Source: an uncultured bacterium | GTDB taxonomy: Bacteria; Bacillota; Clostridia; Oscillospirales; Oscillospiraceae | Length of the DNA stretch: 64,000 bases | Direction of reading: 5' to 3' | Assembly: GCA_947176765.1 (NCBI GenBank) | Contig: CAMWRX010000005.1 | Span: 3,771-67,770, forward strand | In this document: in pieces, positions 1 through 64,000 of the stretch | Numbering within the stretch: position 1 is the first letter of the stretch | How the letters are laid out: every line of letters starts with the position of its first letter | Made by a program: the position numbers and the translations under genes | Notes under the pieces: model-generated | The model's database searches: none | What the model saw: only the letters and a program-made list of their open reading frames with translations | What the model was told of the DNA's origin: nothing

Positions 1-1
1 G

Positions 2-601
2 TTGGATAAGCACAAGGATGAAATCGTTCAGATGGACGGCTTCGGGGAGAAATCCTATCAAAACCTCTGGGATGCCATCCAACGCAGCCGGACCACTACC
101 TTTGAACGGTATCTCATTGCCATGGATATTCCCATGATCGGCAACACCGCCAGCCGGGCGCTGGCGAAGCAGTTCCACAGCAGCCTGGATGAGTTTGAGG
201 ACGCGGTAGTATGCAATTTCGACTTTACCCAGCTGCCCGACTTCGGGGAGACTCTGCATCAGAACATACACCAGTGGTTCCAGAGTGAGGGGAACTGGTA
301 TTTTTGGGCAGAACTGAGGAACCATGTGACCATCGCGGCCCCTGCTGTGCAGGAATCCGCATCGCCGGATAATCCCTTTGTGGGCAAGACCATCGTGGTC
401 ACCGGCAAGGTGGAGCCCTACACCCGGGACGGCATTAACGCTAAGATCGAATCGCTGGGCGCCCACGCTGGCAGCTCGGTGAGCAAGAAAACTGATTATC
501 TTGTCTGTGGTGAAAATGCCGGAAGCAAGCTGGAAAAAGCCCGGGAACTGGGTGTGACCGTGTTGACACCGGCGCAGTTCTTCCAGATGGCCGGGGAATA
601 A
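2..601 (+). CDS. ligA: NAD-dependent DNA ligase, C-terminal part (HhH + BRCT); truncated by window start
   Basis: HhH motifs GFGEKSYQNL, IPMIGNTAS, DFGETLHQNI; BRCT FVGKTIVVTG...SSVSKKTDYLVCGENAGSKLEKARELGV. Confidence 0.88.
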   Translation: MDKHKDEIVQMDGFGEKSYQNLWDAIQRSRTTTFERYLIAMDIPMIGNTASRALAKQFHSSLDEFEDAVVCNFDFTQLPDFGETLHQNIHQWFQSEGNWYFWAELRNHVTIAAPAVQESASPDNPFVGKTIVVTGKVEPYTRDGINAKIESLGAHAGSSVSKKTDYLVCGENAGSKLEKARELGVTVLTPAQFFQMAGE

Positions 602-633
602 ATAATGAGCACCAAGAGAGGGAGAGGGCAGCA

Positions 634-1569
634 TTGCCTTCTCCCTCTCAATATACACAGATGGGACTGAGAAACATGAAAAGCCTGATACGCTTTCGTA
701 AAGACAGCCAGACAGGATTTGTCAAGCTGTTTTCTGAGCTATGTAACTCAAAGAGCAGTTGGGAGGTTTGGGCAGATTTTGTAGTAATGTCTGCGATAGC
801 AATTTCAAACGCCTTTAACCCAAAGGGGCCAACACATGATGCCCGGGAGCAGGAGTATATGAGGACAATCCAGCGTTATACCAAGGCTGAACAGCAGATT
901 TTCCCAAAGCTGCTTGCCGCAACCGTAGAAGCATTGGAAGCCGAGCCGGATCAGGATTTTTTGGGCGTACTGTTCATGGGCCTGAACCTGGGAAACCATT
1001 GGAAGGGGCAATTTTTTACTCCATATAACATCAGCCGGATGATAGCGGAGATACAGCTTTGCGGCATAGAATTCCGGCTCAAAAAGAAGGGCTGGGTCGG
1101 CATCAACGATCCGTGCTGTGGGGCTGGAGCATTGCTGATTGCCGCACGGAACATTATGGTGCGTGAAAAACTCGCTCCAACCTCCGCTTTATATGTTGCA
1201 CAGGACATAGATCGGACAGCGGCACTGATGTGTTATATACAGCTGTCCCTTTTGGGCTGTGCCGGATATGTGGTGGTGGCCGACACCTTTCGCCACCCGC
1301 TGTCAGGCTACGGTAATTCTCCGTTGCTGAACTCACCTACGCCAGAACAGGAAGTTTGGCTGACACCTGCGTTATATGATGAAACATGGTGCGCCAGGAT
1401 GCAATTAGAGAAAATGCGGCTTATATTGGAACATTTAGGCAAGCTGGATTTTGAGCAGAAAACGAAGTCCGTAAGCGAGAATGGAAAAGAGACCGGTATG
1501 AGCCCGGATGTCAGGACCATGTCTCAGACTTTGAACGAGAGCGCCTGGGGCCAGCTCAAATTATTCTAA
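634..1569 (+). CDS. SAM-dependent N6-DNA-methylase-like protein (alternative ATG at 676)
   Basis: GQFFTPYNIS, motif I-like INDPCCGAGALL, AQDIDRTAALMCYIQLSLLG; no clear NPPY/DPPY motif IV. Confidence 0.75.
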   Translation: MPSPSQYTQMGLRNMKSLIRFRKDSQTGFVKLFSELCNSKSSWEVWADFVVMSAIAISNAFNPKGPTHDAREQEYMRTIQRYTKAEQQIFPKLLAATVEALEAEPDQDFLGVLFMGLNLGNHWKGQFFTPYNISRMIAEIQLCGIEFRLKKKGWVGINDPCCGAGALLIAARNIMVREKLAPTSALYVAQDIDRTAALMCYIQLSLLGCAGYVVVADTFRHPLSGYGNSPLLNSPTPEQEVWLTPALYDETWCARMQLEKMRLILEHLGKLDFEQKTKSVSENGKETGMSPDVRTMSQTLNESAWGQLKLF

Positions 1570-1589
1570 AGGGAAAGGATCATGGTATT

Positions 1590-2168
1590 ATGAATGAAAT
1601 TTCAACCCATTATGGCGATATGCTGACAGAGAAGATTCGGGAAAGCACAACTGACTTTAGTAAAATTTCCGATTTTGACAAGTTCGTCCTTGATAACGGC
1701 TATCGTTACGCGACCAAGGAGGAATTGCAGGCCGGATATGACCGGCACTGGAAAGCGTGCCACAATATTTTGGTTTCTATGGAGGAGTTTCTTGCCGAGG
1801 CCGAAAAGAAGCAATCTGACCCCGCGGCGGATACCTATAAGGCTTTGGTTGGGCTCGTAGCGGAGGAAAAGCTCCGGCCGGGCGAGGTGCTTGGATATGC
1901 CCATTATCGTTGGTGCCTGAACAGCCCGGAAGCGGTCATTGCCTATCAAACGGGGCCGAAGGAATGGGCTGTAAACAACTGCGGTACGGAAATCACGGTG
2001 GAGCAGGCCCAGGTCGAAATCTGTGAGGAATGGGGATTTGAAGCAAGTCGGATCCACATTATCGGTACTCCATACTATGACGCTACGGACTATCAATTCA
2101 TCCGTTTTGACTGTGCTCATATGACGTGGTTATGGACAAACGGGGGACTTTATCAAGTCTATCAATGA
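1590..2168 (+). CDS. Hypothetical protein (element backbone)
   Basis: 192-aa ORF, RBS-like GGAAAGGA upstream, co-oriented with MTase. Confidence 0.7.
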   Translation: MNEISTHYGDMLTEKIRESTTDFSKISDFDKFVLDNGYRYATKEELQAGYDRHWKACHNILVSMEEFLAEAEKKQSDPAADTYKALVGLVAEEKLRPGEVLGYAHYRWCLNSPEAVIAYQTGPKEWAVNNCGTEITVEQAQVEICEEWGFEASRIHIIGTPYYDATDYQFIRFDCAHMTWLWTNGGLYQVYQ

Positions 2169-2220
2169 AAAGAAACGGGAGGGTGCGGCTCATAAATGAG
2201 TCGCACTCTCCCATTTCTTG

Positions 2221-2491
2221 TTATTGAATTGCGTCCTTCATCGCTTTGCCAGCTTTGGACACCGGCAGCTTGGCGTGGGTATATCCACAGGTTTGCTGGT
2301 TCTGGGGCTACGGCCAGTGCGGGCAGTACGCTTCAATGTTGCAAAAGAACCAATACTTGCCAACTGACCTTTTTCGCCGTCTTTGAGTACGGCGGTGACA
2401 GTCTCAGTCAGTGCATTCAGTGAGGTTTCGCAGTCTTTTTAGACAAGTTGGATTTTTCCGCCATATCCGTTGCCAATTCCATCTTATTTAT
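2221..2491 (-). pseudogene. hup: Degenerate HU-family DNA-binding protein
   Basis: Minus strand with two frameshifts reads (I)NKMELATDMAEKSNLSKK/DCETSLNALTETVTAVLKDGEKGQLASIGSFATLKRTARTGRSPRTSKPVDIP/KLPVSKAGKAMKDAIQ*, colinear with HU; start codon is ATA. Confidence 0.8.
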
Positions 2492-2665
2492 GTTAATAGC
2501 GTCCCATCACTACGGATGCGCAGTTTACCTCTTTGTGATACTTATCTGATGAATTGCAGCTGAGGGTCAGGGGCGCTGCGGATACAGAAGATACCTCTCA
2601 ATTCAAATGTAGTAATTTCCTATCATGGTCACATTGCGGTTATGTCGGGAAGTTTTTATGTGCTT

Positions 2666-4030
2666 TTATATAGTATCTTCCACGCTAAAATCCGACCTCA
2701 TATGCTTATGGTATTCCCACAGACAGACTGCTAAAGCGACTAAGGCTGCCGCTATATCGGCAACTGTGTGGGCAATAGCAATCCCAGCGAATCCCAAAAG
2801 ATTATGCATCAGATGCAGCGAAGGGATGAGGAGAACCCCCTGCCGCAGCACCGAGATGATCGTGGCTGACAAAGCATTGCCGGATGCCTGCAAAAAGTTG
2901 CAGCTCAAGTAATAGACGCCCAGCACTGGCCCGGCCAGCAGCAACCAAACCACCATTTGTTTCCCCAGGGCAAGGGCCTCCGGGTTTTGGAGGAATAGGC
3001 CGATGAGTGTATTTCTTGCCAGAGAACAGAGGACAGTCGTAGCAACACCAAATCCAGCCGTCAGTACCGCTAATTTTTGTAAGACTTCTTTGAGTCGGGG
3101 AATGTTGTGGGCACCATAATTATAGGCCATCAGCGGCTGAACACCCATGCAGATACCCATCTGAATCAGACTAACAGACATCGTTACTTTTCCAGCAGCT
3201 CCCATGGCCGCCTGAGCGTTATAACCATAGTTCAAAAGAAGATGATTGGAAAAAATGGAGGCGCTCCCTGACAAAATACTGCTCATCGCATTTGGAAACC
3301 CCAGGGCCAGTATATTGAGCAGAGCCTGTGGGTAGCGCAATGCATTCGATGGGACAAGGTTTAGAAGGCTGGCTTTGCAAAATACGAATCGGAGATAATA
3401 GGCTGCGGCTACCAAATTGCCGATGACAGTAGCCGCAGCCGCACCCGCCACGCCCAGCTTCAGCATCATGATAAATAGCGGGTCCAAAATCAGATTTACA
3501 GCGGTACCCACCAAATTGCCTATAAAGCCGTCCTTAACAGCACCTTCCGAGCGCAGCAGTGTGCCAAAGCCAGTGGCAAACAGCATCAGTGGCGCGCCAA
3601 TTGCCAGTGTGCGCATATATGCCCTGGCATCGGGTACCACCTCGGACAGGACACCCAGAAAATGCAGGAGGGGATCTGTAAACAGCAGAATGAGGACACC
3701 GCACAGCGAGCCAAACAAAATTGCTGCCCAGCCACACAGGCTGGCGCAGGTTTTCGCATAGTTCGTATCACCCGCACCTGCGGCTTTGGCAATGGTCGCG
3801 CAGCCTCCGACCCCGATCATTGTGGCGATAGCTGTGATGACCGAAAACACAGGGCCAACTACCGCAACTGCTGCCACAGGGGCGGAATCGGCCCCTCCCA
3901 GTTGTCCAACAAAAAACATATCTGCCATGTTGTAAAGAATCATGATCAGGATAGAAAACACAGACGGGACGGCCATAGTCAAAATCGCGTTCCAAACCGG
4001 TTTATCTCGAAATAGCGTCTCATTTTGCAT
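2666..4030 (-). CDS. MATE family efflux transporter
   Basis: About 12 hydrophobic segments, MAVPSVFS..YNMADMFFVGQL, NLILDPLFIMMLKLGVAGAAAATVIG; ATG 4030 with GGAGG RBS. Confidence 0.92.
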   Translation of the reverse strand: MQNETLFRDKPVWNAILTMAVPSVFSILIMILYNMADMFFVGQLGGADSAPVAAVAVVGPVFSVITAIATMIGVGGCATIAKAAGAGDTNYAKTCASLCGWAAILFGSLCGVLILLFTDPLLHFLGVLSEVVPDARAYMRTLAIGAPLMLFATGFGTLLRSEGAVKDGFIGNLVGTAVNLILDPLFIMMLKLGVAGAAAATVIGNLVAAAYYLRFVFCKASLLNLVPSNALRYPQALLNILALGFPNAMSSILSGSASIFSNHLLLNYGYNAQAAMGAAGKVTMSVSLIQMGICMGVQPLMAYNYGAHNIPRLKEVLQKLAVLTAGFGVATTVLCSLARNTLIGLFLQNPEALALGKQMVVWLLLAGPVLGVYYLSCNFLQASGNALSATIISVLRQGVLLIPSLHLMHNLLGFAGIAIAHTVADIAAALVALAVCLWEYHKHMRSDFSVEDTI

Positions 4031-4063
4031 ATTGTATCCCTCCTGCCACATATAAGGCGGAGC

Positions 4064-5086
4064 TTATCCGATTCCGCTTAGTTCTGTCAGCATTTTCTCC
4101 ACAACATCTTCGGAAAGTCCCAACATAGGTGCCAGCGCCTTAAAGGTCATGCCATAGGCACTCTTTGCTTGTTCATTACCAGAAAATCCAGGCAGATACT
4201 TTTCTACAATGGCAGCTCCTGTGCTGCTGTCCATAATAGCAGCAATGGTGCTGTTTGCGCTCAGCTTTTCGCCCGTTACCAGTTCCGGATGCTTCCAACT
4301 GGATACATTTTGGTGCCCGGCACTCAGGGCTCCATCTACCGGAATAGCCGCCCCAGTTATGTACCGAGCCAGGTCACTGGCAAGGAACAATGCAAGAGCC
4401 GCACACTCTGTCGGATCCCCCATACGGCCTGCGGGGCAGTCTGAGGCGAAAAAGTCCATGGCCTGCTGGGGCGCGTCCCCGAAAATGCTGGTTTTCGTGT
4501 AGCCCGGGCAGATGGCATTGACTGTGATCCCGTATTTGGCATAGTCGAGCGCCGCCGCCTTGGTCATCCCGACCACGCCAAATTTGGTGGCCGTATATAG
4601 TGCCTGCCCTTTTTGAGGCGTCAATCCCGCAATGGAAGCCACATTGATAAGGAACCCACCCTGGCTGTGAGACCGGAAGATCGCCTCGGCCCCATACTTC
4701 ATTCCAGCAAATACACCTTTGCTGTTCAGATCGAAGATTTTATCGTAGTCCCCCACCTCGTACTCATGCAGTGGTGTGCCGCCCATGCCGATACCTGCGT
4801 TGTTGACGACGCCGTCCAGCCTGCCATAGTGCTCTACGGCGGTCTTAACGAGCTGCTGGATATCGTCCGCACTGCTGCAATCAGTCTGCACAAAGACAGC
4901 CTCGCCGCCTTTCGCACAGATATCATCTGCCACGGCCTGCCCTTGCTCCTTGCTTCGGGCGGCGCAGACTACCTTCATTCCGTGCGCACCAAAGACCTTG
5001 GCTATCGCTTCACCAATACCGCGGCTTGCGCCAGTGACGATTGCCACTTTCCCTTGAACGCTGCTGAAATCCATAATCTGATCCAT
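4064..5086 (-). CDS. Classical SDR oxidoreductase with an extra ~70-aa C-terminal module
   Basis: TGASRGIG, NNAG, YTATK, VNAICPG; sequence continues beyond the usual SDR end (VDGALSA). Confidence 0.9.
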   Translation of the reverse strand: MDQIMDFSSVQGKVAIVTGASRGIGEAIAKVFGAHGMKVVCAARSKEQGQAVADDICAKGGEAVFVQTDCSSADDIQQLVKTAVEHYGRLDGVVNNAGIGMGGTPLHEYEVGDYDKIFDLNSKGVFAGMKYGAEAIFRSHSQGGFLINVASIAGLTPQKGQALYTATKFGVVGMTKAAALDYAKYGITVNAICPGYTKTSIFGDAPQQAMDFFASDCPAGRMGDPTECAALALFLASDLARYITGAAIPVDGALSAGHQNVSSWKHPELVTGEKLSANSTIAAIMDSSTGAAIVEKYLPGFSGNEQAKSAYGMTFKALAPMLGLSEDVVEKMLTELSGIG

Positions 5087-5153
5087 GTTGTAGCCTCCTC
5101 AAAATAGCCTATTTTAGAAGAAATCAGACGGCTGGTTGTTTTCCCGCCAGGTG

Positions 5154-5182
5154 TTGCTTTTAGTGGGTGACTTTAGTATAAT
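5154..5182 (+). promoter_or_regulatory. Putative sigma70 promoter for tetR; CGACA-N13-TGTCG operator-like repeat just downstream
   Basis: TTGCTT-17nt-TATAAT. Confidence 0.5.
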
Positions 5183-5274
5183 GTTCCTTGTCGGGACAGA
5201 CAACCGACAATATTTCAGGCCATGTCGAGTTTAGCAACATTGGTCCTGTTTCTGTTGCCGAAAGGAGCATCTCC

Positions 5275-5838
5275 ATGAGAAATGATCCACGTACCCGCTA
5301 TACTGAGATGATAATCAAAAAAGAATTTTTGGAGCTTTTACACCATAAGCCTATGAGTAAAATTACCGTGCGGGAGATCTGTGACCGTGCTGAGATCAAC
5401 CGGAGCACGTTCTATAAACATTATCTGGACTGCTATGATCTGCTGGACAAGCTCAAAGAGGAGACACTGACCCAGTTCGATGAGCTGATGGCCGGTATTG
5501 ACGGAAGCGGAGCGACACCAGCCCTTCTTGCCACCCTAAACGCATTGGAACAAAATGCGGAAACCTTTCAGCTGATCGCTCCGGGCAGCGGTGGAGGAGA
5601 GTTCACTCGTCAGGTAGTCCAGCGCTGCTATCAGTATTTAGACATGCGTTTTGCGGAATTGAATGAACGAGGCTGGGATAAGGGACAAAAGGAGACTTGC
5701 TATGCCTTTTTGATCGGAGGAATCAGCAGCGTCATTGAACGTTGGATGCAGTGTGGTTGCAAAGAGCCAGCGGAAGAAGTTGCCGCTACGATCATGAAAT
5801 TGAGCGAGATTATGACATCAGGACTAACTGAAAAATAA
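5275..5838 (+). CDS. TetR/AcrR family regulator, divergent from SDR-MATE
   Basis: KPMSKITVREICDRAEINRSTFYKHY HTH; ATG 5275 after GAAAGGAG. Confidence 0.92.
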   Translation: MRNDPRTRYTEMIIKKEFLELLHHKPMSKITVREICDRAEINRSTFYKHYLDCYDLLDKLKEETLTQFDELMAGIDGSGATPALLATLNALEQNAETFQLIAPGSGGGEFTRQVVQRCYQYLDMRFAELNERGWDKGQKETCYAFLIGGISSVIERWMQCGCKEPAEEVAATIMKLSEIMTSGLTEK

Positions 5839-5870
5839 ACGCAGGCAGGGGCTCCCCCTGCCTGCGTTTA
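5836..5870. terminator. Bidirectional terminator between tetR and GH1
   Basis: TAAACGCAGGCAGGGG / CCCCTGCCTGCGTTTA inverted repeat. Confidence 0.85.
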
Positions 5871-5877
5871 TTTATAC

Positions 5878-7167
5878 TTAGCCGCGGTAGCTGCCCAGAT
5901 AAGCCAGACTGGGCTTAGGTGTGCGGGTCTGGGTAGTCCGGTCTACGGCAATCAGGCCAAACTGCATACGATAGCCCATCTGCCATTCAAAGTTGTCCAT
6001 GAGACTCCAGTAGAAGTAGCCTTTTACCGGAATGCCGTCGGCAATACACCTTGCGACACCGTCAGCGGCAATTTGAATAAAGTTGACGCGGCGGGAATCG
6101 TCATCACAGGATACGCCGTTCTCTGTGACCATGATATTGCCACGGAAGTCTTTGGCCACAGCTCGGATCACGTGCTCCAGAGCCTGGGGATAATACTCGT
6201 ATCCCATCTGTGTACGCTCCGCACCGTCGGGTACGGGCAGATCCTCCTCGGGGCCGACGATGGTACGGGTATAGTTCTGCACACCCAGGAAATCGTCATC
6301 CTGGATGTAGGGAAGATAGTGCGTGAACTCCTCCGCCCAGGCGGCCTCAGCCCTGGCCTCGCCGCCCTCCACGGGCTGTATATCATGCAGGCTCAGGGTC
6401 AATCCGACCTGAATATCCGGGTACAGGTCATGAATGGCTTTCTTCGCCGCTTGGTGGGCTTTCATAGTCAGAAGATCGCTGTGCTCGCTCCCGCCCAGAT
6501 TGAAACAGTGGGGCTGGGGGGTGCCGAACACTTCCTCGTTCTCCATGGCCTGGAATTTCATATTCTCCATCATGGCCTGCATATTCAGGCCCATCTGAAC
6601 CTCCCCACCGCTGTTTTGAGCCCCTGCCGCGGCGGCTTTCTTCGCCATCATGGTGTAACGCCGTGAAATAGCGGCTACCTGAAGCCCCATGTTGGCTTCG
6701 TTGATGGTACACACATATTTGAGCTCACTGCCCAGCGCCTTAATCACATAGGAGGCATATTTCTCAAAATCTTCCACCACTGTATCCGCCTCCCAGCCGC
6801 CCTTGCGGATGATCCAGATAGGGCTGGAGAAGTGGAACAGCGTCACCACCGGCTCGATCCCATGCTCCCGGCAGCAGCGGATTACCTTTCGGTAATGCTC
6901 AATCTGCTCATCGTCAAATACGCCGTCCTCAGGCTGGATCCTGGCCCATTCAATGGAAAAGCGATAGGCGTTCAAACCGGCGGACTTCATCAGCTTGATA
7001 TCTTCCTCGTATCGGTTATAGTGGTCACAAGCAATGCCACTCTTGTCCTTATAAGTGGTATGAGGCATTTGCTCCATGGCCCAGCAGTCGGAATTGGTGT
7101 TGTTGCCCTCTACCTGGTGGGCAGCAGTGGCAGCGCCGATGAAAAAGTCGTTTTCAAATTTTTTCAT
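5878..7167 (-). CDS. GH1 beta-glucosidase/galactosidase
   Basis: GAATAAHQVEG, YRFSIEWARI, catalytic TINEAN and VTENG, YFYWSLMDNFEW. Confidence 0.93.
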   Translation of the reverse strand: MKKFENDFFIGAATAAHQVEGNNTNSDCWAMEQMPHTTYKDKSGIACDHYNRYEEDIKLMKSAGLNAYRFSIEWARIQPEDGVFDDEQIEHYRKVIRCCREHGIEPVVTLFHFSSPIWIIRKGGWEADTVVEDFEKYASYVIKALGSELKYVCTINEANMGLQVAAISRRYTMMAKKAAAAGAQNSGGEVQMGLNMQAMMENMKFQAMENEEVFGTPQPHCFNLGGSEHSDLLTMKAHQAAKKAIHDLYPDIQVGLTLSLHDIQPVEGGEARAEAAWAEEFTHYLPYIQDDDFLGVQNYTRTIVGPEEDLPVPDGAERTQMGYEYYPQALEHVIRAVAKDFRGNIMVTENGVSCDDDSRRVNFIQIAADGVARCIADGIPVKGYFYWSLMDNFEWQMGYRMQFGLIAVDRTTQTRTPKPSLAYLGSYRG

Positions 7168-7197
7168 GATATCAGCTCCTCAATTTTATTAGTCATG

Positions 7198-9456
7198 CTA
7201 GTTCAACTCGGCCAGAATGCCGCTGATCTGTTCATCCGTCATCCCTATAAACTTGGATACGGCATCCAAAGTCATGTCCATCATCATACTCTGCATCGTC
7301 TGCATACCGGCAGCGTCTGCTTCAATATCTCCATGCTGGCCTGCCGCTCCGGCGCTGAATTTCTGGAATATGTGTCCGATCAGCGTTTGGCCCTTCGGTG
7401 TGGCAAGGATCTGGCCAAAGGTGGAAAACTCGGTGAAGTGAACCGGTAGCGTGACCGTACCCTCTACAGTTACCTGCGCAGCCAGCCGGATATCCCGGCT
7501 AGAAGAACCGATTTCAATGGTAAAGGTCCCGCTCTCTACAAACCAGTCATGAATCTTCGGCTCATAATATGCAAACGCCTTTTTCCCCAGAGTAAAAGAA
7601 ACCGTCTTTTCCTCGCCTGGGGCCAACTCTACCTTTTCAAAGCCTTTCAATTCCCGCACTGGGCGGTTGACCCGGCTCTGCTCATCCCGGACATAGAGCT
7701 GGATGACCTCCTTACCAAGGCGAGTACCCGTATTTTTGACTTTGCAGGTCACGGTCAAAGATTCTCTATCAGTAAGTTGAGCTTTATCAAGCTGAATATC
7801 CCCGTACACAAAGCTGGTATAGCTCAAGCCGTGGCCGAAGGGAAACCTGACGGCCATTTTCTTTTTGTCGTAATACCGATACCCCACAAAGACACCCTCG
7901 CGGTACTCCACAATACCGTCCTCGCCAGGAAAATTAAGGAAAGAGGGGTTGTCCTCCAGCTTTATTGGGAAGGTTTCAGCCAGTTTGCCGCTGGGATTGG
8001 CTGTGCCGTACAGCAGATCCACTGCGGCCTCACCCACACCCTCGCCTCCGAGGTACAGTTCCAGGATGGCGGCGGCTTGATCTGCCCAGGGCATTTCAAC
8101 GGGGGAGCCGTTATGCAGAACCACCACCGTATTGGGATTGACCGATGCCACCGCCTCGATCAGCGCGTTTTGGTTGGCGGGCATTGCCATTGAGGTTCGG
8201 TCAAACCCCTCCGATTCATAGCTGTCTGGAAGCCCGGCAAAGATAACGGCGACATCCGCCCGCTTCGCGCACTCCGCGGCCCGCTCTAACAAGTCAGGAT
8301 TAGGTTCCGAAGTCTGAGCCAGGTAGCCTTGCGCAAAGGTCACGTTGAGTCCGGCTGCTTGGGCCGCTTCTACCGCTCCCACTACTTTGTGGGAATTGAT
8401 GTGGCTGCTGCCTGCCCCCTGATAGCGGGGAGCACGCGCGAAGTCTCCCAGGAAAGCCACCCTTTGCTCTTTTGACAGCGGCAGAATATCCCGCGCATTT
8501 TTGAGCAGGACCGCGCATTCCTCAGATGCATGCACGCTGCGGATATGGTCCGTCTCCAAATCCAGTTGGGCTTCAGGACGTCGGCCATCCATATAGCCTT
8601 TTATGTATGTTAGAATTCGGGATACCGTTTGATCAAGCTGCTCCTCAGGCAGCTCTCCGCTTTGAACCGCCGCCACGATTTTGGCCACCTGCTCCGGGTT
8701 GTCGCGGCCCGGCATCTCCAAGTCTACACCAGCGGCGATTCCTTTTACCCGGTCCTTCCCCGCACCCCAGTCGGTGACTACAAAGCCGTCAAAGCCCCAT
8801 TGATCCCGAAGAATTTCGGTGAGCAGTTCCCGGTTTTCGGAAGCATACACGCCATTGATCTGGTTATAGGAGCACATCATGCTTCGGGGCGCTGATTCCT
8901 TGACCATATCCTCAAAGGCGGAGAGATAGATCTCATGCAATGTGCGTTCATCAACCTCAGAGGAGCCGGACATACGCAGGGTTTCCTGGTTGTTGGCGGC
9001 AAAATGCTTGGGGCAGGCGGCGATCCCCTTTCCCTGCAGGCCATTGACATAAGCGGCGGCCAACTGTCCGGCCAGATAGGGGTCCTCAGAAAAATATTCA
9101 AAGTTGCGCCCGCACAGTGGGCTGCGTTTGATGTTCAGACCCGGCCCCAACAGCATGGAGACATCCTCCGCTTGGCATTCCTCACCTAAAACCTCACCCA
9201 GCGTATGAAGCAGAGAACGATCAAATGAGGCTGCCAGAGCTGCGGCGGTGGGGAAACAAACCGCTTTGATACTATCGTTGATGCCTAAGTGGTCAGCTTC
9301 TGCCCCCTGTTTGCGCAGCCCGTGAGGGCCGTCGCACATCATAACACTGGGCACACCTAAACGTTCCAGCGCTTTGGTATGCCAAAAATCCCCTCCAGAG
9401 CAGAACGCGGCCTTTTCTTCAAGGGTCATTTGTGAAAGAATATGTTCCACATCCAC
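7198..9456 (-). CDS. GH3 beta-glucosidase (BglX-like) with Fn3-like domain and extra C-terminal module
   Basis: CGRNFEYFSEDP, KHFAANNQE, VVTDWGA, FPFGHGLSYT; GTG 9456 after GGAGG. Confidence 0.93.
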   Translation of the reverse strand: MDVEHILSQMTLEEKAAFCSGGDFWHTKALERLGVPSVMMCDGPHGLRKQGAEADHLGINDSIKAVCFPTAAALAASFDRSLLHTLGEVLGEECQAEDVSMLLGPGLNIKRSPLCGRNFEYFSEDPYLAGQLAAAYVNGLQGKGIAACPKHFAANNQETLRMSGSSEVDERTLHEIYLSAFEDMVKESAPRSMMCSYNQINGVYASENRELLTEILRDQWGFDGFVVTDWGAGKDRVKGIAAGVDLEMPGRDNPEQVAKIVAAVQSGELPEEQLDQTVSRILTYIKGYMDGRRPEAQLDLETDHIRSVHASEECAVLLKNARDILPLSKEQRVAFLGDFARAPRYQGAGSSHINSHKVVGAVEAAQAAGLNVTFAQGYLAQTSEPNPDLLERAAECAKRADVAVIFAGLPDSYESEGFDRTSMAMPANQNALIEAVASVNPNTVVVLHNGSPVEMPWADQAAAILELYLGGEGVGEAAVDLLYGTANPSGKLAETFPIKLEDNPSFLNFPGEDGIVEYREGVFVGYRYYDKKKMAVRFPFGHGLSYTSFVYGDIQLDKAQLTDRESLTVTCKVKNTGTRLGKEVIQLYVRDEQSRVNRPVRELKGFEKVELAPGEEKTVSFTLGKKAFAYYEPKIHDWFVESGTFTIEIGSSSRDIRLAAQVTVEGTVTLPVHFTEFSTFGQILATPKGQTLIGHIFQKFSAGAAGQHGDIEADAAGMQTMQSMMMDMTLDAVSKFIGMTDEQISGILAELN

Positions 9457-9627
9457 AGAAGTCCCTCCTCCGTTAGATTGTGATTGCAGTATACAAAACT
9501 GGTGACGCCTTTGCGAACAAAAATTTAGAAACAAGTCCTAAAATTCACGGTCTTTTTCCAAGACAGAAAAACTGTGCGAATTTTAGAACCTACTTCTTGA
9601 TTTTTATACGCAAAAAGAAAAAGTCCT

Positions 9628-9636
9628 TGTTATAAT
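9628..9636 (+). promoter_or_regulatory. Extended -10 (TGnTATAAT) for the MFS transporter, no good -35; possibly AraC-activated
   Basis: TGTTATAAT about 55 nt upstream of the GGAGG RBS. Confidence 0.45.
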
Positions 9637-9692
9637 CGGGCCATCCAATTTCCAGCGACGCATGAAAAACAAAAATTTGAGGAGGAGCAAAT

Positions 9693-11183
9693 ATGTTTGG
9701 CAAAAACAAACCCAGCCAGAGCGAAATCGACGGCGTGCAGTACCGCCGCGCCAAGCTGTGGCAGATCATCCTGTACGCCTGCAACGGCTTTGTGGGCATG
9801 AGCGTCTACTCTCTCATTGGTATGGCCAGCTACAGCGCCAGCATCGGCTACGGCATCAGCACCATCGTGGTGGGCTATATCCTCACCGGCACCCGCATCC
9901 TGGACGCTGTCACCGACCCCCTGCTGGCCTTCCTCTATGATAAAGTCAATACCCGGTTTGGCAAGCTGCGAGTGCTGCTGGTGGGCGGCTTTGCCGTTGA
10001 AGCCGTTGCCCTGCTGTGTATGTTCAACTTTATGAGCAGCAAGGGCTTTGGCGTGGTAATGTTTACCTTGTTGTATGTAGTCTACGTTATCGGCTATACC
10101 ATCACCAACATGACTGCCCAGACCATCCCCGCCATCATGACCAACGACCCCAAGCAGCGCCCCCTCATCGGCGTGTGGACCACCGCGTTCAACTATCTGG
10201 TGCCCATGACCATGATGATCGTGCTGAATATGGTGCTGCTGCCCATGTTCGGCGGGCAGTATAATCAGGCGTTTCTCTCCACCGCCTGCTGGGTGTGCAT
10301 CGGTATGGGAGCTGTCGGCATCATCCTGGTGTGTATCGGCGTCAGCGCTTTCGACAAGCCGGAAAACTTCACCGGCGTCAGCAATAAGCGTGAACCCCTG
10401 AAGATTAAGGACATGGTGTCCGTCCTGAAGGGCAACCGTCCCCTCCAATGCTATATCGTGGCCCAGGCCACCGACAAGCTGGCCACCCAGACCAACTCCC
10501 AGTCCATCATCAACACCCTGCTGTTCGGCATCGTCATCGGCAATATGGGCATTGCCACCACTTTGCAGGCGGTCAGTATGCTGCCCTCCATCCTCTTTGC
10601 CATCCTGGGTGCCAGGTACGCCGGAAAGGTCGGCAGCAAAAAGACCATCGTCACCTGGAGCACCATTTCCATGGTGGTGGCGGTGGTGACCGTCCTGTTT
10701 TTCGTGGTCATCGACCCCAAGCAGATTGCCGTCATGGGCCCCATGATGATCATTTACGTAATCCTGAACCTGGCCCTCAGCGGCTCTATGATGTGCGTCA
10801 CCACCGGCAGCACCGCATTTATGGCGGACGTCATTGACTACGAGCTGGACCGCTCCGGCAAGTACGTCCCCGCCGTGGTCACCGGCGTGTACAGTCTCAT
10901 TGACAAGATCGTCTCCGCCTTCGGAGCCACCATTGCCACCGCCTGCGTGGCCCTCATCGGCTACACCGCCACCCTGCCCCAGCCCGGGGACGAGATGACC
11001 ACGGCGCTGTTCTGGATGACCATGTTCGTCAAGTTCGGTATGCCTATCCTGGGCTGGCTTGCCACCCTGGCCGCCATGCGGTTCTGTAAACTGAGTAAGA
11101 CGGAAATGGTGGAAGTGCAAAAGCGCATTGCGGAGAAAAAAGCCGCCGCCGTCCAGGAAGTGGCGAAAGAAAACCTGAAATAA
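9693..11183 (+). CDS. GPH-family (MFS_2) glycoside/sugar transporter
   Basis: ILTGTRILDAVTDPLLAFLYDK..TRFGKLR; MADVIDYE...VTGVYSLIDKIVSAFG; about 12 TM. Confidence 0.9.
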   Translation: MFGKNKPSQSEIDGVQYRRAKLWQIILYACNGFVGMSVYSLIGMASYSASIGYGISTIVVGYILTGTRILDAVTDPLLAFLYDKVNTRFGKLRVLLVGGFAVEAVALLCMFNFMSSKGFGVVMFTLLYVVYVIGYTITNMTAQTIPAIMTNDPKQRPLIGVWTTAFNYLVPMTMMIVLNMVLLPMFGGQYNQAFLSTACWVCIGMGAVGIILVCIGVSAFDKPENFTGVSNKREPLKIKDMVSVLKGNRPLQCYIVAQATDKLATQTNSQSIINTLLFGIVIGNMGIATTLQAVSMLPSILFAILGARYAGKVGSKKTIVTWSTISMVVAVVTVLFFVVIDPKQIAVMGPMMIIYVILNLALSGSMMCVTTGSTAFMADVIDYELDRSGKYVPAVVTGVYSLIDKIVSAFGATIATACVALIGYTATLPQPGDEMTTALFWMTMFVKFGMPILGWLATLAAMRFCKLSKTEMVEVQKRIAEKKAAAVQEVAKENLK

Positions 11184-11199
11184 TGCCGTCAGGCGCAAG

Positions 11200-11231
11200 C
11201 AAGGGCGTCCGCTTTCGGGCGGACGCCCTTG
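11200..11231. terminator. Hairpin between convergent MFS and araC genes
   Basis: CAAGGGCGTCCGC / GCGGACGCCCTTG. Confidence 0.75.
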
Positions 11232-11235
11232 GGAA

Positions 11236-12453
11236 TCAATTCGGCCCGGAGCATTGCCTTCGGAACTCCGCCGGAGACTGGCCAGTAACCTGCTTAAAGC
11301 TCTGGCTGAAGTGGCTGCGGGAGGAATAACCCAGCGTATCAGCAATCTCCCGAACGTCCTGGTCGGTGCTTTTCAGGAGTATTTTGGCCCGTTCCACCTT
11401 GGCAAATTTGATATAGTCATTGATGGAGAGGCCGGTTTCCTTATGGAACCGTTGTGTGGTATAGTATTCGCTGTACCTCGCCACGGCGGCAAGGTCGGCG
11501 GCGCGGATACGTTCGCCCAGGTGCATTTCGATATAGTCCACGCATTTCTGTACTACTGGGCTGAGCTTTGGGTTGGTGCGGCATTTGTGGACGCGATGGA
11601 CAAAGTCGTCGTACATGGTGAGGGCGGTGGCCGTCAATTCGTCCATTGTCCGGGCGTCCTCGCTCATTTGGATATAGGTGTCTCCTAAAGCATACGCTTC
11701 CTCGGGGGACAGCCCGCCCTCAATGGCGGCCCGGCAGACGATGGAGCAAAATACGGTGTTGGAGATTTTGCCGTACCGAAGCGGGTCACGGCTTCGGACG
11801 GGCACCCCGTTGGAGAGCGTTTGAGAGATATTCAGTGCACGTTGATAGTCCAAGTCCCCATTTTTGACCATTTGCAGCATAGCCTGCTCGGCAGACCAGA
11901 TCTTATGGCGGTCCTTATGTCCTGCGTGGGGCAGCGGACCGGACGATTCCGGCAAAGCCTGTATCCCAATATCACTGATCATCAAACGCTCCCCGGTTAA
12001 GCAGTAATGGAGCATCAGCAGATCCCGGCTAAATACGATATGGGGCACTGTCGGGATGCGATACAGCACGTCGATGAAATGATGCTTCCAGGCCATACCG
12101 GCCTCTACCCCAACATAAGTATCAAAACCTTCCCGAATGCTTTTCATACTGACATCCGTATAAAAGACTGGGCCGATGACCCACGCGTGGAAAGGCTGCC
12201 CATCCCTTTCCTCATAGGCCGCGCCCCAGACAAGAGATAACCCGCTGCCCAGGGTAATGGGGGTGGATTGCTCCCGCCAGTGCGCCATCATTTTCTCATG
12301 ACACCCCAGCACGGAAAATGCGGTGGACAGGATATTTTCGTCCGGACAGTTGCTCTCCAGCAGGGCGCCTTCCGCATCGTAACACCAGGTGTAGATTTCA
12401 TTGCCGCACTGGATCAGTTCCCGAAAAAGTTCCATGCTTTGGGCTACGTCCAT
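11236..12453 (-). CDS. AraC family regulator with N-terminal sensor region
   Basis: C-terminal double HTH (RIRAADLAAVARYSEYYTTQRFHKETG...IADTLGYSSRSHFSQSFKQVTGQSPAEFR); ATG 12453. Confidence 0.9.
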   Translation of the reverse strand: MDVAQSMELFRELIQCGNEIYTWCYDAEGALLESNCPDENILSTAFSVLGCHEKMMAHWREQSTPITLGSGLSLVWGAAYEERDGQPFHAWVIGPVFYTDVSMKSIREGFDTYVGVEAGMAWKHHFIDVLYRIPTVPHIVFSRDLLMLHYCLTGERLMISDIGIQALPESSGPLPHAGHKDRHKIWSAEQAMLQMVKNGDLDYQRALNISQTLSNGVPVRSRDPLRYGKISNTVFCSIVCRAAIEGGLSPEEAYALGDTYIQMSEDARTMDELTATALTMYDDFVHRVHKCRTNPKLSPVVQKCVDYIEMHLGERIRAADLAAVARYSEYYTTQRFHKETGLSINDYIKFAKVERAKILLKSTDQDVREIADTLGYSSRSHFSQSFKQVTGQSPAEFRRQCSGPN

Positions 12454-12684
12454 AATGCTCAACCACCTTTCCTGGTTTTCATTGTAGCATAGATTTTTAC
12501 GCAATGCACGATATTTTGAAAACCTCCAAACGTTACTTTTTGCGCGGATGTTGTTTTCCGAAACACAATCAGGAAAAGTGTTTCTTTTTTCGTCACGTGG
12601 TGTAAAATTGCTGGTTGCCGAAAAAAACGCCATGATTTACAATAGGTTTCAGATACCAATACAACCCCAAAGGAGCTGTTTGTT

Positions 12685-14877
12685 ATGCGTACCATTCTTT
12701 CCCTTAACGACAATTGGAAATTTTTCAAGGCCCCCCATCCGGAGGATACCGGAGATGAAATCGTCACCCTGCCCCACACCTGGAACGCCGTAGACGGCCA
12801 GGACGGCGGCAACGACTACCATCGGGGAACCTGCTGGTATGAGCGGAAGCTGTCCAAGCCCGAGCTGGAGGCTGGTCACCGGGTCTGGCTGGAGGTCAAG
12901 GGCGCGGCCATGACCGCTGAAGTGTATCTCAACGGCGAAAAGCTGGCCCGTCACGAGGGCGGCTACTCCACCTTCCGCGTGGACCTGACCGATCATCTGA
13001 AGGACGATAACGTGCTGGCCATTTCGGTGGACAACAGCGACAACGACACCGTCTATCCCCAGAAGGCGGACTTCACCTTCTACGGCGGCCTGTACCGGGA
13101 TGTGAACCTGATCGTCGTGCCAGCTGTCCACTTCGAACTGGGCTATTGCGGTACGCCGGGCATCAAGGTCACCCCTATCGTCGATTTGGAGAAACAGTCT
13201 GCCCAGGTGGCTGTGGAAGCTTGGGTGGAGGGCGACGCAAAGCAGGTCACATTCACCGTAGCGGGACAGATACAGACGGCGGTCCCTGCCCAGGGCCGCG
13301 CCCAGGCCGCTTTTACCATTGAAAACGTCCACCTGTGGGACGGTGTGGACGATCCGTTCCTCTATACCGCCTCCGCCGCACTGGACAGCGGGGATGAGGT
13401 CAGCGCCCGCTTCGGCTGCCGGAAGTTCGAGATCGACCCCCAGAAGGGTTTCCTCCTCAACGGCCGCAGCTATCCCCTGCGGGGCGGCTCCCGTCACCAG
13501 GACCGTCAGGGCGCGGGCAACGCCCTGACATTAGAGCACCACAAGGAGGACATGGCCATCATCCGGGAGCTGGGGGCCAACACCCTGCGGCTGGCCCACT
13601 ACCAGCACGCCCAGGAGTTCTATGACCTATGCGACGAGAACGGCATCGTCGTGTGGGCCGAGATCCCCTACATCACCATGCACATGAAAAATGGGCGGGC
13701 CAACACCCTGTCCCAGATGGAGGAGCTGATCGTCCAGTGCTATAACCACCCCTCCATCGCCGTGTGGGGGCTGTCCAACGAGATCACCGCCGCCAGCGCG
13801 GTCAACGAGGAGCTGCTGGAAAACCACCGGGCCCTCAACGACCTGTGTCACAAGCTGGACGCCACCCGGCCCACCACCATGGCGGACGTGTTCATGCTGG
13901 AAATCGAAAGCCCCATCCTGGAGATTCCGGACGTAAACAGCTACAACCTGTATTTCGGCTGGTATCTGGGCGAGCTGGAGCAGAACGACGAATTCTTTGA
14001 CGAATACCACGAGAAGTACCCCGACCGTTGCATCGGCTTCTCCGAGTACGGCGCGGACGCCAATCCCCAGTACCAGTCCGCCGCGCCGGAGAAGGGTGAC
14101 TACACCGAGAGCTACCAGTGCGTCTACCATGAGCATATGCTGGCCATGATCGAAGCCCGCCCCTGGCTGTGGGCCACCCATGTATGGAACCTGTTCGACT
14201 TCGCTGCCGACGGCCGGGACGAGGGCGGCAAGAACGGCCAAAACCAAAAGGGCCTGGTCACCTTTGACCGCCAGCTGAAAAAGGATGCCTTCTACCTCTA
14301 TAAAGCCGCATGGAACAAAACCGAGCCCTTTGTCCATCTGTGCGGCAGCCGGTATGTGGACCGGACGGAGGACGTGACAGAGATCAAGGTCTACTCCAAC
14401 CAGAGCGAAGTCAGCCTGTATGTGGACGGGCGGCTGTTAGCCAGCCAGACGGGCAGGACGGTGTTCAAATTCCAGGTGCCCATTACCGGGGAACACTCCA
14501 TCGAGGCCCGGTCGGGTTCCTGCTGCGCGGTCATGCTGGTACGGAAGGTGGATGCGCTCAATCCCGATTATGCGCTGCCCGGACGTGCAACGGTGGTCAA
14601 CTGGTTCGACCAGGGAGAGAACGACCCTACCTGCTTCTCCGTCAGCGACAAGCTGGGCGAGATCCAAGCCCACCCCCAGGCGGGGCCCATTATCAACCAA
14701 ATGATGGCTCAGGGCGCGGCCAGCCGGGGCGACGTGGCTACCGCTGTGAAGGACAACCCGGGTCTGGTGCGCATGATGGGACGTATGACGCTGCTCAGCC
14801 TGCTGAAGCAGAGCGGTGCGGACGCCGAAAGCATTCAGCAGCTTAACCGGGTATTGCAAGGCATCAAGAAATCGTAA
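12685..14877 (+). CDS. GH2 beta-galactosidase/beta-glucuronidase with extra C-terminal module
   Basis: LPHTWN, FYGGLYRDV, RLAHYQH, WGLSNE (acid/base), SEYGAD (nucleophile), NQKGLVTFDR. Confidence 0.93.
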   Translation: MRTILSLNDNWKFFKAPHPEDTGDEIVTLPHTWNAVDGQDGGNDYHRGTCWYERKLSKPELEAGHRVWLEVKGAAMTAEVYLNGEKLARHEGGYSTFRVDLTDHLKDDNVLAISVDNSDNDTVYPQKADFTFYGGLYRDVNLIVVPAVHFELGYCGTPGIKVTPIVDLEKQSAQVAVEAWVEGDAKQVTFTVAGQIQTAVPAQGRAQAAFTIENVHLWDGVDDPFLYTASAALDSGDEVSARFGCRKFEIDPQKGFLLNGRSYPLRGGSRHQDRQGAGNALTLEHHKEDMAIIRELGANTLRLAHYQHAQEFYDLCDENGIVVWAEIPYITMHMKNGRANTLSQMEELIVQCYNHPSIAVWGLSNEITAASAVNEELLENHRALNDLCHKLDATRPTTMADVFMLEIESPILEIPDVNSYNLYFGWYLGELEQNDEFFDEYHEKYPDRCIGFSEYGADANPQYQSAAPEKGDYTESYQCVYHEHMLAMIEARPWLWATHVWNLFDFAADGRDEGGKNGQNQKGLVTFDRQLKKDAFYLYKAAWNKTEPFVHLCGSRYVDRTEDVTEIKVYSNQSEVSLYVDGRLLASQTGRTVFKFQVPITGEHSIEARSGSCCAVMLVRKVDALNPDYALPGRATVVNWFDQGENDPTCFSVSDKLGEIQAHPQAGPIINQMMAQGAASRGDVATAVKDNPGLVRMMGRMTLLSLLKQSGADAESIQQLNRVLQGIKKS

Positions 14878-14888
14878 AGAGGGGCGTC

Positions 14889-16712
14889 ATGAAACAGACC
14901 TATTGCAATCCTCTGGACCTGGCCTACCGTTACCAGCACATGAAGGAGGGCCCGCAGATATGTGGCTTCCGGGAGGGGGCCGACCCCACCCTGGTGCATT
15001 TCAAGGGCTGCTACTATCTGTTCGTGTCCATGTCTGCCGGTTTCTGGCACAGCACGGATATGCTCAACTGGGAATTCCACGCCGCGCCTGATCTGCTCAT
15101 CTACGACTATGCGCCGGACGTGCGGCAGATGGGGGACTACCTCTATTTCTGCGCCAGCCGCCGGGATGAGAACTGCCCCATCCTGCGCACTGCCGACCCG
15201 CTGACGGAGAAGTTCACCGAAGTCTCCGCCCCCTTCGACTTCTGGGACCCGGATATCTTCTGCGACGACGACGGACGAGTGTACCTCTACTGGGGCTGCA
15301 CCAACACAGACCCCATCTACGGCATTGAGCTGGATTCGGAAACCATGACGCCCATCGGTGAAAAGCGGGAGCTGATTTTCGGCCGCGACGAGGAGCTGGG
15401 CTACGAGCGCCCCGGCGACAACGGCGTAGTGGACAGGGAACACAGCGTGGTGTATCAGCACCTGCGCAAGAGTTTCAATCCCATCACGCAGAAGATCGAG
15501 TTCCCCGCTGGGGCGGAGCGGATAGGCAATTACACCGCCGAGGCCATGACAAAAATGTTCCTTTCCATTGGAAAGCCCTACATCGAAGGCGCGTTCATGA
15601 CCAAGTACCAGGGGCGGTACTATCTGCAATACGCCTGCCCCGGCACCCAGTTCAACACCTACGCCGACGGCGTGTACGTGGGTAACCACCCCCTGGGCCC
15701 CTTTACCCTGCAAACGGCTAATCCCTTCTCCTCCAAGCCCGGCGGTTTCATCACCGGGGCGGGCCATGGCAGCACCATCGCCGACCAGTACGGGAACTAC
15801 TGGCACGCTTCCACCATGCGCATCAGCGTCAACTACGACTTTGAGCGCCGGGTGGGCCTGTTCCCAGCCGCGTTTGACAAGGACGGCGTGCTGTTCTGCA
15901 ACCAGAACTTCGCCGATTACCCCTTCAAGATTCCCCAGGGAAAATTTGATGCCGCCGCCCTGGAGCCGGAATGGATGCTGCTCAGCTACAAAAAGCCGGT
16001 GATGGTGTCCTCCACCGCCTCGGGTAGCAGCGGGTCGAATGCGGTGGACGAGGACATCCGCACTTGGTGGAGCGCCGCTTCCGCAAAGGAGGGCGAATGG
16101 CTGTGTGTCGATCTGGGTAAGTCTGCTGATATCCGGGCTATCCAAGTAAACCTGGCGGACGAGAACGTGGTGGTGGACTTCCCAGCGGACAGCTACGGCG
16201 ACACCCGAAAGACCCGGCACATTGAACTGGAACCTCAGATTTCCCACTATACCGTGGAAGTCAGCAATAACGGCGACAACTGGCATACCCTGGAGCAGGT
16301 GGATCGGGAGTGCTCCAATGGCTACTACGAGTACATGGACGGCGTGACCGCCCGCTATGTGCGGGTGAGCGGGGGCGCGCTGCCCTACGGCCAGCCCCTG
16401 CGCGTCAGTGGCCTGCGGGTGTTCGGCAATGGGGACGGGGAAAAGCCCGCGCCCGCTCAGGCAACTGCCGTCCGGCTGGGGGATCTGGACGCACGGGTGG
16501 TGTGGGAGCCCATCCCCGGCGCTCAGGGGTGCAATGTGCGGTACGGCATCGCCCCCGACAAGCTGTACCACAGCTGGCTGGTATATGATGCCAACGAAGT
16601 CACCCTGTCCACCCTCATCAAAGGGCAGACGTATTTTGTTCGGGTGGACAGCTTCAATGAGAATGGGATCACCCCCGGAGAGGTCATCCTGATGAAAGAG
16701 GCAGCACTATGA
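14889..16712 (+). CDS. GH43-like glycosidase with F5/8 (CBM32-like) and Fn3 domains
   Basis: GADPTLV, WDPDIFCDDDG, YIEGAFM, GAGHGS; AVDEDIRTWW..WLCVDLG discoidin-like domain. Confidence 0.85.
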   Translation: MKQTYCNPLDLAYRYQHMKEGPQICGFREGADPTLVHFKGCYYLFVSMSAGFWHSTDMLNWEFHAAPDLLIYDYAPDVRQMGDYLYFCASRRDENCPILRTADPLTEKFTEVSAPFDFWDPDIFCDDDGRVYLYWGCTNTDPIYGIELDSETMTPIGEKRELIFGRDEELGYERPGDNGVVDREHSVVYQHLRKSFNPITQKIEFPAGAERIGNYTAEAMTKMFLSIGKPYIEGAFMTKYQGRYYLQYACPGTQFNTYADGVYVGNHPLGPFTLQTANPFSSKPGGFITGAGHGSTIADQYGNYWHASTMRISVNYDFERRVGLFPAAFDKDGVLFCNQNFADYPFKIPQGKFDAAALEPEWMLLSYKKPVMVSSTASGSSGSNAVDEDIRTWWSAASAKEGEWLCVDLGKSADIRAIQVNLADENVVVDFPADSYGDTRKTRHIELEPQISHYTVEVSNNGDNWHTLEQVDRECSNGYYEYMDGVTARYVRVSGGALPYGQPLRVSGLRVFGNGDGEKPAPAQATAVRLGDLDARVVWEPIPGAQGCNVRYGIAPDKLYHSWLVYDANEVTLSTLIKGQTYFVRVDSFNENGITPGEVILMKEAAL

Positions 16713-16781
16713 CGGATAAAGCTGTCTGTCAGTCTGCGGGTGTTACAAAGTATCAAAAGTCTGTGCGAAGGAGATGTTCCC

Positions 16782-18215
16782 GTGAATAAGCTGATTTTTA
16801 ACCCTATTCTACCCAGTTGGGAGTACATTCCCGATGTGGAACCCCGCATTTTCGGAGATCGTTTATACCTTTATGGCAGTCATGACCGATTTGGTGGCTC
16901 AGATTTCTGCATGAATGACTACGTGGGCTGGAGCGCCCCACTGAAGGATTTGAGTGATTGGCGGTATGAGGGTGTGATCTACAGTCCCAAGGCAGACCCT
17001 GCCAACGTCGACGGAAATCAAAATGGCTTTGCCCCGGACTGCGTTCAGGGATCAGATGGTCGGTACTATTTATATTATTGCCTGCACCGCAGCTCTACGA
17101 TTTCGGTGGCGGTATCAGATACTCCTACTGGTCCTTTTGCCTATTATGGGAAGGTGCAGAATAAAGACGGCAAGCCTTATGGCGGTGAGGGCAGCATTTT
17201 CGGTTTTGACCCCGGCATTTTGATGGACGATGGTCACATTTGGTTGTTTGCCGGGTTCGCCGCCCGCGAACCCATGCGGACTTACATGAAGGCCGGAGGG
17301 ATGCTGGTAGACGGCAGCTACTGTGTGGAGCTGGCCCCGGATATGCTGACAGTGCTCACCCAACCTACACTGGTGCTACCTGGCGAGGCCGTGTCAGCGG
17401 GTACCGGGTTCGAGGGCCACGCCTTCTACGAGGCCAGCAGTCCCCGAAAAATCGGTGACCGGTACTATCTTATCTATTCAAGCCAGCGTAGCCATGATCT
17501 CTGCTATGCCGTCAGTGACAGGCCAGACGGCGAGTATACCTACGGCGGCATTTTGGTCAGCATTGGGGACATCGGCTTGCGGAACGAAGCGGATGCAATC
17601 AACTATCTGGAAAATACCCACGGCGGCATGGTGGAGCTGAGTGGCCAGTGGTATGTGTTCTACCACCGCCAGACCAACCGAAGCCGTTATTCCCGCCAAT
17701 GCTGCGCAGAACCGCTGCAGATTTTGTCGGACGGCAGCATCACACAGGCGGAAGTCACCAGCTGTGGGCTGAACGGTGGTCCGCTGCCGGGACGCGGCAG
17801 CTATCCCGCTTACATCGCTTGCAACCTATCATCTGCGCATGGTATCTGCTCTTACACCGACCCCGAGAAGATCGGACCTGAGCATCCCTATTTTACCCAG
17901 AGCGGTGGTGACCGTGAAAGGGATGGCGACCAGTATATTGCTAATCTGCAAGACGGAACTTGGACCGGATTCAAATACTTTGCGTATATCGGGGACGAAA
18001 AGTCTATCTCTGTCACAGTACGGGGCAACGCTTTCGGTACGCTCTGTGTGTCCACAGCGCAAGGTGGCGTTCCTGTTGTAGAGATCCCGATTACCGTCTC
18101 AACCGATTGGACGCGGTTCTCCGCCCCGTTGACTATGGTACCGGGCATTGCGCCGCTGTACTTCACCTATCATGGTGATGGTGCCATAGATTTCGCCGCA
18201 TTTGACATCGAATAG
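16782..18215 (+). CDS. GH43 xylosidase/arabinosidase-like enzyme with C-terminal CBM6-like domain
   Basis: YIPDVEP, YLYGSHD, FAPDC, FDPGI, FYEAS, NTHGG; GTG 16782 after GAAGGAG. Confidence 0.85.
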   Translation: MNKLIFNPILPSWEYIPDVEPRIFGDRLYLYGSHDRFGGSDFCMNDYVGWSAPLKDLSDWRYEGVIYSPKADPANVDGNQNGFAPDCVQGSDGRYYLYYCLHRSSTISVAVSDTPTGPFAYYGKVQNKDGKPYGGEGSIFGFDPGILMDDGHIWLFAGFAAREPMRTYMKAGGMLVDGSYCVELAPDMLTVLTQPTLVLPGEAVSAGTGFEGHAFYEASSPRKIGDRYYLIYSSQRSHDLCYAVSDRPDGEYTYGGILVSIGDIGLRNEADAINYLENTHGGMVELSGQWYVFYHRQTNRSRYSRQCCAEPLQILSDGSITQAEVTSCGLNGGPLPGRGSYPAYIACNLSSAHGICSYTDPEKIGPEHPYFTQSGGDRERDGDQYIANLQDGTWTGFKYFAYIGDEKSISVTVRGNAFGTLCVSTAQGGVPVVEIPITVSTDWTRFSAPLTMVPGIAPLYFTYHGDGAIDFAAFDIE

Positions 18216-18229
18216 GAGGTTGGTTCATT

Positions 18230-19078
18230 ATGCCAATTAAAGCTGTCCAGCAATTCATGCTGGGCTCCGTGATGAACAACGAGGCCCAGGCCAGGGACGT
18301 TTTGCAGAAAATGAAGGAGGCTGGGTATGGCGGCATTGAGCTGTGCGGGTTTATGATCCATCCCACCGGCCTGATGGTGCGCCTGATGACCAAAGCTGCC
18401 GGTATGCCTGTGGGCAAGGGCGGCAAGCTGGACTGGAAGGGCATCGTGAAGGATTCCGGCCTCCAGGTGGTGAGCCTGCACACCGATCTGGGCAGTGTCG
18501 AGCGGGATGCCGCCACAGTGGCCGCCGAGGCAAAGGAGTTTGGAACCAAGTACGCGGTCATCACTGGGATGTACCGCTTCGCCTATGGGGACGAGGCCGT
18601 CATCCACGATTTGGCGGCGCGGCTGAACAAGGCGGGCGAGGCACTGAAAAAAGGCGGCGTCGACCTACTCTACCACAACCACAACTGCGAGCTCCAGCGG
18701 GTCAGCGGGGACAAGCGGGCCTATGATATCCTGTTGGAGGAGACCGACCCGGCTTTTGTCAACTTTGAGTTCGATAGCTATTGGTTCGCCGACGGTGGGG
18801 CCAACCCGCTGACCTGGATGGAGCGGCTGGGAGCGCGCATGAAGCTGTGGCACATCAACGACCGGGGGACGCGGCTCTCCGGCCCGGCCATGACGCCCAT
18901 CCTGAACAGCGACAGCATGGAGCTGGGCACCGGCAATCTGCCGTTGGAAGCGCTGGCCCAACAGGCCAAGGCAAACGGCATTGAGGCGGTGATCCTGGAG
19001 AGCCATCGCAACTGGATCGACAAATCCCCGGTCAAAAGCCTGGAATTGAGCGCAAAGTGGCTCAACCGACATTTTTAA
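18230..19078 (+). CDS. Sugar phosphate isomerase/epimerase (xylose-isomerase-like TIM barrel)
   Basis: GYGGIE, LLYHNHNCE, FEFDSYW, WHIND, ELGTG. Confidence 0.88.
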   Translation: MPIKAVQQFMLGSVMNNEAQARDVLQKMKEAGYGGIELCGFMIHPTGLMVRLMTKAAGMPVGKGGKLDWKGIVKDSGLQVVSLHTDLGSVERDAATVAAEAKEFGTKYAVITGMYRFAYGDEAVIHDLAARLNKAGEALKKGGVDLLYHNHNCELQRVSGDKRAYDILLEETDPAFVNFEFDSYWFADGGANPLTWMERLGARMKLWHINDRGTRLSGPAMTPILNSDSMELGTGNLPLEALAQQAKANGIEAVILESHRNWIDKSPVKSLELSAKWLNRHF

Positions 19079-19090
19079 GGAGGGAGCCTT

Positions 19091-21301
19091 ATGGCATTGC
19101 CCAATTTGAAGCCCCATTTTGTTATGGTGGAACGGCCCTACAAAGAGGGAACCGTAGAGGTTTTTGAACAGCCCATTGGCGCGGTTGACGTGAAAAAGGC
19201 CACGCTGACCATCACGGCCCTGGGCGTGTATGAGGCGAACATTGATGGAACCAAGGTGGGGGATATTTTCCTGGCCCCCGGCTACACATACTACCCCCGC
19301 AACCTGCATGTCCAGGTGTACGACGTGACGGATATGCTGTCCGAAACTTCTGTGCTGCGGGTGTACCTGGGCCAGGGATGGTACTGCGGCCGGTTCACCT
19401 GCGACAATAAGACGCAGATCTACGGCGACAAGCCCGCCGTGTCCTGGGTGCTGGAGGTGGAGCGCTCCAACGGCAAGACCTCTGTCTATACCTCCAGCGA
19501 CGCCAACGTTTGCGCGGTGCAAAGTCCCTATGAGCACGGCAGCGAATATGACGGGGAAATCTATTTTGCCGAAGGTGCTCCCCACCCCGACGCCGACCCG
19601 GTGATTCAGCCCGTGAAATTTGAAGGCCATATCCCCGATGTGCTGGAAGAGAGCGATATCTACGTCAAGGTTCAGGAGGGAATGCCGGTCAAGTCTGTTA
19701 CCGTTCGCGGTGACGTGACCATTCTGGACTTTGGACAAAATTTTGCCGGAATCATCGAGATTGACCCCACAAAAATGGACGGCGCTGCCCTCAAGCTGCG
19801 CCACGGCGAGATTTTGAACGCCGATGGCAGCCTGTACACCACCAACCTGCGACAGGCCAAGGCGGAGCTGGTCTACCACAAGGGGACAGAGACCGCAAAA
19901 TACCGCCCCCGGTTCACCTTTATGGGCTTCCGCTACGCGGAGCTGTCCGGCGTGCCCTATGTGGACGGCCTGCTCACCGCCTACGCTGTCCACAGCGAGA
20001 TGGAGCGCACGGGGTACTTCACCTGCGCTAACCGCCAGGTGGAGCAGCTGTTCAACAACCAGGTCTGGGGCCAGCGCTCCAATTATGTAGAGGTGCCCAC
20101 CGACTGCCCCCAACGGGACGAGCGGCAGGGCTATACCGGCGACGGCCACGTGTTTGCCCGCACCGGTGCGTATAACTACGACACCGAGCGGTTCTGGGCC
20201 AAGTTCCTGAAGGATATTCGCTACTCCCAGATGGACAACAGCGAGGGCTATGTGGCCCCCACCATCCCGGCCCTGGGCCCGGCGGGCATCGGCTTCATGT
20301 CCATGTTGGGCTGGGGGAACTGCGTATGCATCGTGCCGGAGCTGCTCTACTGGCAGTATGGCAGCGACGCCGCCCTGCGCACTCAGTACCAGAGCATGAA
20401 AACCTGGGTGGAGTGCGAGATCCGCCACATGGCGGATAAGAACCTTTGGCTTGGCGTCAGCCTGGGGGACTGGCTGGCGCTGGGGAAGGACGTGGCCTAT
20501 ATGGCCATGCACAACGGGCCGGTGAGCAACGCGTTTGTCATTAACGACCTGCGCATCATGACCTGGGCAGCCCAGTATATGGGCGAACCGGAGGACGCGG
20601 CCCGTTACTCCGCACAGCTGGAAAAGAGCCGCGCCGCCTATCTCACCGCCTTTGTCAATGACGACGGCACCATGAAGGACGACTACCACGGGGCCTACGT
20701 GATGGCGCTGCAATTTGCCATTCCTCATGGAGAACTGTGGGACAAGGTGTTTGCCACGTTGGTTCAGAAAATTAAGGATGAAGGGATGCAGACCGGCTTC
20801 TTTGCCACCCAGCACCTGCTGCCCCTGTTGGCTGACCATGGGCAGGCCGAACTGGCCTACGACCTGCTGCTCCAGCCCAACTGCCCCGGCTGGATGTACC
20901 AGGTAGAGCGGGGGGCCACCACCACCTGGGAGCGGTGGGATGCCCTGCGGCCCGATGGCACAGTGAATGAGAGCTCCACCTCCGGTGGGGATGACAACAT
21001 GGTGTCCTTCAACCACTACGCCTTTGGCAGCGTGGGGGAGTTTTACTACCGCTATATTCTGGGCACCCAGCCGATGGAACCCGGGTTTGCCAAGGCTCGT
21101 ATCCAGCCCTTTATGGATCAGCGGCTGGGTTCGGTTTCCGGCAGCTACCGCAGCCGCCACGGCGAGATCAAGGTCGCCTGGGACGCGGAAAGCGGCGAGG
21201 TTTCCATCACTACGCCGGTAGCCGCTGAGCTGCTTCTGCCGAACAGAGCGACGGAAGTGATTGGCCCAGGCAGTTACACCATCCACTGTGATATTTTTTA
21301 G
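19091..21301 (+). CDS. GH78 alpha-L-rhamnosidase
   Basis: LDFGQNFAG, VPTDCPQRDERQGYTGD, TTWERW, SFNHYAFG. Confidence 0.92.
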   Translation: MALPNLKPHFVMVERPYKEGTVEVFEQPIGAVDVKKATLTITALGVYEANIDGTKVGDIFLAPGYTYYPRNLHVQVYDVTDMLSETSVLRVYLGQGWYCGRFTCDNKTQIYGDKPAVSWVLEVERSNGKTSVYTSSDANVCAVQSPYEHGSEYDGEIYFAEGAPHPDADPVIQPVKFEGHIPDVLEESDIYVKVQEGMPVKSVTVRGDVTILDFGQNFAGIIEIDPTKMDGAALKLRHGEILNADGSLYTTNLRQAKAELVYHKGTETAKYRPRFTFMGFRYAELSGVPYVDGLLTAYAVHSEMERTGYFTCANRQVEQLFNNQVWGQRSNYVEVPTDCPQRDERQGYTGDGHVFARTGAYNYDTERFWAKFLKDIRYSQMDNSEGYVAPTIPALGPAGIGFMSMLGWGNCVCIVPELLYWQYGSDAALRTQYQSMKTWVECEIRHMADKNLWLGVSLGDWLALGKDVAYMAMHNGPVSNAFVINDLRIMTWAAQYMGEPEDAARYSAQLEKSRAAYLTAFVNDDGTMKDDYHGAYVMALQFAIPHGELWDKVFATLVQKIKDEGMQTGFFATQHLLPLLADHGQAELAYDLLLQPNCPGWMYQVERGATTTWERWDALRPDGTVNESSTSGGDDNMVSFNHYAFGSVGEFYYRYILGTQPMEPGFAKARIQPFMDQRLGSVSGSYRSRHGEIKVAWDAESGEVSITTPVAAELLLPNRATEVIGPGSYTIHCDIF

Positions 21302-21911
21302 TGCAGATCAAGTTTTCCATAAGGTACCACAGGTAGGCAGAAATACAGGAAAAAGTAACTACAACATGGTCCCCGCTTCCGAGGTAAAAGTATTTGTTGG
21401 CAGCTCTAAACCTCTATTGGAAAAACAACAACAATTTAACCAGATAGAACTCCTGACAGATCAAAGCCCGGATAAAACAGTTGAAGCAGTTTTAACTCTT
21501 AACGATTACTATACTGTTGAGTCAATCGGCAGTCTAATTAATAGCTTTGGCATTACCATAAATCGTGTCTATATGTGGCTAGAAGGCGAGACTGGACGGT
21601 TATCACTTTATGTAGAAGACAATGATATAAAATGTAGCATTGAAAATTATATCCAGCAAGTCGAGAGCAACGGTTCTTATAATGACCCAGCATTTGCAGC
21701 TGACTATATTCGCTTCTTGAATGGTGAGTACAAAGTGTTTGCCTTGACGGTTACCACAACGGCAAAAACTTTGGCGGATCTCAGCACAGAAACCAACATG
21801 GTCAGTGGCATAGATGTAAAATATAATGCCGATGCAGAGGCATATGCGGCAGAGCAGGGAAGCCAAGTAATCTATATTGAACTCCCAGCTAAGCCAGACG
21901 GGGCGCAATAA
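21302..21911 (+). CDS. Hypothetical protein, probably 5'-truncated (AT-rich)
   Basis: Open frame with protein-like composition; no convincing RBS/start; frame runs back into the GH78 3' end. Confidence 0.45.
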
Positions 21912-21974
21912 CTTACATTTGATGAGGAAAAATTCAAAAAATAGCTGTTATTTTTTGGAAGAGGTGAAATTAGT

Positions 21975-22280
21975 ATGGGATTATTATATGGCTATTTGGC
22001 TGCGGCTAGCATTTTTGGTGGATTGATTCTGCTACTTACTAAGCGGCGCTATATGTTTGCCATTCCCCTTGGGATCTTGGACATGGCCTTTGTGGTGCTG
22101 TCAGTCAAAGGGTTTAAAGAAATGATGGTTGCAAGCGGGAAAATTCTTTCGCCAGACTGGTTTGGACTTGGATACGAAAAACCTATTGCAATCACCTATA
22201 TTTTGATGTTTGCATTCGGCGTCGCAATCGTGATGGCTGGTGTTGTCCTCCTAATAATACGGAATAATAAAAATGGTTGA
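21975..22280 (+). CDS. Small membrane protein (about 3 TM)
   Basis: GAGGTG RBS, hydrophobic segments. Confidence 0.65.
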   Translation: MGLLYGYLAAASIFGGLILLLTKRRYMFAIPLGILDMAFVVLSVKGFKEMMVASGKILSPDWFGLGYEKPIAITYILMFAFGVAIVMAGVVLLIIRNNKNG

Positions 22281-22410
22281 ATTTTGCAAACTGTTTTGAT
22301 TGATTAGATGTTTGCACAAAAGTCAGTCCAATAAAAGTGTTTAGTATTCCGCTGGACGGCATTCGCGCCTAATAAAGTTAACATAAAATTGTGTTTCCCT
22401 ACTATAGCAA

Positions 22411-22458
22411 AAGGGCAGCAACGGCAAAGGAATCACTATTTCCTGCCGTTGCTGCCTT
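22411..22458. terminator. Imperfect hairpin at the end of the tnpV remnant
   Basis: GGCAGCAACGGCA / TGCCGTTGCTGCC. Confidence 0.55.
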
Positions 22459-22467
22459 ATTAACAGT

Positions 22468-22722
22468 CTACAGGATTACACCAAATAAAACAGGCCATGC
22501 CATCTGGTCAGCAGCTTTCAGCGTCTCGGTGACACCTTGGGCTTGGGCTATCTGCTGGATGATGGTGTCTGATCGTTTTTGCGCCTGCCGGTCAATGTCA
22601 GCCAGATAGCTGGGTAACACTCCGCTCAACAGCAAAGCATTATAAAGAGCCGGACGGTAGTTTTCGAGGTATCTCTTGTGCCGTTGACTCCATACGCCAA
22701 TGGGTTGGAATCTGAATATCAA
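22468..22722 (-). pseudogene. tnpV: TnpV (transposon-encoded protein) fragment, truncated at both ends
   Basis: IGVWSQRHKRYLENYRPALYNALLLSG..YLADIDRQAQ...AQAQGVTETLKAADQMAW matches the TnpV core; usual N-terminus and VG.MN.IR tail missing. Confidence 0.8.
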
Positions 22723-22861
22723 TGAAGTGGTTAAATCCCAGTTTGCTGAGGAAATCTATAAATTATACCAGGAACATGGGTTCTTGAATATTTACCGATC
22801 TTGAGTTTTAGATACATTGGGAACACGAAATCAAATTGGAAGTTGAGAAAAGGAGACTGCT

Positions 22862-24349
22862 ATGCTTTACATTGGCATTGATTTAGGCACCTCAGCCTGC
22901 AAGTTGCTGCTGGTGGACGGGAGCGGTAATGTACTGAACGAGGTAACAAAGGAGTACCCCCTGTCCCTCCCTCGCCCCGGCTGGTCGGAGCAGAACCCGG
23001 AGGATTGGTGGCGGGCGGTGACGGACGGTGTGCCCGAACTGCTGGCGGGCTTCGACACAGCACAAGTTGCGGGCATCGGCGCGGGCGGACAGATGCACGG
23101 GTTGGTGGTGCTGGATGAGCACGATGAAGTCATCCGTCCCGTTATCCTGTGGAACGACGGGCGGACAGCCAAAGAGGTGAGCTATCTTAACAACGAGATC
23201 GGCCGGGAAAACCTGAGCCAGTACACCGCCAACATCGCCTTTGCGGGTTTCACCGCCCCCAAACTGCTGTGGATGCGGGAAAATGAGCCGGATCACTTTG
23301 CGAAAATCCGCAAAATCATGCTTCCCAAGGATTACATCAATTACAAGCTCACCGGCATTCACTGCACCGACTACTCTGACGCTTCCGGGATGCTCCTGCT
23401 GGACGTCCAAAACAAACGGTGGAGCCGCGAAATGTGCGATATTTGTGGAATCGCCGAGGAGCAGCTCCCCAAGCTGTACGAGAGTTGGGAGACGGTGGGC
23501 ACACTGAAAGCCGATGTGGCGGAAACGCTGGGCCTACCCGAGACGGTGAAGGTGTGCGCTGGGGCGGGCGACAATGCCGCTGCCGCAGTGGGCACGGGGA
23601 TCGTAGGAGCCGGCGGCTGCAACATCAGCCTGGGCACCTCTGGCACCATTTTCATCAGCTCGGACAAGTTCGGCGTAGACCCCAACAACGCCCTTCACGC
23701 TTTTGCCCACGCGGACGGCGGCTGGCACCTGATGGGCTGTATGCTGTCCGCCGCCTCCTGCAACAAGTGGTGGTGCGAGGATATCCTGGGCACCAGCGAC
23801 TACCCTACGGAGCAGAAGCCCATCGATGAGGAAAAACTGGGCCGAAACCGGGTGTTCTTTCTGCCCTACCTCATGGGCGAGCGTTCCCCCATCAACGATA
23901 CCGACGCCCGGGGCACCTTCGTGGGCATGAGCATGGACACCACCCGGGCCGACTTCACCCAGGCCGTCTTAGAGGGGGTGGCCTTTGCCATCCGGGACAG
24001 CTTCGAGGTGGCAAAGGTCCTGGGTGTGAATATCCCCCGGAGCATGATCTGCGGCGGCGGGGCCAAGTCCCCCCTGTGGCGGACAATTTTGGCCAACGTG
24101 CTGGGCATCCCCTTGGACTTGCCCCAAACTGAACAGGGCCCCGGTTACGGCGGCGCAGTACTGGCTATGGTGGGCTGCGGGGCCTTTGAGAGCGTCCAAT
24201 CCGCCTGCGACGCGCTGGTGCGAGTGGCGGGCACTGTGGAGCCGAACCCCGAACTCACTGGTCGGTATGAGGAGTGCTACCGCAAATTCAAACAAATCTA
24301 TCCCTGCATGAAACCGCTGTTTCACAACTTGAAAGAGGAGGACACATGA
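22862..24349 (+). CDS. xylB: Xylulokinase (FGGY family)
   Basis: YIGIDLGTS, GQMHG, ILWNDGRT, FTAPKLLW, GAGDNAAAAVG, FLPYLMGERSP. Confidence 0.92.
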   Translation: MLYIGIDLGTSACKLLLVDGSGNVLNEVTKEYPLSLPRPGWSEQNPEDWWRAVTDGVPELLAGFDTAQVAGIGAGGQMHGLVVLDEHDEVIRPVILWNDGRTAKEVSYLNNEIGRENLSQYTANIAFAGFTAPKLLWMRENEPDHFAKIRKIMLPKDYINYKLTGIHCTDYSDASGMLLLDVQNKRWSREMCDICGIAEEQLPKLYESWETVGTLKADVAETLGLPETVKVCAGAGDNAAAAVGTGIVGAGGCNISLGTSGTIFISSDKFGVDPNNALHAFAHADGGWHLMGCMLSAASCNKWWCEDILGTSDYPTEQKPIDEEKLGRNRVFFLPYLMGERSPINDTDARGTFVGMSMDTTRADFTQAVLEGVAFAIRDSFEVAKVLGVNIPRSMICGGGAKSPLWRTILANVLGIPLDLPQTEQGPGYGGAVLAMVGCGAFESVQSACDALVRVAGTVEPNPELTGRYEECYRKFKQIYPCMKPLFHNLKEEDT

Positions 24350-25821
24350 TGAAAAACATTCCTGACGTAAAGCTGGGCCTGATTGCGGTGAGCCGCGACT
24401 GCTTCCCCATCGTCCTGTCTGAAAAGCGCCGCGCCGCGGTCAAAGCCGCCTATACGGGTGACCTCTACGAGTGCCCCGTTACAGTGGAAAACGAACTGGA
24501 TATGCTCAAGGCCGTGGCCGATGTGAAGGCCGCTGAGTGTAATGCCCTGGTGGTATTCCTGGGCAACTTTGGCCCGGAGACACCGGAAACCCTCATTGCC
24601 AAAAACTTTGACGGCCCCTGTATGTTCGTGGCCGCCGCCGAGGGGGACGGCGACCTCATCAATGGCCGAGGCGACGCCTATTGCGGGATGCTCAACTGCT
24701 CCTACAATCTGGGTATGCGACATTTAAAGGGCTACATTCCTGAGTACCCCGTGGGCACGGCGCAAGATATTGCCCAGATGATTGCCGAGTTTGTTCCCAT
24801 TGCCCGGGCAGTAATCGGCGTGAAAAATCTGAAGATTATTACCTTCGGCCCCAGGCCCCAGGACTTCTTCGCTTGCAATGCCCCCATCAAGGGCTTGTGC
24901 GAACTGGGTGTGGAGGTAGAGGAGAACTCCGAGTTGGACCTGCTGGTCAGCTACAAAGAACATGCCAATGATCCCCGCATCCCTGCTGTCTGCGCCGAAA
25001 TGGCAGAGGAAATGGGCGAGGGCCGCTACTACCCCGACTTAGACGAGCGGATGGCACAGTTTGAACTGACCCTGCTGGACTGGGCAGAGAACCACAAAGG
25101 CTCCCGGCAGTACGTGGCCTTCGCCGACAAGTGCTGGCCCGCCTTCCCCAGCCAGTTCGGCTTCGAGCCTTGCTATGTGAACTCCCGCTTGGCCGCCCGG
25201 GGCATCCCTGTGGCCTGCGAGGTGGACATCTATGGCGCACTGTCTGAGTACATCGGTGCCTGCGTGTCCGGCGATGCGGTGACCCTGCTGGATATCAACA
25301 ACTCCGTCCCCGCCCGGATGTGGGAGGAGCAGATCAAGGGCAAGTACGACTATGCCCTCACCGACACCTTTATGGGCTTCCACTGTGGCAACACCCCTGC
25401 CTGCAAGCTGTGCGCTGACCGCGCCGTCAAATATCAGCTCATCCAGAACCGCCTGCTGGAGAATGGCAGCGAACCCGACTTCACCCGGGGCACACTGGAG
25501 GGCGATATTGCACCCGGTGACATCACCTTCTACCGTCTCCAGTGCGACAGTGATGGGAACCTGCGCTCCTACATCGCCCAGGGCGAGGTGCTGCCCGTGG
25601 CAACGGGCAGCTTCGGCGGCATCGGCGTGTTTGCCATCCACGAGATGGGCCGCTTCTACCGCCACATCCTCATCCAGAAGCGCTATCCCCACCACGGGGC
25701 GGTGGCTTTCGGCCATTACGGCAAGGCGCTGTTCGAGGTGTTCAAGTTCCTGGGGGTGCAGGATATTGCCTATAACCAACCAAAGGGCCTGCCCTATCCA
25801 ACGGAGAATCCCTGGGGTTGA
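24346..25821 (+). CDS. FucI-like sugar isomerase, probably the clostridial xylose isomerase XylA-II type
   Basis: KLGLIAVSRDCFP, GDAYCGMLN, ACEVDIYG, FHCGN, YPHHGAVAFGH; ATGA-coupled to xylB, matching my recollection of the C. acetobutylicum xylA-II/xylB arrangement. Confidence 0.8.
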   Translation: MMKNIPDVKLGLIAVSRDCFPIVLSEKRRAAVKAAYTGDLYECPVTVENELDMLKAVADVKAAECNALVVFLGNFGPETPETLIAKNFDGPCMFVAAAEGDGDLINGRGDAYCGMLNCSYNLGMRHLKGYIPEYPVGTAQDIAQMIAEFVPIARAVIGVKNLKIITFGPRPQDFFACNAPIKGLCELGVEVEENSELDLLVSYKEHANDPRIPAVCAEMAEEMGEGRYYPDLDERMAQFELTLLDWAENHKGSRQYVAFADKCWPAFPSQFGFEPCYVNSRLAARGIPVACEVDIYGALSEYIGACVSGDAVTLLDINNSVPARMWEEQIKGKYDYALTDTFMGFHCGNTPACKLCADRAVKYQLIQNRLLENGSEPDFTRGTLEGDIAPGDITFYRLQCDSDGNLRSYIAQGEVLPVATGSFGGIGVFAIHEMGRFYRHILIQKRYPHHGAVAFGHYGKALFEVFKFLGVQDIAYNQPKGLPYPTENPWG

Positions 25822-25934
25822 TATATGATAGCTTAAAGGGCGCAAAGGGTGCTATGTCCCCAACGGACTGAAGGTCGAGACGGACTGGTATGTGACGTTT
25901 GCTGCCCCAATATTTTGCAATGGAGGAAAGATGT

Positions 25935-27017
25935 ATGAAAATGACATGGCGCTGGTACGGCGAGGGCAACGATCAGATCAAGCTGTCCGACATCAAGCAG
26001 ATCCCCGGCGTGGAGGGCATTGTTTGGGCGTTGCACAACAAAATGCCCGGCGAGGTCTGGGAGCTGGACGAGATCGCCGAGGTTCAGCAGCAGCTCAAAC
26101 CCTACGGCTTTAACATGGACGTGGTGGAGAGCGTCAATGTCCACGACGACATCAAGATCGGCCTGCCCACCCGGGACGCGCTGATTGAAAACTACAAGCA
26201 GACCATAAAAAACCTGGCCAGATTTGACGTGAAGGTAATCTGCTATAATTTCATGCCGGTGTTCGACTGGACCCGTACCGACCTGTTCCACCCCGTGGGG
26301 GACGGCTCCACGGCGCTGTACTATGAGGTCAGCAAGATTCACGAGGATCCCAAGGAGATGGCGGACTACGTCATGTCCTTCACCGAGAAGTACAATATGA
26401 CCTTCCCCGGCTGGGAGCCGGAGCGGATGGCCAAGCTGGACGAGCTGTTTGAGAAGTACAAGCCCGTCACCAAGGAGAAGCTGTGGGACAACCTGAAGTA
26501 CTTTCTGGAGGCCATCATGCCCACCTGCCGGGAGTGCGATATCAAGATGGCCATCCACATGGATGACCCTCCCTGGGACATCTTCGGCCTGCCCCGCCTG
26601 CTGGTGGACGGCCCCTCCATCGACCGCTTCCTGTCCATGGTGGACGACCCCTACAACTGCCTGACCCTGTGCTCCGGCAGCCTGAACGCCAACCCGGACA
26701 ACAACGTGGCGGACATCGTGCGCAAGCACTGCGACAGGATTGCGTTCGCCCACATCCGCAACGTGAAGCATTTCGACAACGGCGACTTCTCCGAGGCCAG
26801 CCACCGGGACTGCGACGGCGACACCGGCATCCTGGATATTCTCAAGGCATACCACGACTGCGGCTTTGATGGCTACATCCGTCCTGACCACGGCCGGCAC
26901 CTGTGGAACGAGGTGCCCGGCAAGGTGCGCCCCGGCTATGGCCTGTATGACCGCGCCCTGGGTATCATGTATATGCTGGGCGTTTGGGATATGCTTGATA
27001 AGCTGGATAACAAATAA
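25935..27017 (+). CDS. uxuA: Mannonate dehydratase
   Basis: MKMTWRWYG, CYNFMPVFDWTRT, IRPDHG, RPGYGLYDRALG. Confidence 0.95.
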   Translation: MKMTWRWYGEGNDQIKLSDIKQIPGVEGIVWALHNKMPGEVWELDEIAEVQQQLKPYGFNMDVVESVNVHDDIKIGLPTRDALIENYKQTIKNLARFDVKVICYNFMPVFDWTRTDLFHPVGDGSTALYYEVSKIHEDPKEMADYVMSFTEKYNMTFPGWEPERMAKLDELFEKYKPVTKEKLWDNLKYFLEAIMPTCRECDIKMAIHMDDPPWDIFGLPRLLVDGPSIDRFLSMVDDPYNCLTLCSGSLNANPDNNVADIVRKHCDRIAFAHIRNVKHFDNGDFSEASHRDCDGDTGILDILKAYHDCGFDGYIRPDHGRHLWNEVPGKVRPGYGLYDRALGIMYMLGVWDMLDKLDNK

Positions 27018-27035
27018 TTGATAGGAGGACATAAA

Positions 27036-27881
27036 ATGATTGATCTGCCTTTGAACGTTGATTTTACCGGCAAAGTAGTGGTTGTTACCGGCGCGGGCGG
27101 CGTGCTGTGCGGCACCATGGCCAAGGCTTTTGCTCAGGCGGGTGCCAAAGTCGCGGCTCTGGATCTGAACGAAGAGGCCGTCAAGGCCCTGGCCGACGAG
27201 TGCAAGGCCGAGGGCTTCATCTGCGAGGGCTACAAGGCCAACGTGCTGGAACCGGAAACCCTGGAAGCCGTCCATCAGCAGGTGCTCAAAGACCTGGGCC
27301 CCTGCGACATTCTGGTCAACGGCGCGGGCGGCAACAATCCCCGTGCCACCACCGACAACGAGTACCAGCACGAATGGTCTGAGGGCAAGAAGGGCTTCTT
27401 CGACCTGGACGCCGGCGGCGTGGACTTCGTGTTCAAGCTGAACTTCCAGGGCACCCTGCTGCCCACCCAGACCTTTGCCAAAGACATGGTGGAGCGCAAA
27501 AGCGGCTGCATCCTGAACATCTCCTCCATGAACGCCTATATCCCGCTGACCAAGATTCCCGCCTACTCCGGCGCGAAAGCCGCCATCAGCAACTTCACCC
27601 AGTGGCTGGCCACTCACTTTGCCAAGTCCGGCATCCGCTGCAACGCCATTGCCCCGGGCTTCCTGGTGTCCAACCAGAACCGCGCTCTGCTGTTCAACCC
27701 GGACGGAACCCCCACGGCACGCTCCGCCAAGATCCTGAACGGCACCCCCATGGGCCGCTACGTGGACAGCGAGGAGCTGCTGGGCGCCGTGTTCTTCCTG
27801 TGCGACGACAAGGCCGCCTCCGCTATCACCGGCGTGGTGCTGCCCATCGACGCGGGCTTTGCCGCTTACTCTGGTGTGTAA
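27036..27881 (+). CDS. uxuB: D-mannonate oxidoreductase / fructuronate reductase (SDR type)
   Basis: TGAGGVLC, NGAGGN, YSGAK; located between uxuA and uxaC. Confidence 0.85.
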   Translation: MIDLPLNVDFTGKVVVVTGAGGVLCGTMAKAFAQAGAKVAALDLNEEAVKALADECKAEGFICEGYKANVLEPETLEAVHQQVLKDLGPCDILVNGAGGNNPRATTDNEYQHEWSEGKKGFFDLDAGGVDFVFKLNFQGTLLPTQTFAKDMVERKSGCILNISSMNAYIPLTKIPAYSGAKAAISNFTQWLATHFAKSGIRCNAIAPGFLVSNQNRALLFNPDGTPTARSAKILNGTPMGRYVDSEELLGAVFFLCDDKAASAITGVVLPIDAGFAAYSGV

Positions 27882-27885
27882 AGGC

Positions 27886-29310
27886 ATGAAAAACTTCATG
27901 GATCAGGACTTCCTTTTGAAGTCCGAGACAGCGAAAACCCTGTACCATGACCACGCAGAGAAAATGCCCATCATTGACTACCACTGCCACATTAACCCCG
28001 CCGAGATCTACGAGGACAAGCGGTACGACACCATCACCGAGGTCTGGCTGGGGGGCGACCACTACAAGTGGCGGGCCATGCGCTCCTGCGGCGTTCCTGA
28101 GAAATACATCACCGGCAACGCCACCCCGGCGGAGAAGTTCCAGAAGTGGGCCGAGACCATCCCAAGCCTCATCGGCAACCCGCTGTATCACTGGACCCAC
28201 CTGGAGCTCCAGCGCTATTTCGGCATCACCGAGCCCCTCAACGGCGGCAATGCCATGGAAATTTTTGAGAAGTGCAACACCATCCTGGCCCAGCCGGATA
28301 TGTCCGCCCGGGGCATCATCCGCAAGTCCAACGTGAAGCTGATCTGCACCACCGACGACCCCGCCGACGACCTGAAGTATCACGAGCTCCTCGCCGCCGA
28401 TCCCGACGCCCCCGCGGTGGTGCTGCCCGCCTTCCGGCCCGACAAGGCCATGCGGGCGGATAAGCCGGACTTCCCCCAGTATGTGGCCCATTTTGAAAAG
28501 GTGGTGGGCTGGCCCATCAATACGGTGGACGATATGCGCCGCGCTCTGGCTGACCGGATCGAGTATTTTGACAATCACCGCTGCCGCGTCTCTGACCACG
28601 GGCTGGACTGCGCCTTCTGCGTGGAAGCCGACGAAGACACGCTGAATGATATCTTCACCCGCGCCAAGGCGGGCAAGGGCCTCACCTGGGACGAGCAGCT
28701 TGCCTACCACACCGCGCTGCTGATCGCCGTGGGCAAGGAGTACGCCAAGCGCGACTGGGTGAACCAGCTCCACTTCGGTTGCATCCGGGACAACTCCAGC
28801 ACCATGTTTAAGAAGCTGGGACCGGACACTGGCTACGACGCCGTCAACGACGTGCCCAACGCCGTGGGCCTGGCCCGGATGCTGGACGCGCTGGAAAGCG
28901 CCGGGGCGCTGGGCAAGACCATCCTGTACTCCCTGAACCCCTCGGACAACGCCGCCATCGGCACCATCATGGGCGCGTTCCAGACCAACAGCCCCATCCC
29001 CGGCAAGATCCAGCAGGGCTCCGCCTGGTGGTTCAACGACCACAAGCCCGGCATGGAGGCCCAGATGACCAGCCTCATGTCCCTGGGCGCCATGGGCACC
29101 TTCAACGGGATGCTCACCGACTCCCGTAGCTTCCTGAGCTACACCCGCCACGAGTATTTCCGCCGCATCCTGTGCAACCTGTTTGGCCAGGTGGTGGAGG
29201 ACGGGGAGTACCCCGCCGATCTGAAGCACCTGGGCCAGATGGTGGAGAACATCAGCTACTACAACACCCTGCGTTATTTCCGGTTCGACGAAATTCTCAA
29301 GAATTCCTGA
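27886..29310 (+). CDS. uxaC: Uronate isomerase
   Basis: PIIDYHCH, GDHYKWRAMR, WWFND, GMLTDSRSFLSYTRHEYFRRILC. Confidence 0.96.
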   Translation: MKNFMDQDFLLKSETAKTLYHDHAEKMPIIDYHCHINPAEIYEDKRYDTITEVWLGGDHYKWRAMRSCGVPEKYITGNATPAEKFQKWAETIPSLIGNPLYHWTHLELQRYFGITEPLNGGNAMEIFEKCNTILAQPDMSARGIIRKSNVKLICTTDDPADDLKYHELLAADPDAPAVVLPAFRPDKAMRADKPDFPQYVAHFEKVVGWPINTVDDMRRALADRIEYFDNHRCRVSDHGLDCAFCVEADEDTLNDIFTRAKAGKGLTWDEQLAYHTALLIAVGKEYAKRDWVNQLHFGCIRDNSSTMFKKLGPDTGYDAVNDVPNAVGLARMLDALESAGALGKTILYSLNPSDNAAIGTIMGAFQTNSPIPGKIQQGSAWWFNDHKPGMEAQMTSLMSLGAMGTFNGMLTDSRSFLSYTRHEYFRRILCNLFGQVVEDGEYPADLKHLGQMVENISYYNTLRYFRFDEILKNS

Positions 29311-29315
29311 ATCAG

Positions 29316-29346
29316 GGCTTTTCCCCGCCTTCGGCGGGGAAAAGCC
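29316..29346 (+). terminator. Hairpin between uxaC and eda (terminator or mRNA stabiliser)
   Basis: GGCTTTTCCCCGC / GCGGGGAAAAGCC inverted repeat. Confidence 0.6.
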
Positions 29347-29400
29347 GGGTAAATCACTTGTTTGACGAAATTTTGAAATAAGAGGAGAGGAAGATCAATC

Positions 29401-30048
29401 ATGAACGCATTGAATGAAGCCATTTCCAAGATCGGCGTGGTGCCCGTCATCAAGCTGAACAACCCCGAGCGGGACGCCGCCCCGTTGGCGCGCGCCCTGT
29501 GCGCCGGCGGCGTGCCGGTGGCGGAGGTCACCTTCCGGGCCGCGGGCGCGGACAAGGCCATCAGGCTGATGCGGGAAGCCTGCCCCGAAATGATGGTGGG
29601 CGCGGGCACCGTTACCACCACCGCCCACGTGGACGCCACCATCGCGGCGGGCGGGCAGTTCATCGTCACCCCCGGCTTCGACCCGGAGATCGTGGCCTAC
29701 TGCCAGGAGAAGAACATCCCCATCTATCCCGGCTGCACCACCCCCACCGACTACCACGCGGCGCTGAAGTTCGGCTTGGAGCTCATCAAGTTCTTCCCCG
29801 CCGAGCAGTCCGGCGGCCTTGCCAAGATCAAGGCCATGGCGGCCCCGTTCCCCCAGTTTAAGGTCATGCCTACCGGCGGCATCTCCCTGAAGAACCTGAA
29901 GGAGTACCTCTCCGCCCCCGTGATCGCCGCCTGCGGCGGCTCCTACATGGTCACCGCCGACCTGATCGACGGCCAGAAGTGGGACGAGATCACCGAGCTG
30001 TGCAAGAAATCCATTGAAATCGTGAAGGAGGCCCGCAATCATGGCTAA
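29401..30048 (+). CDS. eda: KDPG/KHG aldolase
   Basis: EVTFR, GAGTV, VTPG, KFFPA, MPTGGI. Confidence 0.95.
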   Translation: MNALNEAISKIGVVPVIKLNNPERDAAPLARALCAGGVPVAEVTFRAAGADKAIRLMREACPEMMVGAGTVTTTAHVDATIAAGGQFIVTPGFDPEIVAYCQEKNIPIYPGCTTPTDYHAALKFGLELIKFFPAEQSGGLAKIKAMAAPFPQFKVMPTGGISLKNLKEYLSAPVIAACGGSYMVTADLIDGQKWDEITELCKKSIEIVKEARNHG

Positions 30049-31069
30049 AGTAGTAACCTTTGGTGAGCTGATGATCCGGCTCCAGCCCTACAACTATGAG
30101 CGCTTCGTCCAGGCCGACCACCTGGAATTCTCCTTCGGCGGCGGCGAGGCCAACGTGGCCGTGTCCCTGGCCAACTACGGCCTGGACGCCATTTACGTCA
30201 CCAAGCTGCCCGCCCACGCCATCGGCCAGGCGGCGGTGAACTCCCTGCGGCGCTACGGCGTGGACACGACCAAGATCACCCGCGGCGGCGACCGGGTGGG
30301 CATCTACTTCAACGAGAAGGGCGCCTCCCAGCGGGGCAGCGTGTGCATTTACGACCGGGCCCACTCCGCTATCCAAGAGGCCACCACCGCCGACTTCGAC
30401 TGGGACGCCATCTTCGAGGGCGTGGATTGGTTCCATTTCACCGGCATCACCCCGGCTCTCGGCCCCAATGTCGTCGAGATATGCAGGGAAGCCTGCAAGG
30501 CCGCCAAGGCCCACGGCGTCAAGATCTCCTGCGACCTCAATTACCGCGGCAAGCTGTGGACCCGGGAGCAGGCCCGCGCCGCCATGACCGATCTGTGCCA
30601 GTATGTGGACGTGTGCATCTCCAACGAGGAGGACGCCAAAGACGTGTTCGGCATCGAGGCTGAGGCCACCGACATCTACGCCGGCGAGATCAACCGGGAG
30701 GGCTATAAGTCCGTGGCCAAGCAGCTGGCGGACAGGTTCGGCTTCGAGAAGGTGGCCATCACCCTGCGGGAGAGCCACTCCGCCTTCGACAACGGCTGGT
30801 CCGCTATGCTGTACGACGTGGCGTCCGGCGAGTACTGCTTCTCCAAGAAGTACGAGCTGCACATCATCGACCGGGTGGGCGGCGGCGACAGCTTCGGCGG
30901 CGGGCTGATCTACGCCCTGCTGAACGGCTACAGCACCCAGGGCGCGGTGGAGTTCGCCGTGGCGGCATCCGCCTTAAAACACTCCATCGAGGGCGACTAC
31001 AACATGGTCACCGTCTCCGAGGTGGAGAAGCTGGCCGGCGGCGATGGCTCCGGGCGCATTCAACGGTAG
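30041..31069 (+). CDS. kdgK: 2-keto-3-deoxygluconate kinase (PfkB family)
   Basis: FGGGEANVAVSLA, DLNYR.KLW, DRVGGGDSF. Confidence 0.93.
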   Translation: MAKVVTFGELMIRLQPYNYERFVQADHLEFSFGGGEANVAVSLANYGLDAIYVTKLPAHAIGQAAVNSLRRYGVDTTKITRGGDRVGIYFNEKGASQRGSVCIYDRAHSAIQEATTADFDWDAIFEGVDWFHFTGITPALGPNVVEICREACKAAKAHGVKISCDLNYRGKLWTREQARAAMTDLCQYVDVCISNEEDAKDVFGIEAEATDIYAGEINREGYKSVAKQLADRFGFEKVAITLRESHSAFDNGWSAMLYDVASGEYCFSKKYELHIIDRVGGGDSFGGGLIYALLNGYSTQGAVEFAVAASALKHSIEGDYNMVTVSEVEKLAGGDGSGRIQR

Positions 31070-31096
31070 ACGTGTGCAGCCATATAGCATCTGCTC

Positions 31097-31807
31097 ATGG
31101 TGAAACGGCAGCTATTAATCGTGTCGGACGACCCCACACTCTGCCATTCCATCCAGAATGAACTGGAAAGCGACGCAACTGAGGTTCACAGTGCAGCATC
31201 TATTTCCGCAGCGGTCAAATGCATCACAAGCAGTGAGTATTGCCTGCTCATGGCAGATTTGCAATTACCAGGCATGGACAAACTGGAATTGGTTCGCGTT
31301 TTAAGAATCATGAAGCACGTCCCGATCATAGCCGTCAGTGACCATCTTCGAGCCGATGAATTGATTGATTTATACAACTCTGGCGCAGATGTTTATATGG
31401 AAAAACCAGTGGATGCCCGCATATGTGCGGCACAGGCTAAAGCGTTGATCGATCTGTTCTTTCGGGCTGACGAGGAATCGCGGAAGCGGGCAACCCTCGC
31501 ATTTGGATCCTCGTTGGTCGTCAGTCCATATCACCGGCAGGTCTTGATCGACGGAAAGCCTGTAGAATTAACGCGAAAAGAGTTCGACTTACTGCACTAC
31601 TTCGCTCAGCATCCGCATCAGGTGTTCAGCGCCGGACAGTTATACGAGCAAATCTGGGAAAACGCATTTGATGTGGGCGGTGAAAGCACTGTCATGGTGC
31701 ATATCAATACCCTGCGCAAGAAATTGGGCGAACTGGGGTCAATGGTCATACAGACTATGCGGGGCTATGGCTACCGCTTTGTCCCGCCGCCCGATACAGT
31801 ATCTTAA
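31097..31807 (+). CDS. Orphan OmpR-family response regulator
   Basis: Receiver (ADLQLPGMD) plus winged helix (LTRKEFDLLHYF...VHINTLRKKL...IQTMRGYGY); no histidine kinase nearby. Confidence 0.9.
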   Translation: MVKRQLLIVSDDPTLCHSIQNELESDATEVHSAASISAAVKCITSSEYCLLMADLQLPGMDKLELVRVLRIMKHVPIIAVSDHLRADELIDLYNSGADVYMEKPVDARICAAQAKALIDLFFRADEESRKRATLAFGSSLVVSPYHRQVLIDGKPVELTRKEFDLLHYFAQHPHQVFSAGQLYEQIWENAFDVGGESTVMVHINTLRKKLGELGSMVIQTMRGYGYRFVPPPDTVS

Positions 31808-31848
31808 AAGCCGAGGGAAACGCTTGCGTTGCGTTTCCTTCGGCTTTT
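31806..31848 (+). terminator. Intrinsic terminator
   Basis: AAAAGCCGAGGGAAACGC / GCGTTTCCTTCGGCTTTT. Confidence 0.8.
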
Positions 31849-31944
31849 GTCTTGTTAATCTTAGCGTTTTTTGAAAATTCTATGGGAACTGTTGAAATGA
31901 TACGTATTGCAGCTGTATAAGAGCAGTATAAGGAGGCGAAAGCC

Positions 31945-32859
31945 ATGTTAATTGCAATCGACCACGGAAATAAACTCGTGAAAATCCCAAACCACACACC
32001 ATTTACCTCCGGCATCCAGGAGAGCGACACCCCGCCCTACGGCGGAGAAACCTTGAAGTACAAAGGAAAATATTACACACTGTCGGACAAGCGCATCCCC
32101 TATCACCGGGACAAGACGGAAGATGATCGCTTTTTTATCCTGACACTGTTCGCTATTGCCTATGAAATCCAGGCTAAGGACGAGTACTCCCCCAACGTTA
32201 TGCGTGTCCAGCTGGCTGTGGGGCTCCCCCCTGCCCACTATGGAGCACAGCAAAAAGCCTTTACCAGCTACTTTTCCGAACGAGGGGTGGTACAATTCAA
32301 ATTTCAGAACCGAGCGTATTCCATCTACATTGATAAGGTGCTGTGCTTCCCCCAGGCGTATGCCGCCGCCGTTACCATCCTGCAATCGCTGCGGGACAAG
32401 CCAAAAGCCATCATCATTGACCAGGGTGGTATGACCACCGACCTGATGCTGCTGAAGGACGGGGTGGGCGACCTGTCAGTATGCGAATCCCTGGAGCACG
32501 GGGTAATCACCATGTATAACCAGGTGAAGTCCAAAGTGAGCGCGGAACTGGATGTGCTGCTGGAGGAATCGGAAATCGACGCGGTGCTCATGGGCCGGAA
32601 GGATCACGTCTCGGCGCAGGTAGCCGCCATGGTGGAACGGCAGGCCCAGGCGTTTGTCAACGACCTGTTCAGCACGCTCCGGGAACGGGGGTTGGAACTG
32701 AAATCCGGCGTGGTAGTCTTTGTGGGCGGCGGGGCAATCCTGCTGCGGCGGCAGATCGAAGCATCGGGCAAGGTTGGCACTCCCCTGTTTGTAGAGGATA
32801 TCCGGGCCAACGCCAAAGGGTTTGAGCTTTTGTATCGGCTCACAGCGGAAGGTAGGTAG
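31945..32859 (+). CDS. parM: ParM/StbA actin-like partition protein
   Basis: IAIDHGNKLVK, VGLPPAHY, IIDQGGMTTD, FVGGGAILL. Confidence 0.88.
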   Translation: MLIAIDHGNKLVKIPNHTPFTSGIQESDTPPYGGETLKYKGKYYTLSDKRIPYHRDKTEDDRFFILTLFAIAYEIQAKDEYSPNVMRVQLAVGLPPAHYGAQQKAFTSYFSERGVVQFKFQNRAYSIYIDKVLCFPQAYAAAVTILQSLRDKPKAIIIDQGGMTTDLMLLKDGVGDLSVCESLEHGVITMYNQVKSKVSAELDVLLEESEIDAVLMGRKDHVSAQVAAMVERQAQAFVNDLFSTLRERGLELKSGVVVFVGGGAILLRRQIEASGKVGTPLFVEDIRANAKGFELLYRLTAEGR

Positions 32860-32862
32860 GCC

Positions 32863-33222
32863 ATGGGCAACAAGAAGGATCCGGGCAAGTTTACCATTCG
32901 GTTCAATACCGCCGATCCCCAGCAGCAGGCGGTGGTGGATATACTTAACCGGCAGGGACGGTATAAAGCCCAGTTCATCACCAACGCTGTGCTTCTCTAC
33001 ACATATGCCGCCTCGGATGCCCAGACTGCCCCTCTGCAAAACAGCGCGGTAATTCAGCGCGTCATGGCAGATCAGCGCCTTAAATATCGGGATGGCACAA
33101 CAGCCGCAGAAAACGGTGCGATTGAGCCGGATTGTGCGCCATCCCCTATCTGGGGCAGTGACCTAAAAGATACTGAGCTGGACGCGATCCGCAAAACAAT
33201 GGAAGTATTTCACCCAAAATAA
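32863..33222 (+). CDS. ParR/StbB-like adaptor (RHH-like N-terminus)
   Basis: Directly follows parM; FTIRFN..DP.QQ.VVDILN.QGRYKAQFITNAV. Confidence 0.7.
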   Translation: MGNKKDPGKFTIRFNTADPQQQAVVDILNRQGRYKAQFITNAVLLYTYAASDAQTAPLQNSAVIQRVMADQRLKYRDGTTAAENGAIEPDCAPSPIWGSDLKDTELDAIRKTMEVFHPK

Positions 33223-33293
33223 AAAGAAAGCGGGGTATTGGGTGCCCCCGCATAGGGATATCTGCAATTCGGGGAAGTACCCCGGCAGGAATC

Positions 33294-33377
33294 ATGCTGA
33301 GAGTTATCAAAATTTGCGAGAAACTGAACTACAATATTGCCGATGTGATTACGCTGGTGCCAGACGACAACCCGTAA
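33294..33377 (+). pseudogene. C-terminal fragment of a Cro/C1-type (HTH_26-like) regulator
   Basis: MLRVIKICEKLNYNIADVITLVPDDNP* resembles the KLCDIIGCTPNDVV-type tail of the intact gene at 56399. Confidence 0.5.
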
Positions 33378-33453
33378 GGGGGAAAAAGTATCATGCCGGA
33401 TAACAGATCAGCTCATATGTATGTTGGGAAGAATCGGTCACTATCGTGAATTC

Positions 33454-33491
33454 AAAAGGCCATGCGCTTCAGAATGAGCGCATGGCCTTTT
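33454..33491. terminator. Terminator hairpin downstream of tetR (minus strand)
   Basis: AAAAGGCCATGCGCT / AGCGCATGGCCTTTT. Confidence 0.8.
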
Positions 33492-33510
33492 TGTATACGA
33501 AAGCTGTCTG

Positions 33511-34029
33511 CTATGACATCAACTGCATCCTTTCAAAGATTTCCGTCATTTCCTCAGCTGATTCAAAGAAGTCGCGTTTTATCCATTCATCAAGTAAACC
33601 AAACAAAGCGTAGGAATAGAAGCGAATGTAATAGCATTCTACAGGATCAACACTATCATATGGGGCCATGACAGAATAAAACGCGTCATAGATCGCCGTC
33701 TGTAAGCCACGTTTATAGATCAAAGAGAGTAATTCTCTGTTGGCAAAATTGAAGGCATAGAACTCTGGCGCATTTTTAACTGAATAACGCCTATGGTCCT
33801 TCATGTTATGGCTTTCTGCCCATCTTTCCCATAAACATATCAGCTTAAAGGTTATCAATTCATTTTTCGATGAGAAATTGCGGAAATATGTAGTCCGACC
33901 CACCCGGGAAATCTGTGCAATTTCAGGAATTGTGATCTTTTCAATGGGCTTTGTCTCTAAAAGTTTAATCAGCCCGTCGGCCAAACACTCCTTCAAAAAA
34001 TTTGTCGTTCGAGCATTTCCGCCCATCAT
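33511..34029 (-). CDS. TetR/AcrR family regulator
   Basis: KPIEKITIPEIAQISRVGRTTYFRNF. Confidence 0.9.
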   Translation of the reverse strand: MMGGNARTTNFLKECLADGLIKLLETKPIEKITIPEIAQISRVGRTTYFRNFSSKNELITFKLICLWERWAESHNMKDHRRYSVKNAPEFYAFNFANRELLSLIYKRGLQTAIYDAFYSVMAPYDSVDPVECYYIRFYSYALFGLLDEWIKRDFFESAEEMTEIFERMQLMS

Positions 34030-34196
34030 TGCCACCTCATGAAGAAAAGGTATTTTTTTCGAGTTTAGTACCGTTTCCGTCTGCTGCTCTTGTCAGCTTA
34101 GCGCGGAAGTCGTATTATAGTGCTAATTAGGAATGAACGTACCACTTAACAATAGCAGTAACTGAAAAAAATGTCAATAAAGTGGAGGCAAATGAG

Positions 34197-35246
34197 ATGG
34201 AAAAAGATCAGATCAGGTTAAAAAAGAAGGGGCACAAAATATTAAAAGGAGTTGGTATTGCCTTATGTGTTCTTCTTCTGATTGCCGCAGGTGCGTATGT
34301 GTATATAACTACTCACCCACAAGCCATTATTGGCTTGATTCAAAAAGGAATGTACGGCGACAGCAGCCCCAACTCTTTTGAACCGCTGTACACGCCGGGC
34401 GAGGGAACAACTGCAAACGGGCAGTATAAGATCAATGACATCGCCTACGGCACAGAATATCCCAACAGCTTCTTGGATATCACGTATCCCGATTCCGATA
34501 CGGAGGTCAGCCGCCCGACACTGTTCTACTTCCACGGAGGCGGCTTCTTTGGCGGGAGCAAGAATATGGGCGACCCTATGGCCGCCAGTGAAGCAACGGC
34601 TCTTATAGATGACCTGTGCGCACAGGGTTACAATATTGTTAACGTGGATTACGCCCTTGTCCCGGATTGTCATTTCCCGGTCCCACTGATTCAGATGAAC
34701 GAGGCAATCCACTTTATTGAAAAACATAAAGACGAATACCATATCAACATGGATAACATCATTCTCATGGGAAGCTCCGCAGGGGCGATTATGACTGCGC
34801 AATACGGCACAATTATAACCAATCCGGAATACGCGGCGCTGCTGGAAATTGAGCCGGCTCTGCGCCCGGAGCAGGTTTCCGCTGTGGTCATTGACGACGG
34901 TCCCATTGACTACAGACATATGGCATTGGCGTGCAAGCTGCTGGTAGGAAATTACGTAAAAGGCTCCATCTATCTGAATGAGGATGAGCTGGACCGATAT
35001 GAGTGCATCCCACACATGACTTCAGATTATCCTGCGGCATTCCTGCTGGGCAGCGAATATCGGATTGACATGATCGCGATGGGCGAGAAGCTACAGGAAG
35101 TGGGCGCAAAATATATCCTGATAGACCCTCTCGCGGAGCATGGGGAGGAGAAGCCGCATTGCTTTGTTGCCGCAGAGCGCGCAGACCCGATTGCAAAAGA
35201 AGCGTTTGACCGCCTGACGGCCTTTCTGAAAGAAAGGACCAGCTAA
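34197..35246 (+). CDS. Alpha/beta hydrolase (HSL-like esterase) with N-terminal membrane anchor
   Basis: YFHGGGF, MGSSAG nucleophile, terminal H in KPHCF; hydrophobic N-terminus after a Lys-rich stretch. Confidence 0.88.
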   Translation: MEKDQIRLKKKGHKILKGVGIALCVLLLIAAGAYVYITTHPQAIIGLIQKGMYGDSSPNSFEPLYTPGEGTTANGQYKINDIAYGTEYPNSFLDITYPDSDTEVSRPTLFYFHGGGFFGGSKNMGDPMAASEATALIDDLCAQGYNIVNVDYALVPDCHFPVPLIQMNEAIHFIEKHKDEYHINMDNIILMGSSAGAIMTAQYGTIITNPEYAALLEIEPALRPEQVSAVVIDDGPIDYRHMALACKLLVGNYVKGSIYLNEDELDRYECIPHMTSDYPAAFLLGSEYRIDMIAMGEKLQEVGAKYILIDPLAEHGEEKPHCFVAAERADPIAKEAFDRLTAFLKERTS

Positions 35247-35277
35247 ACTTTGGAGAGCAGCTCCAAATGGAGGAAGG

Positions 35278-36798
35278 ATGTATATGAAAAAGATAATTCG
35301 GCGTGTTTTTTCGATTTTACCCGCAGTAATACTCCAGCTTGTTTGGCTCTGCATCCTGTTTACATGGCTGGCACCATGGGCTGCGGCAATTAACCTGCTC
35401 CTGTCTGTGCTGTCGCTCCTGTTTGTTTTGTATATCACAACAAAGCAAGACGAAGGAACCTACAAAATCCTTTGGCTCCTGGTCATTTTGACGGTCCCGC
35501 TTCCCGGAACGATTTTATATTTGCTCTTTGGAAACAAACGGACAACAAAGCCCTTGCGGAAAAGGCTGGAGCAAGTCAGTCTATCCCCGGCCCAGGCAGA
35601 TGACACACGGCAGATTTATGAGGCGCTGGAGACAGAAGATCGCCGCATGGCTCAGACATTTCAGTGTGTCCAGCGCACAACGGGGTTTCCGCTTTGTGTC
35701 AACACCCAGGCAGTCTATTTCCCCCTGGGCGATGAGCTGTTTCCGGCCATGCTGGAGGAAATGAAGAAAGCAGAGCGGTTTATTTTCGCAGAATACTTCA
35801 TTGTCGAGAATGGCCTGATGTGGGATTCCATAGTGGAGATCATGGCGGAAAAGGCGGCGCAGGGCGTAGATGTGCGGGTGATGTATGACGATCTCGGAAG
35901 CATTTCCACTTATTCAAAGGAGAATGTTAAAACCTTGCAAAAAAGAGGAATCCAGTGTATCGCCTTTAACCCACTTACGTCCATCAAAGGCACTCTGAAC
36001 TACCGCGATCATCGGAAGATGCTGGTGATCGACGGTAAGGCTGCGTTCAGCGGTGGGGTCAATCTGGCTGACGAGTACATCAATCATGTGGAAAAATTTG
36101 GGCACTGGAAAGATGTCGGGTTCCGGCTCACCGGTTCGGGTGTGGCAAATTACACCAGAATGTTTGCTGAGTTTTGGAACGCCTTTTCCAATAACCCAAT
36201 TCCCGACGAGCTGCTGGCAGGAGTCCCCAAGTCAGCGTCGGAAACGCAGGATGGATACATTCTCAGCTATTATGACTCCCCCCTGCGCCATCAGCCGGTC
36301 AGCAACGAGCTCTACATTGAGCTGCTGTCACAGGCAAAGGATTCCGCATGGTTTTTTACCCCCTACCTGATGCTGGGCGACGCTTTACTCGATGCCTTTG
36401 TCCGCGCGGCCCGCCGCGGGATTGATGTGCGGATCATCATGCCGGGTGTTCCGGATAAGAAGCTGGTCTTTCGTATGTCCCGGAGCTTTTACCCTGTTCT
36501 GCTGGAAGCGGGGGTTAAAATTTACGAGTACACCCCCGGCTTTGTCCACGCAAAAGGCTGTGTGGTTGACGGCATCGTGGGCACCGTGGGAACGGTCAAC
36601 CTGGACTACCGCAGTCTGTTTCTCCACTTTGAAAACAATTCCCTATTTTACCGGGCATCTCTGCTGGAAGCAGTGAAATCTGATTTCCTGGACACACAGG
36701 CGCAGTGCCGGGAAATGAAGCTGGGTGAGAATGTCAATATCAATTTTTGGCATTGGATATTGGATGGTATTCTGCGTATTTTTGCCCCACTCTGCTAA
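35278..36798 (+). CDS. cls: Cardiolipin synthase (alternative start 35284)
   Basis: PLDc_N membrane domain, RDHRKMLVIDG and FVHAKGCVVDG HKD motifs, GTVNLDYRS. Confidence 0.93.
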   Translation: MYMKKIIRRVFSILPAVILQLVWLCILFTWLAPWAAAINLLLSVLSLLFVLYITTKQDEGTYKILWLLVILTVPLPGTILYLLFGNKRTTKPLRKRLEQVSLSPAQADDTRQIYEALETEDRRMAQTFQCVQRTTGFPLCVNTQAVYFPLGDELFPAMLEEMKKAERFIFAEYFIVENGLMWDSIVEIMAEKAAQGVDVRVMYDDLGSISTYSKENVKTLQKRGIQCIAFNPLTSIKGTLNYRDHRKMLVIDGKAAFSGGVNLADEYINHVEKFGHWKDVGFRLTGSGVANYTRMFAEFWNAFSNNPIPDELLAGVPKSASETQDGYILSYYDSPLRHQPVSNELYIELLSQAKDSAWFFTPYLMLGDALLDAFVRAARRGIDVRIIMPGVPDKKLVFRMSRSFYPVLLEAGVKIYEYTPGFVHAKGCVVDGIVGTVGTVNLDYRSLFLHFENNSLFYRASLLEAVKSDFLDTQAQCREMKLGENVNINFWHWILDGILRIFAPLC

Positions 36799-37055
36799 AC
36801 AAATGCCATAGCGATACAACATCGAACATCGCCTGCATCCAAGGGCAAGGAAAAACTTTTGCAATGGAAACATTAAAATAACGGAGGCATCCAATTATGG
36901 CGATTGTGTTAATCGTGCTCAAAGAGTAAGGATTGCAGATAAGCGATAGCATGGGAGCTAAAAATTCTACTTGTGGCTGGGCGCTGTATTACGCAATATA
37001 CGCAAAGGCGAGCTACATAATGTAATATTGTCAACTGAATTTTATTTCGTGTAAG

Positions 37056-37103
37056 CATAGTTAAAGTGCAGCGGTTGTAGCCAATCGCTGCACTTTAACT
37101 ATG
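37056..37103. repeat. 22-bp near-perfect inverted repeat with 4-nt loop
   Basis: CATAGTTAAAGTGCAGCGGTTG-TAGC-CAATCGCTGCACTTTAACTATG (one G:T mismatch). Confidence 0.9.
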
Positions 37104-37152
37104 GTTGTCTTGTTGTTATCCTTGTGCGGGGTGGCCCTTGTCTCGCTTTCTT

Positions 37153-37479
37153 TCATTTTTCGGTTGCAACCGCGATAAAACTGTCTATAATATTTTCCAG
37201 ATACCGGTATTGCACCGGGGAGAGACAGGCAACCTTTTTCGCCAGGATGGAATGATCGGTGTCCGATATCCTCCCCAGCAGGAGATAATCCGGGCTGACC
37301 TCCAAAGCAGTACATATCTTGATGAGGTTGGCAGGGCGCAGCGCTTTTTTGCCCAGTTCCGCCGTGGAAACCATCTGCGGCGTCACGCCGGCGGCCTCCG
37401 CGAGCTCCTCCTGAGTCATGCACAGCTGTTTCCGCCGGGCAAGAATGCGCTCTCCCATCTCACGGAGCAGGTCATCCAT
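37153..37479 (-). CDS. XRE-family HTH regulator
   Basis: MGERILARRKQLCMTQEELAEAAGVTPQMVSTAELG; GGAGGT RBS. Confidence 0.9.
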   Translation of the reverse strand: MDDLLREMGERILARRKQLCMTQEELAEAAGVTPQMVSTAELGKKALRPANLIKICTALEVSPDYLLLGRISDTDHSILAKKVACLSPVQYRYLENIIDSFIAVATEK

Positions 37480-37548
37480 GTGCATACCTCCTATCCATTC
37501 CATGGAGGTATTTTATCTTCTATCACATCATTTGATAAGCGCTCATGG

Positions 37549-37577
37549 TTGAAATAATTCTTCTATGGCGTTATACT
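37549..37577 (+). promoter_or_regulatory. Sigma70 promoter for the SLOG gene
   Basis: TTGAAA-17nt-TATACT. Confidence 0.65.
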
Positions 37578-37594
37578 ATAAAATATGAGGGGGA

Positions 37595-38134
37595 ATGTTA
37601 ATGAAGACCTGCGCAATCATCGGCCACCGGCCAACGCGCTTCAAGTTCAAGTACAAAGAAAACAACACGGGCTGCAAACGGTTGAAAAAGCGACTCCATG
37701 ACCAGTTCATTTTACTCTATGAGCAGGGCGTGCGACGGTTTTTGATTGGCGGCAGTCTGGGTGTGGACATATGGAGCGGCGAGATCCTGCTGAAGCTAAA
37801 AGAGCAGCCGGAATATGGCGGCATTGAATTGGTGCTGATACTGCCCCATCCGGGCCATGATGCCCATTGGGATCAGCGGAGCAAAGCCCGTTTGGCGTTC
37901 CTCCTGGCACACAGCATTGAGAATACGACCATAGGGACGCAGGGGAACGCGGAAGACTATTTCAAAAGGAACCGCTATATGGTGGAGCATTCGGATTATT
38001 TGCTGGCGGTCTATGACAATGACCGAACTATCTCCAGCGGAACCGGGAAAACAGTACAGTACGCGGAAAAGCTGGGGAAGCCAGTCATTTTGATCCACCC
38101 AGATACAGGGATTGTCAGCGGAAATGTCACATAG
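37595..38134 (+). CDS. SLOG superfamily protein (DUF1273/YpsA-like)
   Basis: CAIIGHRP, FLIGGSLGVDIW, KRNRYMVEHSDYLLAVYD, GTGKTVQYA. Confidence 0.85.
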   Translation: MLMKTCAIIGHRPTRFKFKYKENNTGCKRLKKRLHDQFILLYEQGVRRFLIGGSLGVDIWSGEILLKLKEQPEYGGIELVLILPHPGHDAHWDQRSKARLAFLLAHSIENTTIGTQGNAEDYFKRNRYMVEHSDYLLAVYDNDRTISSGTGKTVQYAEKLGKPVILIHPDTGIVSGNVT

Positions 38135-38171
38135 AGAGCGCCGGGGGTTGTCGGTCCCCCGGCGCTCTTTT
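38135..38171 (+). terminator. Intrinsic terminator
   Basis: AGAGCGCCGGGGG / CCCCCGGCGCTCT + TTT. Confidence 0.85.
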
Positions 38172-38794
38172 ACTGTGCGCAGGCTACCGCTTCTTCAATG
38201 ATCTTGATGATATGCTCCCGCTTATCCGGCGGAACCGATTTTATTGGATTTTGGCGAACCTGACAGGTCATGAGGTCAGGATTTGTCGAGTGCTGTCGAA
38301 CGGTTTTAGCCTGACCTTCAGAGACCTTAAAAAGATTTTAGGTAAACAAACTAAAATGGCAAATAATGGCGGCAGATAAAAATCAAAACCATTCGCTATT
38401 CAATCAATCATGAGAAGGTGAATGATACACCGACAAAGTCATTATTAGATTTTTGTATGGAGACTCTGCTATCTCAGCACTGTACAGTTACATTTTTAAT
38501 ATGATCGGCAAGGCGGCAGCTCACGCTGCCATGCTTCTGCGTAAATAACAGGAACGACCCTGTCGCCTGTGTGCCGGCAACAGTCAACGGAAGAAGGTTT
38601 CTATGTGATGGATGCTTCTCGCCATCGCATTGAGACGGTCCGCCGTTTCTATGTGCCAGGACACACCACTTACAGAGATCTGCGGCACTATGCTCGACCG
38701 CATGGCTCGGGTCGTACAAAGTCAATGCGCAAAACAGATGACCCACCGCCTGCTGATGAAAGCTACTCAAACGGACCTCCCAATGCCCTACCAA

Positions 38795-38835
38795 CAGCCG
38801 GTCTTGTACTTCGGTACGAGGCCGGTTGCTTTTTT
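38795..38835 (+). terminator. Strong terminator ~80 nt upstream of a sigma-like gene
   Basis: 15-bp stem (with G:U pairs), C(TTCG)G loop, T6 tail. Confidence 0.8.
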
Positions 38836-38915
38836 GTTCCTATAGGAATTTGTCCTCACTGCCGTGGCCCGCCTCTTTGTCTGATTTCAAAAAATCAGAC
38901 AAAGGAGGTTGTCCC

Positions 38916-39317
38916 ATGGGGCAGCACAATAATGACCAGAAGGAAAGCTTCTCCTTGCAGAATCGCTTTACAGCGTACCTCCTGATTGCACTAAAACGAA
39001 AAAAGCGCGATTATCTGCAAAAAAAGTCACGCATTGAGACCTATGAGTTTACGACAGATCCCCTGTCTGTACAGTTCGCTGGTAGCCCAGACAACAGGAT
39101 GTCGCCTGCTGTATCTCAGATTGAGGACGATGCCTTGATGCAGGCCCTGGCACAGCTGACAGCGAGGGAACGCTATATCCTTTTCCAGCGGGTTCTGTAT
39201 GGCAGTGAATACGACGATCTGGCCGCTGATTTGAATTCACGGTATGGCAGCATTGCCACGGCCTATCACCGAACCATAAAAAAATTGAGAAAGAAACTTC
39301 AAGGAGGCCGGAAATGA
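38916..39317 (+). CDS. Sigma-70 region-4-like protein (Tn916 Orf7-like)
   Basis: ALAQLTARERYILFQRVLYG.EYDDLAADLN..YGSIATAYHRTIKKLRK; AAAGGAGG RBS. Confidence 0.8.
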   Translation: MGQHNNDQKESFSLQNRFTAYLLIALKRKKRDYLQKKSRIETYEFTTDPLSVQFAGSPDNRMSPAVSQIEDDALMQALAQLTARERYILFQRVLYGSEYDDLAADLNSRYGSIATAYHRTIKKLRKKLQGGRK

Positions 39318-39496
39318 ACTTCAAAGACATCCTGACCCAAGCCCAGCACGGCAGTGAACAAGCCATCGCAGAGGTCATGGCACGCTACAAATCTTTATTG
39401 CTGAAAGAATCCGTCTGTCGCGGCTTATTCGATGAAGACTTGTACCAAGAGCTGTGCATTATCCTGCTCAACTGCATCCGCAATTTCCGAATCTAA
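39314..39496 (+). CDS. Small helix-turn-helix protein (HTH_16 / Tn916 Orf8-like)
   Basis: ILTQAQHGSEQAIAEVMARYK..L......FDEDLYQEL...LLNCIRNFRI; ATGA overlap with sigma-like gene. Confidence 0.8.
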   Translation: MNFKDILTQAQHGSEQAIAEVMARYKSLLLKESVCRGLFDEDLYQELCIILLNCIRNFRI

Positions 39497-39502
39497 CACA
39501 AG

Positions 39503-39532
39503 CAAGGGGCAGCCCGTGTGGGCTGCCCCTTG
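39503..39532. terminator. Hairpin after the sigma/HTH pair
   Basis: CAAGGGGCAGCCC / GGGCTGCCCCTTG. Confidence 0.7.
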
Positions 39533-39598
39533 TATCTTGACTTACTTGCGTCTAAATGCAATAATAAGCTGTGCCCATAAAAATGAAAGGTGGGAAGA

Positions 39599-40261
39599 AT
39601 GATGGCCGACATCTCCGGTTTCTCCGAGTACACACAATCGTCGCTGGAAATCCTTCGCCAGCCCCAGCAAACGCTGCACTGGTACGTGATCCCGATTTTC
39701 CTTCTGGTCCTGTACGTAGTCACCAAGGAACTCAGCGAAAAACATTACAAGATCCTTCTCGGCGGTCTTGCCCTCTGGGGAGTGGATCTGTTCAACGAGA
39801 TCTGGAACTCCATGGTCTGTTTTATCAGCGGCTATGCCCCTGTGTGGGGTGCCCCGGTGGGAGTGGGCGATACCGCATGGCTGATCCTGATTGGCTACAA
39901 CGTGGAGATTTCCATGATGTTCCTGATTTTAGGCATCACCGCCTGCCTGATGCTGCCGAAAGACCCGAAAATGAAAATCCTGGGCATCAATAACCGGGTA
40001 TTCCTTTGTGTCGTCCTCACCACCCTTGCGGTAATCATTGAGTGCTTCCTCAATTACTGCGGTATCCTCACCTGGGAATGGCCGTTCTGGCAGCGCTCCT
40101 GCCCATGGCTGATCTGGCTGATCGGCTATCTCCCCTTCTTTACCGCGGCGTTCTATGTCCATGACCGCCCCACGGTCAAGGACTCCGCCAAGGTCGTTGG
40201 CGGGATTTTAGGCTTTGACCTGGTTCTAATCGTTATCTGCATCTTCATGGGTTGGATTTAA
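39599..40261 (+). CDS. Hypothetical integral membrane protein (6-7 TM)
   Basis: Hydrophobic helices with polar motifs DLFNEIWN, YNVEI, IECFLN; GAAAGG RBS. Confidence 0.8.
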   Translation: MMADISGFSEYTQSSLEILRQPQQTLHWYVIPIFLLVLYVVTKELSEKHYKILLGGLALWGVDLFNEIWNSMVCFISGYAPVWGAPVGVGDTAWLILIGYNVEISMMFLILGITACLMLPKDPKMKILGINNRVFLCVVLTTLAVIIECFLNYCGILTWEWPFWQRSCPWLIWLIGYLPFFTAAFYVHDRPTVKDSAKVVGGILGFDLVLIVICIFMGWI

Positions 40262-40270
40262 GGGCAAACG

Positions 40271-40308
40271 CAAATCAGCCCCATGCCGGAAGGCATGGGG
40301 CTGATTTG
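40271..40308. terminator. Bidirectional terminator
   Basis: CAAATCAGCCCCATGCC / GGCATGGGGCTGATTTG. Confidence 0.85.
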
Positions 40309-40312
40309 ATTG

Positions 40313-40780
40313 TCAGGGTGTGCTGCTTCTGAAGCTGTCCATCCACGCGGTCAAAACCTCTTTGGCCCAGGTATCATCGGCGCGAAGCTCCGGGAAGGTT
40401 TCCTGCAAATACGGTATGGCTCCAAACATATTGACGGTGCCAGCGTCTCTCAGGAAATCCAAATAGCGGAAGTACCTGCCCATATCCTTACCGTTTTCCT
40501 TGCATTTTTGACAGCACAGGGCTAAACTCTCACTCCGGAAAGAGCCGCCGCTGGAGTAATTCCACTCCACGGTGCCGTCCTCATATTGATGGATGCCATG
40601 TACTTCAATGGCCCAGCCGTCCGTCAGCCGGATCACGGAAGTCCGATGTTCTCCGAGAGCAAGAGACCGCTCCTTTTGAATATCATCCGGGTAGGCCGCA
40701 TTGCCAGTACAGCGGTACTCACCGCCGTTTCGGTTCCTGTAAATCCGTCCAACAGTCGGAATGATGTAGTTATTTGGCAT
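40313..40780 (-). CDS. Hypothetical protein (element backbone)
   Basis: GAAAGGGG RBS; C-terminal YFRYLDFLRDAGTVNMFGAIPYL motif. Confidence 0.75.
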   Translation of the reverse strand: MPNNYIIPTVGRIYRNRNGGEYRCTGNAAYPDDIQKERSLALGEHRTSVIRLTDGWAIEVHGIHQYEDGTVEWNYSSGGSFRSESLALCCQKCKENGKDMGRYFRYLDFLRDAGTVNMFGAIPYLQETFPELRADDTWAKEVLTAWMDSFRSSTP

Positions 40781-40784
40781 TTTG

Positions 40785-41357
40785 TTATCCCCTTTCGGTT
40801 GAATCCGCAGCATTTGTTTCAGCTTCCGGATATTCTAATTTGTTTTTGCGCGCCATGTCCCGGTCAAAATATGTAAAGACATCAGCGTCATAACCACAGA
40901 TATGAAAATAATAGGGAACCAGGCCATCGTCAATTTCGATTACCTCACCGTTCTTGACATGGAACCCCAAAATATCTTCGATGGGCCGTTGCTGAATCTC
41001 CTTGTAGAAATCCCGTGCCGTCAGCGTTGTGCTGCCCTCATAGCGCACGGCATACTCATAGCCGGAAGGAGTGCTGTGGATGCCGTCCTGCTCCAGCAGA
41101 TGCCGCAGATACCAGGAATTGGTGTCTTTATAACAGTAGACCCGCAGTTCAGCGGGAGATTTCCGGCAGGGGCACCAGGAGGGGACATATACCTTTGGGT
41201 CAGAGGATTTGAACACCCTGATCCGTTTCCCGCCGGAGCAGTACCGGCTTCCAACCCTTAAAAAGGCACCCTTAACTTTTTGGGCGACTGGCCCACTGTG
41301 ATAGCCATAATGGGGACAGTTCGCGCATTGCGGTTTACGAATCGGCATAGACGCCAT
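40785..41357 (-). CDS. Hypothetical protein with N-terminal Cys cluster
   Basis: CANC...YCSGG...WCP; GAAAGGA RBS. Confidence 0.75.
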   Translation of the reverse strand: MASMPIRKPQCANCPHYGYHSGPVAQKVKGAFLRVGSRYCSGGKRIRVFKSSDPKVYVPSWCPCRKSPAELRVYCYKDTNSWYLRHLLEQDGIHSTPSGYEYAVRYEGSTTLTARDFYKEIQQRPIEDILGFHVKNGEVIEIDDGLVPYYFHICGYDADVFTYFDRDMARKNKLEYPEAETNAADSTERG

Positions 41358-41440
41358 ATCAATATCATCCTTTCGCAGTTTATAAGGAGCGGCGGCAGAA
41401 ACGTTCTGCCACCCCCCTTCGCTCATCACAGCCTACAAAG

Positions 41441-41716
41441 TTATGACTTTTTGCCCGTCTTGAAAAGGCGCCTCGAATCGAAGTATATGGGTTCGTCTTG
41501 CGGCGTGAACTGGACGGCGGAGAAATGGAATGCGCTCCGACCGATCCCCGCCAAGTAGCTTCTGCGTCCGAGAAGCTCCAGAGCTCTTTTCTGACCAATC
41601 CGACCGCCGCAATATTCATAGGTTGTTTTGTATGTGGCCTCCTCAATCTGCTCAAGGTCACCTTCCGGATGGCCCATATCAAGCAGCATAGCCTTGTCTT
41701 CTGGCGTCAATTTCAT
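41441..41716 (-). CDS. Hypothetical protein
   Basis: GAGGAG RBS, in operon. Confidence 0.7.
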   Translation of the reverse strand: MKLTPEDKAMLLDMGHPEGDLEQIEEATYKTTYEYCGGRIGQKRALELLGRRSYLAGIGRSAFHFSAVQFTPQDEPIYFDSRRLFKTGKKS

Positions 41717-41750
41717 ATTGAACACTCCTCTCTGTTTTATCATGGCAGCC

Positions 41751-42158
41751 CTACTGCCCGTCTGGTGGCCGGGACAACCCCGCCATGATCATCTGCACAG
41801 CGGTGCGAAAGCCGGATTCATAGGCACGTCGCATATTATCGGAATTGCGCTCCGCCGCGGCGTCCAGATATGCTTCCAGTTCCTCCCGGTTCCGCTCAGG
41901 CAGCGTCTCTGCCAAGGTGTTATAGGCCCGCTTGACCGCCTGCTCCAGCTCGTTGGGCTCAGCAGTCTGCTTAAAAACCCCGCACTCGTAGTTTCCGAAA
42001 TAGAGCTCGGACAGGAAATTCGGGTCAGGCTCCACGGGCAAGACTGCTGCCCGCGGAGGTTTTTCCAATGCAGCAGTGAGGCCCTGAATGGATTGGATCA
42101 GCTGGGGCAGCTGATGCTCAAAAAACCTGCATCCCATTACAGTTTCGTGAAAATTCAT
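41751..42158 (-). CDS. Hypothetical protein
   Basis: GGAGGA RBS; MNFHET.MG.RFFE.QLPQL. Confidence 0.75.
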   Translation of the reverse strand: MNFHETVMGCRFFEHQLPQLIQSIQGLTAALEKPPRAAVLPVEPDPNFLSELYFGNYECGVFKQTAEPNELEQAVKRAYNTLAETLPERNREELEAYLDAAAERNSDNMRRAYESGFRTAVQMIMAGLSRPPDGQ

Positions 42159-42169
42159 GTCATGTCCTC

Positions 42170-42646
42170 CTATTTGTATTTCAGCACGGCCCCGATGTAA
42201 TAGTGGACGCCGGACTGGGCTTTGCGCAAAAACTCATCTAAAGGCGTGGGCGTCATGTCATTGCCCCACAGTACATAGTCGCCGTACTTCTGGGTAAATG
42301 CCTTGCCCAGATTGTCGATCAGCGCCGCCACCCAGTCATGGTCGTGGATAAATTGCGTTTCGTTCAGCTTCTGCAATGCCATCACCGCCTGCTGGAATGC
42401 CGCGAACCGGCCCTCAAAATGGCGGTCAGCGGCCTCCGTGTTAATGATAAACGCCTCGCCATCCAGAAGGCCCAGCTGCTTCTCCTCCAGCCACTTGCCA
42501 AAGCAAGCGATCACGTTCTCCCGGTCCTGCACTGCATTGACCCTCTCGGCGATGGGGAAGGTGCCGGGGCTCTCATTGAAATCGTACTCTGTGGTCCATT
42601 CGTCCGGCGGGGCCGGGGCCTGGAGCAATTCGTAAATATAGCTCAT
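42170..42646 (-). CDS. Hypothetical acidic protein
   Basis: GGAGG RBS, in operon. Confidence 0.75.
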   Translation of the reverse strand: MSYIYELLQAPAPPDEWTTEYDFNESPGTFPIAERVNAVQDRENVIACFGKWLEEKQLGLLDGEAFIINTEAADRHFEGRFAAFQQAVMALQKLNETQFIHDHDWVAALIDNLGKAFTQKYGDYVLWGNDMTPTPLDEFLRKAQSGVHYYIGAVLKYK

Positions 42647-42727
42647 GGTAAACCTCCAAAAATGCGGGGGACGGCTGTGCATTCAGCCATCCCCCTAAAA
42701 TAGTGCGGCGCATAAAGGCCCCCGGCC

Positions 42728-45268
42728 TCACGCGCACAACGTCTCATCGGCTCCTCCCGGCAGGCTTTTGTCTTGTTTCACCAGGAAGATATTTTTCTTA
42801 TAGCTGCCCTCCGAGGCGACCTCCGCCTTTCCGCCCAGGCTGTCCAGGTACTGCCCGCCGGCCTTGGACGCAGAAATATAGAGGTGCAGGCTGGTCTGGG
42901 CAAAGTCCCCCGCTGCCACCTCCCGGTAATCCAGGCTCAGCACCAGCTGGGCGCCCAGCATCTCAGCCTTCTGCCGAACCAGCTTCACAAACAGCGCTTT
43001 GATTTGCAGTGCGTCCTCCTGGTTCAGCCCGCTGCTGTAGGGATGCTCCAGAAACAGCGCCAGTCGTTCATCCTGATGCCGATCCTCCCAGGAGCCGCTT
43101 GCGGTCTCCAAGTCCACAAAGCTGAGCCTCCCGCCGATCCCCTTTCGGTTTTCCGCGGCTCCGCTCAGATTACACTTGGTCAGGCGGATGCAGGCACGGC
43201 CTACGATCCGGCCATCCTTTTCCGCATACAGCACCTTTTTGTTGGAATCAAAGCAGGCCAGCAGACTGCTGGCGTAAGCGCCGCCGCGGTAAGACAGGCA
43301 CGTTTCCTGGGGCTGTGTGCCCAGCTGCATGGTGGAGAAGAAATCGTCCCGCTCCCAGATTTCTGCATCGCCCTGGGTCAAGGAAAGGTTGTGTTTCCAC
43401 TCCACCTTTGCCTGGGTGTCCAGCGGGTAATCCAGCTCCTGCTCCAAGTCACCTGTGTGGTATTTCAGGTCGCTAAACTGTCCCATCAGCTCCGCCTTGA
43501 CCACGCGATGGAATGACGGATGCAGCTCCGGGTTCAGGCAATTCAGATACGTCCGGGCGATCCCAGCCCCATCCCGGCACAGGAACTTCACAATGTCCTC
43601 CTGGTACCGGGTCTTAAAGCCGGGGCTTAATTCCATGTCGTTCGCCAGAGTCTGCCAGTCTTGGTCCACTTCCAGCAAATTGGCCTTCAGCGCGTCAACG
43701 CTGTCAAAACGGTCAAGGTACTCCAAGCTGCGCAGCACCAGCATCACATCAGCCTGACACTGAATACCGGGGAGCAGGGGGCGCAGCTTGTCCAGGTGAA
43801 TCAGCAGCTGTGCGGCGTTCTCCGCCCGGATGTCCCGGATATGCCCCAATTCCTCCCGCCGCCAGTCGGCAAGGGGCTTTTGATCCAGCAGTCCGGCCAG
43901 CGTGGTCAATTCCTCCTCGCTGTCGATCTCATGCAGGACATTCCGTTTCCGCAGCTGGCGCAGTACTTTAATCCGGTCGTCCAACTTTGGTGTGCGCAGC
44001 TTGCTATACAGAACAGCGTAGGAATCGGGCACGTTATAGAGCAGCTTCAATTCAGCAAAGGTGTACTGGCGGTCACCAGCCAGCAGGGACTTGGGCTGCC
44101 CTTTCATTGTCATCCAGCCGCAGTCCTCCAGGTCTTTGGCCGTCAGCTCATTCAGATTGAAGTGGTCGCGATACAGCGGCTCATGGAACAGGATGGACCA
44201 TCTGGACAATCTCAGGAATTGATCCGTATGTTCATCCACCAGCCGGATAAAGTGCTTTTTGTCACGGGTGATGGCATAGAGCAAAAGCCTTTCCTGGAAA
44301 TCACTCAACCCATAAAGGGAAACATTCTTAAACCTGCTGCCATATATCAGGTTGATATACCCGGTGTAGCTGCCCATGGCCTTGTCCATATCCTCGGCAG
44401 AGGCTGTCCGCGTCCGGCGTTCCATGCGCTGAAGCTCGGACAGGGCGCAGTTATTTTCCCGCCAATGGTGCAGGAATCTGCCGGCGGCATCGGCCCCCGA
44501 CCGCTGGAGCACAAGAGACAGCAAGCGGAAATATTCATCCCCGTCTTCCGCGAAATACTGGTAATCTTTCAAAGAGAGATATTCCAAAACGCCCTTTTCA
44601 TGGATCGTCCGGGCGATGTCCGCCAGCGCGGGGGAAAACTGGAACAGGGCCCAGACATCCTCAAAATCCGCCGAAGCGAACAGATAGCGGGTGCCCACAA
44701 AGGGTTCGGCCAGCAGCTCCCGTCGACTGTCATCCAGGACAGCGGGGACTGCGGCACAGGCGGACAGGTTCTTTACGATCTGTGCCCGTCCTTCATCTTC
44801 CAGCTTTTTGGGTGCGAAGTTCTCCAGATAGGCCAGCCGCGCGCCCGCGGTCATGTCGATCTGTTTCAATACGAACAGCACATCCGCCTCCGGGTAGCCG
44901 GCGGCAGACTTTTCGTTGGCCCGGCAGACCTCCAGCAGCTTGTCCAGCCGCTGTTCCAGGTCGTTCCAGTCCGGCGGGCGGTTCTCCATTTCAACGCCTG
45001 CCGTTTCTTTTTCCGCGAGGGCCATCAGCCGGCCCAGCCAGGGGGCAAAACCAGGGTCGCAAATCAGTTCACGCTGAACGTTTTTAGGAAAACTGGCTGT
45101 GCAGTCCAGGTGCTCAACCATCCTGCTGCAGCACAGCAGGAGCTGTGACGGGGGAAGCTCCGCCGTCCAGGCCAGGTTCAGCTGAACCGCCTCCATCTGA
45201 AGGACGCAGGTGACACGCTCCCGCATCATGCGCCCAAGTTTATTTGTCGGGATCTCCGTCAGGGTCAT
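42728..45268 (-). CDS. Large hypothetical protein (846 aa), possible PcfJ/GNAT-like C-terminal domain
   Basis: Long ORF with GGAGGT RBS; C-terminal FFSTMQLG..ETCLSYRGG.Y...FDSNKKVL....GRIVGRACIRL. Confidence 0.85.
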   Translation of the reverse strand: MTLTEIPTNKLGRMMRERVTCVLQMEAVQLNLAWTAELPPSQLLLCCSRMVEHLDCTASFPKNVQRELICDPGFAPWLGRLMALAEKETAGVEMENRPPDWNDLEQRLDKLLEVCRANEKSAAGYPEADVLFVLKQIDMTAGARLAYLENFAPKKLEDEGRAQIVKNLSACAAVPAVLDDSRRELLAEPFVGTRYLFASADFEDVWALFQFSPALADIARTIHEKGVLEYLSLKDYQYFAEDGDEYFRLLSLVLQRSGADAAGRFLHHWRENNCALSELQRMERRTRTASAEDMDKAMGSYTGYINLIYGSRFKNVSLYGLSDFQERLLLYAITRDKKHFIRLVDEHTDQFLRLSRWSILFHEPLYRDHFNLNELTAKDLEDCGWMTMKGQPKSLLAGDRQYTFAELKLLYNVPDSYAVLYSKLRTPKLDDRIKVLRQLRKRNVLHEIDSEEELTTLAGLLDQKPLADWRREELGHIRDIRAENAAQLLIHLDKLRPLLPGIQCQADVMLVLRSLEYLDRFDSVDALKANLLEVDQDWQTLANDMELSPGFKTRYQEDIVKFLCRDGAGIARTYLNCLNPELHPSFHRVVKAELMGQFSDLKYHTGDLEQELDYPLDTQAKVEWKHNLSLTQGDAEIWERDDFFSTMQLGTQPQETCLSYRGGAYASSLLACFDSNKKVLYAEKDGRIVGRACIRLTKCNLSGAAENRKGIGGRLSFVDLETASGSWEDRHQDERLALFLEHPYSSGLNQEDALQIKALFVKLVRQKAEMLGAQLVLSLDYREVAAGDFAQTSLHLYISASKAGGQYLDSLGGKAEVASEGSYKKNIFLVKQDKSLPGGADETLCA

Positions 45269-46586
45269 CTCGCCTGACCTCCTTTATCTTTGAAATGTAC
45301 GACTGGAACTCTGTCCAGCCCAAAGTACCGCCTCGGATCAGTTCCCTACAAATGGCTAAAAACCGGTCAGCCTCTTTGGAGGACAGGACATACCCATTAT
45401 TCTGGAGCAGTTCCTCCATGCCATCGCATACCACACGGTGCGCGACAGGCTCTTTGTTATTATAATAACGGTATTTATTCAAATATCTGGCGATAGATTC
45501 AAAGGTGCCGTTGTTGGTTTCGGCGTAGCAGGTTTCGATCTCCTGGACCATCTCCAAATGTTCCTGCCGCTTTCTTTCCGCTTCCGCCGCCTCTTTGGCT
45601 TCCTGCTCCGCCTGCTGTTCCTCCGGCGTCAGGTAACGCCGTTTCAGCTGGTTGGCATCGTAGGCAGACAGCTTCGATTGGGTTATCAGCACATCAAATA
45701 TCCCCCGCTGATCCTCGGGCAGAAGCAGCGCGGCCACTTGTTCATTTTCCAGTACGGCCTGCGCGAAGTCGAGGTAACGTCCGGGCTTTATGGTGAAGAA
45801 ATACTCATCTACCCAGTGGAGCAGCAGCCGCTGTCCTTCCGGGTCGTCCGCCAGAAAGTCCCTTTGGAGATTGAGGGTGATCGTTTCACCGCCATAGCCC
45901 TTTTGTTCCCACAGCTCATGCTCAAATCCGGCAGAATTCCGGCCAAAATATGAGTTCATGCCCGGATACCCATACTGGTGCAGGAACCGTTTCAAAAATT
46001 CAAACGCTTGGATCGTTTCGATATTGCGGCAATAGTCCTTGATGTGATGCATCAGGGAGGCATCCGATACGCTTCCATCCTCGGCCAGACAGCTCTGGAA
46101 CGCCGTCCACAGGTCGATAATGCCCGCCTTTACCAGAAGGTGGAACTTGCCGGCGTATGCGTTCTCGCTATACCGATCTGTGTAATTTTTCCCGGTGAGC
46201 GCGTGGTAGCGGTCCAGCCGTTCCTGAACCTGTGCGGCGTCCATTTTCTCGGTCAAACAGCCTTCAAACAGTTTTTGGTATTGCTCCTTATCCAGGCTGC
46301 CGGCCAGGGAATTCCACTTGGAATCCATGATGTCAAAATTGATGGTGGCCGGGTGCAGGGCTTCGCCGCTGCAGCGGATGAACCAGGCCATAGTCTCGGG
46401 GACCTGGATGCGCAGGCCGCCTTTCAGCGTCTCAACCAGCCGGTGTTCCCCATAGCACTTGACGTCAAAGGTCGAATACATCTGATAGACCTGGGTGAGC
46501 TGCGGGTAGACCTCGGCGGGCAGGGGCTTGTCACAGGCCAGCACAGTACGGAACAGTCCCACGATCAGTTGAAAACTTGCGCTCAC
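45240..46586 (-). CDS. Hypothetical protein (448 aa)
   Basis: GTG start overlapping the upstream stop (GTGA); 3' end overlaps the start of the 846-aa gene; charged coiled-coil-like segment EEQQAEQEAKEAAEAERKRQE. Confidence 0.8.
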   Translation of the reverse strand: MSASFQLIVGLFRTVLACDKPLPAEVYPQLTQVYQMYSTFDVKCYGEHRLVETLKGGLRIQVPETMAWFIRCSGEALHPATINFDIMDSKWNSLAGSLDKEQYQKLFEGCLTEKMDAAQVQERLDRYHALTGKNYTDRYSENAYAGKFHLLVKAGIIDLWTAFQSCLAEDGSVSDASLMHHIKDYCRNIETIQAFEFLKRFLHQYGYPGMNSYFGRNSAGFEHELWEQKGYGGETITLNLQRDFLADDPEGQRLLLHWVDEYFFTIKPGRYLDFAQAVLENEQVAALLLPEDQRGIFDVLITQSKLSAYDANQLKRRYLTPEEQQAEQEAKEAAEAERKRQEHLEMVQEIETCYAETNNGTFESIARYLNKYRYYNNKEPVAHRVVCDGMEELLQNNGYVLSSKEADRFLAICRELIRGGTLGWTEFQSYISKIKEVRRDDPDGDPDK

Positions 46587-46819
46587 CCATGGTCTGACGC
46601 CCTCCGTGCGCAGTCTGGGCATTTGATGAGGTCGCTGGATTGCATAAGCGTTATGTAATTCTCACGTCCCACGGCATTATGCAGACAGTGTGAGCAGAAG
46701 TTTTTGCCGCAGACCTCACAGCTCCAGATCTCGCCATGGGTGTCTGTTTGCTCCTCCCAGCCCAACTCAACTCCGCAAAAATCACAAACATATTTGTCTG
46801 TTTCCTTGCGGTATGACAT
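46583..46819 (-). CDS. Small zinc-finger protein (4 x CxxC)
   Basis: CDFC, CEVC, CSHC, CPDC; GGAGGTG RBS. Confidence 0.8.
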   Translation of the reverse strand: MSYRKETDKYVCDFCGVELGWEEQTDTHGEIWSCEVCGKNFCSHCLHNAVGRENYITLMQSSDLIKCPDCARRASDHG

Positions 46820-46897
46820 TTTTGCTCACCTCCATAAAGTGAGTGCGTCATGAAGCCATTTGGCCCCATGACGCACCCTTGTAAGTTTCACAGCCGA

Positions 46898-47113
46898 TCA
46901 TGCCGCCGTTTTTCCGGCATTGGCCTGAACGGACCTTTCAAAATAGTCCTTTACGGTAAAGGGCACAGCCGCCACCCGCCAGTTTTTTGGCTTTGGCTGT
47001 CCGGCCCGCACCTTTTCCAGCAGCGGGCGGTTTGCCGAGACGGCATACCGCATCCAGCAATAGCGTGGGCAATGCCCGGTTTTGAGCAGCACTTTTCGTT
47101 CCAGCGCATACAT
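46898..47113 (-). CDS. Small basic hypothetical protein
   Basis: GGAGGTG RBS directly after the YkgJ-like gene. Confidence 0.6.
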   Translation of the reverse strand: MYALERKVLLKTGHCPRYCWMRYAVSANRPLLEKVRAGQPKPKNWRVAAVPFTVKDYFERSVQANAGKTAA

Positions 47114-47116
47114 CGC

Positions 47117-47779
47117 TCACACCTCCCCCAGCTTTTGCCGGAGGAGCCGCTCCAATGCCGCCATATTTGCTTTGTACTGCGGCATGAAGGGCTTGTCCAG
47201 GTCGTAACTGTAGTAACGGTAATGGAGTATCTGGAACAGACTGGCTCGGAGCTCGCCGGCACCCAGGCTGCTCAGCAGGCGGCCCAGGATGGGCAGAGTA
47301 TTGCCTTCAGCAGCCCAGAACTCCCGGTTCTCCCTGGTGAAATTCTCACGGAGCCAGTCCTTCACCTGTATCCGGTCACCGGAAAAATGACCCGCGTGCT
47401 GGTCCACACAGCGATAGAACTCAAAGACTCTCCCCCGCTGTCCGGGCCGCACACTAAACGGGTATATCCGGCAAACATGGGGCCTGCCCTCATAGACAGA
47501 GCACCGGCCATCCTTCAAAAAGACGCAGGCGTGGTCTGGCCCCTCCGTGTTCATCGTGTAAATAGGCAGATAGCCCTCCAACATATCGGTGTGGGCGTAC
47601 CGCGTGTACACATCGTCAATAGAAGTGACCTCGCCCCGCTCACGGAGCAGCCGGGCCAGGTGATAGGCGTCCAGTGGCTCCAGCATAAGCTGGTTCTCCA
47701 AATCCCGGCAGCAGTTACCGCACAGCTGACAGCGGAACGTGACCCAATCCTTGGGCCGCACAGGTTCGGCGCGGTTCAT
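47117..47779 (-). CDS. YkgJ-family (CxxCxxCC) Fe-S/Zn cluster protein
   Basis: FRCQLCGNCC, ACVFLKDGRCSVYEGRPHVCRIYPF; ATGA overlap with upstream gene. Confidence 0.88.
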   Translation of the reverse strand: MNRAEPVRPKDWVTFRCQLCGNCCRDLENQLMLEPLDAYHLARLLRERGEVTSIDDVYTRYAHTDMLEGYLPIYTMNTEGPDHACVFLKDGRCSVYEGRPHVCRIYPFSVRPGQRGRVFEFYRCVDQHAGHFSGDRIQVKDWLRENFTRENREFWAAEGNTLPILGRLLSSLGAGELRASLFQILHYRYYSYDLDKPFMPQYKANMAALERLLRQKLGEV

Positions 47780-48627
47780 GCGGCATCTCCCTTTATGCCC
47801 AGCGCACGGTAGACAGCCTCCCGGCTCTGACCGCACTCCTCCCCGGTAGCGCCGCTCTGGGTTATGGTGGCATAGTCCAGACGGATCGTACCAGCGGTGA
47901 TGCGTCCAAAGGTACAACCATCCAGCGTGGCCCCCGCAAAGTCCACACCATCCATGGTACAGTCAATGGTAGAGCAGGTTTTCAGTTTTGCCGTTTGCAG
48001 CATTACGTGAGACAGCTCACAATCATGGAAGTGGGTGTGGGCCAGTACAGAGCCACAGAGATCCACATAATTCAGGACAGACGAATAGAACTTCGTGTCG
48101 TAGATGTGGCTGGACACAAACGACGCGCTGGTGATCCGGCACACGGCAAATTTGCAGCCGTGGAGCTCAGAACCCAGGAAGTCCGCGAACTTGGGCAAAC
48201 AATAGAAGGTCACCCCGTCAAAATAGGACTCCCGGAAGAAATCCGGGGGAAAACCATCCTTGGCCGCCCGGTCATACAGTCTTTGGTCTACGAATTTTAA
48301 TGTGCGGTTTTCCATGCCCTTGCGCCGTTCAAACGCATAGCGTCTTCCATTCCAACGCTTATCGTAGATCTGGGACAGCAGTTCCTTCTGCCGCTGGAAA
48401 TTCCGGATATCCTGGAGCAGCGGCGTGATCTGCTCGCCACACTTTTCCAGTTCAGCCAGCAGTTCATCCGCAGTTCGCGCGGACCGTCCCTGTAAGATGT
48501 TATTGATAGCCCGAAGCGCATGAACCCGCTCACCAAACTGATATTCCTGGTGGGCGGCAGCCTCCAGGCTGTCCGCAATACGCTGGCTGAGTTCTGTTCC
48601 GCTGGGCACCGCTTTGTAATCGTTCAT
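47776..48627 (-). CDS. Pentapeptide-repeat-containing protein
   Basis: ADFLGSELHGCKF, VDLCGSVLAHTHFHDCELS, VDFAGATLDGCTF repeats in the C-terminal half. Confidence 0.8.
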   Translation of the reverse strand: MNDYKAVPSGTELSQRIADSLEAAAHQEYQFGERVHALRAINNILQGRSARTADELLAELEKCGEQITPLLQDIRNFQRQKELLSQIYDKRWNGRRYAFERRKGMENRTLKFVDQRLYDRAAKDGFPPDFFRESYFDGVTFYCLPKFADFLGSELHGCKFAVCRITSASFVSSHIYDTKFYSSVLNYVDLCGSVLAHTHFHDCELSHVMLQTAKLKTCSTIDCTMDGVDFAGATLDGCTFGRITAGTIRLDYATITQSGATGEECGQSREAVYRALGIKGDAA

Positions 48628-48701
48628 AGGGAAACCCCTTTCATAAAAAATGGGAGCGCCAAAGGACCGTTACAGTCCTCTGGCGCTCCTTCCAGTGTGT
48701 A

Positions 48702-48941
48702 TCAGGCGGCCATGGCCATGGGGAACCGGCACGTGGTCGGCTCATAGGTGGGGCCGGTCAGCAGGTGCAGCTGATAAGTGGTGTTCAGCGTCTCGAAGCA
48801 CACTTTCTCCTCGGTGACGCTGTGGATCGCCACCACACGGGAGGTGCGCACAAGGTCGTCCCCGTGCAGGAACACGGCCTTGGCCCCGACAGACAGCGGA
48901 CGGAGCAGCACACCCTCCAGAATCCTCTTTGCTTTAGTCAT
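48702..48941 (-). CDS. Small hypothetical protein
   Basis: GGGAGA RBS, in operon. Confidence 0.65.
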   Translation of the reverse strand: MTKAKRILEGVLLRPLSVGAKAVFLHGDDLVRTSRVVAIHSVTEEKVCFETLNTTYQLHLLTGPTYEPTTCRFPMAMAA

Positions 48942-48960
48942 GACATGATTCTCCCTTCTG

Positions 48961-49473
48961 CTAAATATATGGGTGAACGAAAACTTCTCGCAGCTCGTTC
49001 AAAAGCCTGCGGGCCTTCTTGACGCCCATGCCCTGAGACCGCGCGGCCTCCGCCGTGGAACAGCCCCGCAAGCGCATCAGCGCCAGCCGATGCTGTTCCT
49101 CGCTGGCCCCGGCCATCAGGTCATGGAAAATCAGCTGGGTTTCCAGTTCCTCGTAGAGGTTGGGCTGTCTGGCCCGTGGGTCGTCCAGATACCGCCGCTC
49201 CGCGTTCCGGCGACGCTCCTCTGTTCTGTGGTCGGTTGAAACACCCCGGCCCATGGCCCTCCAAGCCACGGTGGGGAACGCATACCGCCTCAGCCACGGC
49301 TGGGTGAGATACCGCTGTACCGCCTGGAGAAAGCCCAGGGCGGCGGCGTCATAGTATTCGGCGGCGCTGTGGCCTGTTTCTTTGAGAAAGGCATAGACCA
49401 GGCCATGGTGCTGCTCCGCAAAGCGCCGCTGTTCCTCCGTGAGAGGGGCCAGCGGAGCGGGCTGCCCCCGCAC
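48961..49473 (-). CDS. Sigma-70/ECF-like sigma factor
   Basis: LTEEQRRFAEQHHGLVYAFL...YYDAAALGFLQAVQRY (region 2); RLRGCSTAEAARSQG (region 4). Confidence 0.8.
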   Translation of the reverse strand: MRGQPAPLAPLTEEQRRFAEQHHGLVYAFLKETGHSAAEYYDAAALGFLQAVQRYLTQPWLRRYAFPTVAWRAMGRGVSTDHRTEERRRNAERRYLDDPRARQPNLYEELETQLIFHDLMAGASEEQHRLALMRLRGCSTAEAARSQGMGVKKARRLLNELREVFVHPYI

Positions 49474-49515
49474 ATAGGGCGGGAACAGCCTGCTCTGCTT
49501 TTCGACCAGCCGGAT

Positions 49516-50337
49516 TCAGGCGGGCAGGAGTTCCCGCTCGCCGTCCACCAGACCGCCCACAGCAAAGTGGCCGTCGTTGTCCGGCAGATCCAGCGGCTCC
49601 CCGGTGGTGGGGATGGTGCCCGCTGTCTCCTGCTCTTGGATCTGCTTCTCCAGCGCGGCCTTGACCATGGCGCGGAAGTTCTCGGCGTATGCCTTGACAC
49701 CTTCCAGCTCCTCGCCGGCGAAGTCCCGGACCCTGTTGAAGACGGCCACGCTGTAGTCGAAGCCGTTGCTGCTCACCGGCTTCAGCGTGATCTTCACCAG
49801 ACTGCCGTACACGGGGCGGCGGCGCAGGGCGAAAGCCATGTTGACGAAGTTCTTGAAGGGCTTGATGCTCGTGGGCGGCAGGGCCAGCTGCAGGGGGATG
49901 GGGTCCTCGCTGCGCAGGATGTAGAGCATCCTCATGTTTTTGCACAGCTTCCCCTTGCCGCTGGTACCGAACTCGTTGTAGCCGCACTCGGCGCACAGCA
50001 GGCCGGGGTCGCCGCAGCCCTGCTTGCCGTCCAGGGACTGGCACTGGGGCGGGGTGTTGTCGTCGTACTCGCTGCCCTCCGGCCAGTAGGCGTTGGCGGA
50101 GTGGTTGAACAGGATGATACCCTCGATCTCACCGACATAGGTGGGGTGGTCCGGGTCCTCACCCGGCATCTTGAACTGGGGCACGCCGCCGCCGGGGATC
50201 TTCACCCGGGGGAAGGAGAGCTCCAGGCCCTCCAGATCCTCCGCCACGTCGGCGGCGTCGAAGCCCTCATCCATGGGGGCGGGAAGCATAAAGGTGTCGC
50301 GCTCGGCGATGGCGGTGTTGTTCTGCTGGTTACTCAT
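49516..50337 (-). CDS. Phage-type putative ssDNA-binding/recombination protein with Zn site and acidic tail
   Basis: FPRVKIPGGG, CQSLDG, CAEC..NEFG.....CKNMR, LPPTS; acidic C-terminus; GGAGGA RBS. Confidence 0.7.
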   Translation of the reverse strand: MSNQQNNTAIAERDTFMLPAPMDEGFDAADVAEDLEGLELSFPRVKIPGGGVPQFKMPGEDPDHPTYVGEIEGIILFNHSANAYWPEGSEYDDNTPPQCQSLDGKQGCGDPGLLCAECGYNEFGTSGKGKLCKNMRMLYILRSEDPIPLQLALPPTSIKPFKNFVNMAFALRRRPVYGSLVKITLKPVSSNGFDYSVAVFNRVRDFAGEELEGVKAYAENFRAMVKAALEKQIQEQETAGTIPTTGEPLDLPDNDGHFAVGGLVDGERELLPA

Positions 50338-50383
50338 AATCTGTTCCTCCTAAATAAAGTGATATTTGTCACAGTGACCGCCG

Positions 50384-51472
50384 TTACGCGGCCATGCTTG
50401 CAACCTGGTTGATCTGCCGGAACATAGCCGGAGGCATGGTCATGACGTTGTAGCCGATGACCTCCAGCTTGCTGGCCCTGTCGTAGTCCTCCACGTCCTG
50501 GCTGTACCGGGTAACGGCGTTGGCCAGCCCATAGAGGGTGTAATCCGCGTCCTCCAACAGATGCTGGAGCACGCCTTTGCCTTCCGCATCGGTGAGGCCG
50601 AAATTGCTGCTGGTGAGCTTGACCACGCTGGGGATGTCGGTGGTGTCCAGCCTGGCCTGGGTGCTTTCCCTCATGGTGTCCAACACCCTGGCAAACCGGG
50701 CTTCGTCCACCGCCGCTTTCACCGTGTCCTGGACCTTCATCATGAACGCCTTGCCGTCCTGGTCCAGCGTCTCCTGGGAATACAGCGCGAAGTTTTCATC
50801 GGTGCTGTTGGCCCGGCCCACGTGGTTGCGGCGTGTCCGTGTGCTGGCGTCGTTGACCACCATGCCGTTGAGACAGGCCAGACGGTAAATCAGAGGCTGG
50901 ACGTTCACCGCCCCCAGGCCGGTCTCGCTGTTGGAGATGACCACGCCCGCCTGCACCACGTCGCCCACGCGCACCTCGCCGGTGAGCTTGGGGTTGACCA
51001 CCTTGATGTACATATAGTTTTCGGTGACCTGAGTGCTCTCAAACCGCGCGCCGGGCATCCCCATGATGATGGGCAGCACCGCCTGGGCGATCTCGAAGTT
51101 GTCGATGCACCGGTAGCGGTTGCTGAGAAATGCCCTGGCCCTGCCGTCAATGGTGCGCAGCAGGCGCTGGGTGGGTTCCCCCTTGTGGAGCCAGCGGTTG
51201 ACGTTATCGGCCAGCAGGCCGGGCTCCTCCTGGAGCATCCGCTCGTAATACTTCCAGGGGATGTTCAGGTGGGCGCCGATCTGACGGTGGGCCGTCTCCT
51301 GGATTTCCAGAGGCTCCATCTGATCCACGCCGCCCTCAACGACCCGAAGCATGGGTACACGGCCCGTCGAGTCCATCTCCATGCTGAGCGGGTTCACCAG
51401 ATAGTCCGCTTTGGCGGCGGCCTGACGCTCGATCTCCGCCGCCATCTCGGTGATAGTCAGTCCGGTTTTCAT
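50384..51472 (-). CDS. DUF932/DUF945-like protein
   Basis: RARAFLSNRY..IDN, GVVISNSETGLGAVNVQPLIYRLACLNGMV, LYGLANAVTRY. Confidence 0.8.
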   Translation of the reverse strand: MKTGLTITEMAAEIERQAAAKADYLVNPLSMEMDSTGRVPMLRVVEGGVDQMEPLEIQETAHRQIGAHLNIPWKYYERMLQEEPGLLADNVNRWLHKGEPTQRLLRTIDGRARAFLSNRYRCIDNFEIAQAVLPIIMGMPGARFESTQVTENYMYIKVVNPKLTGEVRVGDVVQAGVVISNSETGLGAVNVQPLIYRLACLNGMVVNDASTRTRRNHVGRANSTDENFALYSQETLDQDGKAFMMKVQDTVKAAVDEARFARVLDTMRESTQARLDTTDIPSVVKLTSSNFGLTDAEGKGVLQHLLEDADYTLYGLANAVTRYSQDVEDYDRASKLEVIGYNVMTMPPAMFRQINQVASMAA

Positions 51473-51486
51473 TCCGCTCCCCCTTT

Positions 51487-52251
51487 CTACCAGGAAACGG
51501 CAATGTGGTCGGCCTGTACGTCGGCGGACAGCCCTTCCTGGGCCAGCGTATCGGCCAGACGGGGCCAGTACACCTTTTCCGGGAACGCGGCAAAAGCGTG
51601 CTTTGTGGTTTTGCTGCTGCCCGCTTCCGGCTGGAAGGAGATACTGCCGTCCTCGTTCAGCGTGAGGCTGCTGTGGCCCCTGGAGCGCAGGTCGGCGATC
51701 AGCGTGTCCAGCACGCCCCTGCCCTCCAGCTCATACCACACCGATGGATCGGGAGACGGACCGGACGGTGCGCCCTGTCCATTGTCCTGCACCGGGACGA
51801 TCTTCACCAGGGAGCAGCTGAGGCTGCCCTTCTGATCCAGCGTCACGTCGGCGTACTCGTAATCCGGCACGCCGTAGAGCCGGATGCGGCCTGTACCGCC
51901 ATGGGCGATAAACAGCTCCGGGTCGTTCATGGTCCACTCCCAGCGCGCGTTCGGGTAAGCGCTTTTCAGGTAGTCCGAGATGCGGTAGTTCACATGGCAC
52001 AGCAGGAGTTTCACCACATTTACAGTGGAGAGCGCTTCCTGCTCCTGGGCAATCCGCTCCTCCCGGCTGCGATAGGCACGGTTGGCCCGCCACGCGGGGC
52101 GCAGGAGGGTGAGCACCACCCAAAGGCCCCAGAGGGCGAACGTGACCAGCAGCAGGACGGTCTGGGCCGGGCCGCGCAGCAGGGCCAGGATGGCGATGAC
52201 CGCGCCGATCAGGATAGAGGTGCTGCTTCCGAGGGAAATCTTCTGTTTCAT
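51487..52251 (-). CDS. Hypothetical protein with two N-terminal TM helices
   Basis: ILIGAVIAILALL / VLLLVTFALWGLWVVLTLL; AAAGGTG RBS. Confidence 0.75.
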   Translation of the reverse strand: MKQKISLGSSTSILIGAVIAILALLRGPAQTVLLLVTFALWGLWVVLTLLRPAWRANRAYRSREERIAQEQEALSTVNVVKLLLCHVNYRISDYLKSAYPNARWEWTMNDPELFIAHGGTGRIRLYGVPDYEYADVTLDQKGSLSCSLVKIVPVQDNGQGAPSGPSPDPSVWYELEGRGVLDTLIADLRSRGHSSLTLNEDGSISFQPEAGSSKTTKHAFAAFPEKVYWPRLADTLAQEGLSADVQADHIAVSW

Positions 52252-52359
52252 TTGGTTTGCCACCTTTCTTTTTTCTGGACAACAAAAAAAGAGGCGCTGC
52301 TCCAAGTCCAGAAATCTTCTGAAACGTTGGAAACAGCGCCTCTTTACTTGTGCCGGATC

Positions 52360-52758
52360 TCACTCCGGCAGGTCTTCCCGCTCCCCGTCAACAGTTTCTG
52401 GGAATGGGATGTCTTTGGCCTGATCGGGCCTGCGCTCCTGCCGTTGTCCGGCAGGGACAAAGCCCCAGTCCTTCAGCTTGAGCTTCAGCCGCTTGTCATG
52501 GGTCACACCATCTTTTTTGGTGTACTCCTCCAGCTCCAGGGAACCGGACACCCACAGTGCGCTGCCTTTGCCCACACCCTCACTGATCAGCTGACGCACC
52601 ATAGCGCCCCAGGCCCACACCGAGACATACTGTGTGTGGGCGCTGCTGCCATACCCGATGCGCTCGGCAATGGGGAAGCAGAGATAGGGCACGTTTTTCT
52701 GGCTTGTCTTCAGCTCCAGTTCGGACATGACCCGGCCTGTGCAATACAGTTGGGACAT
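52360..52758 (-). CDS. ssb: Single-stranded DNA-binding protein
   Basis: TGRVMSELELKT, YVSVWAWG, GKGSALWVSGSL, acidic tail IPFPETVDGEREDLPE. Confidence 0.88.
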   Translation of the reverse strand: MSQLYCTGRVMSELELKTSQKNVPYLCFPIAERIGYGSSAHTQYVSVWAWGAMVRQLISEGVGKGSALWVSGSLELEEYTKKDGVTHDKRLKLKLKDWGFVPAGQRQERRPDQAKDIPFPETVDGEREDLPE

Positions 52759-52769
52759 AGCTCTCCTTT

Positions 52770-53014
52770 CTGCCTGTTCAGGCTAAAATATATATATAAA
52801 AAGAGCCAGAGGGCAGACTGATCCCCTAACAGCATAGGGGCCAGCTTTCCACCGGCTCTTGCGTACAAACCCCGGGAGTGCCGTACTGCTCCCCCGCCGC
52901 TTCCTGGGCAGGGGCCGACATTTCCCGTAACGTGTGCAATGCGAAACTGATCGCTCCCAGACTGAAAAATCAGCCTGCCCTCTGAAAAGAGGAAACGCAC
53001 ATAGAATCAATTAC
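52770..53014 (-). ncRNA. Candidate structured 5' leader / attenuator upstream of ssb
   Basis: Terminator-like stem 52860-52801 plus U-tract; 16-nt long-range pairing 52984-52969 with 52822-52807; local hairpin with 52965-52958. Confidence 0.55.
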
Positions 53015-53020
53015 AAGGGG

Positions 53021-53049
53021 ATTGTACCACAAGATGCCGTGCCTGTCAA
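53021..53049 (-). promoter_or_regulatory. Near-consensus sigma70 promoter for the ssb operon; perfect palindrome ACAATATATTGT at 53060-53071 just upstream
   Basis: Minus strand TTGACA-17nt-TACAAT with TG extension. Confidence 0.85.
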
Positions 53050-53121
53050 CCATAAATGTACAATATATTGTGTTTTATTTTTCTCGACACACAAAATCTT
53101 GCGTCGCTCGTGTGGCTGGCA

Positions 53122-53361
53122 TCAGCATTGCACAAACAGCCCTACCGGGCATACATTTTCATAGCCAGAGGTGGATATGTACCAACAGGCCGGGCCAGTT
53201 TGTTCCCAGGCAACTTCCAATGTAATATCATGCCATCCATCCGGGAACAGGGCCTGGAAGCAGCTCCCGGCATGGATACCATATCCGTCCAGGAGTAGAC
53301 GGGGGTGTGGGTCGTGGTCTTCAGGGGCGGGGAGTTTAAGCTGACTGATCTTTTTGTTCAT
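53122..53361 (-). CDS. DUF5348-like small protein
   Basis: LDGYGIHAG.CFQALFPDGWHDITLE; GGAGGA RBS. Confidence 0.7.
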   Translation of the reverse strand: MNKKISQLKLPAPEDHDPHPRLLLDGYGIHAGSCFQALFPDGWHDITLEVAWEQTGPACWYISTSGYENVCPVGLFVQC

Positions 53362-53581
53362 GATGATTCCTCCTATCACGGTTAAATGCCTACACTATAA
53401 TAAATAGGGCGCGGCTGCCGCCTTTTACACATCCAGAAAAAATTTTTACTTCTTTCCGCGCGACAGCTCATGATGCAGCCAAATTCACAGGAAACAGTCG
53501 TATATCAATTCGTAATGGTTGCTTTTTCCGTTCTGACCATATATAATGTCAAGGTAGTCAATCATATAAAGGGTGGTTACC

Positions 53582-53914
53582 ATGGACAGGAAGAATAAAG
53601 CAACTGGCGCTGGCACCGACCAGGAGGGCAAAAAGAAGCCCGGCAGAAAGCCTATGACTGATGCGGAAAAAAAGGCCGCCGCAAAGGCGCGCGCAGAAGA
53701 AAAGTCAAAGGCCGCAAACCTCAAGCCGGAAGTCATTGTGCAGTTCCAGGACGTCGAAGCCGATGTAACAGCCTTGATTGAGGAAGCCAAGGCCGACTTC
53801 CATAAAACCAAAAAGCGTACTTTGGTCACCGATATGAAGCTGTACGTGAAACCGGAGGAGCGCGCGGCCTATTATGTGATCAATGGAGAGCATACCGGAA
53901 GCGTTTCCTACTGA
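53582..53914 (+). CDS. DUF6465-like protein with Lys/Ala-rich N-terminus
   Basis: KKKPGRKP..AEKKAAAKA; EVIVQF...MKLYVKPEERAAYYVING. Confidence 0.8.
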   Translation: MDRKNKATGAGTDQEGKKKPGRKPMTDAEKKAAAKARAEEKSKAANLKPEVIVQFQDVEADVTALIEEAKADFHKTKKRTLVTDMKLYVKPEERAAYYVINGEHTGSVSY

Positions 53915-53949
53915 TCTGCTTGACCCTGCTGCTGTTTCGCGTTTGGAAA

Positions 53950-53996
53950 ACAGGCGGGCGCTGCCAGCACTAGCTGACAGCGCCCGCTGTCTTTTT
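53950..53996. terminator. Terminator between convergent genes
   Basis: GCGGGCGCTG / CAGCGCCCGC with flanking A and T runs. Confidence 0.7.
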
Positions 53997-54684
53997 ACAC
54001 CCGCTCAAAGATGATCTGTTTACGCAGATACAGGTTGGCCACGGCGATGGTGACAGGCACCAGCTGCTCCGCCTGAAGCATCTCAAAGGCAATACTGTCG
54101 CTGGTTGTGTAGTCGTTGTCAATGAGGGCGTCCATGAGCTTTTCCTCGGTGGAAATATCCGTCGCCCCAACCTCGGCGCACTTGATAAGCTCGGCGGTGG
54201 ACAACAAGGCTTGCCGGGACAGGGCCATCACCTGGGTCTCCCGCTCGTTCAGCTTGTCCTTCCGGAACAACTGCTTCGCCTTGGAAAAGGGTACACCCCC
54301 CAGCAAAAGTTTCCCAAAGGTGAGAAGCCGCAGGGACAGGCTCTCCGAAACAGGAACGACATACAGTTCCCCCAGCAGATCATATAGCGCCTCAAAATCT
54401 GTGTCGCCGCTGCCCCGGACAATCAGGCCCCGCATCTCCAGCCGGTTGAGGCAGGTATCCAGCGTCCGTCGGGCGGAAGGAAGATCCTTTGCCATCTGGT
54501 CATACTTTGCCTCGATCTGCTCCATGCGTAGGAACCGCCAGTTAAGGATCGTCCAAACCGCCATCTCTTGGATGTCCACAATATGCTCCTCCTGGTTTAC
54601 CAGGATCACAGGATAGGAGCGCCCAGCCCCATCTGTCTTGTGGCGAAAATGGCCCACTGCGGTGTAGTAAGTGTTCGTTTTCAT
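53995..54684 (-). CDS. Hypothetical protein (element backbone)
   Basis: GGAGG RBS; 229-aa ORF. Confidence 0.8.
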   Translation of the reverse strand: MKTNTYYTAVGHFRHKTDGAGRSYPVILVNQEEHIVDIQEMAVWTILNWRFLRMEQIEAKYDQMAKDLPSARRTLDTCLNRLEMRGLIVRGSGDTDFEALYDLLGELYVVPVSESLSLRLLTFGKLLLGGVPFSKAKQLFRKDKLNERETQVMALSRQALLSTAELIKCAEVGATDISTEEKLMDALIDNDYTTSDSIAFEMLQAEQLVPVTIAVANLYLRKQIIFERV

Positions 54685-54859
54685 AATATCGCCTCCATGT
54701 TTCTTGTTAAGATAGCCATATACTACCTTTTACAAACGCCGCATCCCGTTTTCAACAAGCGAAGCGATTTTTCCCGAAGCAAGGCGACTCATTGACTCTT
54801 GATAGAGGCCAGGAGACCACGGAATCCAATCCCATTGTTCCGATCACAACCGTAAACAG

Positions 54860-54904
54860 AGAAAAGGTACAGTCTCTTTGGATAAAGGAAACTGTACCTT
54901 TTCT
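54860..54904. terminator. 14-bp perfect inverted repeat, terminator-like
   Basis: AGAAAAGGTACAGT / ACTGTACCTTTTCT. Confidence 0.7.
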
Positions 54905-55023
54905 TTTCTATCGAAAGATTTTGTATTCTCCAAAGCCTATCTGTAGATATGGCAGATAAATTACTGCCGAATTTAGAATGGAATGAAATCCATTATGACC
55001 CTGGAACCAGTCCGGCAGAAAGA

Positions 55024-55308
55024 TCAGAGCTTTTCCTTCAATTCTTTACGCCTTTCCTCAAGCAGACGATTCAATTCTTCTAAGTCCTCTGATTTGAGTG
55101 CGCGCTGATATATGTAGCAAAATCGTCTTAGGCGGCAGTCATCCTTGCCGCATCCCTTCATCCCCCAACAGCTTCCCCCAAAAAACCTGTACTGTATAAC
55201 AAGGTTAGGGCATTTGATTTCTATGATAAAATCAATAATGGCTGGAACTATCATTACAGCCAGCACAAGCAAAGCAATTAACATGAGTATAATATCAGTA
55301 AAGTTCAT
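55024..55308 (-). CDS. Small membrane-anchored protein with Cys cluster (AT-rich)
   Basis: N-terminal TM; CWGMKGCGKDDCRLRRFC; GGGAG RBS. Confidence 0.55.
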   Translation of the reverse strand: MNFTDIILMLIALLVLAVMIVPAIIDFIIEIKCPNLVIQYRFFGGSCWGMKGCGKDDCRLRRFCYIYQRALKSEDLEELNRLLEERRKELKEKL

Positions 55309-55402
55309 ACCTATTCTCCCTTCAGGAAGTTCCGATAGCACGGGCCAGCGCTGTCGCTTGTTCCTGCACCTTTGCACAGAGAGTACGTTGGGCATTACCC
55401 TT

Positions 55403-56278
55403 TCAGAAGTCAACAAACTCTGTCCCAGCCTGGGCAGTCAGGGAAAGAAGCCGTTCAGGCGAACTGTGAAGCTCCACTTCCAGGCCCATTGTATGTAGGA
55501 ATCTCCCAAAGCCGTCGTTCAACCCAACCTGTTCCGCCAGATTGTGCTGGGCGGCATATTCTGGGTGATGGTGATAGACAGCGTTCATAAGCGCAGCCCA
55601 GTTAATCTCACAATACAGCCGCTCCTTACGCATATCGGACAACAGCTCAAAAAGTGGGACACAGCTGTCCGACTCCTGGAAAAACAGATAGGCCGGGACG
55701 TGTTCGCTTAAGTCGTTGTCGTACCGCTCCGCTAATCCTCTTGCACCATCTGACAAGTCATCGTATATCGGACCGGCTATCGCCAGCCCCCGCTGGCATT
55801 GCTCTGTCTCCAGCCAGTACAGGCCGTTGGCGATGATCTTATGCCGGGTGGTGTAACCCCATGGGGTCAGGAGAGGTACAGGGTAGTTGCCAAAATACTC
55901 CGGGTACATCTCGGCCCCAATGGTGGCTATGCTACGGATGCTTTCGCCCTCCGGCAGGGCAAGCTGGTGCAAGACCCTGTAGCGGAACAGTTCGTAGCCG
56001 ATGATATACCGGCTGTTACCTGTACTGTCCTCCATATATATCAAAAACTCCGGATAATCAGGGGCAGACTTCCCGTACCTTTTAGCCATATCTGAAATTT
56101 CTACAGCGCTTCTGAGTACGACAAAGCCTTCTGCCGCTACACCTGTTTCTGAGCTCTCCAGAATAACATCATACACACCGGGCATGACGAGGGTGGCCTC
56201 AGTTACCACACCCAGCTCCCCTAAGTCCAAGGGCAGGTTCGCTGAAGACAACAGTTGTGTTTCTTTATCCATGACCAT
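55403..56278 (-). CDS. Hypothetical protein
   Basis: About 291-aa ORF from ATG 56278 with GAGG RBS. Confidence 0.75.
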   Translation of the reverse strand: MVMDKETQLLSSANLPLDLGELGVVTEATLVMPGVYDVILESSETGVAAEGFVVLRSAVEISDMAKRYGKSAPDYPEFLIYMEDSTGNSRYIIGYELFRYRVLHQLALPEGESIRSIATIGAEMYPEYFGNYPVPLLTPWGYTTRHKIIANGLYWLETEQCQRGLAIAGPIYDDLSDGARGLAERYDNDLSEHVPAYLFFQESDSCVPLFELLSDMRKERLYCEINWAALMNAVYHHHPEYAAQHNLAEQVGLNDGFGRFLHTMGLEVELHSSPERLLSLTAQAGTEFVDF

Positions 56279-56325
56279 AACCAACCTCTTCTTCTCCACT
56301 GATTTTCCTCTGCGTTTACTATAGC

Positions 56326-56349
56326 ATATTGTGGCTATAATCACAATAT
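56326..56349. promoter_or_regulatory. Operator-like inverted repeat in the divergent region upstream of two HTH genes
   Basis: ATATTGTG-N8-CACAATAT, with TATAAT in the spacer. Confidence 0.55.
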
Positions 56350-56398
56350 CAAGATGATAAATATTCCCATATAATTTGCATATCAAATTATCGCGGGG

Positions 56399-56602
56399 AT
56401 GATTTCAGTGGTGGATTACAGCCCCTTATGGAAAACGATGCAAGTGCGTGGTGTAACACAATACCAGCTTTTGAAGTCTGGTATTGACAATAAAACCCTT
56501 GATTCCTTGAAGAAGAATAAAAACATCACCATGCTCACATTAGAAAAGCTGTGTGATATTATTGGGTGTACGCCAAACGATGTTGTGCAGTTTATAAAAT
56601 AA
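56399..56602 (+). CDS. Cro/C1-type HTH (HTH_26) regulator
   Basis: YSPLWKTM..RGVTQYQL...LEKLCDIIGCTPNDVV. Confidence 0.88.
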   Translation: MISVVDYSPLWKTMQVRGVTQYQLLKSGIDNKTLDSLKKNKNITMLTLEKLCDIIGCTPNDVVQFIK

Positions 56603-56821
56603 ATGAGACAGACCATTTACGACACAATAAGGAAAAACATCAGGAAGTATCGGAAGGAAAAGGGCATTACCTCTGCCCAGTTGACGGAGATGACTGGCCT
56701 TTCTCATGATTTCATCCGTCAGATACAGAGCGACAAGACCCGCTACAATTTTTCTGTGGAGACCTTCTACAAAATCTCTGTGGCGCTGGATGTGAGCATG
56801 GATACCCTGGCCGGTAAATGA
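56603..56821 (+). CDS. XRE-family HTH regulator
   Basis: KNIRKYRKEKGITSAQLTEMTGLSHDFIRQIQS. Confidence 0.85.
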   Translation: MRQTIYDTIRKNIRKYRKEKGITSAQLTEMTGLSHDFIRQIQSDKTRYNFSVETFYKISVALDVSMDTLAGK

Positions 56822-56869
56822 GAAAAAGGATCCTCCTGCGCTGCTGTTGGCACAGGAGGATCCTTTTCA

Positions 56870-57463
56870 TCATTGCGTCTGCTTTTTGCTCCACATCAAA
56901 ATATCTTTTCGCAGTTTTGCCTTTGCCCGAGAGACCCAAGCCCCTACGTTGTTGGGAGTTGTGCGGTACATCCGGGCAATGCTTGCCCCGCTCAGTCCCC
57001 TGATCTGCAGTTCCATTGCCTCCACACCCAGCCGGGCCACCCCGCTGTACCGGCGCTTGCAGTCGGCAAGCAGTTCGGCAGTATCCATCCGCTCCAACAG
57101 GTCGTCGATCCCATCCGGCACGGACGGTTCCAAGAACGGGGGCGGCTGGTCTTCATCAGAGCAGTCAATGTCCAAGGAAACTGACGGCAGCTTCCGCTGC
57201 CTGGTGTTGGCCTTCTTGCAGCAGTTATACAGGTGGTTTCGGATGACCGTGGTGGCATACGTACTGAATTGGGCGGACACCCCATCGTAGGTTGCCGCAG
57301 CTTTGCACAGCGCCATGGCCCCCTCCTGGTAGAGGTCGTCCTGCCCCAAACCCTCGACATCCTCATCGGGGTAGATAAAAAGATTGATGGTCTTACCGAT
57401 GACGGAAAGGTTGTCCTGCACAAGAATCTGCTGCTCGGGGGTAAGGATAAAATCGCACTTCAT
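56870..57463 (-). CDS. Sigma-70 family sigma factor
   Basis: LVQDNL..I, DDLYQEGAMALCKAAATYD...FSTYATTVIRNHL; C-terminal HTH. Confidence 0.88.
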   Translation of the reverse strand: MKCDFILTPEQQILVQDNLSVIGKTINLFIYPDEDVEGLGQDDLYQEGAMALCKAAATYDGVSAQFSTYATTVIRNHLYNCCKKANTRQRKLPSVSLDIDCSDEDQPPPFLEPSVPDGIDDLLERMDTAELLADCKRRYSGVARLGVEAMELQIRGLSGASIARMYRTTPNNVGAWVSRAKAKLRKDILMWSKKQTQ

Positions 57464-57498
57464 GATTTCGCCTTCTTTCTTATTTCATTTTTGTGCGG

Positions 57499-57903
57499 CT
57501 ATGCCGCCCGCTTGCCTGTTGTGAAAAAGCTGCCGCAAAGCCGGATAACCTGTTCGCAGCGAAACTCAGAAAATCTGCCGATGTGGGTTTCTTGCTCCGG
57601 CAGATCCAGCTTGGCCTGGAGCCAGAGGTATGCCTGTTTTTTGCTCATCAGCCCATTCTCCCACAGCCGGTTAAAAGCGGCATGGGCCTGGATGCGCTTC
57701 CGACGCAGTGGCCCGTTCGCTAGGGTGCCCATAGGCAGACAGGTGCGCCGGTGCGCGGCCACATAAGAGTCGCAGGCCGGAAAATGGGCACAGACATAAT
57801 AAGGGGCGGAAGGGTCTGCAGCCCGTTTCCCATATACCACAGAGGCTGAACGGAGCAGGGCACGGGAGCCACAGTAGGGGCACTTGATATTCACTCGTTT
57901 CAT
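57499..57903 (-). CDS. DUF3268-family zinc-finger protein
   Basis: CPYCG, YVCAHFPACDSYV.AH, PMGTLAN..LRRKRIQAH..F..LW, HIGRF...CEQVI. Confidence 0.85.
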   Translation of the reverse strand: MKRVNIKCPYCGSRALLRSASVVYGKRAADPSAPYYVCAHFPACDSYVAAHRRTCLPMGTLANGPLRRKRIQAHAAFNRLWENGLMSKKQAYLWLQAKLDLPEQETHIGRFSEFRCEQVIRLCGSFFTTGKRAA

Positions 57904-58129
57904 TTGGATTCAACTCCTTGTTTGATTTTGTTGTCATAGAGATTACGCACCGGATATCGCGAAAAAAGGGCCGTCAATTCTGTAAAATTTCTGTGAACAG
58001 CAAAAAGCCCGCCCGGAGTCCTGGACGGACAGCATTGCATACAAGAATCAGCGCATCCAATTTGCCGTTCTTTACAGAACCTCTGTAGTCATGTTATGAT
58101 GGTCAAAGCAAAGATTGGAGGGATTAGCC

Positions 58130-59083
58130 ATGTTAGATGAGCGTATCCTACGGGAGTTGCGTGCCATCACTGATGAGGAACAGACAATTTTAGATGGCCA
58201 GTCCACCATCGACCGCAGCCTGTATATGCAGAGCCAGCTCAATGTGGTCAACAGCAAAAAGCTACTGTCTGGCGGCAAACTGATTACTCTGCGCCCTAAC
58301 ACCCGGTTCGTCCACTTTCCTGAACATACCCACGATTATGTGGAGATGGCATATGGCTGTTCCGGCGTAGTGGAACATATTGTGGACGGCAAATCCATCC
58401 GGCTGAAACCGGGCGACCTATTGTTTTTAGGCCAAAAAGCGGCCCATCAGGTTTGTCCGGCAGGCTGGGATGATATCGCGGTGAATTTCATCATCCTGCC
58501 CGAGTTTTTCAGCGATACCTTGTCTGCCATCAGTCAAGAAGCCACCGTGCTGCGGCAGTTCCTGGTGGACTGTCTGTTCCGGCAGAACATCGGGCCCAGC
58601 TATCTCCATTTCCAGGTGGCGGATGACCGGCCCATCCAGAACCTAGCGGAAAACCTGTTGATTACCCTTCTCCACGATACCCCCAACCGCCGCAAGGTCA
58701 GCCAGATGACCATGACCCTCCTGTTCCTCCAACTGCTCAGCCACACGGATAAGCTGGACTGGGATGACCGGGAGGATAGTATTCTCAAGCTGCTGCGTTA
58801 CGTGGAGGATCGTTTTGTTTCCGCCAGCCTCACCGAAGCGGCGGAGCTGATACGTACCGATGTATACACCCTGTCCCGGCTGATTCGTCGGCAAACAGGA
58901 AAAACTTTTACCCAGCTCGTGCAGGAAAAACGGCTCGCCCAAGCAGCATTCCTGCTGACCAGCACCCGCCGGAATGTGGGTGACGTGGCCCGAGCGGTAG
59001 GCTACGAGAACATCAGCTATTTCCACCGAATTTTCAAGGCCGCCTATGGTCTGTCACCCCGACAATACCGTCTTGCAAAATAG
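58130..59083 (+). CDS. AraC family regulator with cupin sensor (rhamnose regulator candidate)
   Basis: FPEHTHDYVEM cupin; double HTH ..VARAVGYENISYFHRIFKAAYGLSPRQYR. Confidence 0.9.
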   Translation: MLDERILRELRAITDEEQTILDGQSTIDRSLYMQSQLNVVNSKKLLSGGKLITLRPNTRFVHFPEHTHDYVEMAYGCSGVVEHIVDGKSIRLKPGDLLFLGQKAAHQVCPAGWDDIAVNFIILPEFFSDTLSAISQEATVLRQFLVDCLFRQNIGPSYLHFQVADDRPIQNLAENLLITLLHDTPNRRKVSQMTMTLLFLQLLSHTDKLDWDDREDSILKLLRYVEDRFVSASLTEAAELIRTDVYTLSRLIRRQTGKTFTQLVQEKRLAQAAFLLTSTRRNVGDVARAVGYENISYFHRIFKAAYGLSPRQYRLAK

Positions 59084-59118
59084 GACACTTTTTTCTCAAA
59101 CCAGGACCTCCCTTTTTT
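59082..59118 (+). promoter_or_regulatory. Tandem AGGAC..TTTTTT half-sites 21 bp apart upstream of rhaB (AraC-type site)
   Basis: AGGAC at 59082 and 59103; 21-bp spacing is typical of AraC-family tandem sites. Confidence 0.45.
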
Positions 59119-59167
59119 GGCGTATCCATGATAGGATATGAACAAAGCAAAGAAGGGAGGTCTTACT

Positions 59168-60493
59168 TTGCATTATCTCGCTATCGACATCGGCGCGTCC
59201 TCCGGGCGGCACATTGTGGGCTGGCAGGAGGACGGCGCGGTCAAAACCGAGGAGGTCTACCGTTTCCCCAACGGGGTGACGGAGCGGGACGGCCACCTGG
59301 TTTGGGATGTGGACGCGCTGCTGTTCCATGTGAAGGAGGGCATTGACCGGGCGCTGGAACGGTTCCCGGATATCGAAAGCCTGTCCATCGACACCTGGGG
59401 GGTGGACTATGTGCTCCTCCGGGGGGACGAGGAAGTGCGGCCCTGCTATGCCTACCGGGACAGCCGCACGGAAGCGGTCATCGACGCGGTACACGAAAAA
59501 ATTCCGTTCGAGGAGCTGTATGCCCGCACCGGCTGTCAGTTCCAGCCCTTCAACACCATCTACCAGCTCTCTGATGACCTGCAAAAGGGACGGCTGGAGG
59601 GTGTGACGGACTTCCTCATGGTGCCGGAGTACCTGATGTGGAAGCTCGCCGGTGTGAAGGCCCGGGAGTACACCAACGCCACCACAACAGGTCTGGTGAA
59701 CGCCCAAACCGGGGAGTTTGACCAGGAAATCGTCCGGCGGCTGGGCCTTCCAGGCAACCTGTTCCCTGCCCTGTCCCAGCCGGGGATGGCGGTTGGAGAA
59801 TATAAGGGTATCAAAGTTGTGCTGTGTGCTACCCACGACACCGCCTCCGCCGTGGAGGGCATCCTCGCCGTCGCGGACATCGCTCCGGCTCTCCCCACAA
59901 GATCGTTCGATCTTGTGGGGGCCCCCCAGCTCTATATCTCGTCGGGCACCTGGTCGCTGCTGGGGGTGAAGTCCCCTGTCCCCCTGACGGACGAAAACAG
60001 CCGTCTTGCCAACTACTCCAACGAGGGCGGCGTGGGGTACATCCGCTACCAGAAGAACATCATGGGGATGTGGATCGTCAACCGCCTGCGGGACGAGCTG
60101 TGCCCCGATCAACCCTTCCCGGAGATTGTGGCGGAAGCGGAAGCAAGTACCTTTGATGAGACGGTGGATGCCAACGCCCCGGCCTTCCTGGCCCCGGAGA
60201 GCATGAAGGCCGCCTTTGACGCTTCGCTGTCCGTCCAGCCCCAAAGCGAGGGCGACTACTTCCGCTGTGCCTACCGCTCGCTGGCGTTGAGCTACCGGGA
60301 CGCCATCCGGGAGCTGGAGACCAACACCGGCAAAACCTATGAAAAGCTGTACATCGTGGGCGGCGGGGCCAAAAACGCGTTTTTGAACGAGCTGACCGCG
60401 GAGGCTACAGGCAAGCAGGTCGTCGCCCTGCCCATCGAGGCCACCGCCTTGGGAAATCTGAAAATACAAATGGAAGGGGTCATCTCATGTTAG
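59168..60493 (+). CDS. rhaB: Rhamnulokinase
   Basis: LAIDIGASSGR, IDTWGVDY, YRDSRT, FNTIYQL, HDTASAV, SSGTWSLLG, NIMGMWI; TTG start after GGGAGG. Confidence 0.92.
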   Translation: MHYLAIDIGASSGRHIVGWQEDGAVKTEEVYRFPNGVTERDGHLVWDVDALLFHVKEGIDRALERFPDIESLSIDTWGVDYVLLRGDEEVRPCYAYRDSRTEAVIDAVHEKIPFEELYARTGCQFQPFNTIYQLSDDLQKGRLEGVTDFLMVPEYLMWKLAGVKAREYTNATTTGLVNAQTGEFDQEIVRRLGLPGNLFPALSQPGMAVGEYKGIKVVLCATHDTASAVEGILAVADIAPALPTRSFDLVGAPQLYISSGTWSLLGVKSPVPLTDENSRLANYSNEGGVGYIRYQKNIMGMWIVNRLRDELCPDQPFPEIVAEAEASTFDETVDANAPAFLAPESMKAAFDASLSVQPQSEGDYFRCAYRSLALSYRDAIRELETNTGKTYEKLYIVGGGAKNAFLNELTAEATGKQVVALPIEATALGNLKIQMEGVISC

Positions 60494-61905
60494 TGAACAC
60501 CAAAGCCCGGGTGGGCGTCTTCGCCATCGCCCTGGGGGCCTACCTGCCCCAGTTCCCGTCCCTGGTGCCGGAGTTCGAGGGCCAGTACGCCGACTTCAAA
60601 AAAACGCTCCCCGACACCGTGGAGCTCATCGACGGCGGGATCGTCACCACCAAGGAGCTGGCCCAGGCCGCCGGGGATAAGTTCCGGGCCTCGGACGTGG
60701 ATCTGGTGATCCTCCAGCTGCTGACCTACGCCACGTCCTACAATATGCTGCCCGCCGTCCGGGATCTGGACGTACCTGTGGTGCTGGTCAACCTCCAGAA
60801 AAAGAAGGCCCCGGACTACGCCAACACCGACACCGCCACCTGGCTGGGCGAGCTGTACGCCTGCGGCGCGGTGGGCGAGATGGTGGCCGACCTGGAGCGG
60901 GCCGGCAAGCGCCATGCCGTCATCACCGGCGTGGTGGAGGGCGGCGACCCCCAGGTGCAGGCCGAAATCGAGGACTGGTGCCGCGCCGCCCAGGTGCGCC
61001 GCCGCTTCCGGGACACCAACCTGGCCCAGATCGGACGACCCTATCCCGGCATGATGGATCTGTACATCGACGAGACCAACCTCTACCATCGGATGTGGCT
61101 CTACACCAAGCAGTTCGACTGGGAGAAGATGTGGGCCATCGCCGACGATATCACCGACGAGGACACCATCCGCGCCAAAGCCCAGGATATCCTGGACACC
61201 TTCGACATTGAGGGCGGCGGCACCATCGAAAAAGTCTGGGACATGGCAAAATATGTGGTGGCCTTTGAGCAGTGGGTGAAGGACGAACAGATCGCCTTCG
61301 TGGCCTCCCACTACGACGGCTTTGCCCAGGGCAAGGCGGGCGTACTGGACAGTATGCTCATCCCCGCCTTCTCCATGCTCATCAAGCAGGGTGTGGCCTG
61401 CGCGGTGGAGGGCGACATCAAGGTAGCCATGGCCATGTCCATCCTCAAGACCATTGCCGGCATGGGCCAGCTCTCCGAGATGTACTCCATCGACTTCGAC
61501 GAGGACATCTGCATCATCGGCCACAGCGGCTCCGGCGACGCGGATATCTCCGCCAAGAAACCCACCATGAAGATCGTCCCCGTGTTCCACGGCAAGACCG
61601 GCGGCGGCTACCTGACCCAGTTCTATCCCCATCTCGGCCCGGTGACCTATCTGGGCATTACCCAGGACAAGGACGGCCACTTCAAGTTCGTGGTGGCCGA
61701 GGGCGTCAACGAGGAGGGCCCCATCTTCACCTTCGGGGACACCAATATGCGCACCCGCTTCACCTGCGGCGCGCGGGAGTTCTGCAACAAGTGGAGCGAG
61801 GCCGGGCCCACCCACCACATGGCGGCGGCCTCCGGCAGGCACATCGACACCATTTTGAAAGTAGCCAAGATTTTCAATGTGCCGGTAGATATTGTCACTC
61901 GATAA
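60487..61905 (+). CDS. L-fucose/L-arabinose isomerase-fold protein in the rhaA position
   Basis: CAVEGDIK, SEMYSID, GHSG, AGPTHHMAA; no RhaA TIM-barrel motifs. Confidence 0.8.
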   Translation: MLVNTKARVGVFAIALGAYLPQFPSLVPEFEGQYADFKKTLPDTVELIDGGIVTTKELAQAAGDKFRASDVDLVILQLLTYATSYNMLPAVRDLDVPVVLVNLQKKKAPDYANTDTATWLGELYACGAVGEMVADLERAGKRHAVITGVVEGGDPQVQAEIEDWCRAAQVRRRFRDTNLAQIGRPYPGMMDLYIDETNLYHRMWLYTKQFDWEKMWAIADDITDEDTIRAKAQDILDTFDIEGGGTIEKVWDMAKYVVAFEQWVKDEQIAFVASHYDGFAQGKAGVLDSMLIPAFSMLIKQGVACAVEGDIKVAMAMSILKTIAGMGQLSEMYSIDFDEDICIIGHSGSGDADISAKKPTMKIVPVFHGKTGGGYLTQFYPHLGPVTYLGITQDKDGHFKFVVAEGVNEEGPIFTFGDTNMRTRFTCGAREFCNKWSEAGPTHHMAAASGRHIDTILKVAKIFNVPVDIVTR

Positions 61906-61925
61906 ACGGAAAGAGGTCAAGGAAT

Positions 61926-62744
61926 ATGAAAAACATTTTAGAGGCACCCTTTTTAGTGGAAATGGTGCGCACCACCACCAATATGTACAACCACGGCTGG
62001 GACGAGCGAAACGGCGGCAACATCAGCCTGCTGTTGAATGAGACTGACGTGGCGGAATACGTTGACATGAATGCGGTCATCCGGGACATCCCCACCGGCT
62101 TCGAGGCCCCCACCCTGGACGGCAAATACTTCCTAGTCACCGGCACGGGCAAATACTTCAAGAACGTGCAGTATGACCCGGCGAAAAACCTGGGCCTGGT
62201 GCGGCTCACCGACGGCGGCAAAAATGCCCAACTGCTGTGGGGCTTCACCGACGGCGGTAAGTTCACCTCCGAGTTCCCTGCCCACATGATGAGCCACGCC
62301 GCCCGGCTGGCTGTCAACCCGGACAATCGGGTGGTCATGCACTGCCACCCCGCCAACCTGCTGGCCATGACCTACGTCCACGACCTGGACACCAAGGCGT
62401 TTACCCGCACCCTGTGGCAGATGTGCACCGAGTGCATCGTGGTGTTCCCCGATGGGGTAAACGTACTGCCCTGGATGCTGTGCGGCACCAACGAGATCGG
62501 CGAGGCCACCGCCGAGCAGATGGGTACCGCCCGGCTGGTGGTGTGGTCCCAGCACGGCATCTACGGCGCGGGGGCGGATCTGGACGAGACCTTCGGCCTC
62601 ATTGAGACGGCGGAGAAGGCGGCGGAGATCTACATGAAGATCGCCCACCTGCCCCTGAAAACCACCATCACCGACACTCAGATGTGGCAGCTGGCGGACC
62701 ACTTTAAGGTCACCCCCAGGGAAGGTTTTCTGGAAAGTCGATAA
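61926..62744 (+). CDS. rhaD: Rhamnulose-1-phosphate aldolase
   Basis: GWDERNGGNIS, VTGTGKYFKN, PTSE-like FTSEFPAH, MHCHP, W.QHG, FGLIETAEKAA. Confidence 0.93.
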   Translation: MKNILEAPFLVEMVRTTTNMYNHGWDERNGGNISLLLNETDVAEYVDMNAVIRDIPTGFEAPTLDGKYFLVTGTGKYFKNVQYDPAKNLGLVRLTDGGKNAQLLWGFTDGGKFTSEFPAHMMSHAARLAVNPDNRVVMHCHPANLLAMTYVHDLDTKAFTRTLWQMCTECIVVFPDGVNVLPWMLCGTNEIGEATAEQMGTARLVVWSQHGIYGAGADLDETFGLIETAEKAAEIYMKIAHLPLKTTITDTQMWQLADHFKVTPREGFLESR

Positions 62745-62775
62745 CCAAAAATCAATTTAACAGGAGGAAACTACT

Positions 62776-63921
62776 ATGGCAGTCAATCGTTTCGTACTCA
62801 ACGGCATTTCCTACCACGGCAAGGGCGCGATTCAGGAGATCCCCGGCATCATCTCCGCCAAGGGACTGAAGAAGGCGTTCGTGGCCTCCGACCCCGACCT
62901 GGTGAAGTTCAACGTCACCAAGAAGGTCACCGACCTGCTGGACCAGAGCGGCATGGCCTACGAAGTCTACTCCGATATTAAGCCCAACCCCACCATCGAG
63001 AATGTGAAGTCCGGCGTGGAGGCGTACAAAGCCAGCGGCGCGGACTATATGATCACCATCGGCGGCGGCTCCTCCATGGACACCGGCAAGGCCATCGGCA
63101 TCATCATCAACAACCCCGAGTTCGCCGATGTGCGCTCCCTGGAGGGCGTGGCCCCCACCAAGAACCGCACCGTGTTCACCATCGCCGTTCCCACCACCGC
63201 CGGCACCGCCGCTGAGGCCACCATCAACTACGTCATCACCGACGTGGAGAAGAAGCGCAAGTTCGTGTGCGTGGACGTGAACGATATTCCCGACGTGGCC
63301 ATTGTGGACCCGGATATGATGTCCACCATGCCCCGCGGCCTGACCGCCTCCACCGGCATGGACGCCCTGACCCACGCCATCGAGGGCTACACCACCGCTG
63401 CCGCCTGGGAACTGGCCGACTGCCTGAACCTGGAGGCCATCAAGCTCATCGCCGCCAACCTGCGTAAGGCGGTCAATAACGACCCCGAGGGCCGCGAGGC
63501 CATGGCGCTGGGTCAGTTCGTCACCGGCATGGCCTTCTCCAACGTGGGCCTGGGCATCGCCCACTCCATGGCCCACACCCTGGGCGCGGTGTACGACACT
63601 CCCCACGGCGTAGCCTGCGCCATGATGCTGCCCATCGTGATGGAGTACAATCAGGACGCCACCGGCGACAAGTTCAAGCACATCGCCGAGGCCATGGGTG
63701 TGGACACCACCGGCATGGATCAGGCCGCCTACCGCAAGGCTGCCATCGACGCGGTGCGCCAGCTGTCCGTTGACGTGGGCATCCCCACCAGGCTGGAGGC
63801 CATGAAGGAGGAGGATCTGGAGTTCCTGGCCCAGTCCGCCGCCGCCGACGCCTGCGCCCCCGGCAACCCCAAGGCCGCTTCCGTGGAGGATTTCAAGGAG
63901 CTGTTCCGCAAAATTATGTGA
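62776..63921 (+). CDS. fucO: Lactaldehyde reductase (Fe-ADH)
   Basis: IKPNPTIENV, IGGGSSMD, PTTAGTAAE, GMDALTHAIE, HSMAH...PHGVAC. Confidence 0.93.
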   Translation: MAVNRFVLNGISYHGKGAIQEIPGIISAKGLKKAFVASDPDLVKFNVTKKVTDLLDQSGMAYEVYSDIKPNPTIENVKSGVEAYKASGADYMITIGGGSSMDTGKAIGIIINNPEFADVRSLEGVAPTKNRTVFTIAVPTTAGTAAEATINYVITDVEKKRKFVCVDVNDIPDVAIVDPDMMSTMPRGLTASTGMDALTHAIEGYTTAAAWELADCLNLEAIKLIAANLRKAVNNDPEGREAMALGQFVTGMAFSNVGLGIAHSMAHTLGAVYDTPHGVACAMMLPIVMEYNQDATGDKFKHIAEAMGVDTTGMDQAAYRKAAIDAVRQLSVDVGIPTRLEAMKEEDLEFLAQSAAADACAPGNPKAASVEDFKELFRKIM

Positions 63922-63944
63922 GACACCAGTGCTTTCCTATCAAC

Positions 63945-63984
63945 CAAGCAGACGGGCCGCTCATTTGGGCAGCCCGTCTGCTTG
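63945..63984 (+). terminator. Hairpin after fucO
   Basis: CAAGCAGACGGGC / GCCCGTCTGCTTG. Confidence 0.7.
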
Positions 63985-64000
63985 ATATGCTGGCATCATG

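Follow-up and report, generated by a model that had tools for sequence, protein, structure and literature searches.

A conserved glycosidase cluster of gut Clostridia centred on an FMN-binding beta-glucuronidase, with a possible role in harvesting sugars from small glycosides

A gene cluster from a gut Oscillospiraceae bacterium (Clostridia; genome metagenome-assembled, 96% complete) is centred on a drug-relevant FMN-binding beta-glucuronidase (GUS) and shares a core with dozens of Oscillospiraceae and Lachnospiraceae. The core comprises GH1, a GPH importer, an AraC regulator, GUS, a divergent GH43 (GH43a), a TIM barrel and GH78. Their grouping is not due to chance, since this gene set turns up repeatedly across dozens of genomes. 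We suggest that the locus is cytoplasmic and harvests sugars from small glycosides, with a neighbouring SDR and MATE transporter as an add-on, a proposal whose chances we put at about even.

We surveyed 80 related loci from Oscillospiraceae and Lachnospiraceae, anchored on GH1. GUS and the GPH importer occur in 44 loci each, 36 loci have the TIM barrel and 35 have GH43a; the TIM barrel lies no more than 2.5 kb from GUS in 34 of 44 loci. Human-gut contigs that are very common share this gene order and carry UxaC, KdgK and RhaA downstream. The cluster is also found in Mediterraneibacter glycyrrhizinilyticus (locus L021), a species originally isolated as a glycyrrhizin hydrolyser.

Table 1. Features of the locus; coordinates refer to the window, the whole stretch of 64,000 nucleotides that was analysed.
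Feature	Position	Strand	Remarks
MATE-family efflux transporter	2666..4051	-	Pfam MatE 150 bits; TIGR00797 above cut-off
Classical SDR oxidoreductase, 340 aa	4064..5086	-	Pfam adh_short
C-terminal module of SDR, ~82 aa	4067-4312	-	within SDR gene
Divergent SDR/TetR control region	5087..5274	.	read from sequence
TetR-family repressor, TetR_N + TetR_C_8	5275..5838	+	ORF opens at 5188
Perfect 19-bp hairpin (inverted repeat I7)	5833..5873	.	between convergent TetR and GH1
GH1 beta-glycosidase, 429 aa, predicted cytoplasmic	5878..7167	-	Pfam GH1 259 bits
GH3 with Fn3-like domain and C-terminal module	7198..9534	-	likely start 9429
GPH-type (MFS_2) glycoside:cation symporter, presumed importer	9693..11183	+	Pfam MFS_2 132 bits
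AraC-family regulator, large N-terminal domain	11236..12633	-	
GH2 beta-glucuronidase (GUS), FMN-binding no-loop class, with C-terminal domain	12685..14877	+	
GH43a, divergent, with F5/8 type C and extra beta-sandwich domains	14889..16712	+	Pfam; core member
Second GH43, xylosidase/arabinofuranosidase type	16740..18215	+	421 bits to 9NO3
XI-like TIM barrel, 282 aa	18230..19078	+	core member
GH78 alpha-L-rhamnosidase	19091..21301	+	four of four Pfam rhamnosidase domains
Xylulokinase XylB	22862-24349	+	TIGR01312 580 bits, above cut-off
FucI-fold isomerase, pentose catabolism	24274-25821	+	Fucose_iso_C domain
UxuA, UxuB (SDR type), UxaC, Eda, KDG kinase KdgK	25899..31069	+	glucuronate catabolism
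OmpR-type response regulator	31097..31849	+	orphan
Strong terminator	31805-31849		after OmpR-type regulator; closes long + strand gene run
Rhamnose operon	58115..63921	+	AraC-type regulator, rhamnulokinase, FucI/AraA-like isomerase, RhaD, lactaldehyde reductase

All gene families named by the first-pass annotation are intact and lie where it placed them (Pfam and NCBIfam). It had seen no obvious signal peptide on the glycosidases, and a Kyte-Doolittle screen of their N-termini, a heuristic distinct from SignalP, agrees: no hydrophobic segment is found, the 12-residue mean within the first 46 residues being at most 1.2 across the glycosidases of the locus, which are thus predicted to be cytoplasmic. 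Neither an ABC solute-binding protein nor a secreted endo-enzyme was found within 2.6–31 kb. The GPH importer, the absence of secreted enzymes and the adjacent pathways for glucuronate, pentoses and rhamnose point to a cytoplasmic, exo-acting design, in line with the intracellular stripping that had been proposed. UxuA, UxuB, UxaC and Eda score above their NCBIfam cut-offs. Of the hexuronate catabolism claimed earlier only the glucuronate branch is present; the 96%-complete genome yielded neither UxaA nor UxaB. The rhamnose genes noted at 59–64 kb are indeed there as an operon, in which RhaD is the rhamnulose-1-P aldolase.

The GH2 enzyme had been described as acting on galactose or glucuronate linkages. 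It matches PDB 7KGZ, from Roseburia hominis, with 1138 bits, and the NxK motif and both catalytic glutamates are conserved in the alignment; the glucuronidase half of the description holds, and on the strength of this match a galactosidase was rejected. Enzymes of the FMN-binding class are efficient on glucuronides with hydrophobic aglycones, for which they require their C-terminal domain, and cleave drug glucuronides.

The TIM barrel gene was missing from the list in the first-pass annotation. Few cluster members are conserved as tightly, and the gene almost always adjoins GUS. In a profile search against the PDB it matched AL1 (8TCD, 8TCS) and BT1 (8TCT) with an E-value of 1e-18, and Foldseek again placed AL1 and BT1 at the top, together with AtOGE and AtHYD. 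Residues H149, H151, E154, D182, W185, H208 and E257 are invariant across 31 homologues. The enzyme is probably a lyase of the 3-keto-glycoside type; an oxidoreductase of the type that feeds the known lyases is not encoded in the cluster.

Among solved structures, 4R27, 6IER and 1VFF come nearest to GH1, and SaRha78A (3W5M) to GH78. The GPH symporter scores 131 bits against TIGR00792, under the cut-off of 231. The AraC regulator may start internally, as its relatives are about 400 aa long. The AF2 model of GH43a (pLDDT 89) best matches the fold of BT_3662 (5MSX), an alpha-L-arabinofuranosidase of subfamily GH43_34 with which it shares only 16% identity. GH3 (GC3 0.61) is an accessory member, lacking from the clusters of the closest relatives. 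The second GH43 (GC3 0.60), whose match 9NO3 is an arabinofuranosidase/xylosidase structure, is also an accessory insertion: its position in relatives is empty or holds a GDSL esterase, and its homologues adjoin the SDR in L086 and L087 and belong to the cluster operon in L092. That relatives have a GDSL esterase within the core suggests acylated substrates.

At the other end of the locus, the MATE gene follows the SDR gene by 13 bp in one shared transcription unit, with a GC3 of 0.55 versus 0.8 for core genes. TetR is read divergently from a likely ATG at 5275, preceded by the ribosome-binding site GAAAGGAG. The intervening control region has promoter-like matches on both strands, a TATAAT at 5177–5182 and a palindrome, TTGTCGG-N9-CCGACAA, at 5188–5210, a candidate TetR operator. 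The hairpin beyond TetR is likely a bidirectional terminator parting GH3-GH1 from SDR-MATE. The SDR carries the TGxxxGxG and YxxxK motifs. The idea that it is a hydroxysteroid or triterpenoid dehydrogenase found no support: no marker was seen, it scores best against generic types (FabG, glucose-1-dehydrogenase), and its relatives with solved structures are all generic SDRs. Its tail is a rare module common to the SDR, GH3 and GUS of this locus. By hhalign, the tails of the SDR and GH3 are homologous (probability 93%, E 4e-7), as are the GH3 tail and the C-terminal domain of GUS (96%, E 4e-9); a GH78-esterase fusion protein carries the module too. Such sharing is hard to reconcile with a purely sugar substrate.

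We asked how often this unit accompanies the cluster elsewhere, using 10 independently sampled contigs that carry the SDR, picked by length alone. In seven, the SDR lies in or beside a GUS/GH1/GH43/TIM/GH78 cluster, in at least four different arrangements; in L086, L088 and L092 it is within the glycosidase operon itself, without TetR. A TetR with TetR_C_8 is at most two genes from the SDR in seven of the 10, and a MATE gene accompanies it in three; MATE homologues of 45–58% identity adjoin the cluster in L084, L092 and L094. The SDR-TetR unit therefore co-localises with the glycosidase core. A lack of co-conservation, which the first-pass annotation had named as evidence against its proposal, is not what these seven contigs show. 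Viewed from the cluster, the linkage is only partial: the SDR is absent from most GH1-anchored clusters (found in 2 of 44), no orthologue occurs across 150 genomes of the same family, and TetR-SDR-MATE was not found in the clusters of the closest relatives.

Based on these observations, a working order of events can be outlined. Small glycosides would enter through the GPH-type symporter under the control of the AraC regulator, and exo-acting enzymes would remove their sugars singly: alpha-L-rhamnose by GH78, arabinofuranose or xylose by the two GH43 enzymes, beta-linked hexoses by GH3 and GH1, and glucuronic acid by GUS. Many saponins and flavonoid conjugates of plants have glucuronic acid as their aglycone-linked sugar. 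The TIM barrel would probably cut a linkage on which hydrolases perform poorly, once its sugar is oxidised. Freed glucuronate, pentose and rhamnose would pass to the adjacent pathways, and the TetR-controlled SDR and MATE would modify and expel the hydrophobic remainder. We infer the order of the steps, the lyase chemistry, the roles of SDR and MATE, and saponins or flavonoids as the substrates. The glycoside stripping proposed earlier is partly supported: the cytoplasmic exo-acting design and the SDR linkage speak in favour, but the SDR has only generic relatives and most clusters lack it.

A serious rival, though an unlikely one in our estimate, is cross-feeding on type II arabinogalactan-protein (gum-arabic-like) oligosaccharides freed by other gut bacteria, for example alpha-L-Rha-(1-4)-beta-GlcA-(1-6)-beta-Gal-(1-6)-Gal decorated with Araf. 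GH78, GUS, GH1 and GH43 would dismantle them in the cytoplasm, and TetR-SDR-MATE would either have no connection with this or contribute through an SDR acting on a sugar. The enzyme set suits these sugars (Rha, GlcA, Gal, Araf) almost equally well, and exactly this Rha-GlcA-Gal-Gal tetrasaccharide is left extracellular by B. longum and consumed by other commensals (PMC8939339). The GH43_34 subfamily matched by GH43a acts on arabinogalactan-protein and RG-II, SaRha78A is the nearest solved GH78, and most clusters lack SDR, TetR and MATE. The tailed SDR family, however, mostly sits beside the cluster (seven of 10 contexts) and shares its module with GH3 and GUS, and hydrophobic aglycones are what this class of GUS is known for. 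Nor are the nearest GH1 structures known beta-1,6-galactosidases, and the GDSL esterase of relatives has no obvious role on arabinogalactan-protein.

The first-pass annotation had called the pathway possibly mobile; we consider it improbable that a mobile genetic element carries the whole of it. The pathway is patchily distributed (of 150 same-family genomes, 16 have GUS and 3 the TIM barrel), a same-genus genome lacks the island and keeps the flanking ligA, ParM-like and YpsA genes, and GC3 is mosaic. Elsewhere, large serine recombinases adjoin the cluster in L096–L098 and a transposase adjoins the SDR in L094; a segment like a conjugative element occupies 38–57 kb of the window. Direct support in the window was not found, however. 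Recombinase, transposase and relaxase families are absent among scanned ORFs of at least 100 aa between 0.6 and 31.9 kb, and neither a tRNA gene nor a flanking direct repeat was found. Core GC3 is typical of the neighbouring catabolic genes, and genes conserved in the same-genus genome separate the element-like segment from the cluster.

Somewhat less probable still is that TetR-SDR-MATE is a generic drug-efflux or detoxification unit lying beside the glycosidases by chance. MATE genes are frequent in Clostridia, and the unit is transcribed separately, with its own regulator and terminator, has a lower GC3 than the core, and is missing from the closest relatives' clusters and the 150 same-family genomes. 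Chance would have to account for the seven cluster-linked contexts, the SDR inside three glycosidase operons without TetR, and the shared C-terminal module.

It is very unlikely that the locus serves classical scavenging of host or xenobiotic glucuronides in the manner of the E. coli gus operon, with bile-excreted glucuronides as carbon source and the other glycosidases merely co-located. A GPH carrier and glucuronate catabolism do lie together with GUS, and FMN-binding GUS enzymes cleave drug glucuronides, but dozens of genomes conserve GH78, GH43, GH1 and the TIM barrel alongside GUS, rhamnose and pentose catabolism is linked to the cluster, and host glucuronides carry neither rhamnose nor pentoses. 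Among characterised enzymes, GUS is ~72% identical to the crystallised FMN-bound beta-glucuronidase Rh3 of Roseburia hominis, and the TIM barrel is closest by sequence, fold and active-site motifs to the 3-keto-beta-glycoside 1,2-lyases.

The genes of the window were mapped by scanning all long ORFs with Pfam and NCBIfam. The genome (2.67 Mb in 122 contigs, 59% GC, 96% completeness; the window is C5:3771-67770) has its nearest public relatives among gut Oscillospiraceae that are uncultured and go under labels including 'Faecousia', 'Clostridia bacterium' and Acutalibacter. The first-pass annotation had proposed a mobile pathway in which plant glycosides are deglycosylated and the aglycone is oxidized and exported by TetR-SDR-MATE. 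The components it named are present in the scans: GH1, GH3, GH2, two GH43, GH78, the importer, TetR, SDR and MATE, together with rhamnose genes at 58-64 kb. As it had stated, neither an ABC binding protein nor a secreted endo-enzyme is found between 2.6 and 31 kb, and none of the glycosidases in the stretch has a hydrophobic N-terminal segment, judged by a heuristic only. Missing from its list was a 282-aa 'xylose-isomerase-like' gene. The run of plus-strand genes from the β-glucuronidase (GUS) to the response regulator contains no strong terminator before 31805. A 19-bp perfect hairpin (5833-5873) lies between the convergent TetR and GH1 genes, and the 188-bp SDR/TetR intergenic region contains TATAAT followed by the palindrome TTGTCGG-N9-CCGACAA (5188-5210).

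Genes of the island and the C-terminal modules of three of their products (positions in the window)
Feature	Position	Strand	Basis
MATE	2666-4051	-	Pfam/NCBIfam
SDR	4064-5086	-	Pfam/NCBIfam
C-terminal module of SDR	4067-4312	-	
TetR	5188-5838 (probable start 5275)	+	Pfam/NCBIfam
GH1	5878-7167	-	Pfam/NCBIfam
GH3	7198-9534	-	Pfam/NCBIfam
C-terminal module of GH3	7201-7455	-	
GPH/MFS_2 carrier	9693-11183	+	Pfam/NCBIfam
AraC	11236-12633	-	Pfam/NCBIfam
GH2 (GUS)	12685-14877	+	Pfam Glyco_hydro_2_N, Glyco_hydro_2, Glyco_hydro_2_C
C-terminal module of GUS	14605-14874	+	
First, divergent GH43 with F5/8-C domain	14889-16712	+	Pfam/NCBIfam
Second GH43	16740-18215	+	Pfam/NCBIfam
XI-like TIM barrel, 282 aa	18230-19078	+	Pfam/NCBIfam
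GH78	19091-21301	+	Four Pfam domains
Low-GC ORF, 181 aa, without family match	21366-21911	+	GC3 0.39
XylB and FucI-fold isomerase	22862-25821	+	Pfam/NCBIfam
UxuA, UxuB, UxaC, Eda, KDG kinase	25899-31069	+	Pfam/NCBIfam
Response regulator, then strong terminator	31097-31807	+	Pfam/NCBIfam

The GH2 enzyme had been assigned to galactose or glucuronate linkages; the glucuronidase assignment stands and the galactosidase assignment does not. Over its full length the protein is about 72% identical (1138 bits) to Rh3, the FMN-binding β-glucuronidase of Roseburia hominis (PDB 7KGZ), and it scores 811-814 bits against 6MVG and 6MVH. The sugar-binding, Ig-like and TIM-barrel domains of GH2 are all found by Pfam. 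The alignment with 7KGZ retains SNEIT, SEYGAD and GQNQKGLVT, which we take to be the motifs of the catalytic acid/base and nucleophile glutamates and the N-x-K motif of carboxylate recognition. By sequence, then, the GH2 is a β-glucuronidase close to enzymes crystallized with FMN bound. In Fp2GUS the aromatic residues of the FMN groove are Tyr154 and Phe179 (bioRxiv 10.64898/2026.06.20.733316); the matching region of the window enzyme is nearly identical to that of Rh3. Glucuronidated drugs, triclosan and mycophenolate among them, are reactivated by gut enzymes of this type. Rh3 cleaves triclosan glucuronide efficiently, for which its C-terminal domain is required; the domain borders the active site of GUS and is required for a hydrophobic glucuronide. 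In the literature we found, the physiological substrate of FMN-binding GUS is not addressed, nor is what the flavin and the C-terminal domain do.

A search anchored on GH1, with one genome per species, returned 80 loci, onto which all proteins of the window were mapped. GUS (at least 40% identity) and the GPH carrier each occur in 44 of the 80 loci, an AraC regulator in about 42, a GH78 of either of two types in about 36 and the divergent GH43 in 35. The TIM barrel is present in 36; every one of these also has GUS, within 2.5 kb in 34. When all other ORFs of the 80 loci were clustered, no further recurrent family was found. These results show that GUS of the Rh3-like clade belongs to a conserved unit of seven genes, namely GH1, GPH importer, AraC, GUS, divergent GH43, TIM barrel and GH78. 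The carriers are Oscillospiraceae, Lachnospiraceae (Roseburia hominis, Acetatifactor and Blautia-like bacteria) and Mediterraneibacter glycyrrhizinilyticus (locus L021). The gene order of the window is repeated in very common human-gut contigs, where UxaC, KdgK and RhaA follow downstream. The distribution is patchy within the window's own family: of 150 genomes, 16 have GUS and three have the TIM barrel, which abuts GUS in two of the three. The commonest human-gut versions of the cluster have a GDSL/SGNH esterase (L095, 9165-9998; same position in L096-L098) between the genes for the divergent GH43 and the TIM barrel, the position occupied by the second GH43 in the window. A PNPOx-like flavin-binding protein is found beside the cluster in two relatives, L091 (8022-9138) and L095 (295-801); the L091 stretch also encodes a Mac/hexapeptide acetyltransferase, of a kind thought to detoxify non-metabolizable glycosides.

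The TIM barrel is best read as closest to the 3-keto-β-glycoside 1,2-lyases. A profile of 31 homologues matched only six sequences in the PDB, with AL1 and BT1 at the top (E about 1e-18) and the Agrobacterium tumefaciens O-glycoside β-eliminase next. Foldseek with the AlphaFold model (pLDDT 85) gave the same ranking, with E about 2e-16 and TM 0.70-0.74 to 8TCR, 8TCD and 8TCT, followed by 2-hydroxy-3-keto-glucal hydratase. The known lyases share just 22-24% identity with it, and its elimination activity is a prediction. According to the preprint on AL1 and BT1, the AL1 site consists of the metal ligands His178, Asp211 and His237, the substrate contacts His180 and Trp214, and the catalytic Glu272. 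Matched to AL1 numbering by motif spacing, the segments YHNHNCEF, FEFDSYW and LWHINDR align with YHNHAHEF, IELDVYW and MLHIKDR of AL1, and ILESH aligns with IVEVE in a weaker segment; the metal-ligand, substrate-contact and catalytic residues are invariant in all 31 homologues. Isomerases of the UxaE, IolE or ketose-epimerase type were also considered. They were rejected as the best reading because the lyases rank first, with IolE and the epimerases scoring lower, and because the DxYW/HNH signature matches the lyases. In the preprint on AL1 and BT1, two 'isomerases' of the lyase-like kind, encoded on a Gram-positive fosmid with two oxidoreductases, cleave α- and β-glucuronides together with these. 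No Gfo/Idh/MocA oxidoreductase is found in the window cluster or recurs in the 80 loci, so one defining feature of the known lyase pathway is absent; the genome has two copies, both on other contigs.

The remaining glycosidases were compared with known structures. The nearest to GH1 are 4R27, 6IER and 1VFF, and the nearest to GH3 are the β-glucosidases 8J9F and 7MS2; the top NCBIfam model for GH3, exo-α-L-arabinopyranosidase, scores well under its cut-off. GH78, nearest to SaRha78A, has its N-terminal, concanavalin-like, six-hairpin catalytic (312 bits) and C-terminal Pfam domains. The second GH43 matches the arabinofuranosidase/xylosidase 9NO3 with 421 bits. The first is very divergent: the best fold match of its AlphaFold model (pLDDT 89) is BT_3662, a GH43_34 α-L-arabinofuranosidase (PMC8939339), at 16% identity and E 1e-5 by phmmer, a likeness to GH43_34 at the level of fold only. 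The GPH carrier matches Pfam MFS_2 above cut-off (132 bits) and TIGR00792 below it (131 bits against 231).

Hexuronate catabolism, as previously annotated, is present for the glucuronate branch only, and a genome-wide search found no altronate dehydratase or tagaturonate reductase family (UxaA and UxaB). The restriction to glucuronate argues against pectin or galacturonate as the source, which we rejected. Two FucI/AraA-fold isomerases, at 24274-25821 beside xylulokinase and at 60487-61905 beside rhamnulokinase, take the place of canonical xylose and rhamnose isomerases; their NCBIfam matches, to sulfoquinovose and L-arabinose isomerases, are weak. Beyond the glucuronate genes, a second TetR_C_8 regulator (33511-34035, minus strand) is divergent from two genes, for a BD-FAE/Abhydrolase_3 esterase (34182-35246) and for a PLD protein resembling cardiolipin synthase (35278-36798). 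Removal of acyl groups from glycosides is a possible role of this esterase; we found no link between it and the glycosidase cluster.

The association of TetR-SDR-MATE with the cluster looks weak from the GH1 side and is strong from the SDR side. From the GH1 side, the SDR is present in only two of the 44 cluster loci, and no orthologue above 42% identity is found in 150 same-family genomes. The GC3 of SDR, MATE and TetR is 0.52-0.60, compared with about 0.8 for the core. The conclusion that these genes are not co-conserved with the cluster was overturned by look-ups anchored on the SDR itself. The 335-aa protein of SDR plus tail is abundant in gut metagenomes, and we took the ten matches with the longest contigs, regardless of neighbours; these are not phylogenetically independent. 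The SDR lies in or beside the GUS cluster in seven of the ten contexts, in the order GH1, TetR, MATE-SDR (L084, L094), within the operon after GH78 (L086, L092), immediately behind GH1 (L088), or paired divergently with TetR beside the cluster (L089, L091); L083, L090 and L093 have no GUS cluster. Despite the dependence among the ten, the varied arrangements argue for repeated association. A TetR_C_8 regulator is at most two genes from the SDR in 7/10 contexts and a MATE pump (45-58% identity) is present in 3/10. On the strength of these contexts, the co-conservation on which the first-pass proposal was staked is found for SDR and TetR, and the link to MATE is loose. Its suggestion of a hydroxysteroid dehydrogenase finds no support: classical SDR motifs are present, and the top 25 NCBIfam and 37 PDB matches are FabG, glucose-1-dehydrogenases, butanediol dehydrogenases and generic SDRs.

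The SDR extends about 82 residues past the Rossmann fold. This tail belongs to a helical module of about 80 aa, without a Pfam family, that also ends GH3 and GUS. In profile-profile comparison the GH3 tail matches the SDR tail (probability 93%, E 4e-7) and the C-terminal domain of GUS (96%, E 4e-9); the direct match between SDR tail and GUS is weak (15%). Other kinds of comparison gave no significant homology, and the profile-profile result depends on the GH3 tail as a bridge; a three-sequence HMM was uninformative. Searching 1.8 billion representative proteins with the SDR tail (phmmer) returned SDR orthologues, one GH3 C-terminal fragment and a GH78-module-esterase fusion (P0035), and no GUS. 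The simplest inference is that the three module-bearing enzymes recognize a common feature of one substrate family.

The pathway had also been described as mobile. Among the scanned ORFs of at least 100 aa between 0.6 and 31.9 kb there is no recombinase, transposase or relaxase, nor were a tRNA or flanking repeats found. The island is, on the other hand, patchy in distribution, mosaic in composition and a strain-specific insertion. GC3 is 0.77-0.92 in the core and catabolic genes, 0.52-0.61 in GH3, the second GH43, SDR, MATE and TetR, and 0.39 in one ORF. A same-genus genome keeps ligA, a ParM-like gene and YpsA, but in place of the window's stretch of about 31 kb it has different genes, about 8.6 kb in all. 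The island is accessory, was probably assembled by several transfers, and is at most a candidate for mobility as one unit. The ORF at 21366-21911 (plus strand), wedged between GH78 and a 950-bp gap ahead of xylB, looks like a recent insertion. After ligA come an N6-adenine methylase-like gene (634-1569) and an ORF of no known family (1590-2168), both unmatched after ligA in the same-genus genome, and a strong terminator (2177-2212). About 3 kb outside the cluster, on its GH78 side, L096-L098 carry two or three genes for large serine recombinases and one with a Sigma70_r4_2 domain (L096, 15770-19808), in L097 with a CI-like repressor; in L094 a Transposase_mut gene (11161-12048) abuts the SDR. 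The window segment 38000-57500 consists mostly of unknown genes, with a DUF932 protein (50384-51472, minus strand) and a pentapeptide-repeat protein (47776-48627, minus strand). It resembles a portion of a conjugative element, but genus-conserved genes stand between it and the cluster, and no integrase is found within the window.

What does the cluster degrade? The robust conclusion is that a cytoplasmic set of exo-glycosidases yields glucuronate, rhamnose, pentose and hexose from a substrate small enough for a GPH carrier. We consider it about an even chance that this substrate is a small amphipathic plant glycoside, such as an oleanane 3-O-glucuronide saponin or a flavonoid glycoside. The TetR/SDR/MATE companion, the module common to SDR, GH3 and GUS, the known preference of the GUS class for hydrophobic aglycones and the esterase in the clusters of relatives favour this reading, as does the presence of the cluster in M. 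glycyrrhizinilyticus, a species that hydrolyses glycyrrhizin. Oligosaccharides of arabinogalactan-protein (AGP) are a less likely alternative, with these points in its favour: the sugars match Rha-GlcA-Gal-Gal exactly, a product that Bifidobacterium longum leaves outside the cell (PMC8939339), the first GH43 has a GH43_34-like fold, and most clusters lack the SDR.

Returning to the amphipathic plant glycosides, a joint reading, which we regard as improbable, would combine Koshland glycosidases with oxidation-elimination in a Gram-positive cytoplasm. The substrate of the TIM barrel would be a 3-keto-glycoside, for which a 3-keto-glucuronide and an ester-linked sugar are candidates. It would be oxidized by the tail-bearing SDR in clusters that have one, and elsewhere by a dehydrogenase encoded at another site or, as the least likely option, by the flavin of GUS. 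The common module would serve for docking or for recognition of the aglycone, so that unrelated enzymes could act on one and the same amphipathic plant glycoside. The GUS flavin is a very distant candidate because FMN lies in a shallow groove on the surface, some 30 Å away from the active site. If the joint reading is true, it would give a native pathway and substrate class to FMN-binding GUS, known mainly for drug reactivation. 

Apart from this joint reading, the conserved unit, with which a dehydrogenase bearing the same C-terminal module as GUS travels, provides candidate native substrates of the Rh3-like enzymes: saponins of the oleanane glucuronide type, flavonoid glycosides or AGP oligosaccharides. 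The results also suggest dietary inducers that could modulate drug-reactivating GUS activity, and they hint that gut Firmicutes may cleave glycosides by a non-hydrolytic step.

Several known systems resemble parts of this cluster. In E. coli, the gus/uid genes encode the GUS UidA, the GPH-family glucuronide carrier UidB and the TetR-type repressor UidR, alongside the Uxa/Uxu regulon. The window likewise combines GUS, a GPH-type importer and glucuronate catabolism, with a TetR-family regulator nearby, but its glycosidase regulator is AraC-type, its TetR controls the SDR and pump, and the unit adds five further glycosidases and the lyase-like TIM barrel. Older biochemistry on glycyrrhizin-metabolizing gut Clostridia describes a β-glucuronidase and a 3β-hydroxysteroid-type dehydrogenase acting on glycyrrhetinic acid; to our knowledge the genes behind these activities have not been identified. 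The idea of GUS plus a dehydrogenase for a triterpenoid aglycone is shared, as is the cluster with M. glycyrrhizinilyticus, whereas the sequence of the window SDR has no tie to steroids. The gum-arabic AGP systems of B. longum and Bacteroides also target Rha, GlcA, Araf and Gal and share the GH43_34-like fold, but they employ secreted or surface-anchored GH43_24, GH39, GH30, GH145 and PL27 enzymes; the window has none of these, and all its enzymes are cytoplasmic behind the GPH carrier.

Two further likenesses are to the oxidation-elimination systems and the FMN-binding glucuronidases. The former include Alistipes AL1-AL5, B. thetaiotaomicron BT2156-2160, fosmid P2B11, which is Gram-positive and acts on glucuronides, and A. 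tumefaciens AtOGE/AtHYD; the TIM barrel matches the AL1/BT1 lyases best and keeps the His/His/Asp/Trp/His/Glu site. In contrast to these systems, the window cluster has neither Gfo/Idh/MocA nor a DUF1080 partner, and its TIM barrel is cytoplasmic rather than periplasmic and embedded among classical Koshland glycosidases. The GUS shares the GH2 and C-terminal domains of the FMN-binding no-loop enzymes Rh3 (7KGZ), Rh2 (6MVH), R. gnavus (6MVG) and F. prausnitzii L2-6 (6MVF). We found no description of a conserved gene neighbourhood for these enzymes in the literature, which does not prove that none exists. The known ones were studied as isolated proteins on drug glucuronides.

Follow-up and report, generated by a model that had tools for sequence, protein, structure and literature searches.

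We analyzed a 64,000-nt stretch of DNA from an uncultured bacterium (hereafter the window) and focused on three genes for unrelated enzymes whose C-termini resemble one another. The first codes for a 340-aa classical SDR oxidoreductase (4064..5086, minus strand). It adjoins a gene for a MATE efflux transporter (2666..4051, minus) on one side, and a TetR-family regulator gene (5188..5838, plus) lies on the other. A GH1 glycosidase gene (5878..7167, minus) has no module and gave no tail match. The second gene codes for a GH3 enzyme of the beta-glucosidase type (7198..9456, minus). Its open reading frame runs from 7198 to 9534 and is open up to a TTG at 9534; translation probably begins at the GTG at 9456, which yields a protein of 752 aa as in the database form P0004. 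A transporter gene of the MFS_2 family, glycoside-pentoside-hexuronide (GPH) type (9693..11183, plus), and an AraC-family regulator gene (11236..12633, minus) precede the third gene, which codes for a 730-aa GH2 beta-glucuronidase (GUS; 12685..14877, plus) with Pfam GH2 domains and a weak DUF4982 match. Downstream, the interval 14889..21301 (plus) contains genes for a GH43 enzyme with an F5/8 domain, a further GH43, a xylose-isomerase-like TIM barrel protein and a GH78 rhamnosidase; all of these lack the module. The inventory of the locus is thus one GH1, the GH2-GUS, one GH3, two GH43 and one GH78 enzyme, a GPH importer, and the TetR, MATE and SDR genes. We found conserved synteny in the form GH2-GH43-TIM-GH1-TetR-MATE-SDR with tail-rhamnose genes-GH78, and the MATE-SDR-TetR trio is also retained elsewhere. 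Signal peptides are absent from all three module-bearing proteins.

The first-pass annotation had located three open reading frames with C-terminal tails here, and the SDR, GH3 and GH2 gene coordinates bear this out. The SDR ends in a short-type helical module of ~73 aa (4067..4285, minus; residues 268-340 of P0001). The GH3 tail is of the long type (~82 aa; 7201..7446, minus) and occupies residues 697-778 of P0002, at the extreme C-terminus and past an Fn3-like domain at residues 609-679. The GH2 tail is also of the long type (~83 aa; 14626..14874, plus; residues 648-729). Pfam domains are confined to the catalytic parts of the three enzymes: adh_short/adh_short_C2 at residues 13-252 of the SDR (adh_short at E=4.5e-56), Glyco_hydro_3, Glyco_hydro_3_C and Fn3-like in the GH3, and the GH2 domains. 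The three tails had no Pfam match even at E<=10, and neither Pfam nor NCBIfam returned a family for the tails or for stand-alone copies of the module.

The three tails are homologous, as the first-pass annotation had proposed. They are only 17-28% identical to one another, and searches with individual sequences recovered little. Pairwise BLASTP between the GH3 and GH2 tails was weak (E=5e-5, 28% identity) and between the SDR and GH3 tails gave no match, single-sequence phmmer with each tail retrieved nothing from the genome but the tail itself, and a k-mer homologue search with the GH3 tail found just three close GH3 relatives. Such results are what would be expected if Ala/Met/Leu-rich helical tails had come to look alike by chance or composition, with no common ancestry. 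The comparison of profiles gave a different result. By hhalign, GH2 tails matched GH3 tails with a probability of 97.7% (E=2.3e-12), and 20 SDR tails matched GH3 tails at 95.8% (E=8e-9) and GH2 tails at 92.3% (E=5.6e-7). All alignments were colinear and lay at the C-termini. For cross-validation, we ran profiles over the complete set of 27,429 six-frame ORFs from the 2.67-Mb genome. With a GH2-only profile we detected the GH3 tail (E=4e-7), with a GH3-only profile the GH2 tail (E=1.6e-6), and with a profile built without any window sequence the SDR tail (E=2e-4). In each case the other tails were the sole significant matches in the genome, with the runner-up at E ~0.1. Finally, an exhaustive profile search of 1.84 billion proteins returned 659 cluster representatives at E<=1e-3. 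The profile alignments, the cross-detection and the exhaustive search together refute similarity by chance or composition, to which we now assign next to no probability.

The module has a short form of ~70 aa and a long form of ~85-90 aa. The difference is a Met-rich insertion that is present in the GH2 and GH3 tails and missing from the SDR tail; it is especially rich in Met in the window GH3 (MQTMQSMMMDM). This segment had been described initially as a variable Met-rich linker, a description we revise, since the AlphaFold model shows a pair of short helices there. An AF2 model of the GH2 module based on the family alignment is compact, with six short helices and a pLDDT of 89. In a full-length AF2 model of the SDR, the tail has a pLDDT of 74-92 and is preceded by a low-confidence linker. 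No conserved Cys or His was found in the tails. A Foldseek search of the PDB with the isolated module returned no significant match; the best hits were PSTG1 chains (TMq 0.59, E>2), and 7MS2 was absent. The insignificant result is likely explained by disorder of the domain in GUS crystals.

The annotation of the tails as uncharacterised does not hold: parts of proteins in the PDB match them. The GH3 core has 8J9F, 7MS2 and 5WAB as its closest PDB relatives, of which 8J9F (PSTG1) and 7MS2 (BglB) are the most similar. A GH3-tail profile matched residues 698-779 of PSTG1 (E=1.3e-12), and a mixed tail profile from which the 7MS2 sequence was excluded matched residues 677-754 of BglB (E=2e-5). By this profile similarity, we identify the window GH3 tail as domain 4, the 'lid', of PSTG1 and BglB. 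PSTG1 is a sesaminol-glucoside beta-glucosidase. Its crystal structure is said to have led to the inference of a lid position next to a hydrophobic aglycone cavity, and the lid reportedly acts across the dimer interface. The GH2 tail has a counterpart as well. Using phmmer, we aligned the window GH2 end-to-end (residues 1-729, E=0) with the Rh3 GUS from Roseburia hominis (7KGZ), and the matches to 6MVH and 6MVG reached E ~1e-243. Residues equivalent to F406 and Y430 of Rh3 are conserved, and the tail profile matched 7KGZ residues 651-733 (E=6e-29). Judged from these alignments, the window GH2 is orthologous over its full length to the FMN-binding Rh3 beta-glucuronidase, and the module corresponds to the helical portion of the C-terminal domain (CTD) in FMN-binding GH2 beta-glucuronidases.

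The module is found well beyond these enzymes. Profile searches extended the initial observation, a portable module on SDR, GH3 and GH2 folds, to five other host types and to stand-alone genes. The further hosts are BD-FAE esterases, GH78 enzymes, an apiosidase-like GH, a solute-binding lipoprotein with two N-terminal module copies, and a ferredoxin with three copies. A GH78-esterase carries up to five copies between its two enzymes. Stand-alone module genes of ~70 aa lie directly 3' of unrelated SDR genes, and one follows an MFS_1 gene (L030). Several metagenome representatives that look like chimeric or fused gene calls were left out of the architecture count: one joining an ABC-2 membrane segment to a GH3 end (P0135), one with an unrelated N-terminus (P0113), and truncated GH2 forms (P0038, P0063). 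These results support an autonomous module and show that it occurs fused, lost, in tandem and as a stand-alone gene. Nearly all hosts, including GH2-GUS, GH3, GH78, the apiosidase-like enzyme and the BD-FAE esterases, act on small glycosides or phenolic esters.

Within the SDR family, the module is present in some members and absent from others. The window SDR carries the TGASRGIG cofactor motif and NNAG, and its Ser-Tyr-Lys triad (S151/Y164/K168) is invariant in 112 homologues. The tail is kept in more than 100 clusters, and the fusion is abundant in gut metagenomes, with up to ~6,000 sequences per 90%-identity cluster, and its gene is always adjacent to TetR and MATE genes. We also found tail-less orthologues that are 74-86% identical to the window SDR, one of them with a truncated remnant of the tail. 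Foldseek with the full-length SDR model returned SDR cores only; the tail thus occurs in no solved SDR structure. In a phylum-level genome sample, the short-type profile had no match outside the class.

Published work on the glycosidases bears on what the module might do. For the PSTG1 lid, one paper states that it is 'hypothesized to be involved in aglycone recognition' (PMC13003327, citing Yanai 2023, J Biochem 174:335). In Rh3 GUS, the CTD was described as 'critical for processing TCS-G', and its deletion lowers triclosan-glucuronide turnover (PMC8748916). The same study reported no structural change in Rh3 GUS mutants, the CTD deletion among them, and found GUS CTDs to be mobile and unresolved in crystals (PMC8748916). 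Other reports describe the CTD as 'flanking the active site' (PMC9377255) or model it beside the glucuronate site, 'likely... closing over the active site' (PMC11353122). The published GUS CTD of ~150 aa combines the helical module with the beta domain; the deletion removed the DUF4982-like beta domain too, and its effect is therefore not assignable to the helical module alone. A June 2026 preprint, 'Expanding the GUSome', places these enzymes in 'Class 5, DUF4982 + helical domain' and notes by Foldseek that the GH2 helical domain resembles the C-terminal domain of 7MS2.

On balance, we think it probable that the tails are copies of one old, self-folding helical module that acts as a tethered lid and shapes the aglycone pocket. 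The module would be joined to the catalytic domain through a flexible linker and would close over the active-site entrance, either its own or that of a partner subunit in an oligomer. There it would line the pocket with a hydrophobic wall on its aglycone (+1) side, tuning these enzymes to small-molecule conjugates with bulky hydrophobic aglycones and not to polysaccharides. The earlier suggestion that the tails bind a shared hydrophobic aglycone agrees with the 'lid domain' of PSTG1 (Yanai 2023, as cited in PMC13003327) and with the GUS CTD (PMC8748916, PMC11353122). By analogy, we infer the same lid role for all three window proteins; this applies above all to the SDR, where the module would likewise cap the substrate cleft. 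The locus may be dedicated to the import, deglycosylation and disposal of small plant or xenobiotic glycosides, which we propose as the reason that three copies are co-located. More tentatively, and with rather less than even confidence, we suggest a general role for the module as a transferable 'aglycone lid', which Clostridia would attach to any enzyme that must grip small hydrophobic substrates and which could also work in trans as a separate ~70-aa subunit. On this reading, the recipients would be feruloyl-type esterases and binding proteins as well as SDRs and glycosidases from five or more families. A simple active-site lid does not account for the binding lipoprotein, ferredoxin and GH78-esterase hosts.

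We weighed three other accounts of the module against an aglycone lid. The one we consider unlikely, yet the least so of the three, is that the module is mainly a protein-protein interaction element, which stabilizes homo-oligomers or joins the enzymes and stand-alone copies of one locus and affects catalysis indirectly. The reported placement of the PSTG1 lid across the dimer interface would suit such a role, as would stand-alone genes beside SDR genes, which imply non-covalent association, and the tandem arrays, one on a binding protein (P0106) and another separating two enzymes in P0116. Module genes are also often clustered: three lie within 11 kb here, a GH2 and an esterase are 5 kb apart in G021, and three copies are adjacent in G415. 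In most genomes, however, the copies are dispersed over separate contigs, and the low identity among the window tails indicates that each evolved with its own host and not towards a common partner. GH2, GH3 and classical SDR enzymes oligomerize without the module, close tail-less SDR orthologues exist, and the lack of structural change reported for Rh3 GUS mutants, including the CTD deletion, also argues against such a role. Docking to the membrane, or to the MATE and GPH/MFS transporters, is decidedly improbable. It would allow substrates to be processed on entry or aglycones to be passed to the exporter, and it draws on transporter genes that flank module-bearing genes here and in syntenic loci, on the stand-alone module behind the MFS_1 gene, and on the amphipathic, Met-rich helices. 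The module has no transmembrane or lipid-binding signature, though, and AF2 folds it into a compact globule. PSTG1 and GUS enzymes are soluble and crystallize as soluble dimers, and docking leaves the in-vitro kinetic effect of CTD deletion unexplained (PMC8748916).

The first-pass annotation had likened the tails to a Cys-less DUF1858/ScdA_N domain. A degenerate DUF1858 (PF08984) domain might keep a redox, metal or small-gas role, and there are points of likeness. The module is similar in size to the ScdA_N domain of YtfE/RIC and shares the look of its N-terminal 'T-I-G-E/D-I-L...P' and C-terminal '...L-L-x-x-L-N' helices; the short-type profile is colinear with DUF1858 across 60 columns by hhalign; and YtfE (ScdA_N) and 2K5E (a DUF1858 structure) are among the weak Foldseek matches (TM 0.43-0.48, E>2). 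Against 20 genuine DUF1858 genes from these genomes, however, hhalign probabilities were 0.2-18% (best 13-18%), which is not significant, and neither the three tails nor ten stand-alone copies matched Pfam DUF1858 at E<=10. The sole Pfam match came from P0134, a ferredoxin fusion and repeat protein, at E=0.003 and 17.9 bits against a cut-off of 32.2. The H-C-x-G-C segment between the helices (MHCLGCP in genuine DUF1858) is absent from the tails, as are conserved Cys or His; where DUF1858/ScdA_N has its CxxC/His region, the module has an insertion. Genomic and fusion contexts differ as well, and the genome's own genuine DUF1858 gene is clearly distinct from the module. We therefore rejected DUF1858 as a family assignment and do not uphold the resemblance as homology; a retained DUF1858-type role is, in our estimate, even more improbable than docking.

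These findings have practical consequences. Glucuronides of triclosan, mycophenolate and regorafenib are reactivated in the gut by enzymes that include FMN-binding GUS with this CTD. The CTD is thought to govern substrate preference, yet no crystal has revealed it. Its helical module is the same as the structurally resolved PSTG1/BglB lid, which provides a template for modeling. Nine or more host types carry the module; no database model describes it, and it can disappear or become detached as a gene of its own. Its HMM offers a simple handle for finding enzymes that process small-molecule glycosides and xenobiotics in metagenomes. If the proposal is correct, the module would be a genomic marker of enzymes for drug conjugates or plant glycosides rather than polysaccharides, and swapping or removing it would redirect enzyme specificity.

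We compared the module to known elements that shape aglycone sites. In Loop-1 bacterial GUS, such as the E. coli enzyme, loop 1 provides an analogous mobile closure over the aglycone side and sets specificity for small-molecule glucuronides (PMC11353122). This likeness is functional: loop 1 is a 15-20 residue loop inside the TIM barrel and is neither autonomous nor portable nor homologous to the module. The FMN-binding (No-Loop) GUS (Rh3 7KGZ; 6MVF/6MVG/6MVH) are a closer match, as the whole window GH2 and its tail can be aligned with them. The function of their helical part has been stated as 'not yet elucidated', and the literature on these enzymes draws no connection from the helical domain to non-GH enzymes. 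Domain 4 of PSTG1 (Paenibacillus sp. KB0549, PDB 8J9F/9LQL) and BglB (7MS2) is homologous to the window GH3 tail and, like it, directly follows the Fn3-like domain, although the insertion in the window GH3 tail is far more Met-rich. In the literature this domain is a peculiarity of one GH3 subgroup, whereas here it recurs on GH2, SDR, GH78, esterase and further hosts and is also encoded by stand-alone genes. This breadth of hosts is what appears to be new.

The SDR (4064-5086, minus strand), GH3 (7198-9456/9534, minus strand) and GH2 (12685-14877, plus strand) enzymes of the window share one C-terminal module. Pfam matches cover residues 13-252 of the SDR and end with an Fn3-like domain (609-679) in the GH3 enzyme and a weak DUF4982 (564-598) in the GH2 enzyme. 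The last 70-90 residues of the three proteins gave no Pfam match, even when the tails were scanned alone at E<=10. Direct comparison found only 17-28% identity between tails. BLASTP linked the GH3 and GH2 tails (E=5e-5) and gave no match between the SDR and GH3 tails, and phmmer searches of the genome's complete six-frame ORF set with each single tail retrieved only the query itself. Because this direct pairwise signal is weak, the alignment by eye behind the first-pass annotation required testing. Across 60 related genomes, a profile built from all three tails gave 23 C-terminal matches in 14 genomes, on 17 GH2 orthologues, four GH3 enzymes, the SDR and a 396-aa BD-FAE-type alpha/beta-hydrolase. 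In profile-profile comparisons, GH2 tails matched GH3 tails at 97.7% (E=2.3e-12), and 20 diverse SDR tails matched GH3 tails at 95.8% (E=8e-9) and GH2 tails at 92.3% (E=5.6e-7). For cross-validation we used the source genome, with its 27,429 ORFs. A GH2-only profile retrieved the GH3 tail (E=4e-7), a GH3-only profile retrieved the GH2 tail (E=1.6e-6), and a profile free of window sequences retrieved the SDR tail (E=2e-4); no further ORF matched these profiles better than E ~0.1. Homology of the tails, as first proposed, is confirmed, and these three are the only fused copies in the source genome.

The module occurs in a short and a long form. The short form (about 68-73 aa), which includes the SDR tail, follows the pattern 'S-T-I-A-x-I-M...I-V-E-K-Y-L-P-G-F...A-Y-G-M-T-F-x-x-L-A-P-M-L-G-L...L-x-x-L', and the GH2 and GH3 tails represent the long form (about 83-90 aa). 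An alignment of short-type sequences (the SDR tail and repeats of other proteins) matched GH3 tails at 97.1% and GH2 tails at 95.9%, with the long-form insertion as the single gap. What had been described as a Met-rich linker is this insertion, which is specific to the long form and was modelled as two extra helices. Given the family alignment, AlphaFold2 modelled the GH2 tail as six short helices in a compact domain (pLDDT 89, pTM 0.75). The full-length SDR model has a confident core, a low-confidence linker at residues 250-270 (pLDDT 55-59) and a folded tail (pLDDT 74-92). A Foldseek search with this model found no solved SDR with such a tail.

We examined the range of proteins that carry the module. 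Scans of the tails and stand-alone copies found no family model for it in Pfam or NCBIfam. When 1.84 billion cluster representatives were searched exhaustively with a profile, 659 proteins matched at E<=1e-3 (135 at E<=1e-10), the majority of them GH2 or GH3 fragments. Other hosts carry several copies: a lipoprotein (P0106) has two before its Peripla_BP_6 binding domain, a ferredoxin (P0134) has three, and three GH3 enzymes (P0090, L031 and L043) have two each. The 1630-aa metagenome representative P0116 combines a GH78 rhamnosidase, a run of modules (up to five by eye, three above the hmmsearch domain threshold) and a BD-FAE esterase, and may represent a natural fusion of two enzymes that act on rhamnosylated phenolic esters. 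In a class-level sample, the short type was present in 26 of 400 genomes, on GH3, GH2 and GH78 (L048) enzymes, an apiosidase-like enzyme (L052) and two adjacent unknown 420-aa proteins; the same sample held 18 stand-alone module ORFs of 68-101 aa. The short-type profile had no match in a sample of 400 genomes from the remainder of the phylum.

Fusion to the SDR is common and variable. More than 100 clusters contain SDRs with the tail at 68-90% identity, the largest single clusters comprising up to 6,076 member sequences. Tail-less orthologues (74-86% identity) end exactly after 'WKHPE'; they come from Lachnospiraceae bacterium 3-1 and from MAGs of Lachnospiraceae and Oscillospiraceae. Those of loci L077-L081 share 74-83% identity with the window SDR. 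The SDR of L077 (3001-3858, uncultured Oscillospiraceae MAG) stops inside the first module helix, and the residual '...GADSTIAGTH*' has the look of a tail in decay. Two further Clostridia genomes each have an SDR only 25-26% identical to that of the window, with a 70-aa stand-alone module encoded directly downstream on the plus strand (L050, 622-1707; L034, 626-1716). The small gene has a GGAGG ribosome-binding site of its own, and these pairs are a split version of the fusion. Another stand-alone module adjoins a GH39 enzyme and an alpha/beta-hydrolase (L026). Together, the fused and split arrangements argue that the module cooperates physically with the catalytic domain and can also do this as a separate chain. 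The source genome itself encodes a 72-aa stand-alone relative of the short type (L053, contig C6, 55010-55192, plus strand; E=7e-7), flanked by an unknown 298-aa gene and the gene for a serine dehydratase alpha chain. Small proteins resembling it (MDLRNGQITVGELL...) are found in other Clostridia and have no Pfam family.

The three tailed enzymes belong to a glycoside-utilisation locus in the window, which spans positions 3771-67770 of contig C5 in a source genome of 2.67 Mb (122 contigs). Gene calls and Pfam identified a MATE exporter (2666-4051, minus strand) before the SDR and, after it, a TetR regulator (5188-5838, plus) and a GH1 enzyme (5878-7167, minus). An MFS_2/GPH transporter (9693-11183, plus) and an AraC regulator (11236-12633, minus) separate the GH3 and GH2 genes. 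Two GH43 enzymes, a 282-aa xylose-isomerase-like TIM-barrel protein (AP_endonuc_2; 18230-19078, plus) and a GH78 rhamnosidase follow the GH2 gene, to position 21301. The TIM-barrel gene is a conserved member of the glycoside block, beside GH43 and GH1 genes, both here and in another locus (L074). Proteins of this fold serve as C-glycoside deglycosidase subunits in other gut bacteria. The block kept around orthologues of the tailed SDR is GH2 (tailed)-GH43-TIM-barrel-GH1-TetR-MATE-SDR+tail-RhaD/RhaA/RhaB-GH78-AraC. Inspection of the SDR, GH3 and GH2 protein sequences found no signal peptide. The locus content suggests that rhamnose, glucose, glucuronate and pentoses are stripped from small conjugates in the cytoplasm, and the TetR/MATE/SDR unit suggests a step in which the released aglycone would be sensed, modified and exported. 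A TTG codon (9534) opens the ORF of the GH3 enzyme, but the length of the corresponding database protein, 752 aa, points to the GTG at 9456 as the start, and codons 1-26 (LFLNFCSQRRHQ...) are probably not translated. The best NCBIfam match of the 778-aa ORF protein (P0002) is the exo-alpha-(1->6)-L-arabinopyranosidase equivalog NF041610, over residues 35-771 and thus including the tail region, at 819 bits, short of the 1300 needed to pass the cut-off. The GH3 enzyme may therefore be specific for a sugar other than glucose.

We compared the module with proteins of known structure. A mixed tail profile searched against PDB sequences matched the C-terminus of beta-glucuronidase (GUS) 7KGZ (residues 651-733, E=6e-29), the C-termini of 8GES/8GET and 6MVH (about 1e-9), 6MVG and 6MVF, the GH3 beta-glucosidase BglB (7MS2, residues 677-754, E=2e-5) and, weakly, the GH3 beta-glucosidase PSTG1 (8J9F, E=0.35). 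A broader GH3-tail profile retrieved PSTG1 residues 698-779 (E=1.3e-12) and crossed to the GH2 tail of 7KGZ (E=3.8e-8). The alignment of the window GH2 enzyme with 7KGZ covers the full length (E=0), and the equivalents of F406 and Y430 are conserved; 8J9F and 7MS2 are the closest PDB relatives of the window GH3 core. 7KGZ is the FMN-binding GUS Rh3 of Roseburia hominis, whose C-terminal domain (CTD) is 'critical for processing' triclosan-glucuronide (PMC8748916). The CTDs of such enzymes are mobile and unresolved in crystals (PMC8748916), which is probably why Foldseek missed the GUS structures. [quoted passage not shown] For GH3 enzymes, Yanai et al. 2023 (J Biochem 174:335) describe a 'C-terminal lid domain' in PSTG1; PMC13003327, which cites that work, calls it 'hypothesized to be involved in aglycone recognition'.

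In the reading we consider probable, the module acts as a tethered lid on an active site: it would close over the aglycone side, in cis or across an oligomer interface, and offer a flexible, hydrophobic surface with many Met, Leu and Phe residues. In PSTG1, domain 4 reportedly extends over the partner protomer's active site and forms a hydrophobic cavity. A pure lid poorly explains the binding lipoprotein, the ferredoxin and the tandem arrays; these hosts keep alive a role in oligomerisation or enzyme assembly, which we regard as a minority possibility. Docking to the membrane or to transporters appears improbable; one stand-alone module does lie after an MFS transporter gene (L030).

The first-pass annotation had likened the module to a Cys-less DUF1858/ScdA_N-like helical domain. 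Genuine DUF1858 proteins of these genomes aligned with the module at <=18% in hhalign, colinearly and without significance, and we dropped the assignment. YtfE and 2K5E were among the non-significant Foldseek matches (TM 0.43-0.48), Pfam DUF1858 gave one sub-threshold match, on the ferredoxin, and the family alignments contain no conserved Cys or His. A genuine DUF1858 gene with an MHCLGCP motif lies elsewhere in the source genome (L066, contig C29, 9676-9837, plus strand); of the window genome and its relatives, 41 in all, 37 had a single gene of this kind, which differs clearly from the module. A DUF1858-like function is very hard to credit, and chance similarity of the tails has a negligible probability beside their cross-detection. 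The lid remains our preferred reading.

The domain itself is already known in GH3 and GH2 enzymes. In a June 2026 preprint, 'Class 5' GUS enzymes are those with DUF4982 plus a small helical domain; the authors note that this domain resembles the C-terminal domain of 7MS2 in Foldseek and that its function is 'not yet elucidated'. With this likeness and the PSTG1 and Rh3 literature, the link between GH2 and GH3 has already been published, and, contrary to the first-pass annotation, the module is not uncharacterised. What appears to be new is its recognition as a single portable family, its fusions to SDR, esterase, GH78 and apiosidase-like enzymes, its presence/absence polymorphism and the split pairs of SDR and module genes.

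Follow-up and report, generated by a model that had tools for sequence, protein, structure and literature searches.

The put RNAs of phage HK022 (putL and putR) are cis-acting processive antiterminators of approximately 70 nt that consist of two stem-loops. Promoter-proximal signals heading terminator-punctuated operons are likewise familiar from lambda (nutL/nutR, with N) and from the lambdoid phages (PR'-qut-tR', with Q). To our knowledge, only a handful of RNA-based antitermination devices is known (put, EAR, conAn2 and canT), and we know of none among them with a well-defined fold conserved across many taxa. canT of Tn916 is a cis-acting, orientation-specific RNA that lets transcription pass the insulating terminator T1 of that element and later ones; it comprises 340–450 nt, is located between orf8 and xis, far from the promoter, and has no defined conserved fold (PMC11658703). 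conAn2 of pLS20 is a cis-acting RNA antiterminator of a Gram-positive conjugative element (PMC8191782); in the conAn1/conAn2 arrangement the small ConAn1 gene stands first in the operon and is followed by the 260–600-nt conAn2 region. In the zipper-type attenuator cATT of the pLS20 family, two complementary segments lie on either side of the base of a single long central hairpin, which they lengthen (PMC13401043).

The locus described here precedes ssb in the window, i.e., the whole stretch of 64,000 nt of DNA that was analysed (Table 1). Judged from the sequences compared, the region before ssb represents one copy of a mobile-element control cassette that is widespread in the Oscillospirales (Clostridia) but uncatalogued; this cassette probably decides whether the early genes of the element are transcribed. 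Leader RNA governing termination in mobile elements is of a known kind; the RNA family is new. As put is summarised in PMC11658703 and PMC8191782, the likeness to it is in arrangement: a structured RNA directly downstream of an early promoter, frequently present twice per element, at the head of separate operons, with terminators further on. As for put, it is proposed here that the RNA acts in cis, upon the very polymerase that transcribed it; the four-way junction with conserved tails, the lack of any sequence or structure similarity, the Gram-positive host and the long terminator fused to the RNA set it apart. With canT it has in common that a cis-acting RNA is proposed in a Gram-positive mobile element; by description, the present RNA differs in that it is 95–155 nt long, starts at +1 and abuts the terminator. 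It differs from conAn in that the operon opens with ssb and that the RNA is encoded ahead of this gene. As in the case of lambda nut and qut, the signals are repeated at operon heads, and a short terminated leader RNA would be the default product.

Table 1: Positions of the cassette features and of the downstream terminators in the window (64,000 nt).
Feature	Position	Strand	Data
Perfect palindrome ACAATATATTGT	53071-53060		upstream of -35 box; operator-like
Sigma-70-type promoter TTGACA-17-(TG)TACAAT	53021-53049	minus	11/12 positions matched
-35 box TTGACA	53049-53044	minus	17-nt spacer
-10 box TACAAT	53026-53021	minus	TG before it
Transcript 5' end and single-stranded 5' tail GUAAUUGAUUCUA	53002-53014	minus	start site predicted
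Four-way junction P0–P3	52933-53001	minus	RNAalifold and pair counts; -29 kcal/mol
P0	53001-52996 paired with 52938-52933	minus	UGUGCG with UGCACA, invariant
P1	52993-52978	minus	changes on both sides in 6/7 pairs
P2	52977-52958	minus	changes on both sides in 6/6 pairs
P3	52954-52941	minus	changes on both sides in 4/4 pairs
Proposed 5' pairing segment CAGAGGGCAGGCUGAU	52984-52969	minus	P1 3' arm and P2 5' arm
Local partner UCAGUCUG	52965-52958	minus	read from sequence
P4, long imperfect hairpin	52872-52928	minus	-28 kcal/mol; optional in family
Conserved single-stranded 3' tail GGUUUGUACG	52862-52871	minus	(A/G)GUUUGUA(C/U)G in nearly all homologs
T1, long intrinsic-terminator hairpin	52801-52860	minus	-35 kcal/mol; then UUUUUAUAUAUAUAUUUU
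Long-range partner AUCAGUCUGCCCUCUG	52822-52807	minus	read from sequence; in T1 3' arm
U-tract/AU-rich run UUUUAUAUAUAUAUUUU	52784-52800	minus	read from sequence
Small hairpin GCC-N6-GGC, then RBS GGAG (52766-52763)	52763-52783	minus	read from sequence
ssb, first gene behind cassette	52360-52758	minus	Pfam SSB, E = 1.5e-10
T2, terminator-like hairpin directly after ssb	52288-52345	minus	-33.7 kcal/mol; A-tract and U8 run
T3, 17-bp hairpin, then UUUUUU, inside operon	48653-48689	minus	-32.4 kcal/mol
T4, 12-bp hairpin, then U-run, inside operon	42666-42695	minus	terminator scan

Promoter and transcript start: the TTGACA/TACAAT promoter was obtained as the top-scoring promoter-like site of the approximately 20 kb scanned (38000–57900), and its -35 box and extended -10 are kept in all leader homologs. 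This promoter and the palindrome upstream of it had been reported in an earlier note made from the letters of this DNA; both were found again at the same positions, the palindrome being perfect. In nearly all homologs, ATATAT-centred palindromes occupy the equivalent place upstream of TTGACA and occur again in the promoter spacer; we infer that they are bound by a repressor. The -10 hexamer is followed after 6–7 nt by a G and then by near-invariant UAAUUGAUU, the spacing being constant in homologs; the 5' tail is nearly invariant (43 sequences), and the RNA opens with invariant GUAAUUGAUU. The leader measures approximately 256 nt, counted from the G predicted as start (53014) to the ATG of ssb (52758), close enough to the 245 nt or so estimated earlier, when it was said to hold no convincing gene; this agrees with the leader ORFs of 96 and 75 aa, which gave no Pfam match and whose AUG is unconserved. 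A leader peptide was rejected: relatives do not keep the AUG of the 5' tail, and indels in the loops change the reading frames. A boxA-like function of the 5' tail was likewise dismissed, UUCUUUG being present in few homologs only and deleted in L056, and the resemblance being weak.

Leader RNA fold: the structure of the leader RNA is under selection. In an alignment of 43 sequences, which was fitted to the covariance model, so that the counts of covariation favour the structure, standard pairs were found in 96.6% of the cells (shuffles, 87.6%; slid controls, 29–55%) and changes on both sides at 25 of 35 pairs; the observed values were reached in 0 of 500 shuffles. RNAalifold predicted the same fold on an independent MAFFT alignment. 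An example of the covariation of P1 and P2 is the change of CAGGC/GCCUG to CGGGC/GCCCG in L029 and L042. Folding gave -5.9 kcal/mol for P1 and -10.4 kcal/mol for P2; in folds of the growing transcript both form early and persist in each, and the whole leader folds with z = -3.2. The four-way junction is followed by conserved CGUU...(A/G)GUUUGUA(C/U)G and then by a long hairpin with a U-run. In the window's clade P4 (approximately 57 nt) is inserted before the 3' tail and covaries within that clade; distant homologs are devoid of P4 and approximately 95 nt long, and some homologs have lost P2 or P3. The idea that the two tails pair with each other and so close the core was discarded (3 bp possible at most, no covariation). 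Rfam 15, searched with the whole window at gathering thresholds, matched zero families; the region 52600–53200 gave chance-level miRNA and lncRNA matches only (E = 2–10), and a literature search for an already described family returned nothing specific. The proposal of an undescribed, cis-located structured RNA, which the earlier note had advanced, is supported by the empty Rfam search and the strong covariation.

Strand of the folded molecule: the sense strand has many G-U pairs, and these are conserved (P0 G-U in 43/43 sequences; 12 G-U at pair 45/89), which indicates that the folded molecule is the transcript and not the template DNA strand. As an alternative to an RNA, a folded single-stranded DNA signal beside ssb, Frpo- or ssi-like, had been suggested. 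This would be either a Frpo-type promoter or a single-strand origin or primosome site; it would suit the highly structured region and the presence of ssb, DUF932 and a pentapeptide-repeat protein, which resemble the content of conjugative leading regions. In a Frpo-type promoter it is the template strand undergoing transfer that folds, and the two promoter boxes (-35 and -10) are part of the hairpin; here both boxes are found in normal double-stranded surroundings, ahead of the structured portion, and the canonical duplex promoter keeps a fixed distance of 6–7 nt from the conserved 5' end. The conserved sense-strand G-U pairs would become A-C mismatches on the template strand, the hairpin with its U-tract is a transcription terminator, and the same cassette is also found before integrase and recombinase genes. 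In view of the duplex promoter, the sense-strand G-U pairs and the U-tract terminator, a DNA signal of this type is very unlikely indeed, and hardly to be reckoned with.

In another reading, a DNA-binding factor of the Q or AlpA type loads onto the polymerase at the promoter, possibly at the ATATAT palindromes, and the leader RNA is mostly a by-product, for which the 6S transcript of lambda PR'-tR' offers a parallel. Palindromes at constant positions on either side of the promoter and within it, an invariant initially transcribed sequence and a terminator approximately 100–215 nt downstream are in line with such a factor; the strong covariation, however, means that the RNA fold itself is selected. 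Moreover, no Q-, AlpA- or NusG-like protein was present among the approximately 38 window ORFs scanned against Pfam, which is also a difference from the lambda N and Q systems. A factor of this type is considered improbable.

Collection of homologs: a search with the SSB protein gave 13 related Oscillospiraceae loci, and a 20-mer from the invariant 5' part gave 29 metagenome loci; homologous leaders from 40+ loci were compared. The first covariance model was built from 24 distinct cores; of 401 genomes of the family Oscillospiraceae, 18 gave a match to it. The second was run on 401 genomes taken from the order at large and matched in 14, of which 7 belong to five other families. Two further genomes elsewhere in the class also carry the leader RNA. 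The frequency of the cassette in the genomes sampled in the order Oscillospirales is approximately 3–4%. BLAST of the leader and ssb against plasmid and phage collections, as well as a scan of viral contigs with the 20-mer, gave no match.

Modularity: the cassette is modular, the same core being placed before different terminators and operons. Within the window's clade, the T1 of the window is followed by ssb in class A copies; class B copies join this promoter and core to an unrelated-looking 3' module, in which another T1 is followed by a small hairpin and by a further long terminator. The class B operon encodes a RecD2-like helicase and a YqaJ-type exonuclease besides an Arg-rich ORF (approximately 50 aa) and adjoins divergent xis and int; classes A and B occur together on three contigs. 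In other genera the genes behind the cassette are a DUF932 operon without ssb, a (tyrosine) integrase-like gene or a serine-recombinase-like gene, the integrase and recombinase assignments being a reading of the first residues only. Two strong terminators stand between the core and the first gene in class B and in several other variants. Wherever the downstream sequence sufficed, classes A–D showed a co-oriented gene with an RBS approximately 40–350 nt past T1, and the copies are distributed one per operon, not one per element.

Terminators: the terminator-like stem pointed out in the earlier note is present as T1, with a U-tract behind it. It has the G+C-rich hairpin, the U5 run and the compensatory change of an intrinsic terminator; within class A compensatory changes were found in three of its pairs (158-211, 170-199 and 180-187), and a comparable long hairpin with a U-run lies directly behind the core in almost all homologs. 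In the folding calculations T1 is the thermodynamic ground state of the leader. After T1, UUUUUAUAUAUA(G)AUAU is kept in class A copies across genera; the GCC-N6-GGC hairpin is kept in homologs despite sequence changes. Between T1 and the ssb RBS no promoter was seen, there being no -35/-10 pair by eye and none in the promoter scan. T2 was also found in L003 and L041. The scan of the window's operon showed no strong promoter downstream of T2, T3 or T4; these internal terminators are not conserved in all relatives.

Proposed long-range switch: the earlier note had read the leader as a terminator/antiterminator switch based on a 16-nt helix. Its pairing segments were located as described there, the long-range pairing being possible at 16/16 positions with one G-U, and the two folds are indeed mutually exclusive, since the long-range helix and T1 both use 52822-52807 and cannot coexist. 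In riboswitch-like operation T1 would form as long as 52984-52969 is held in P1/P2 and would be disrupted when this segment pairs with 52822-52807. In the window the duplex of the core with the T1 3' arm is strong (-35.2 kcal/mol, z = -3.3; 0 of 60 shuffled cores as strong); 14 of the 17 distinct class A leaders retain its 10-bp centre GAGGGCAGGC/GUCUGCCCUC, and an 8-nt complement, GUCUGCCC, is found in T1 of 6/10 class B leaders of the window's clade. The pLS20 attenuator demonstrates that pairing between upstream and downstream segments around a long central hairpin can work (PMC13401043).

The comparison of relatives stands against this switch. Covariation belongs to the RNA as a whole; the 16-nt long-range helix is neither conserved across the family nor covarying. 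Among the 17 distinct class A leaders zero pairs of the helix show a compensatory change; the ten central pairs are invariant in 14 of them and thus carry no covariation signal, and the flanking pairs are mostly broken in class A relatives. Pair 43-196 is a C-A mismatch in 7/17, both bases being still paired in P2 and T1. A GC-to-UA compensatory change in T1 of L030 removes two long-range pairs; the change of CCCUC to CCCAC in L002, L029 and L042 gains a T1 pair and breaks a long-range pair. Complementarity above chance was obtained only for the window, L041, L033, L019 and L025, and for none of L002, L042, L030, class B or any distant homolog; the 8-nt complement is missing in 4/10 class B leaders. 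The motif AGUCUGCCC in T1 of distant homologs pairs with the T1 5' arm of the same leader, and the cores of these homologs contain no complement to it.

The order of transcription is equally unfavourable. The target is the T1 3' arm, which is transcribed last, when its own 5' arm is already adjacent, so that the long-range helix cannot form before the hairpin; P1 and P2, which hold the 5' segment, are stable, covarying and already folded in the growing transcript. The forced long-range fold was calculated to be less stable by 5.5 kcal/mol in the window and by up to 23 kcal/mol in L002. With a centre confined to one clade, no compensatory change and a costly fold, the 16-nt switch is quite improbable; the complementarity is at most an accessory feature of one shallow clade and not a working switch. 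A DNA-inversion switch operating through the 16-bp inverted repeat was also considered and rejected, all of the 40+ homologous loci being colinear with no inverted allele.

The closest published analogue of the switch is cATT. The two resemble each other in that the leader of a mobile-element operon closes with an intrinsic terminator directly ahead of its first gene, that a long imperfect hairpin lies upstream of the terminator, and that an upstream hairpin segment is complementary to the terminator. They differ in that the complement is here to the 3' arm (core vs 5' arm in the window, z = 0.01); the upstream hairpin of cATT is weak, whereas those of the present leader are strong and covarying (P2, as given above). 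Instead of the base of one central hairpin, the two segments are separated by the P2 3' arm, P3, the P0 3' strand, P4 and the T1 5' arm, and the forced fold is a multiloop. The antiterminator pairing is here confined to one clade, and the first gene is ssb, not conAn1.

Action in cis: the RNA at +1, one cassette per operon, varied and tandem terminators and the want of a conserved alternative pairing fit cis antitermination better than a single switch. Tandem terminators behind the core count in favour of antitermination, since a single alternative-pairing switch would act only on the terminator with which it pairs. We therefore favour, tentatively and at a likelihood put somewhat below even, a leader RNA that acts in cis and gates read-through of T1 and later of T2–T4. 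The strong promoter would start a transcript with GUAAUUGAUU; the RNA would fold into the P0–P3 junction (in the window's clade also P4) and run past GGUUUGUACG directly into T1, behind which comes the ssb RBS with no promoter between. The leader RNA would act, alone or with a protein of the element or the host, on the polymerase transcribing it, and polymerases from the cassette promoter would then read through T1 and later T2–T4 by processive antitermination of the kind known from put, nut, EAR, canT or conAn2. Otherwise transcription would stop at approximately 52800, giving a leader RNA of approximately 215 nt. The structured RNA lies downstream of a promoter and upstream of the terminators to be passed, as do RNAs of the put, EAR and canT type. 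The incomplete conservation of the internal terminators among relatives counts against antitermination, and so, by analogy, do the very long stems of T1, T2 and T3: in pLS20, stems of at least 15 bp make a terminator resistant to conAn antitermination (PMC10325885).

The four-way-junction leader may represent a new class of polymerase-modifying RNA in Gram-positive mobile elements, either self-sufficient like put or one half of an N/nut-like pair; this is possible, if doubtful. In the N/nut-like case the protein half could be the Arg-rich ORF (approximately 50 aa) with which the class B operons of relatives begin, a likeness to lambda N. Unlike the situation in lambda, two terminators precede this ORF, and no homolog of the peptide was found in the window's genome; no partner protein was found either, which counts against the antitermination reading.

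Stand-alone RNA: promoter, structured RNA and strong terminator are also the anatomy of a stand-alone small RNA gene. Promoter, core and T1 would in that case yield a trans-acting RNA (immunity, copy control or decoy) of approximately 215 nt in the window and 150 nt in relatives, and the downstream genes would be transcribed by leakage. The strong promoter, the exact conserved 5' end, the very strong long-stem terminator and the conserved single-stranded tails are in line with this. It accords poorly with the co-oriented gene and RBS behind T1 in classes A–D, with the absence of a promoter between T1 and the RBS (sequences read; window scan) and with the distribution of the copies by operon and not by element; moreover, the window holds no antisense target for the conserved tails. 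A trans-acting RNA is distinctly unlikely.

Ligand binding: the invariant nucleotides of the junction would also suit an aptamer for a ligand or a protein. The junction would bind a small ligand or an RNA-binding protein and control T1 only, by another rearrangement, in the way of a classical riboswitch or of a protein-mediated attenuator. Invariant junction strands and P0 together with variable, covarying helices form an aptamer-like pattern, the terminator is directly behind the core, and no Rfam class matches. Against it stands that no conserved complementarity of the core to either terminator arm was found, that the distance from the junction to T1 can be enlarged by the 57-nt P4, and that many copies have two terminators in series; further, P2 or P3 is dispensable in some homologs, and metabolite control has no obvious logic for such varied mobile-element operons. 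An aptamer is unlikely.

Should cis antitermination apply, one cassette per operon would license all early operons together (ssb/anti-defence, recombination, integrase/recombinase). The compact covarying fold, the +1 position, the modularity and the occurrence in several families of gut Clostridia make the RNA a tractable model, in particular of the way in which mobile elements of uncultured gut anaerobes may silence and then jointly switch on their early, anti-defence and recombination genes. Even if attenuation or a trans-acting small RNA were to apply, the RNA family is new and worth a covariance model in Rfam. It would also be a useful marker for its class of mobile elements. The window's own genome has one cassette copy and no class B copy; up to three copies per genome were counted, many elements have two, and those of G266 are divergent, with 2.1 kb between them.

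Genes behind the cassette (promoter, leader core and long terminator T1): in other genera the same promoter-core-terminator unit heads different genes (homologous leader loci L050, L054, L063; L049, L056; L051, L052); judged by their N-terminal residues, these appear tyrosine-integrase-like, serine-recombinase-like, or belong to a DUF932 operon without ssb. In class B copies, where T1 differs from that of the window, a second long terminator, GCGGGAAUGACUG...CAGUCAUUCCCGCUUUUUU, is found (L022:2759–4324; also L018, L036, L065, L067, L070), and is followed in the same copies by an Arg/Lys-rich ORF of ~50 aa (MKYHAVWKPGGRPRRG...), a YqaJ-type exonuclease and a RecD2-like helicase, in that order; Xis and a tyrosine integrase lie on the upstream side in divergent orientation.

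Leader core and T1: P2 or P3, two of the junction hairpins, is missing in some homologs (L085 and L067), leaving a three-way junction; the enclosing helix P0, the conserved single-stranded 5' and 3' tails and the terminator are retained despite this loss, so that the invariant strands may be more important than how many helices there are. The 8-mer GUCUGCCC, a complement of GGGCAG(G/A)C, the invariant sequence at the P1/P2 junction, is present in the class B T1 of 6 of 10 distinct sequences (L022, L024, L026, L028, L034, L036), located in the weakly paired apical part of the terminator; the arm that carries it is not the one that carries the complement in class A (T1 as in the window, then ssb). 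On the 3' side of T1, an AU-rich run, UUUUUAUAUAUA(G)AUAU, is kept across genera (window; L053, L055, L060, L078, L085); given its resemblance to the ATATAT palindromes of the cassette promoter, it may serve as a third operator, or else as a terminator or RBS enhancer.

Operon and neighbouring genes in the window: coordinates are collected in the table. A very strong hairpin (−33.7 kcal/mol), set between an A-tract and a U8 run, lies directly 3' of ssb; it overlaps the TTG codon from which the 272-aa ORF was called, and translation of that ORF probably begins further downstream, at MKQKISLG. SSB, pentapeptide-repeat and DUF932 proteins in one operon are content typical of the anti-defence or leading regions of conjugative elements. 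The XRE-type HTH-like proteins and the sigma-70-like protein are candidate regulators whose target would be the operator-like palindromes; the HTH assignment was taken from the residues alone, the Pfam scan having covered only the sigma-like protein.

Features of the window around the cassette and its operon
Feature	Position	Strand	Remark
ParM-like gene	31945–32859		
Pentapeptide-repeat protein	47776–48627	minus	same operon as SSB
DUF932 protein	50384–51472	minus	same operon as SSB
272-aa ORF	51487–52305		as called, TTG start
Hairpin	52288–52345	minus	3' of ssb
AU-rich run	52784–52800		3' of T1
Two small XRE-type HTH-like proteins and sigma-70-like protein	56399–56821; 56870–57463	plus; minus	~3.5 kb upstream of cassette
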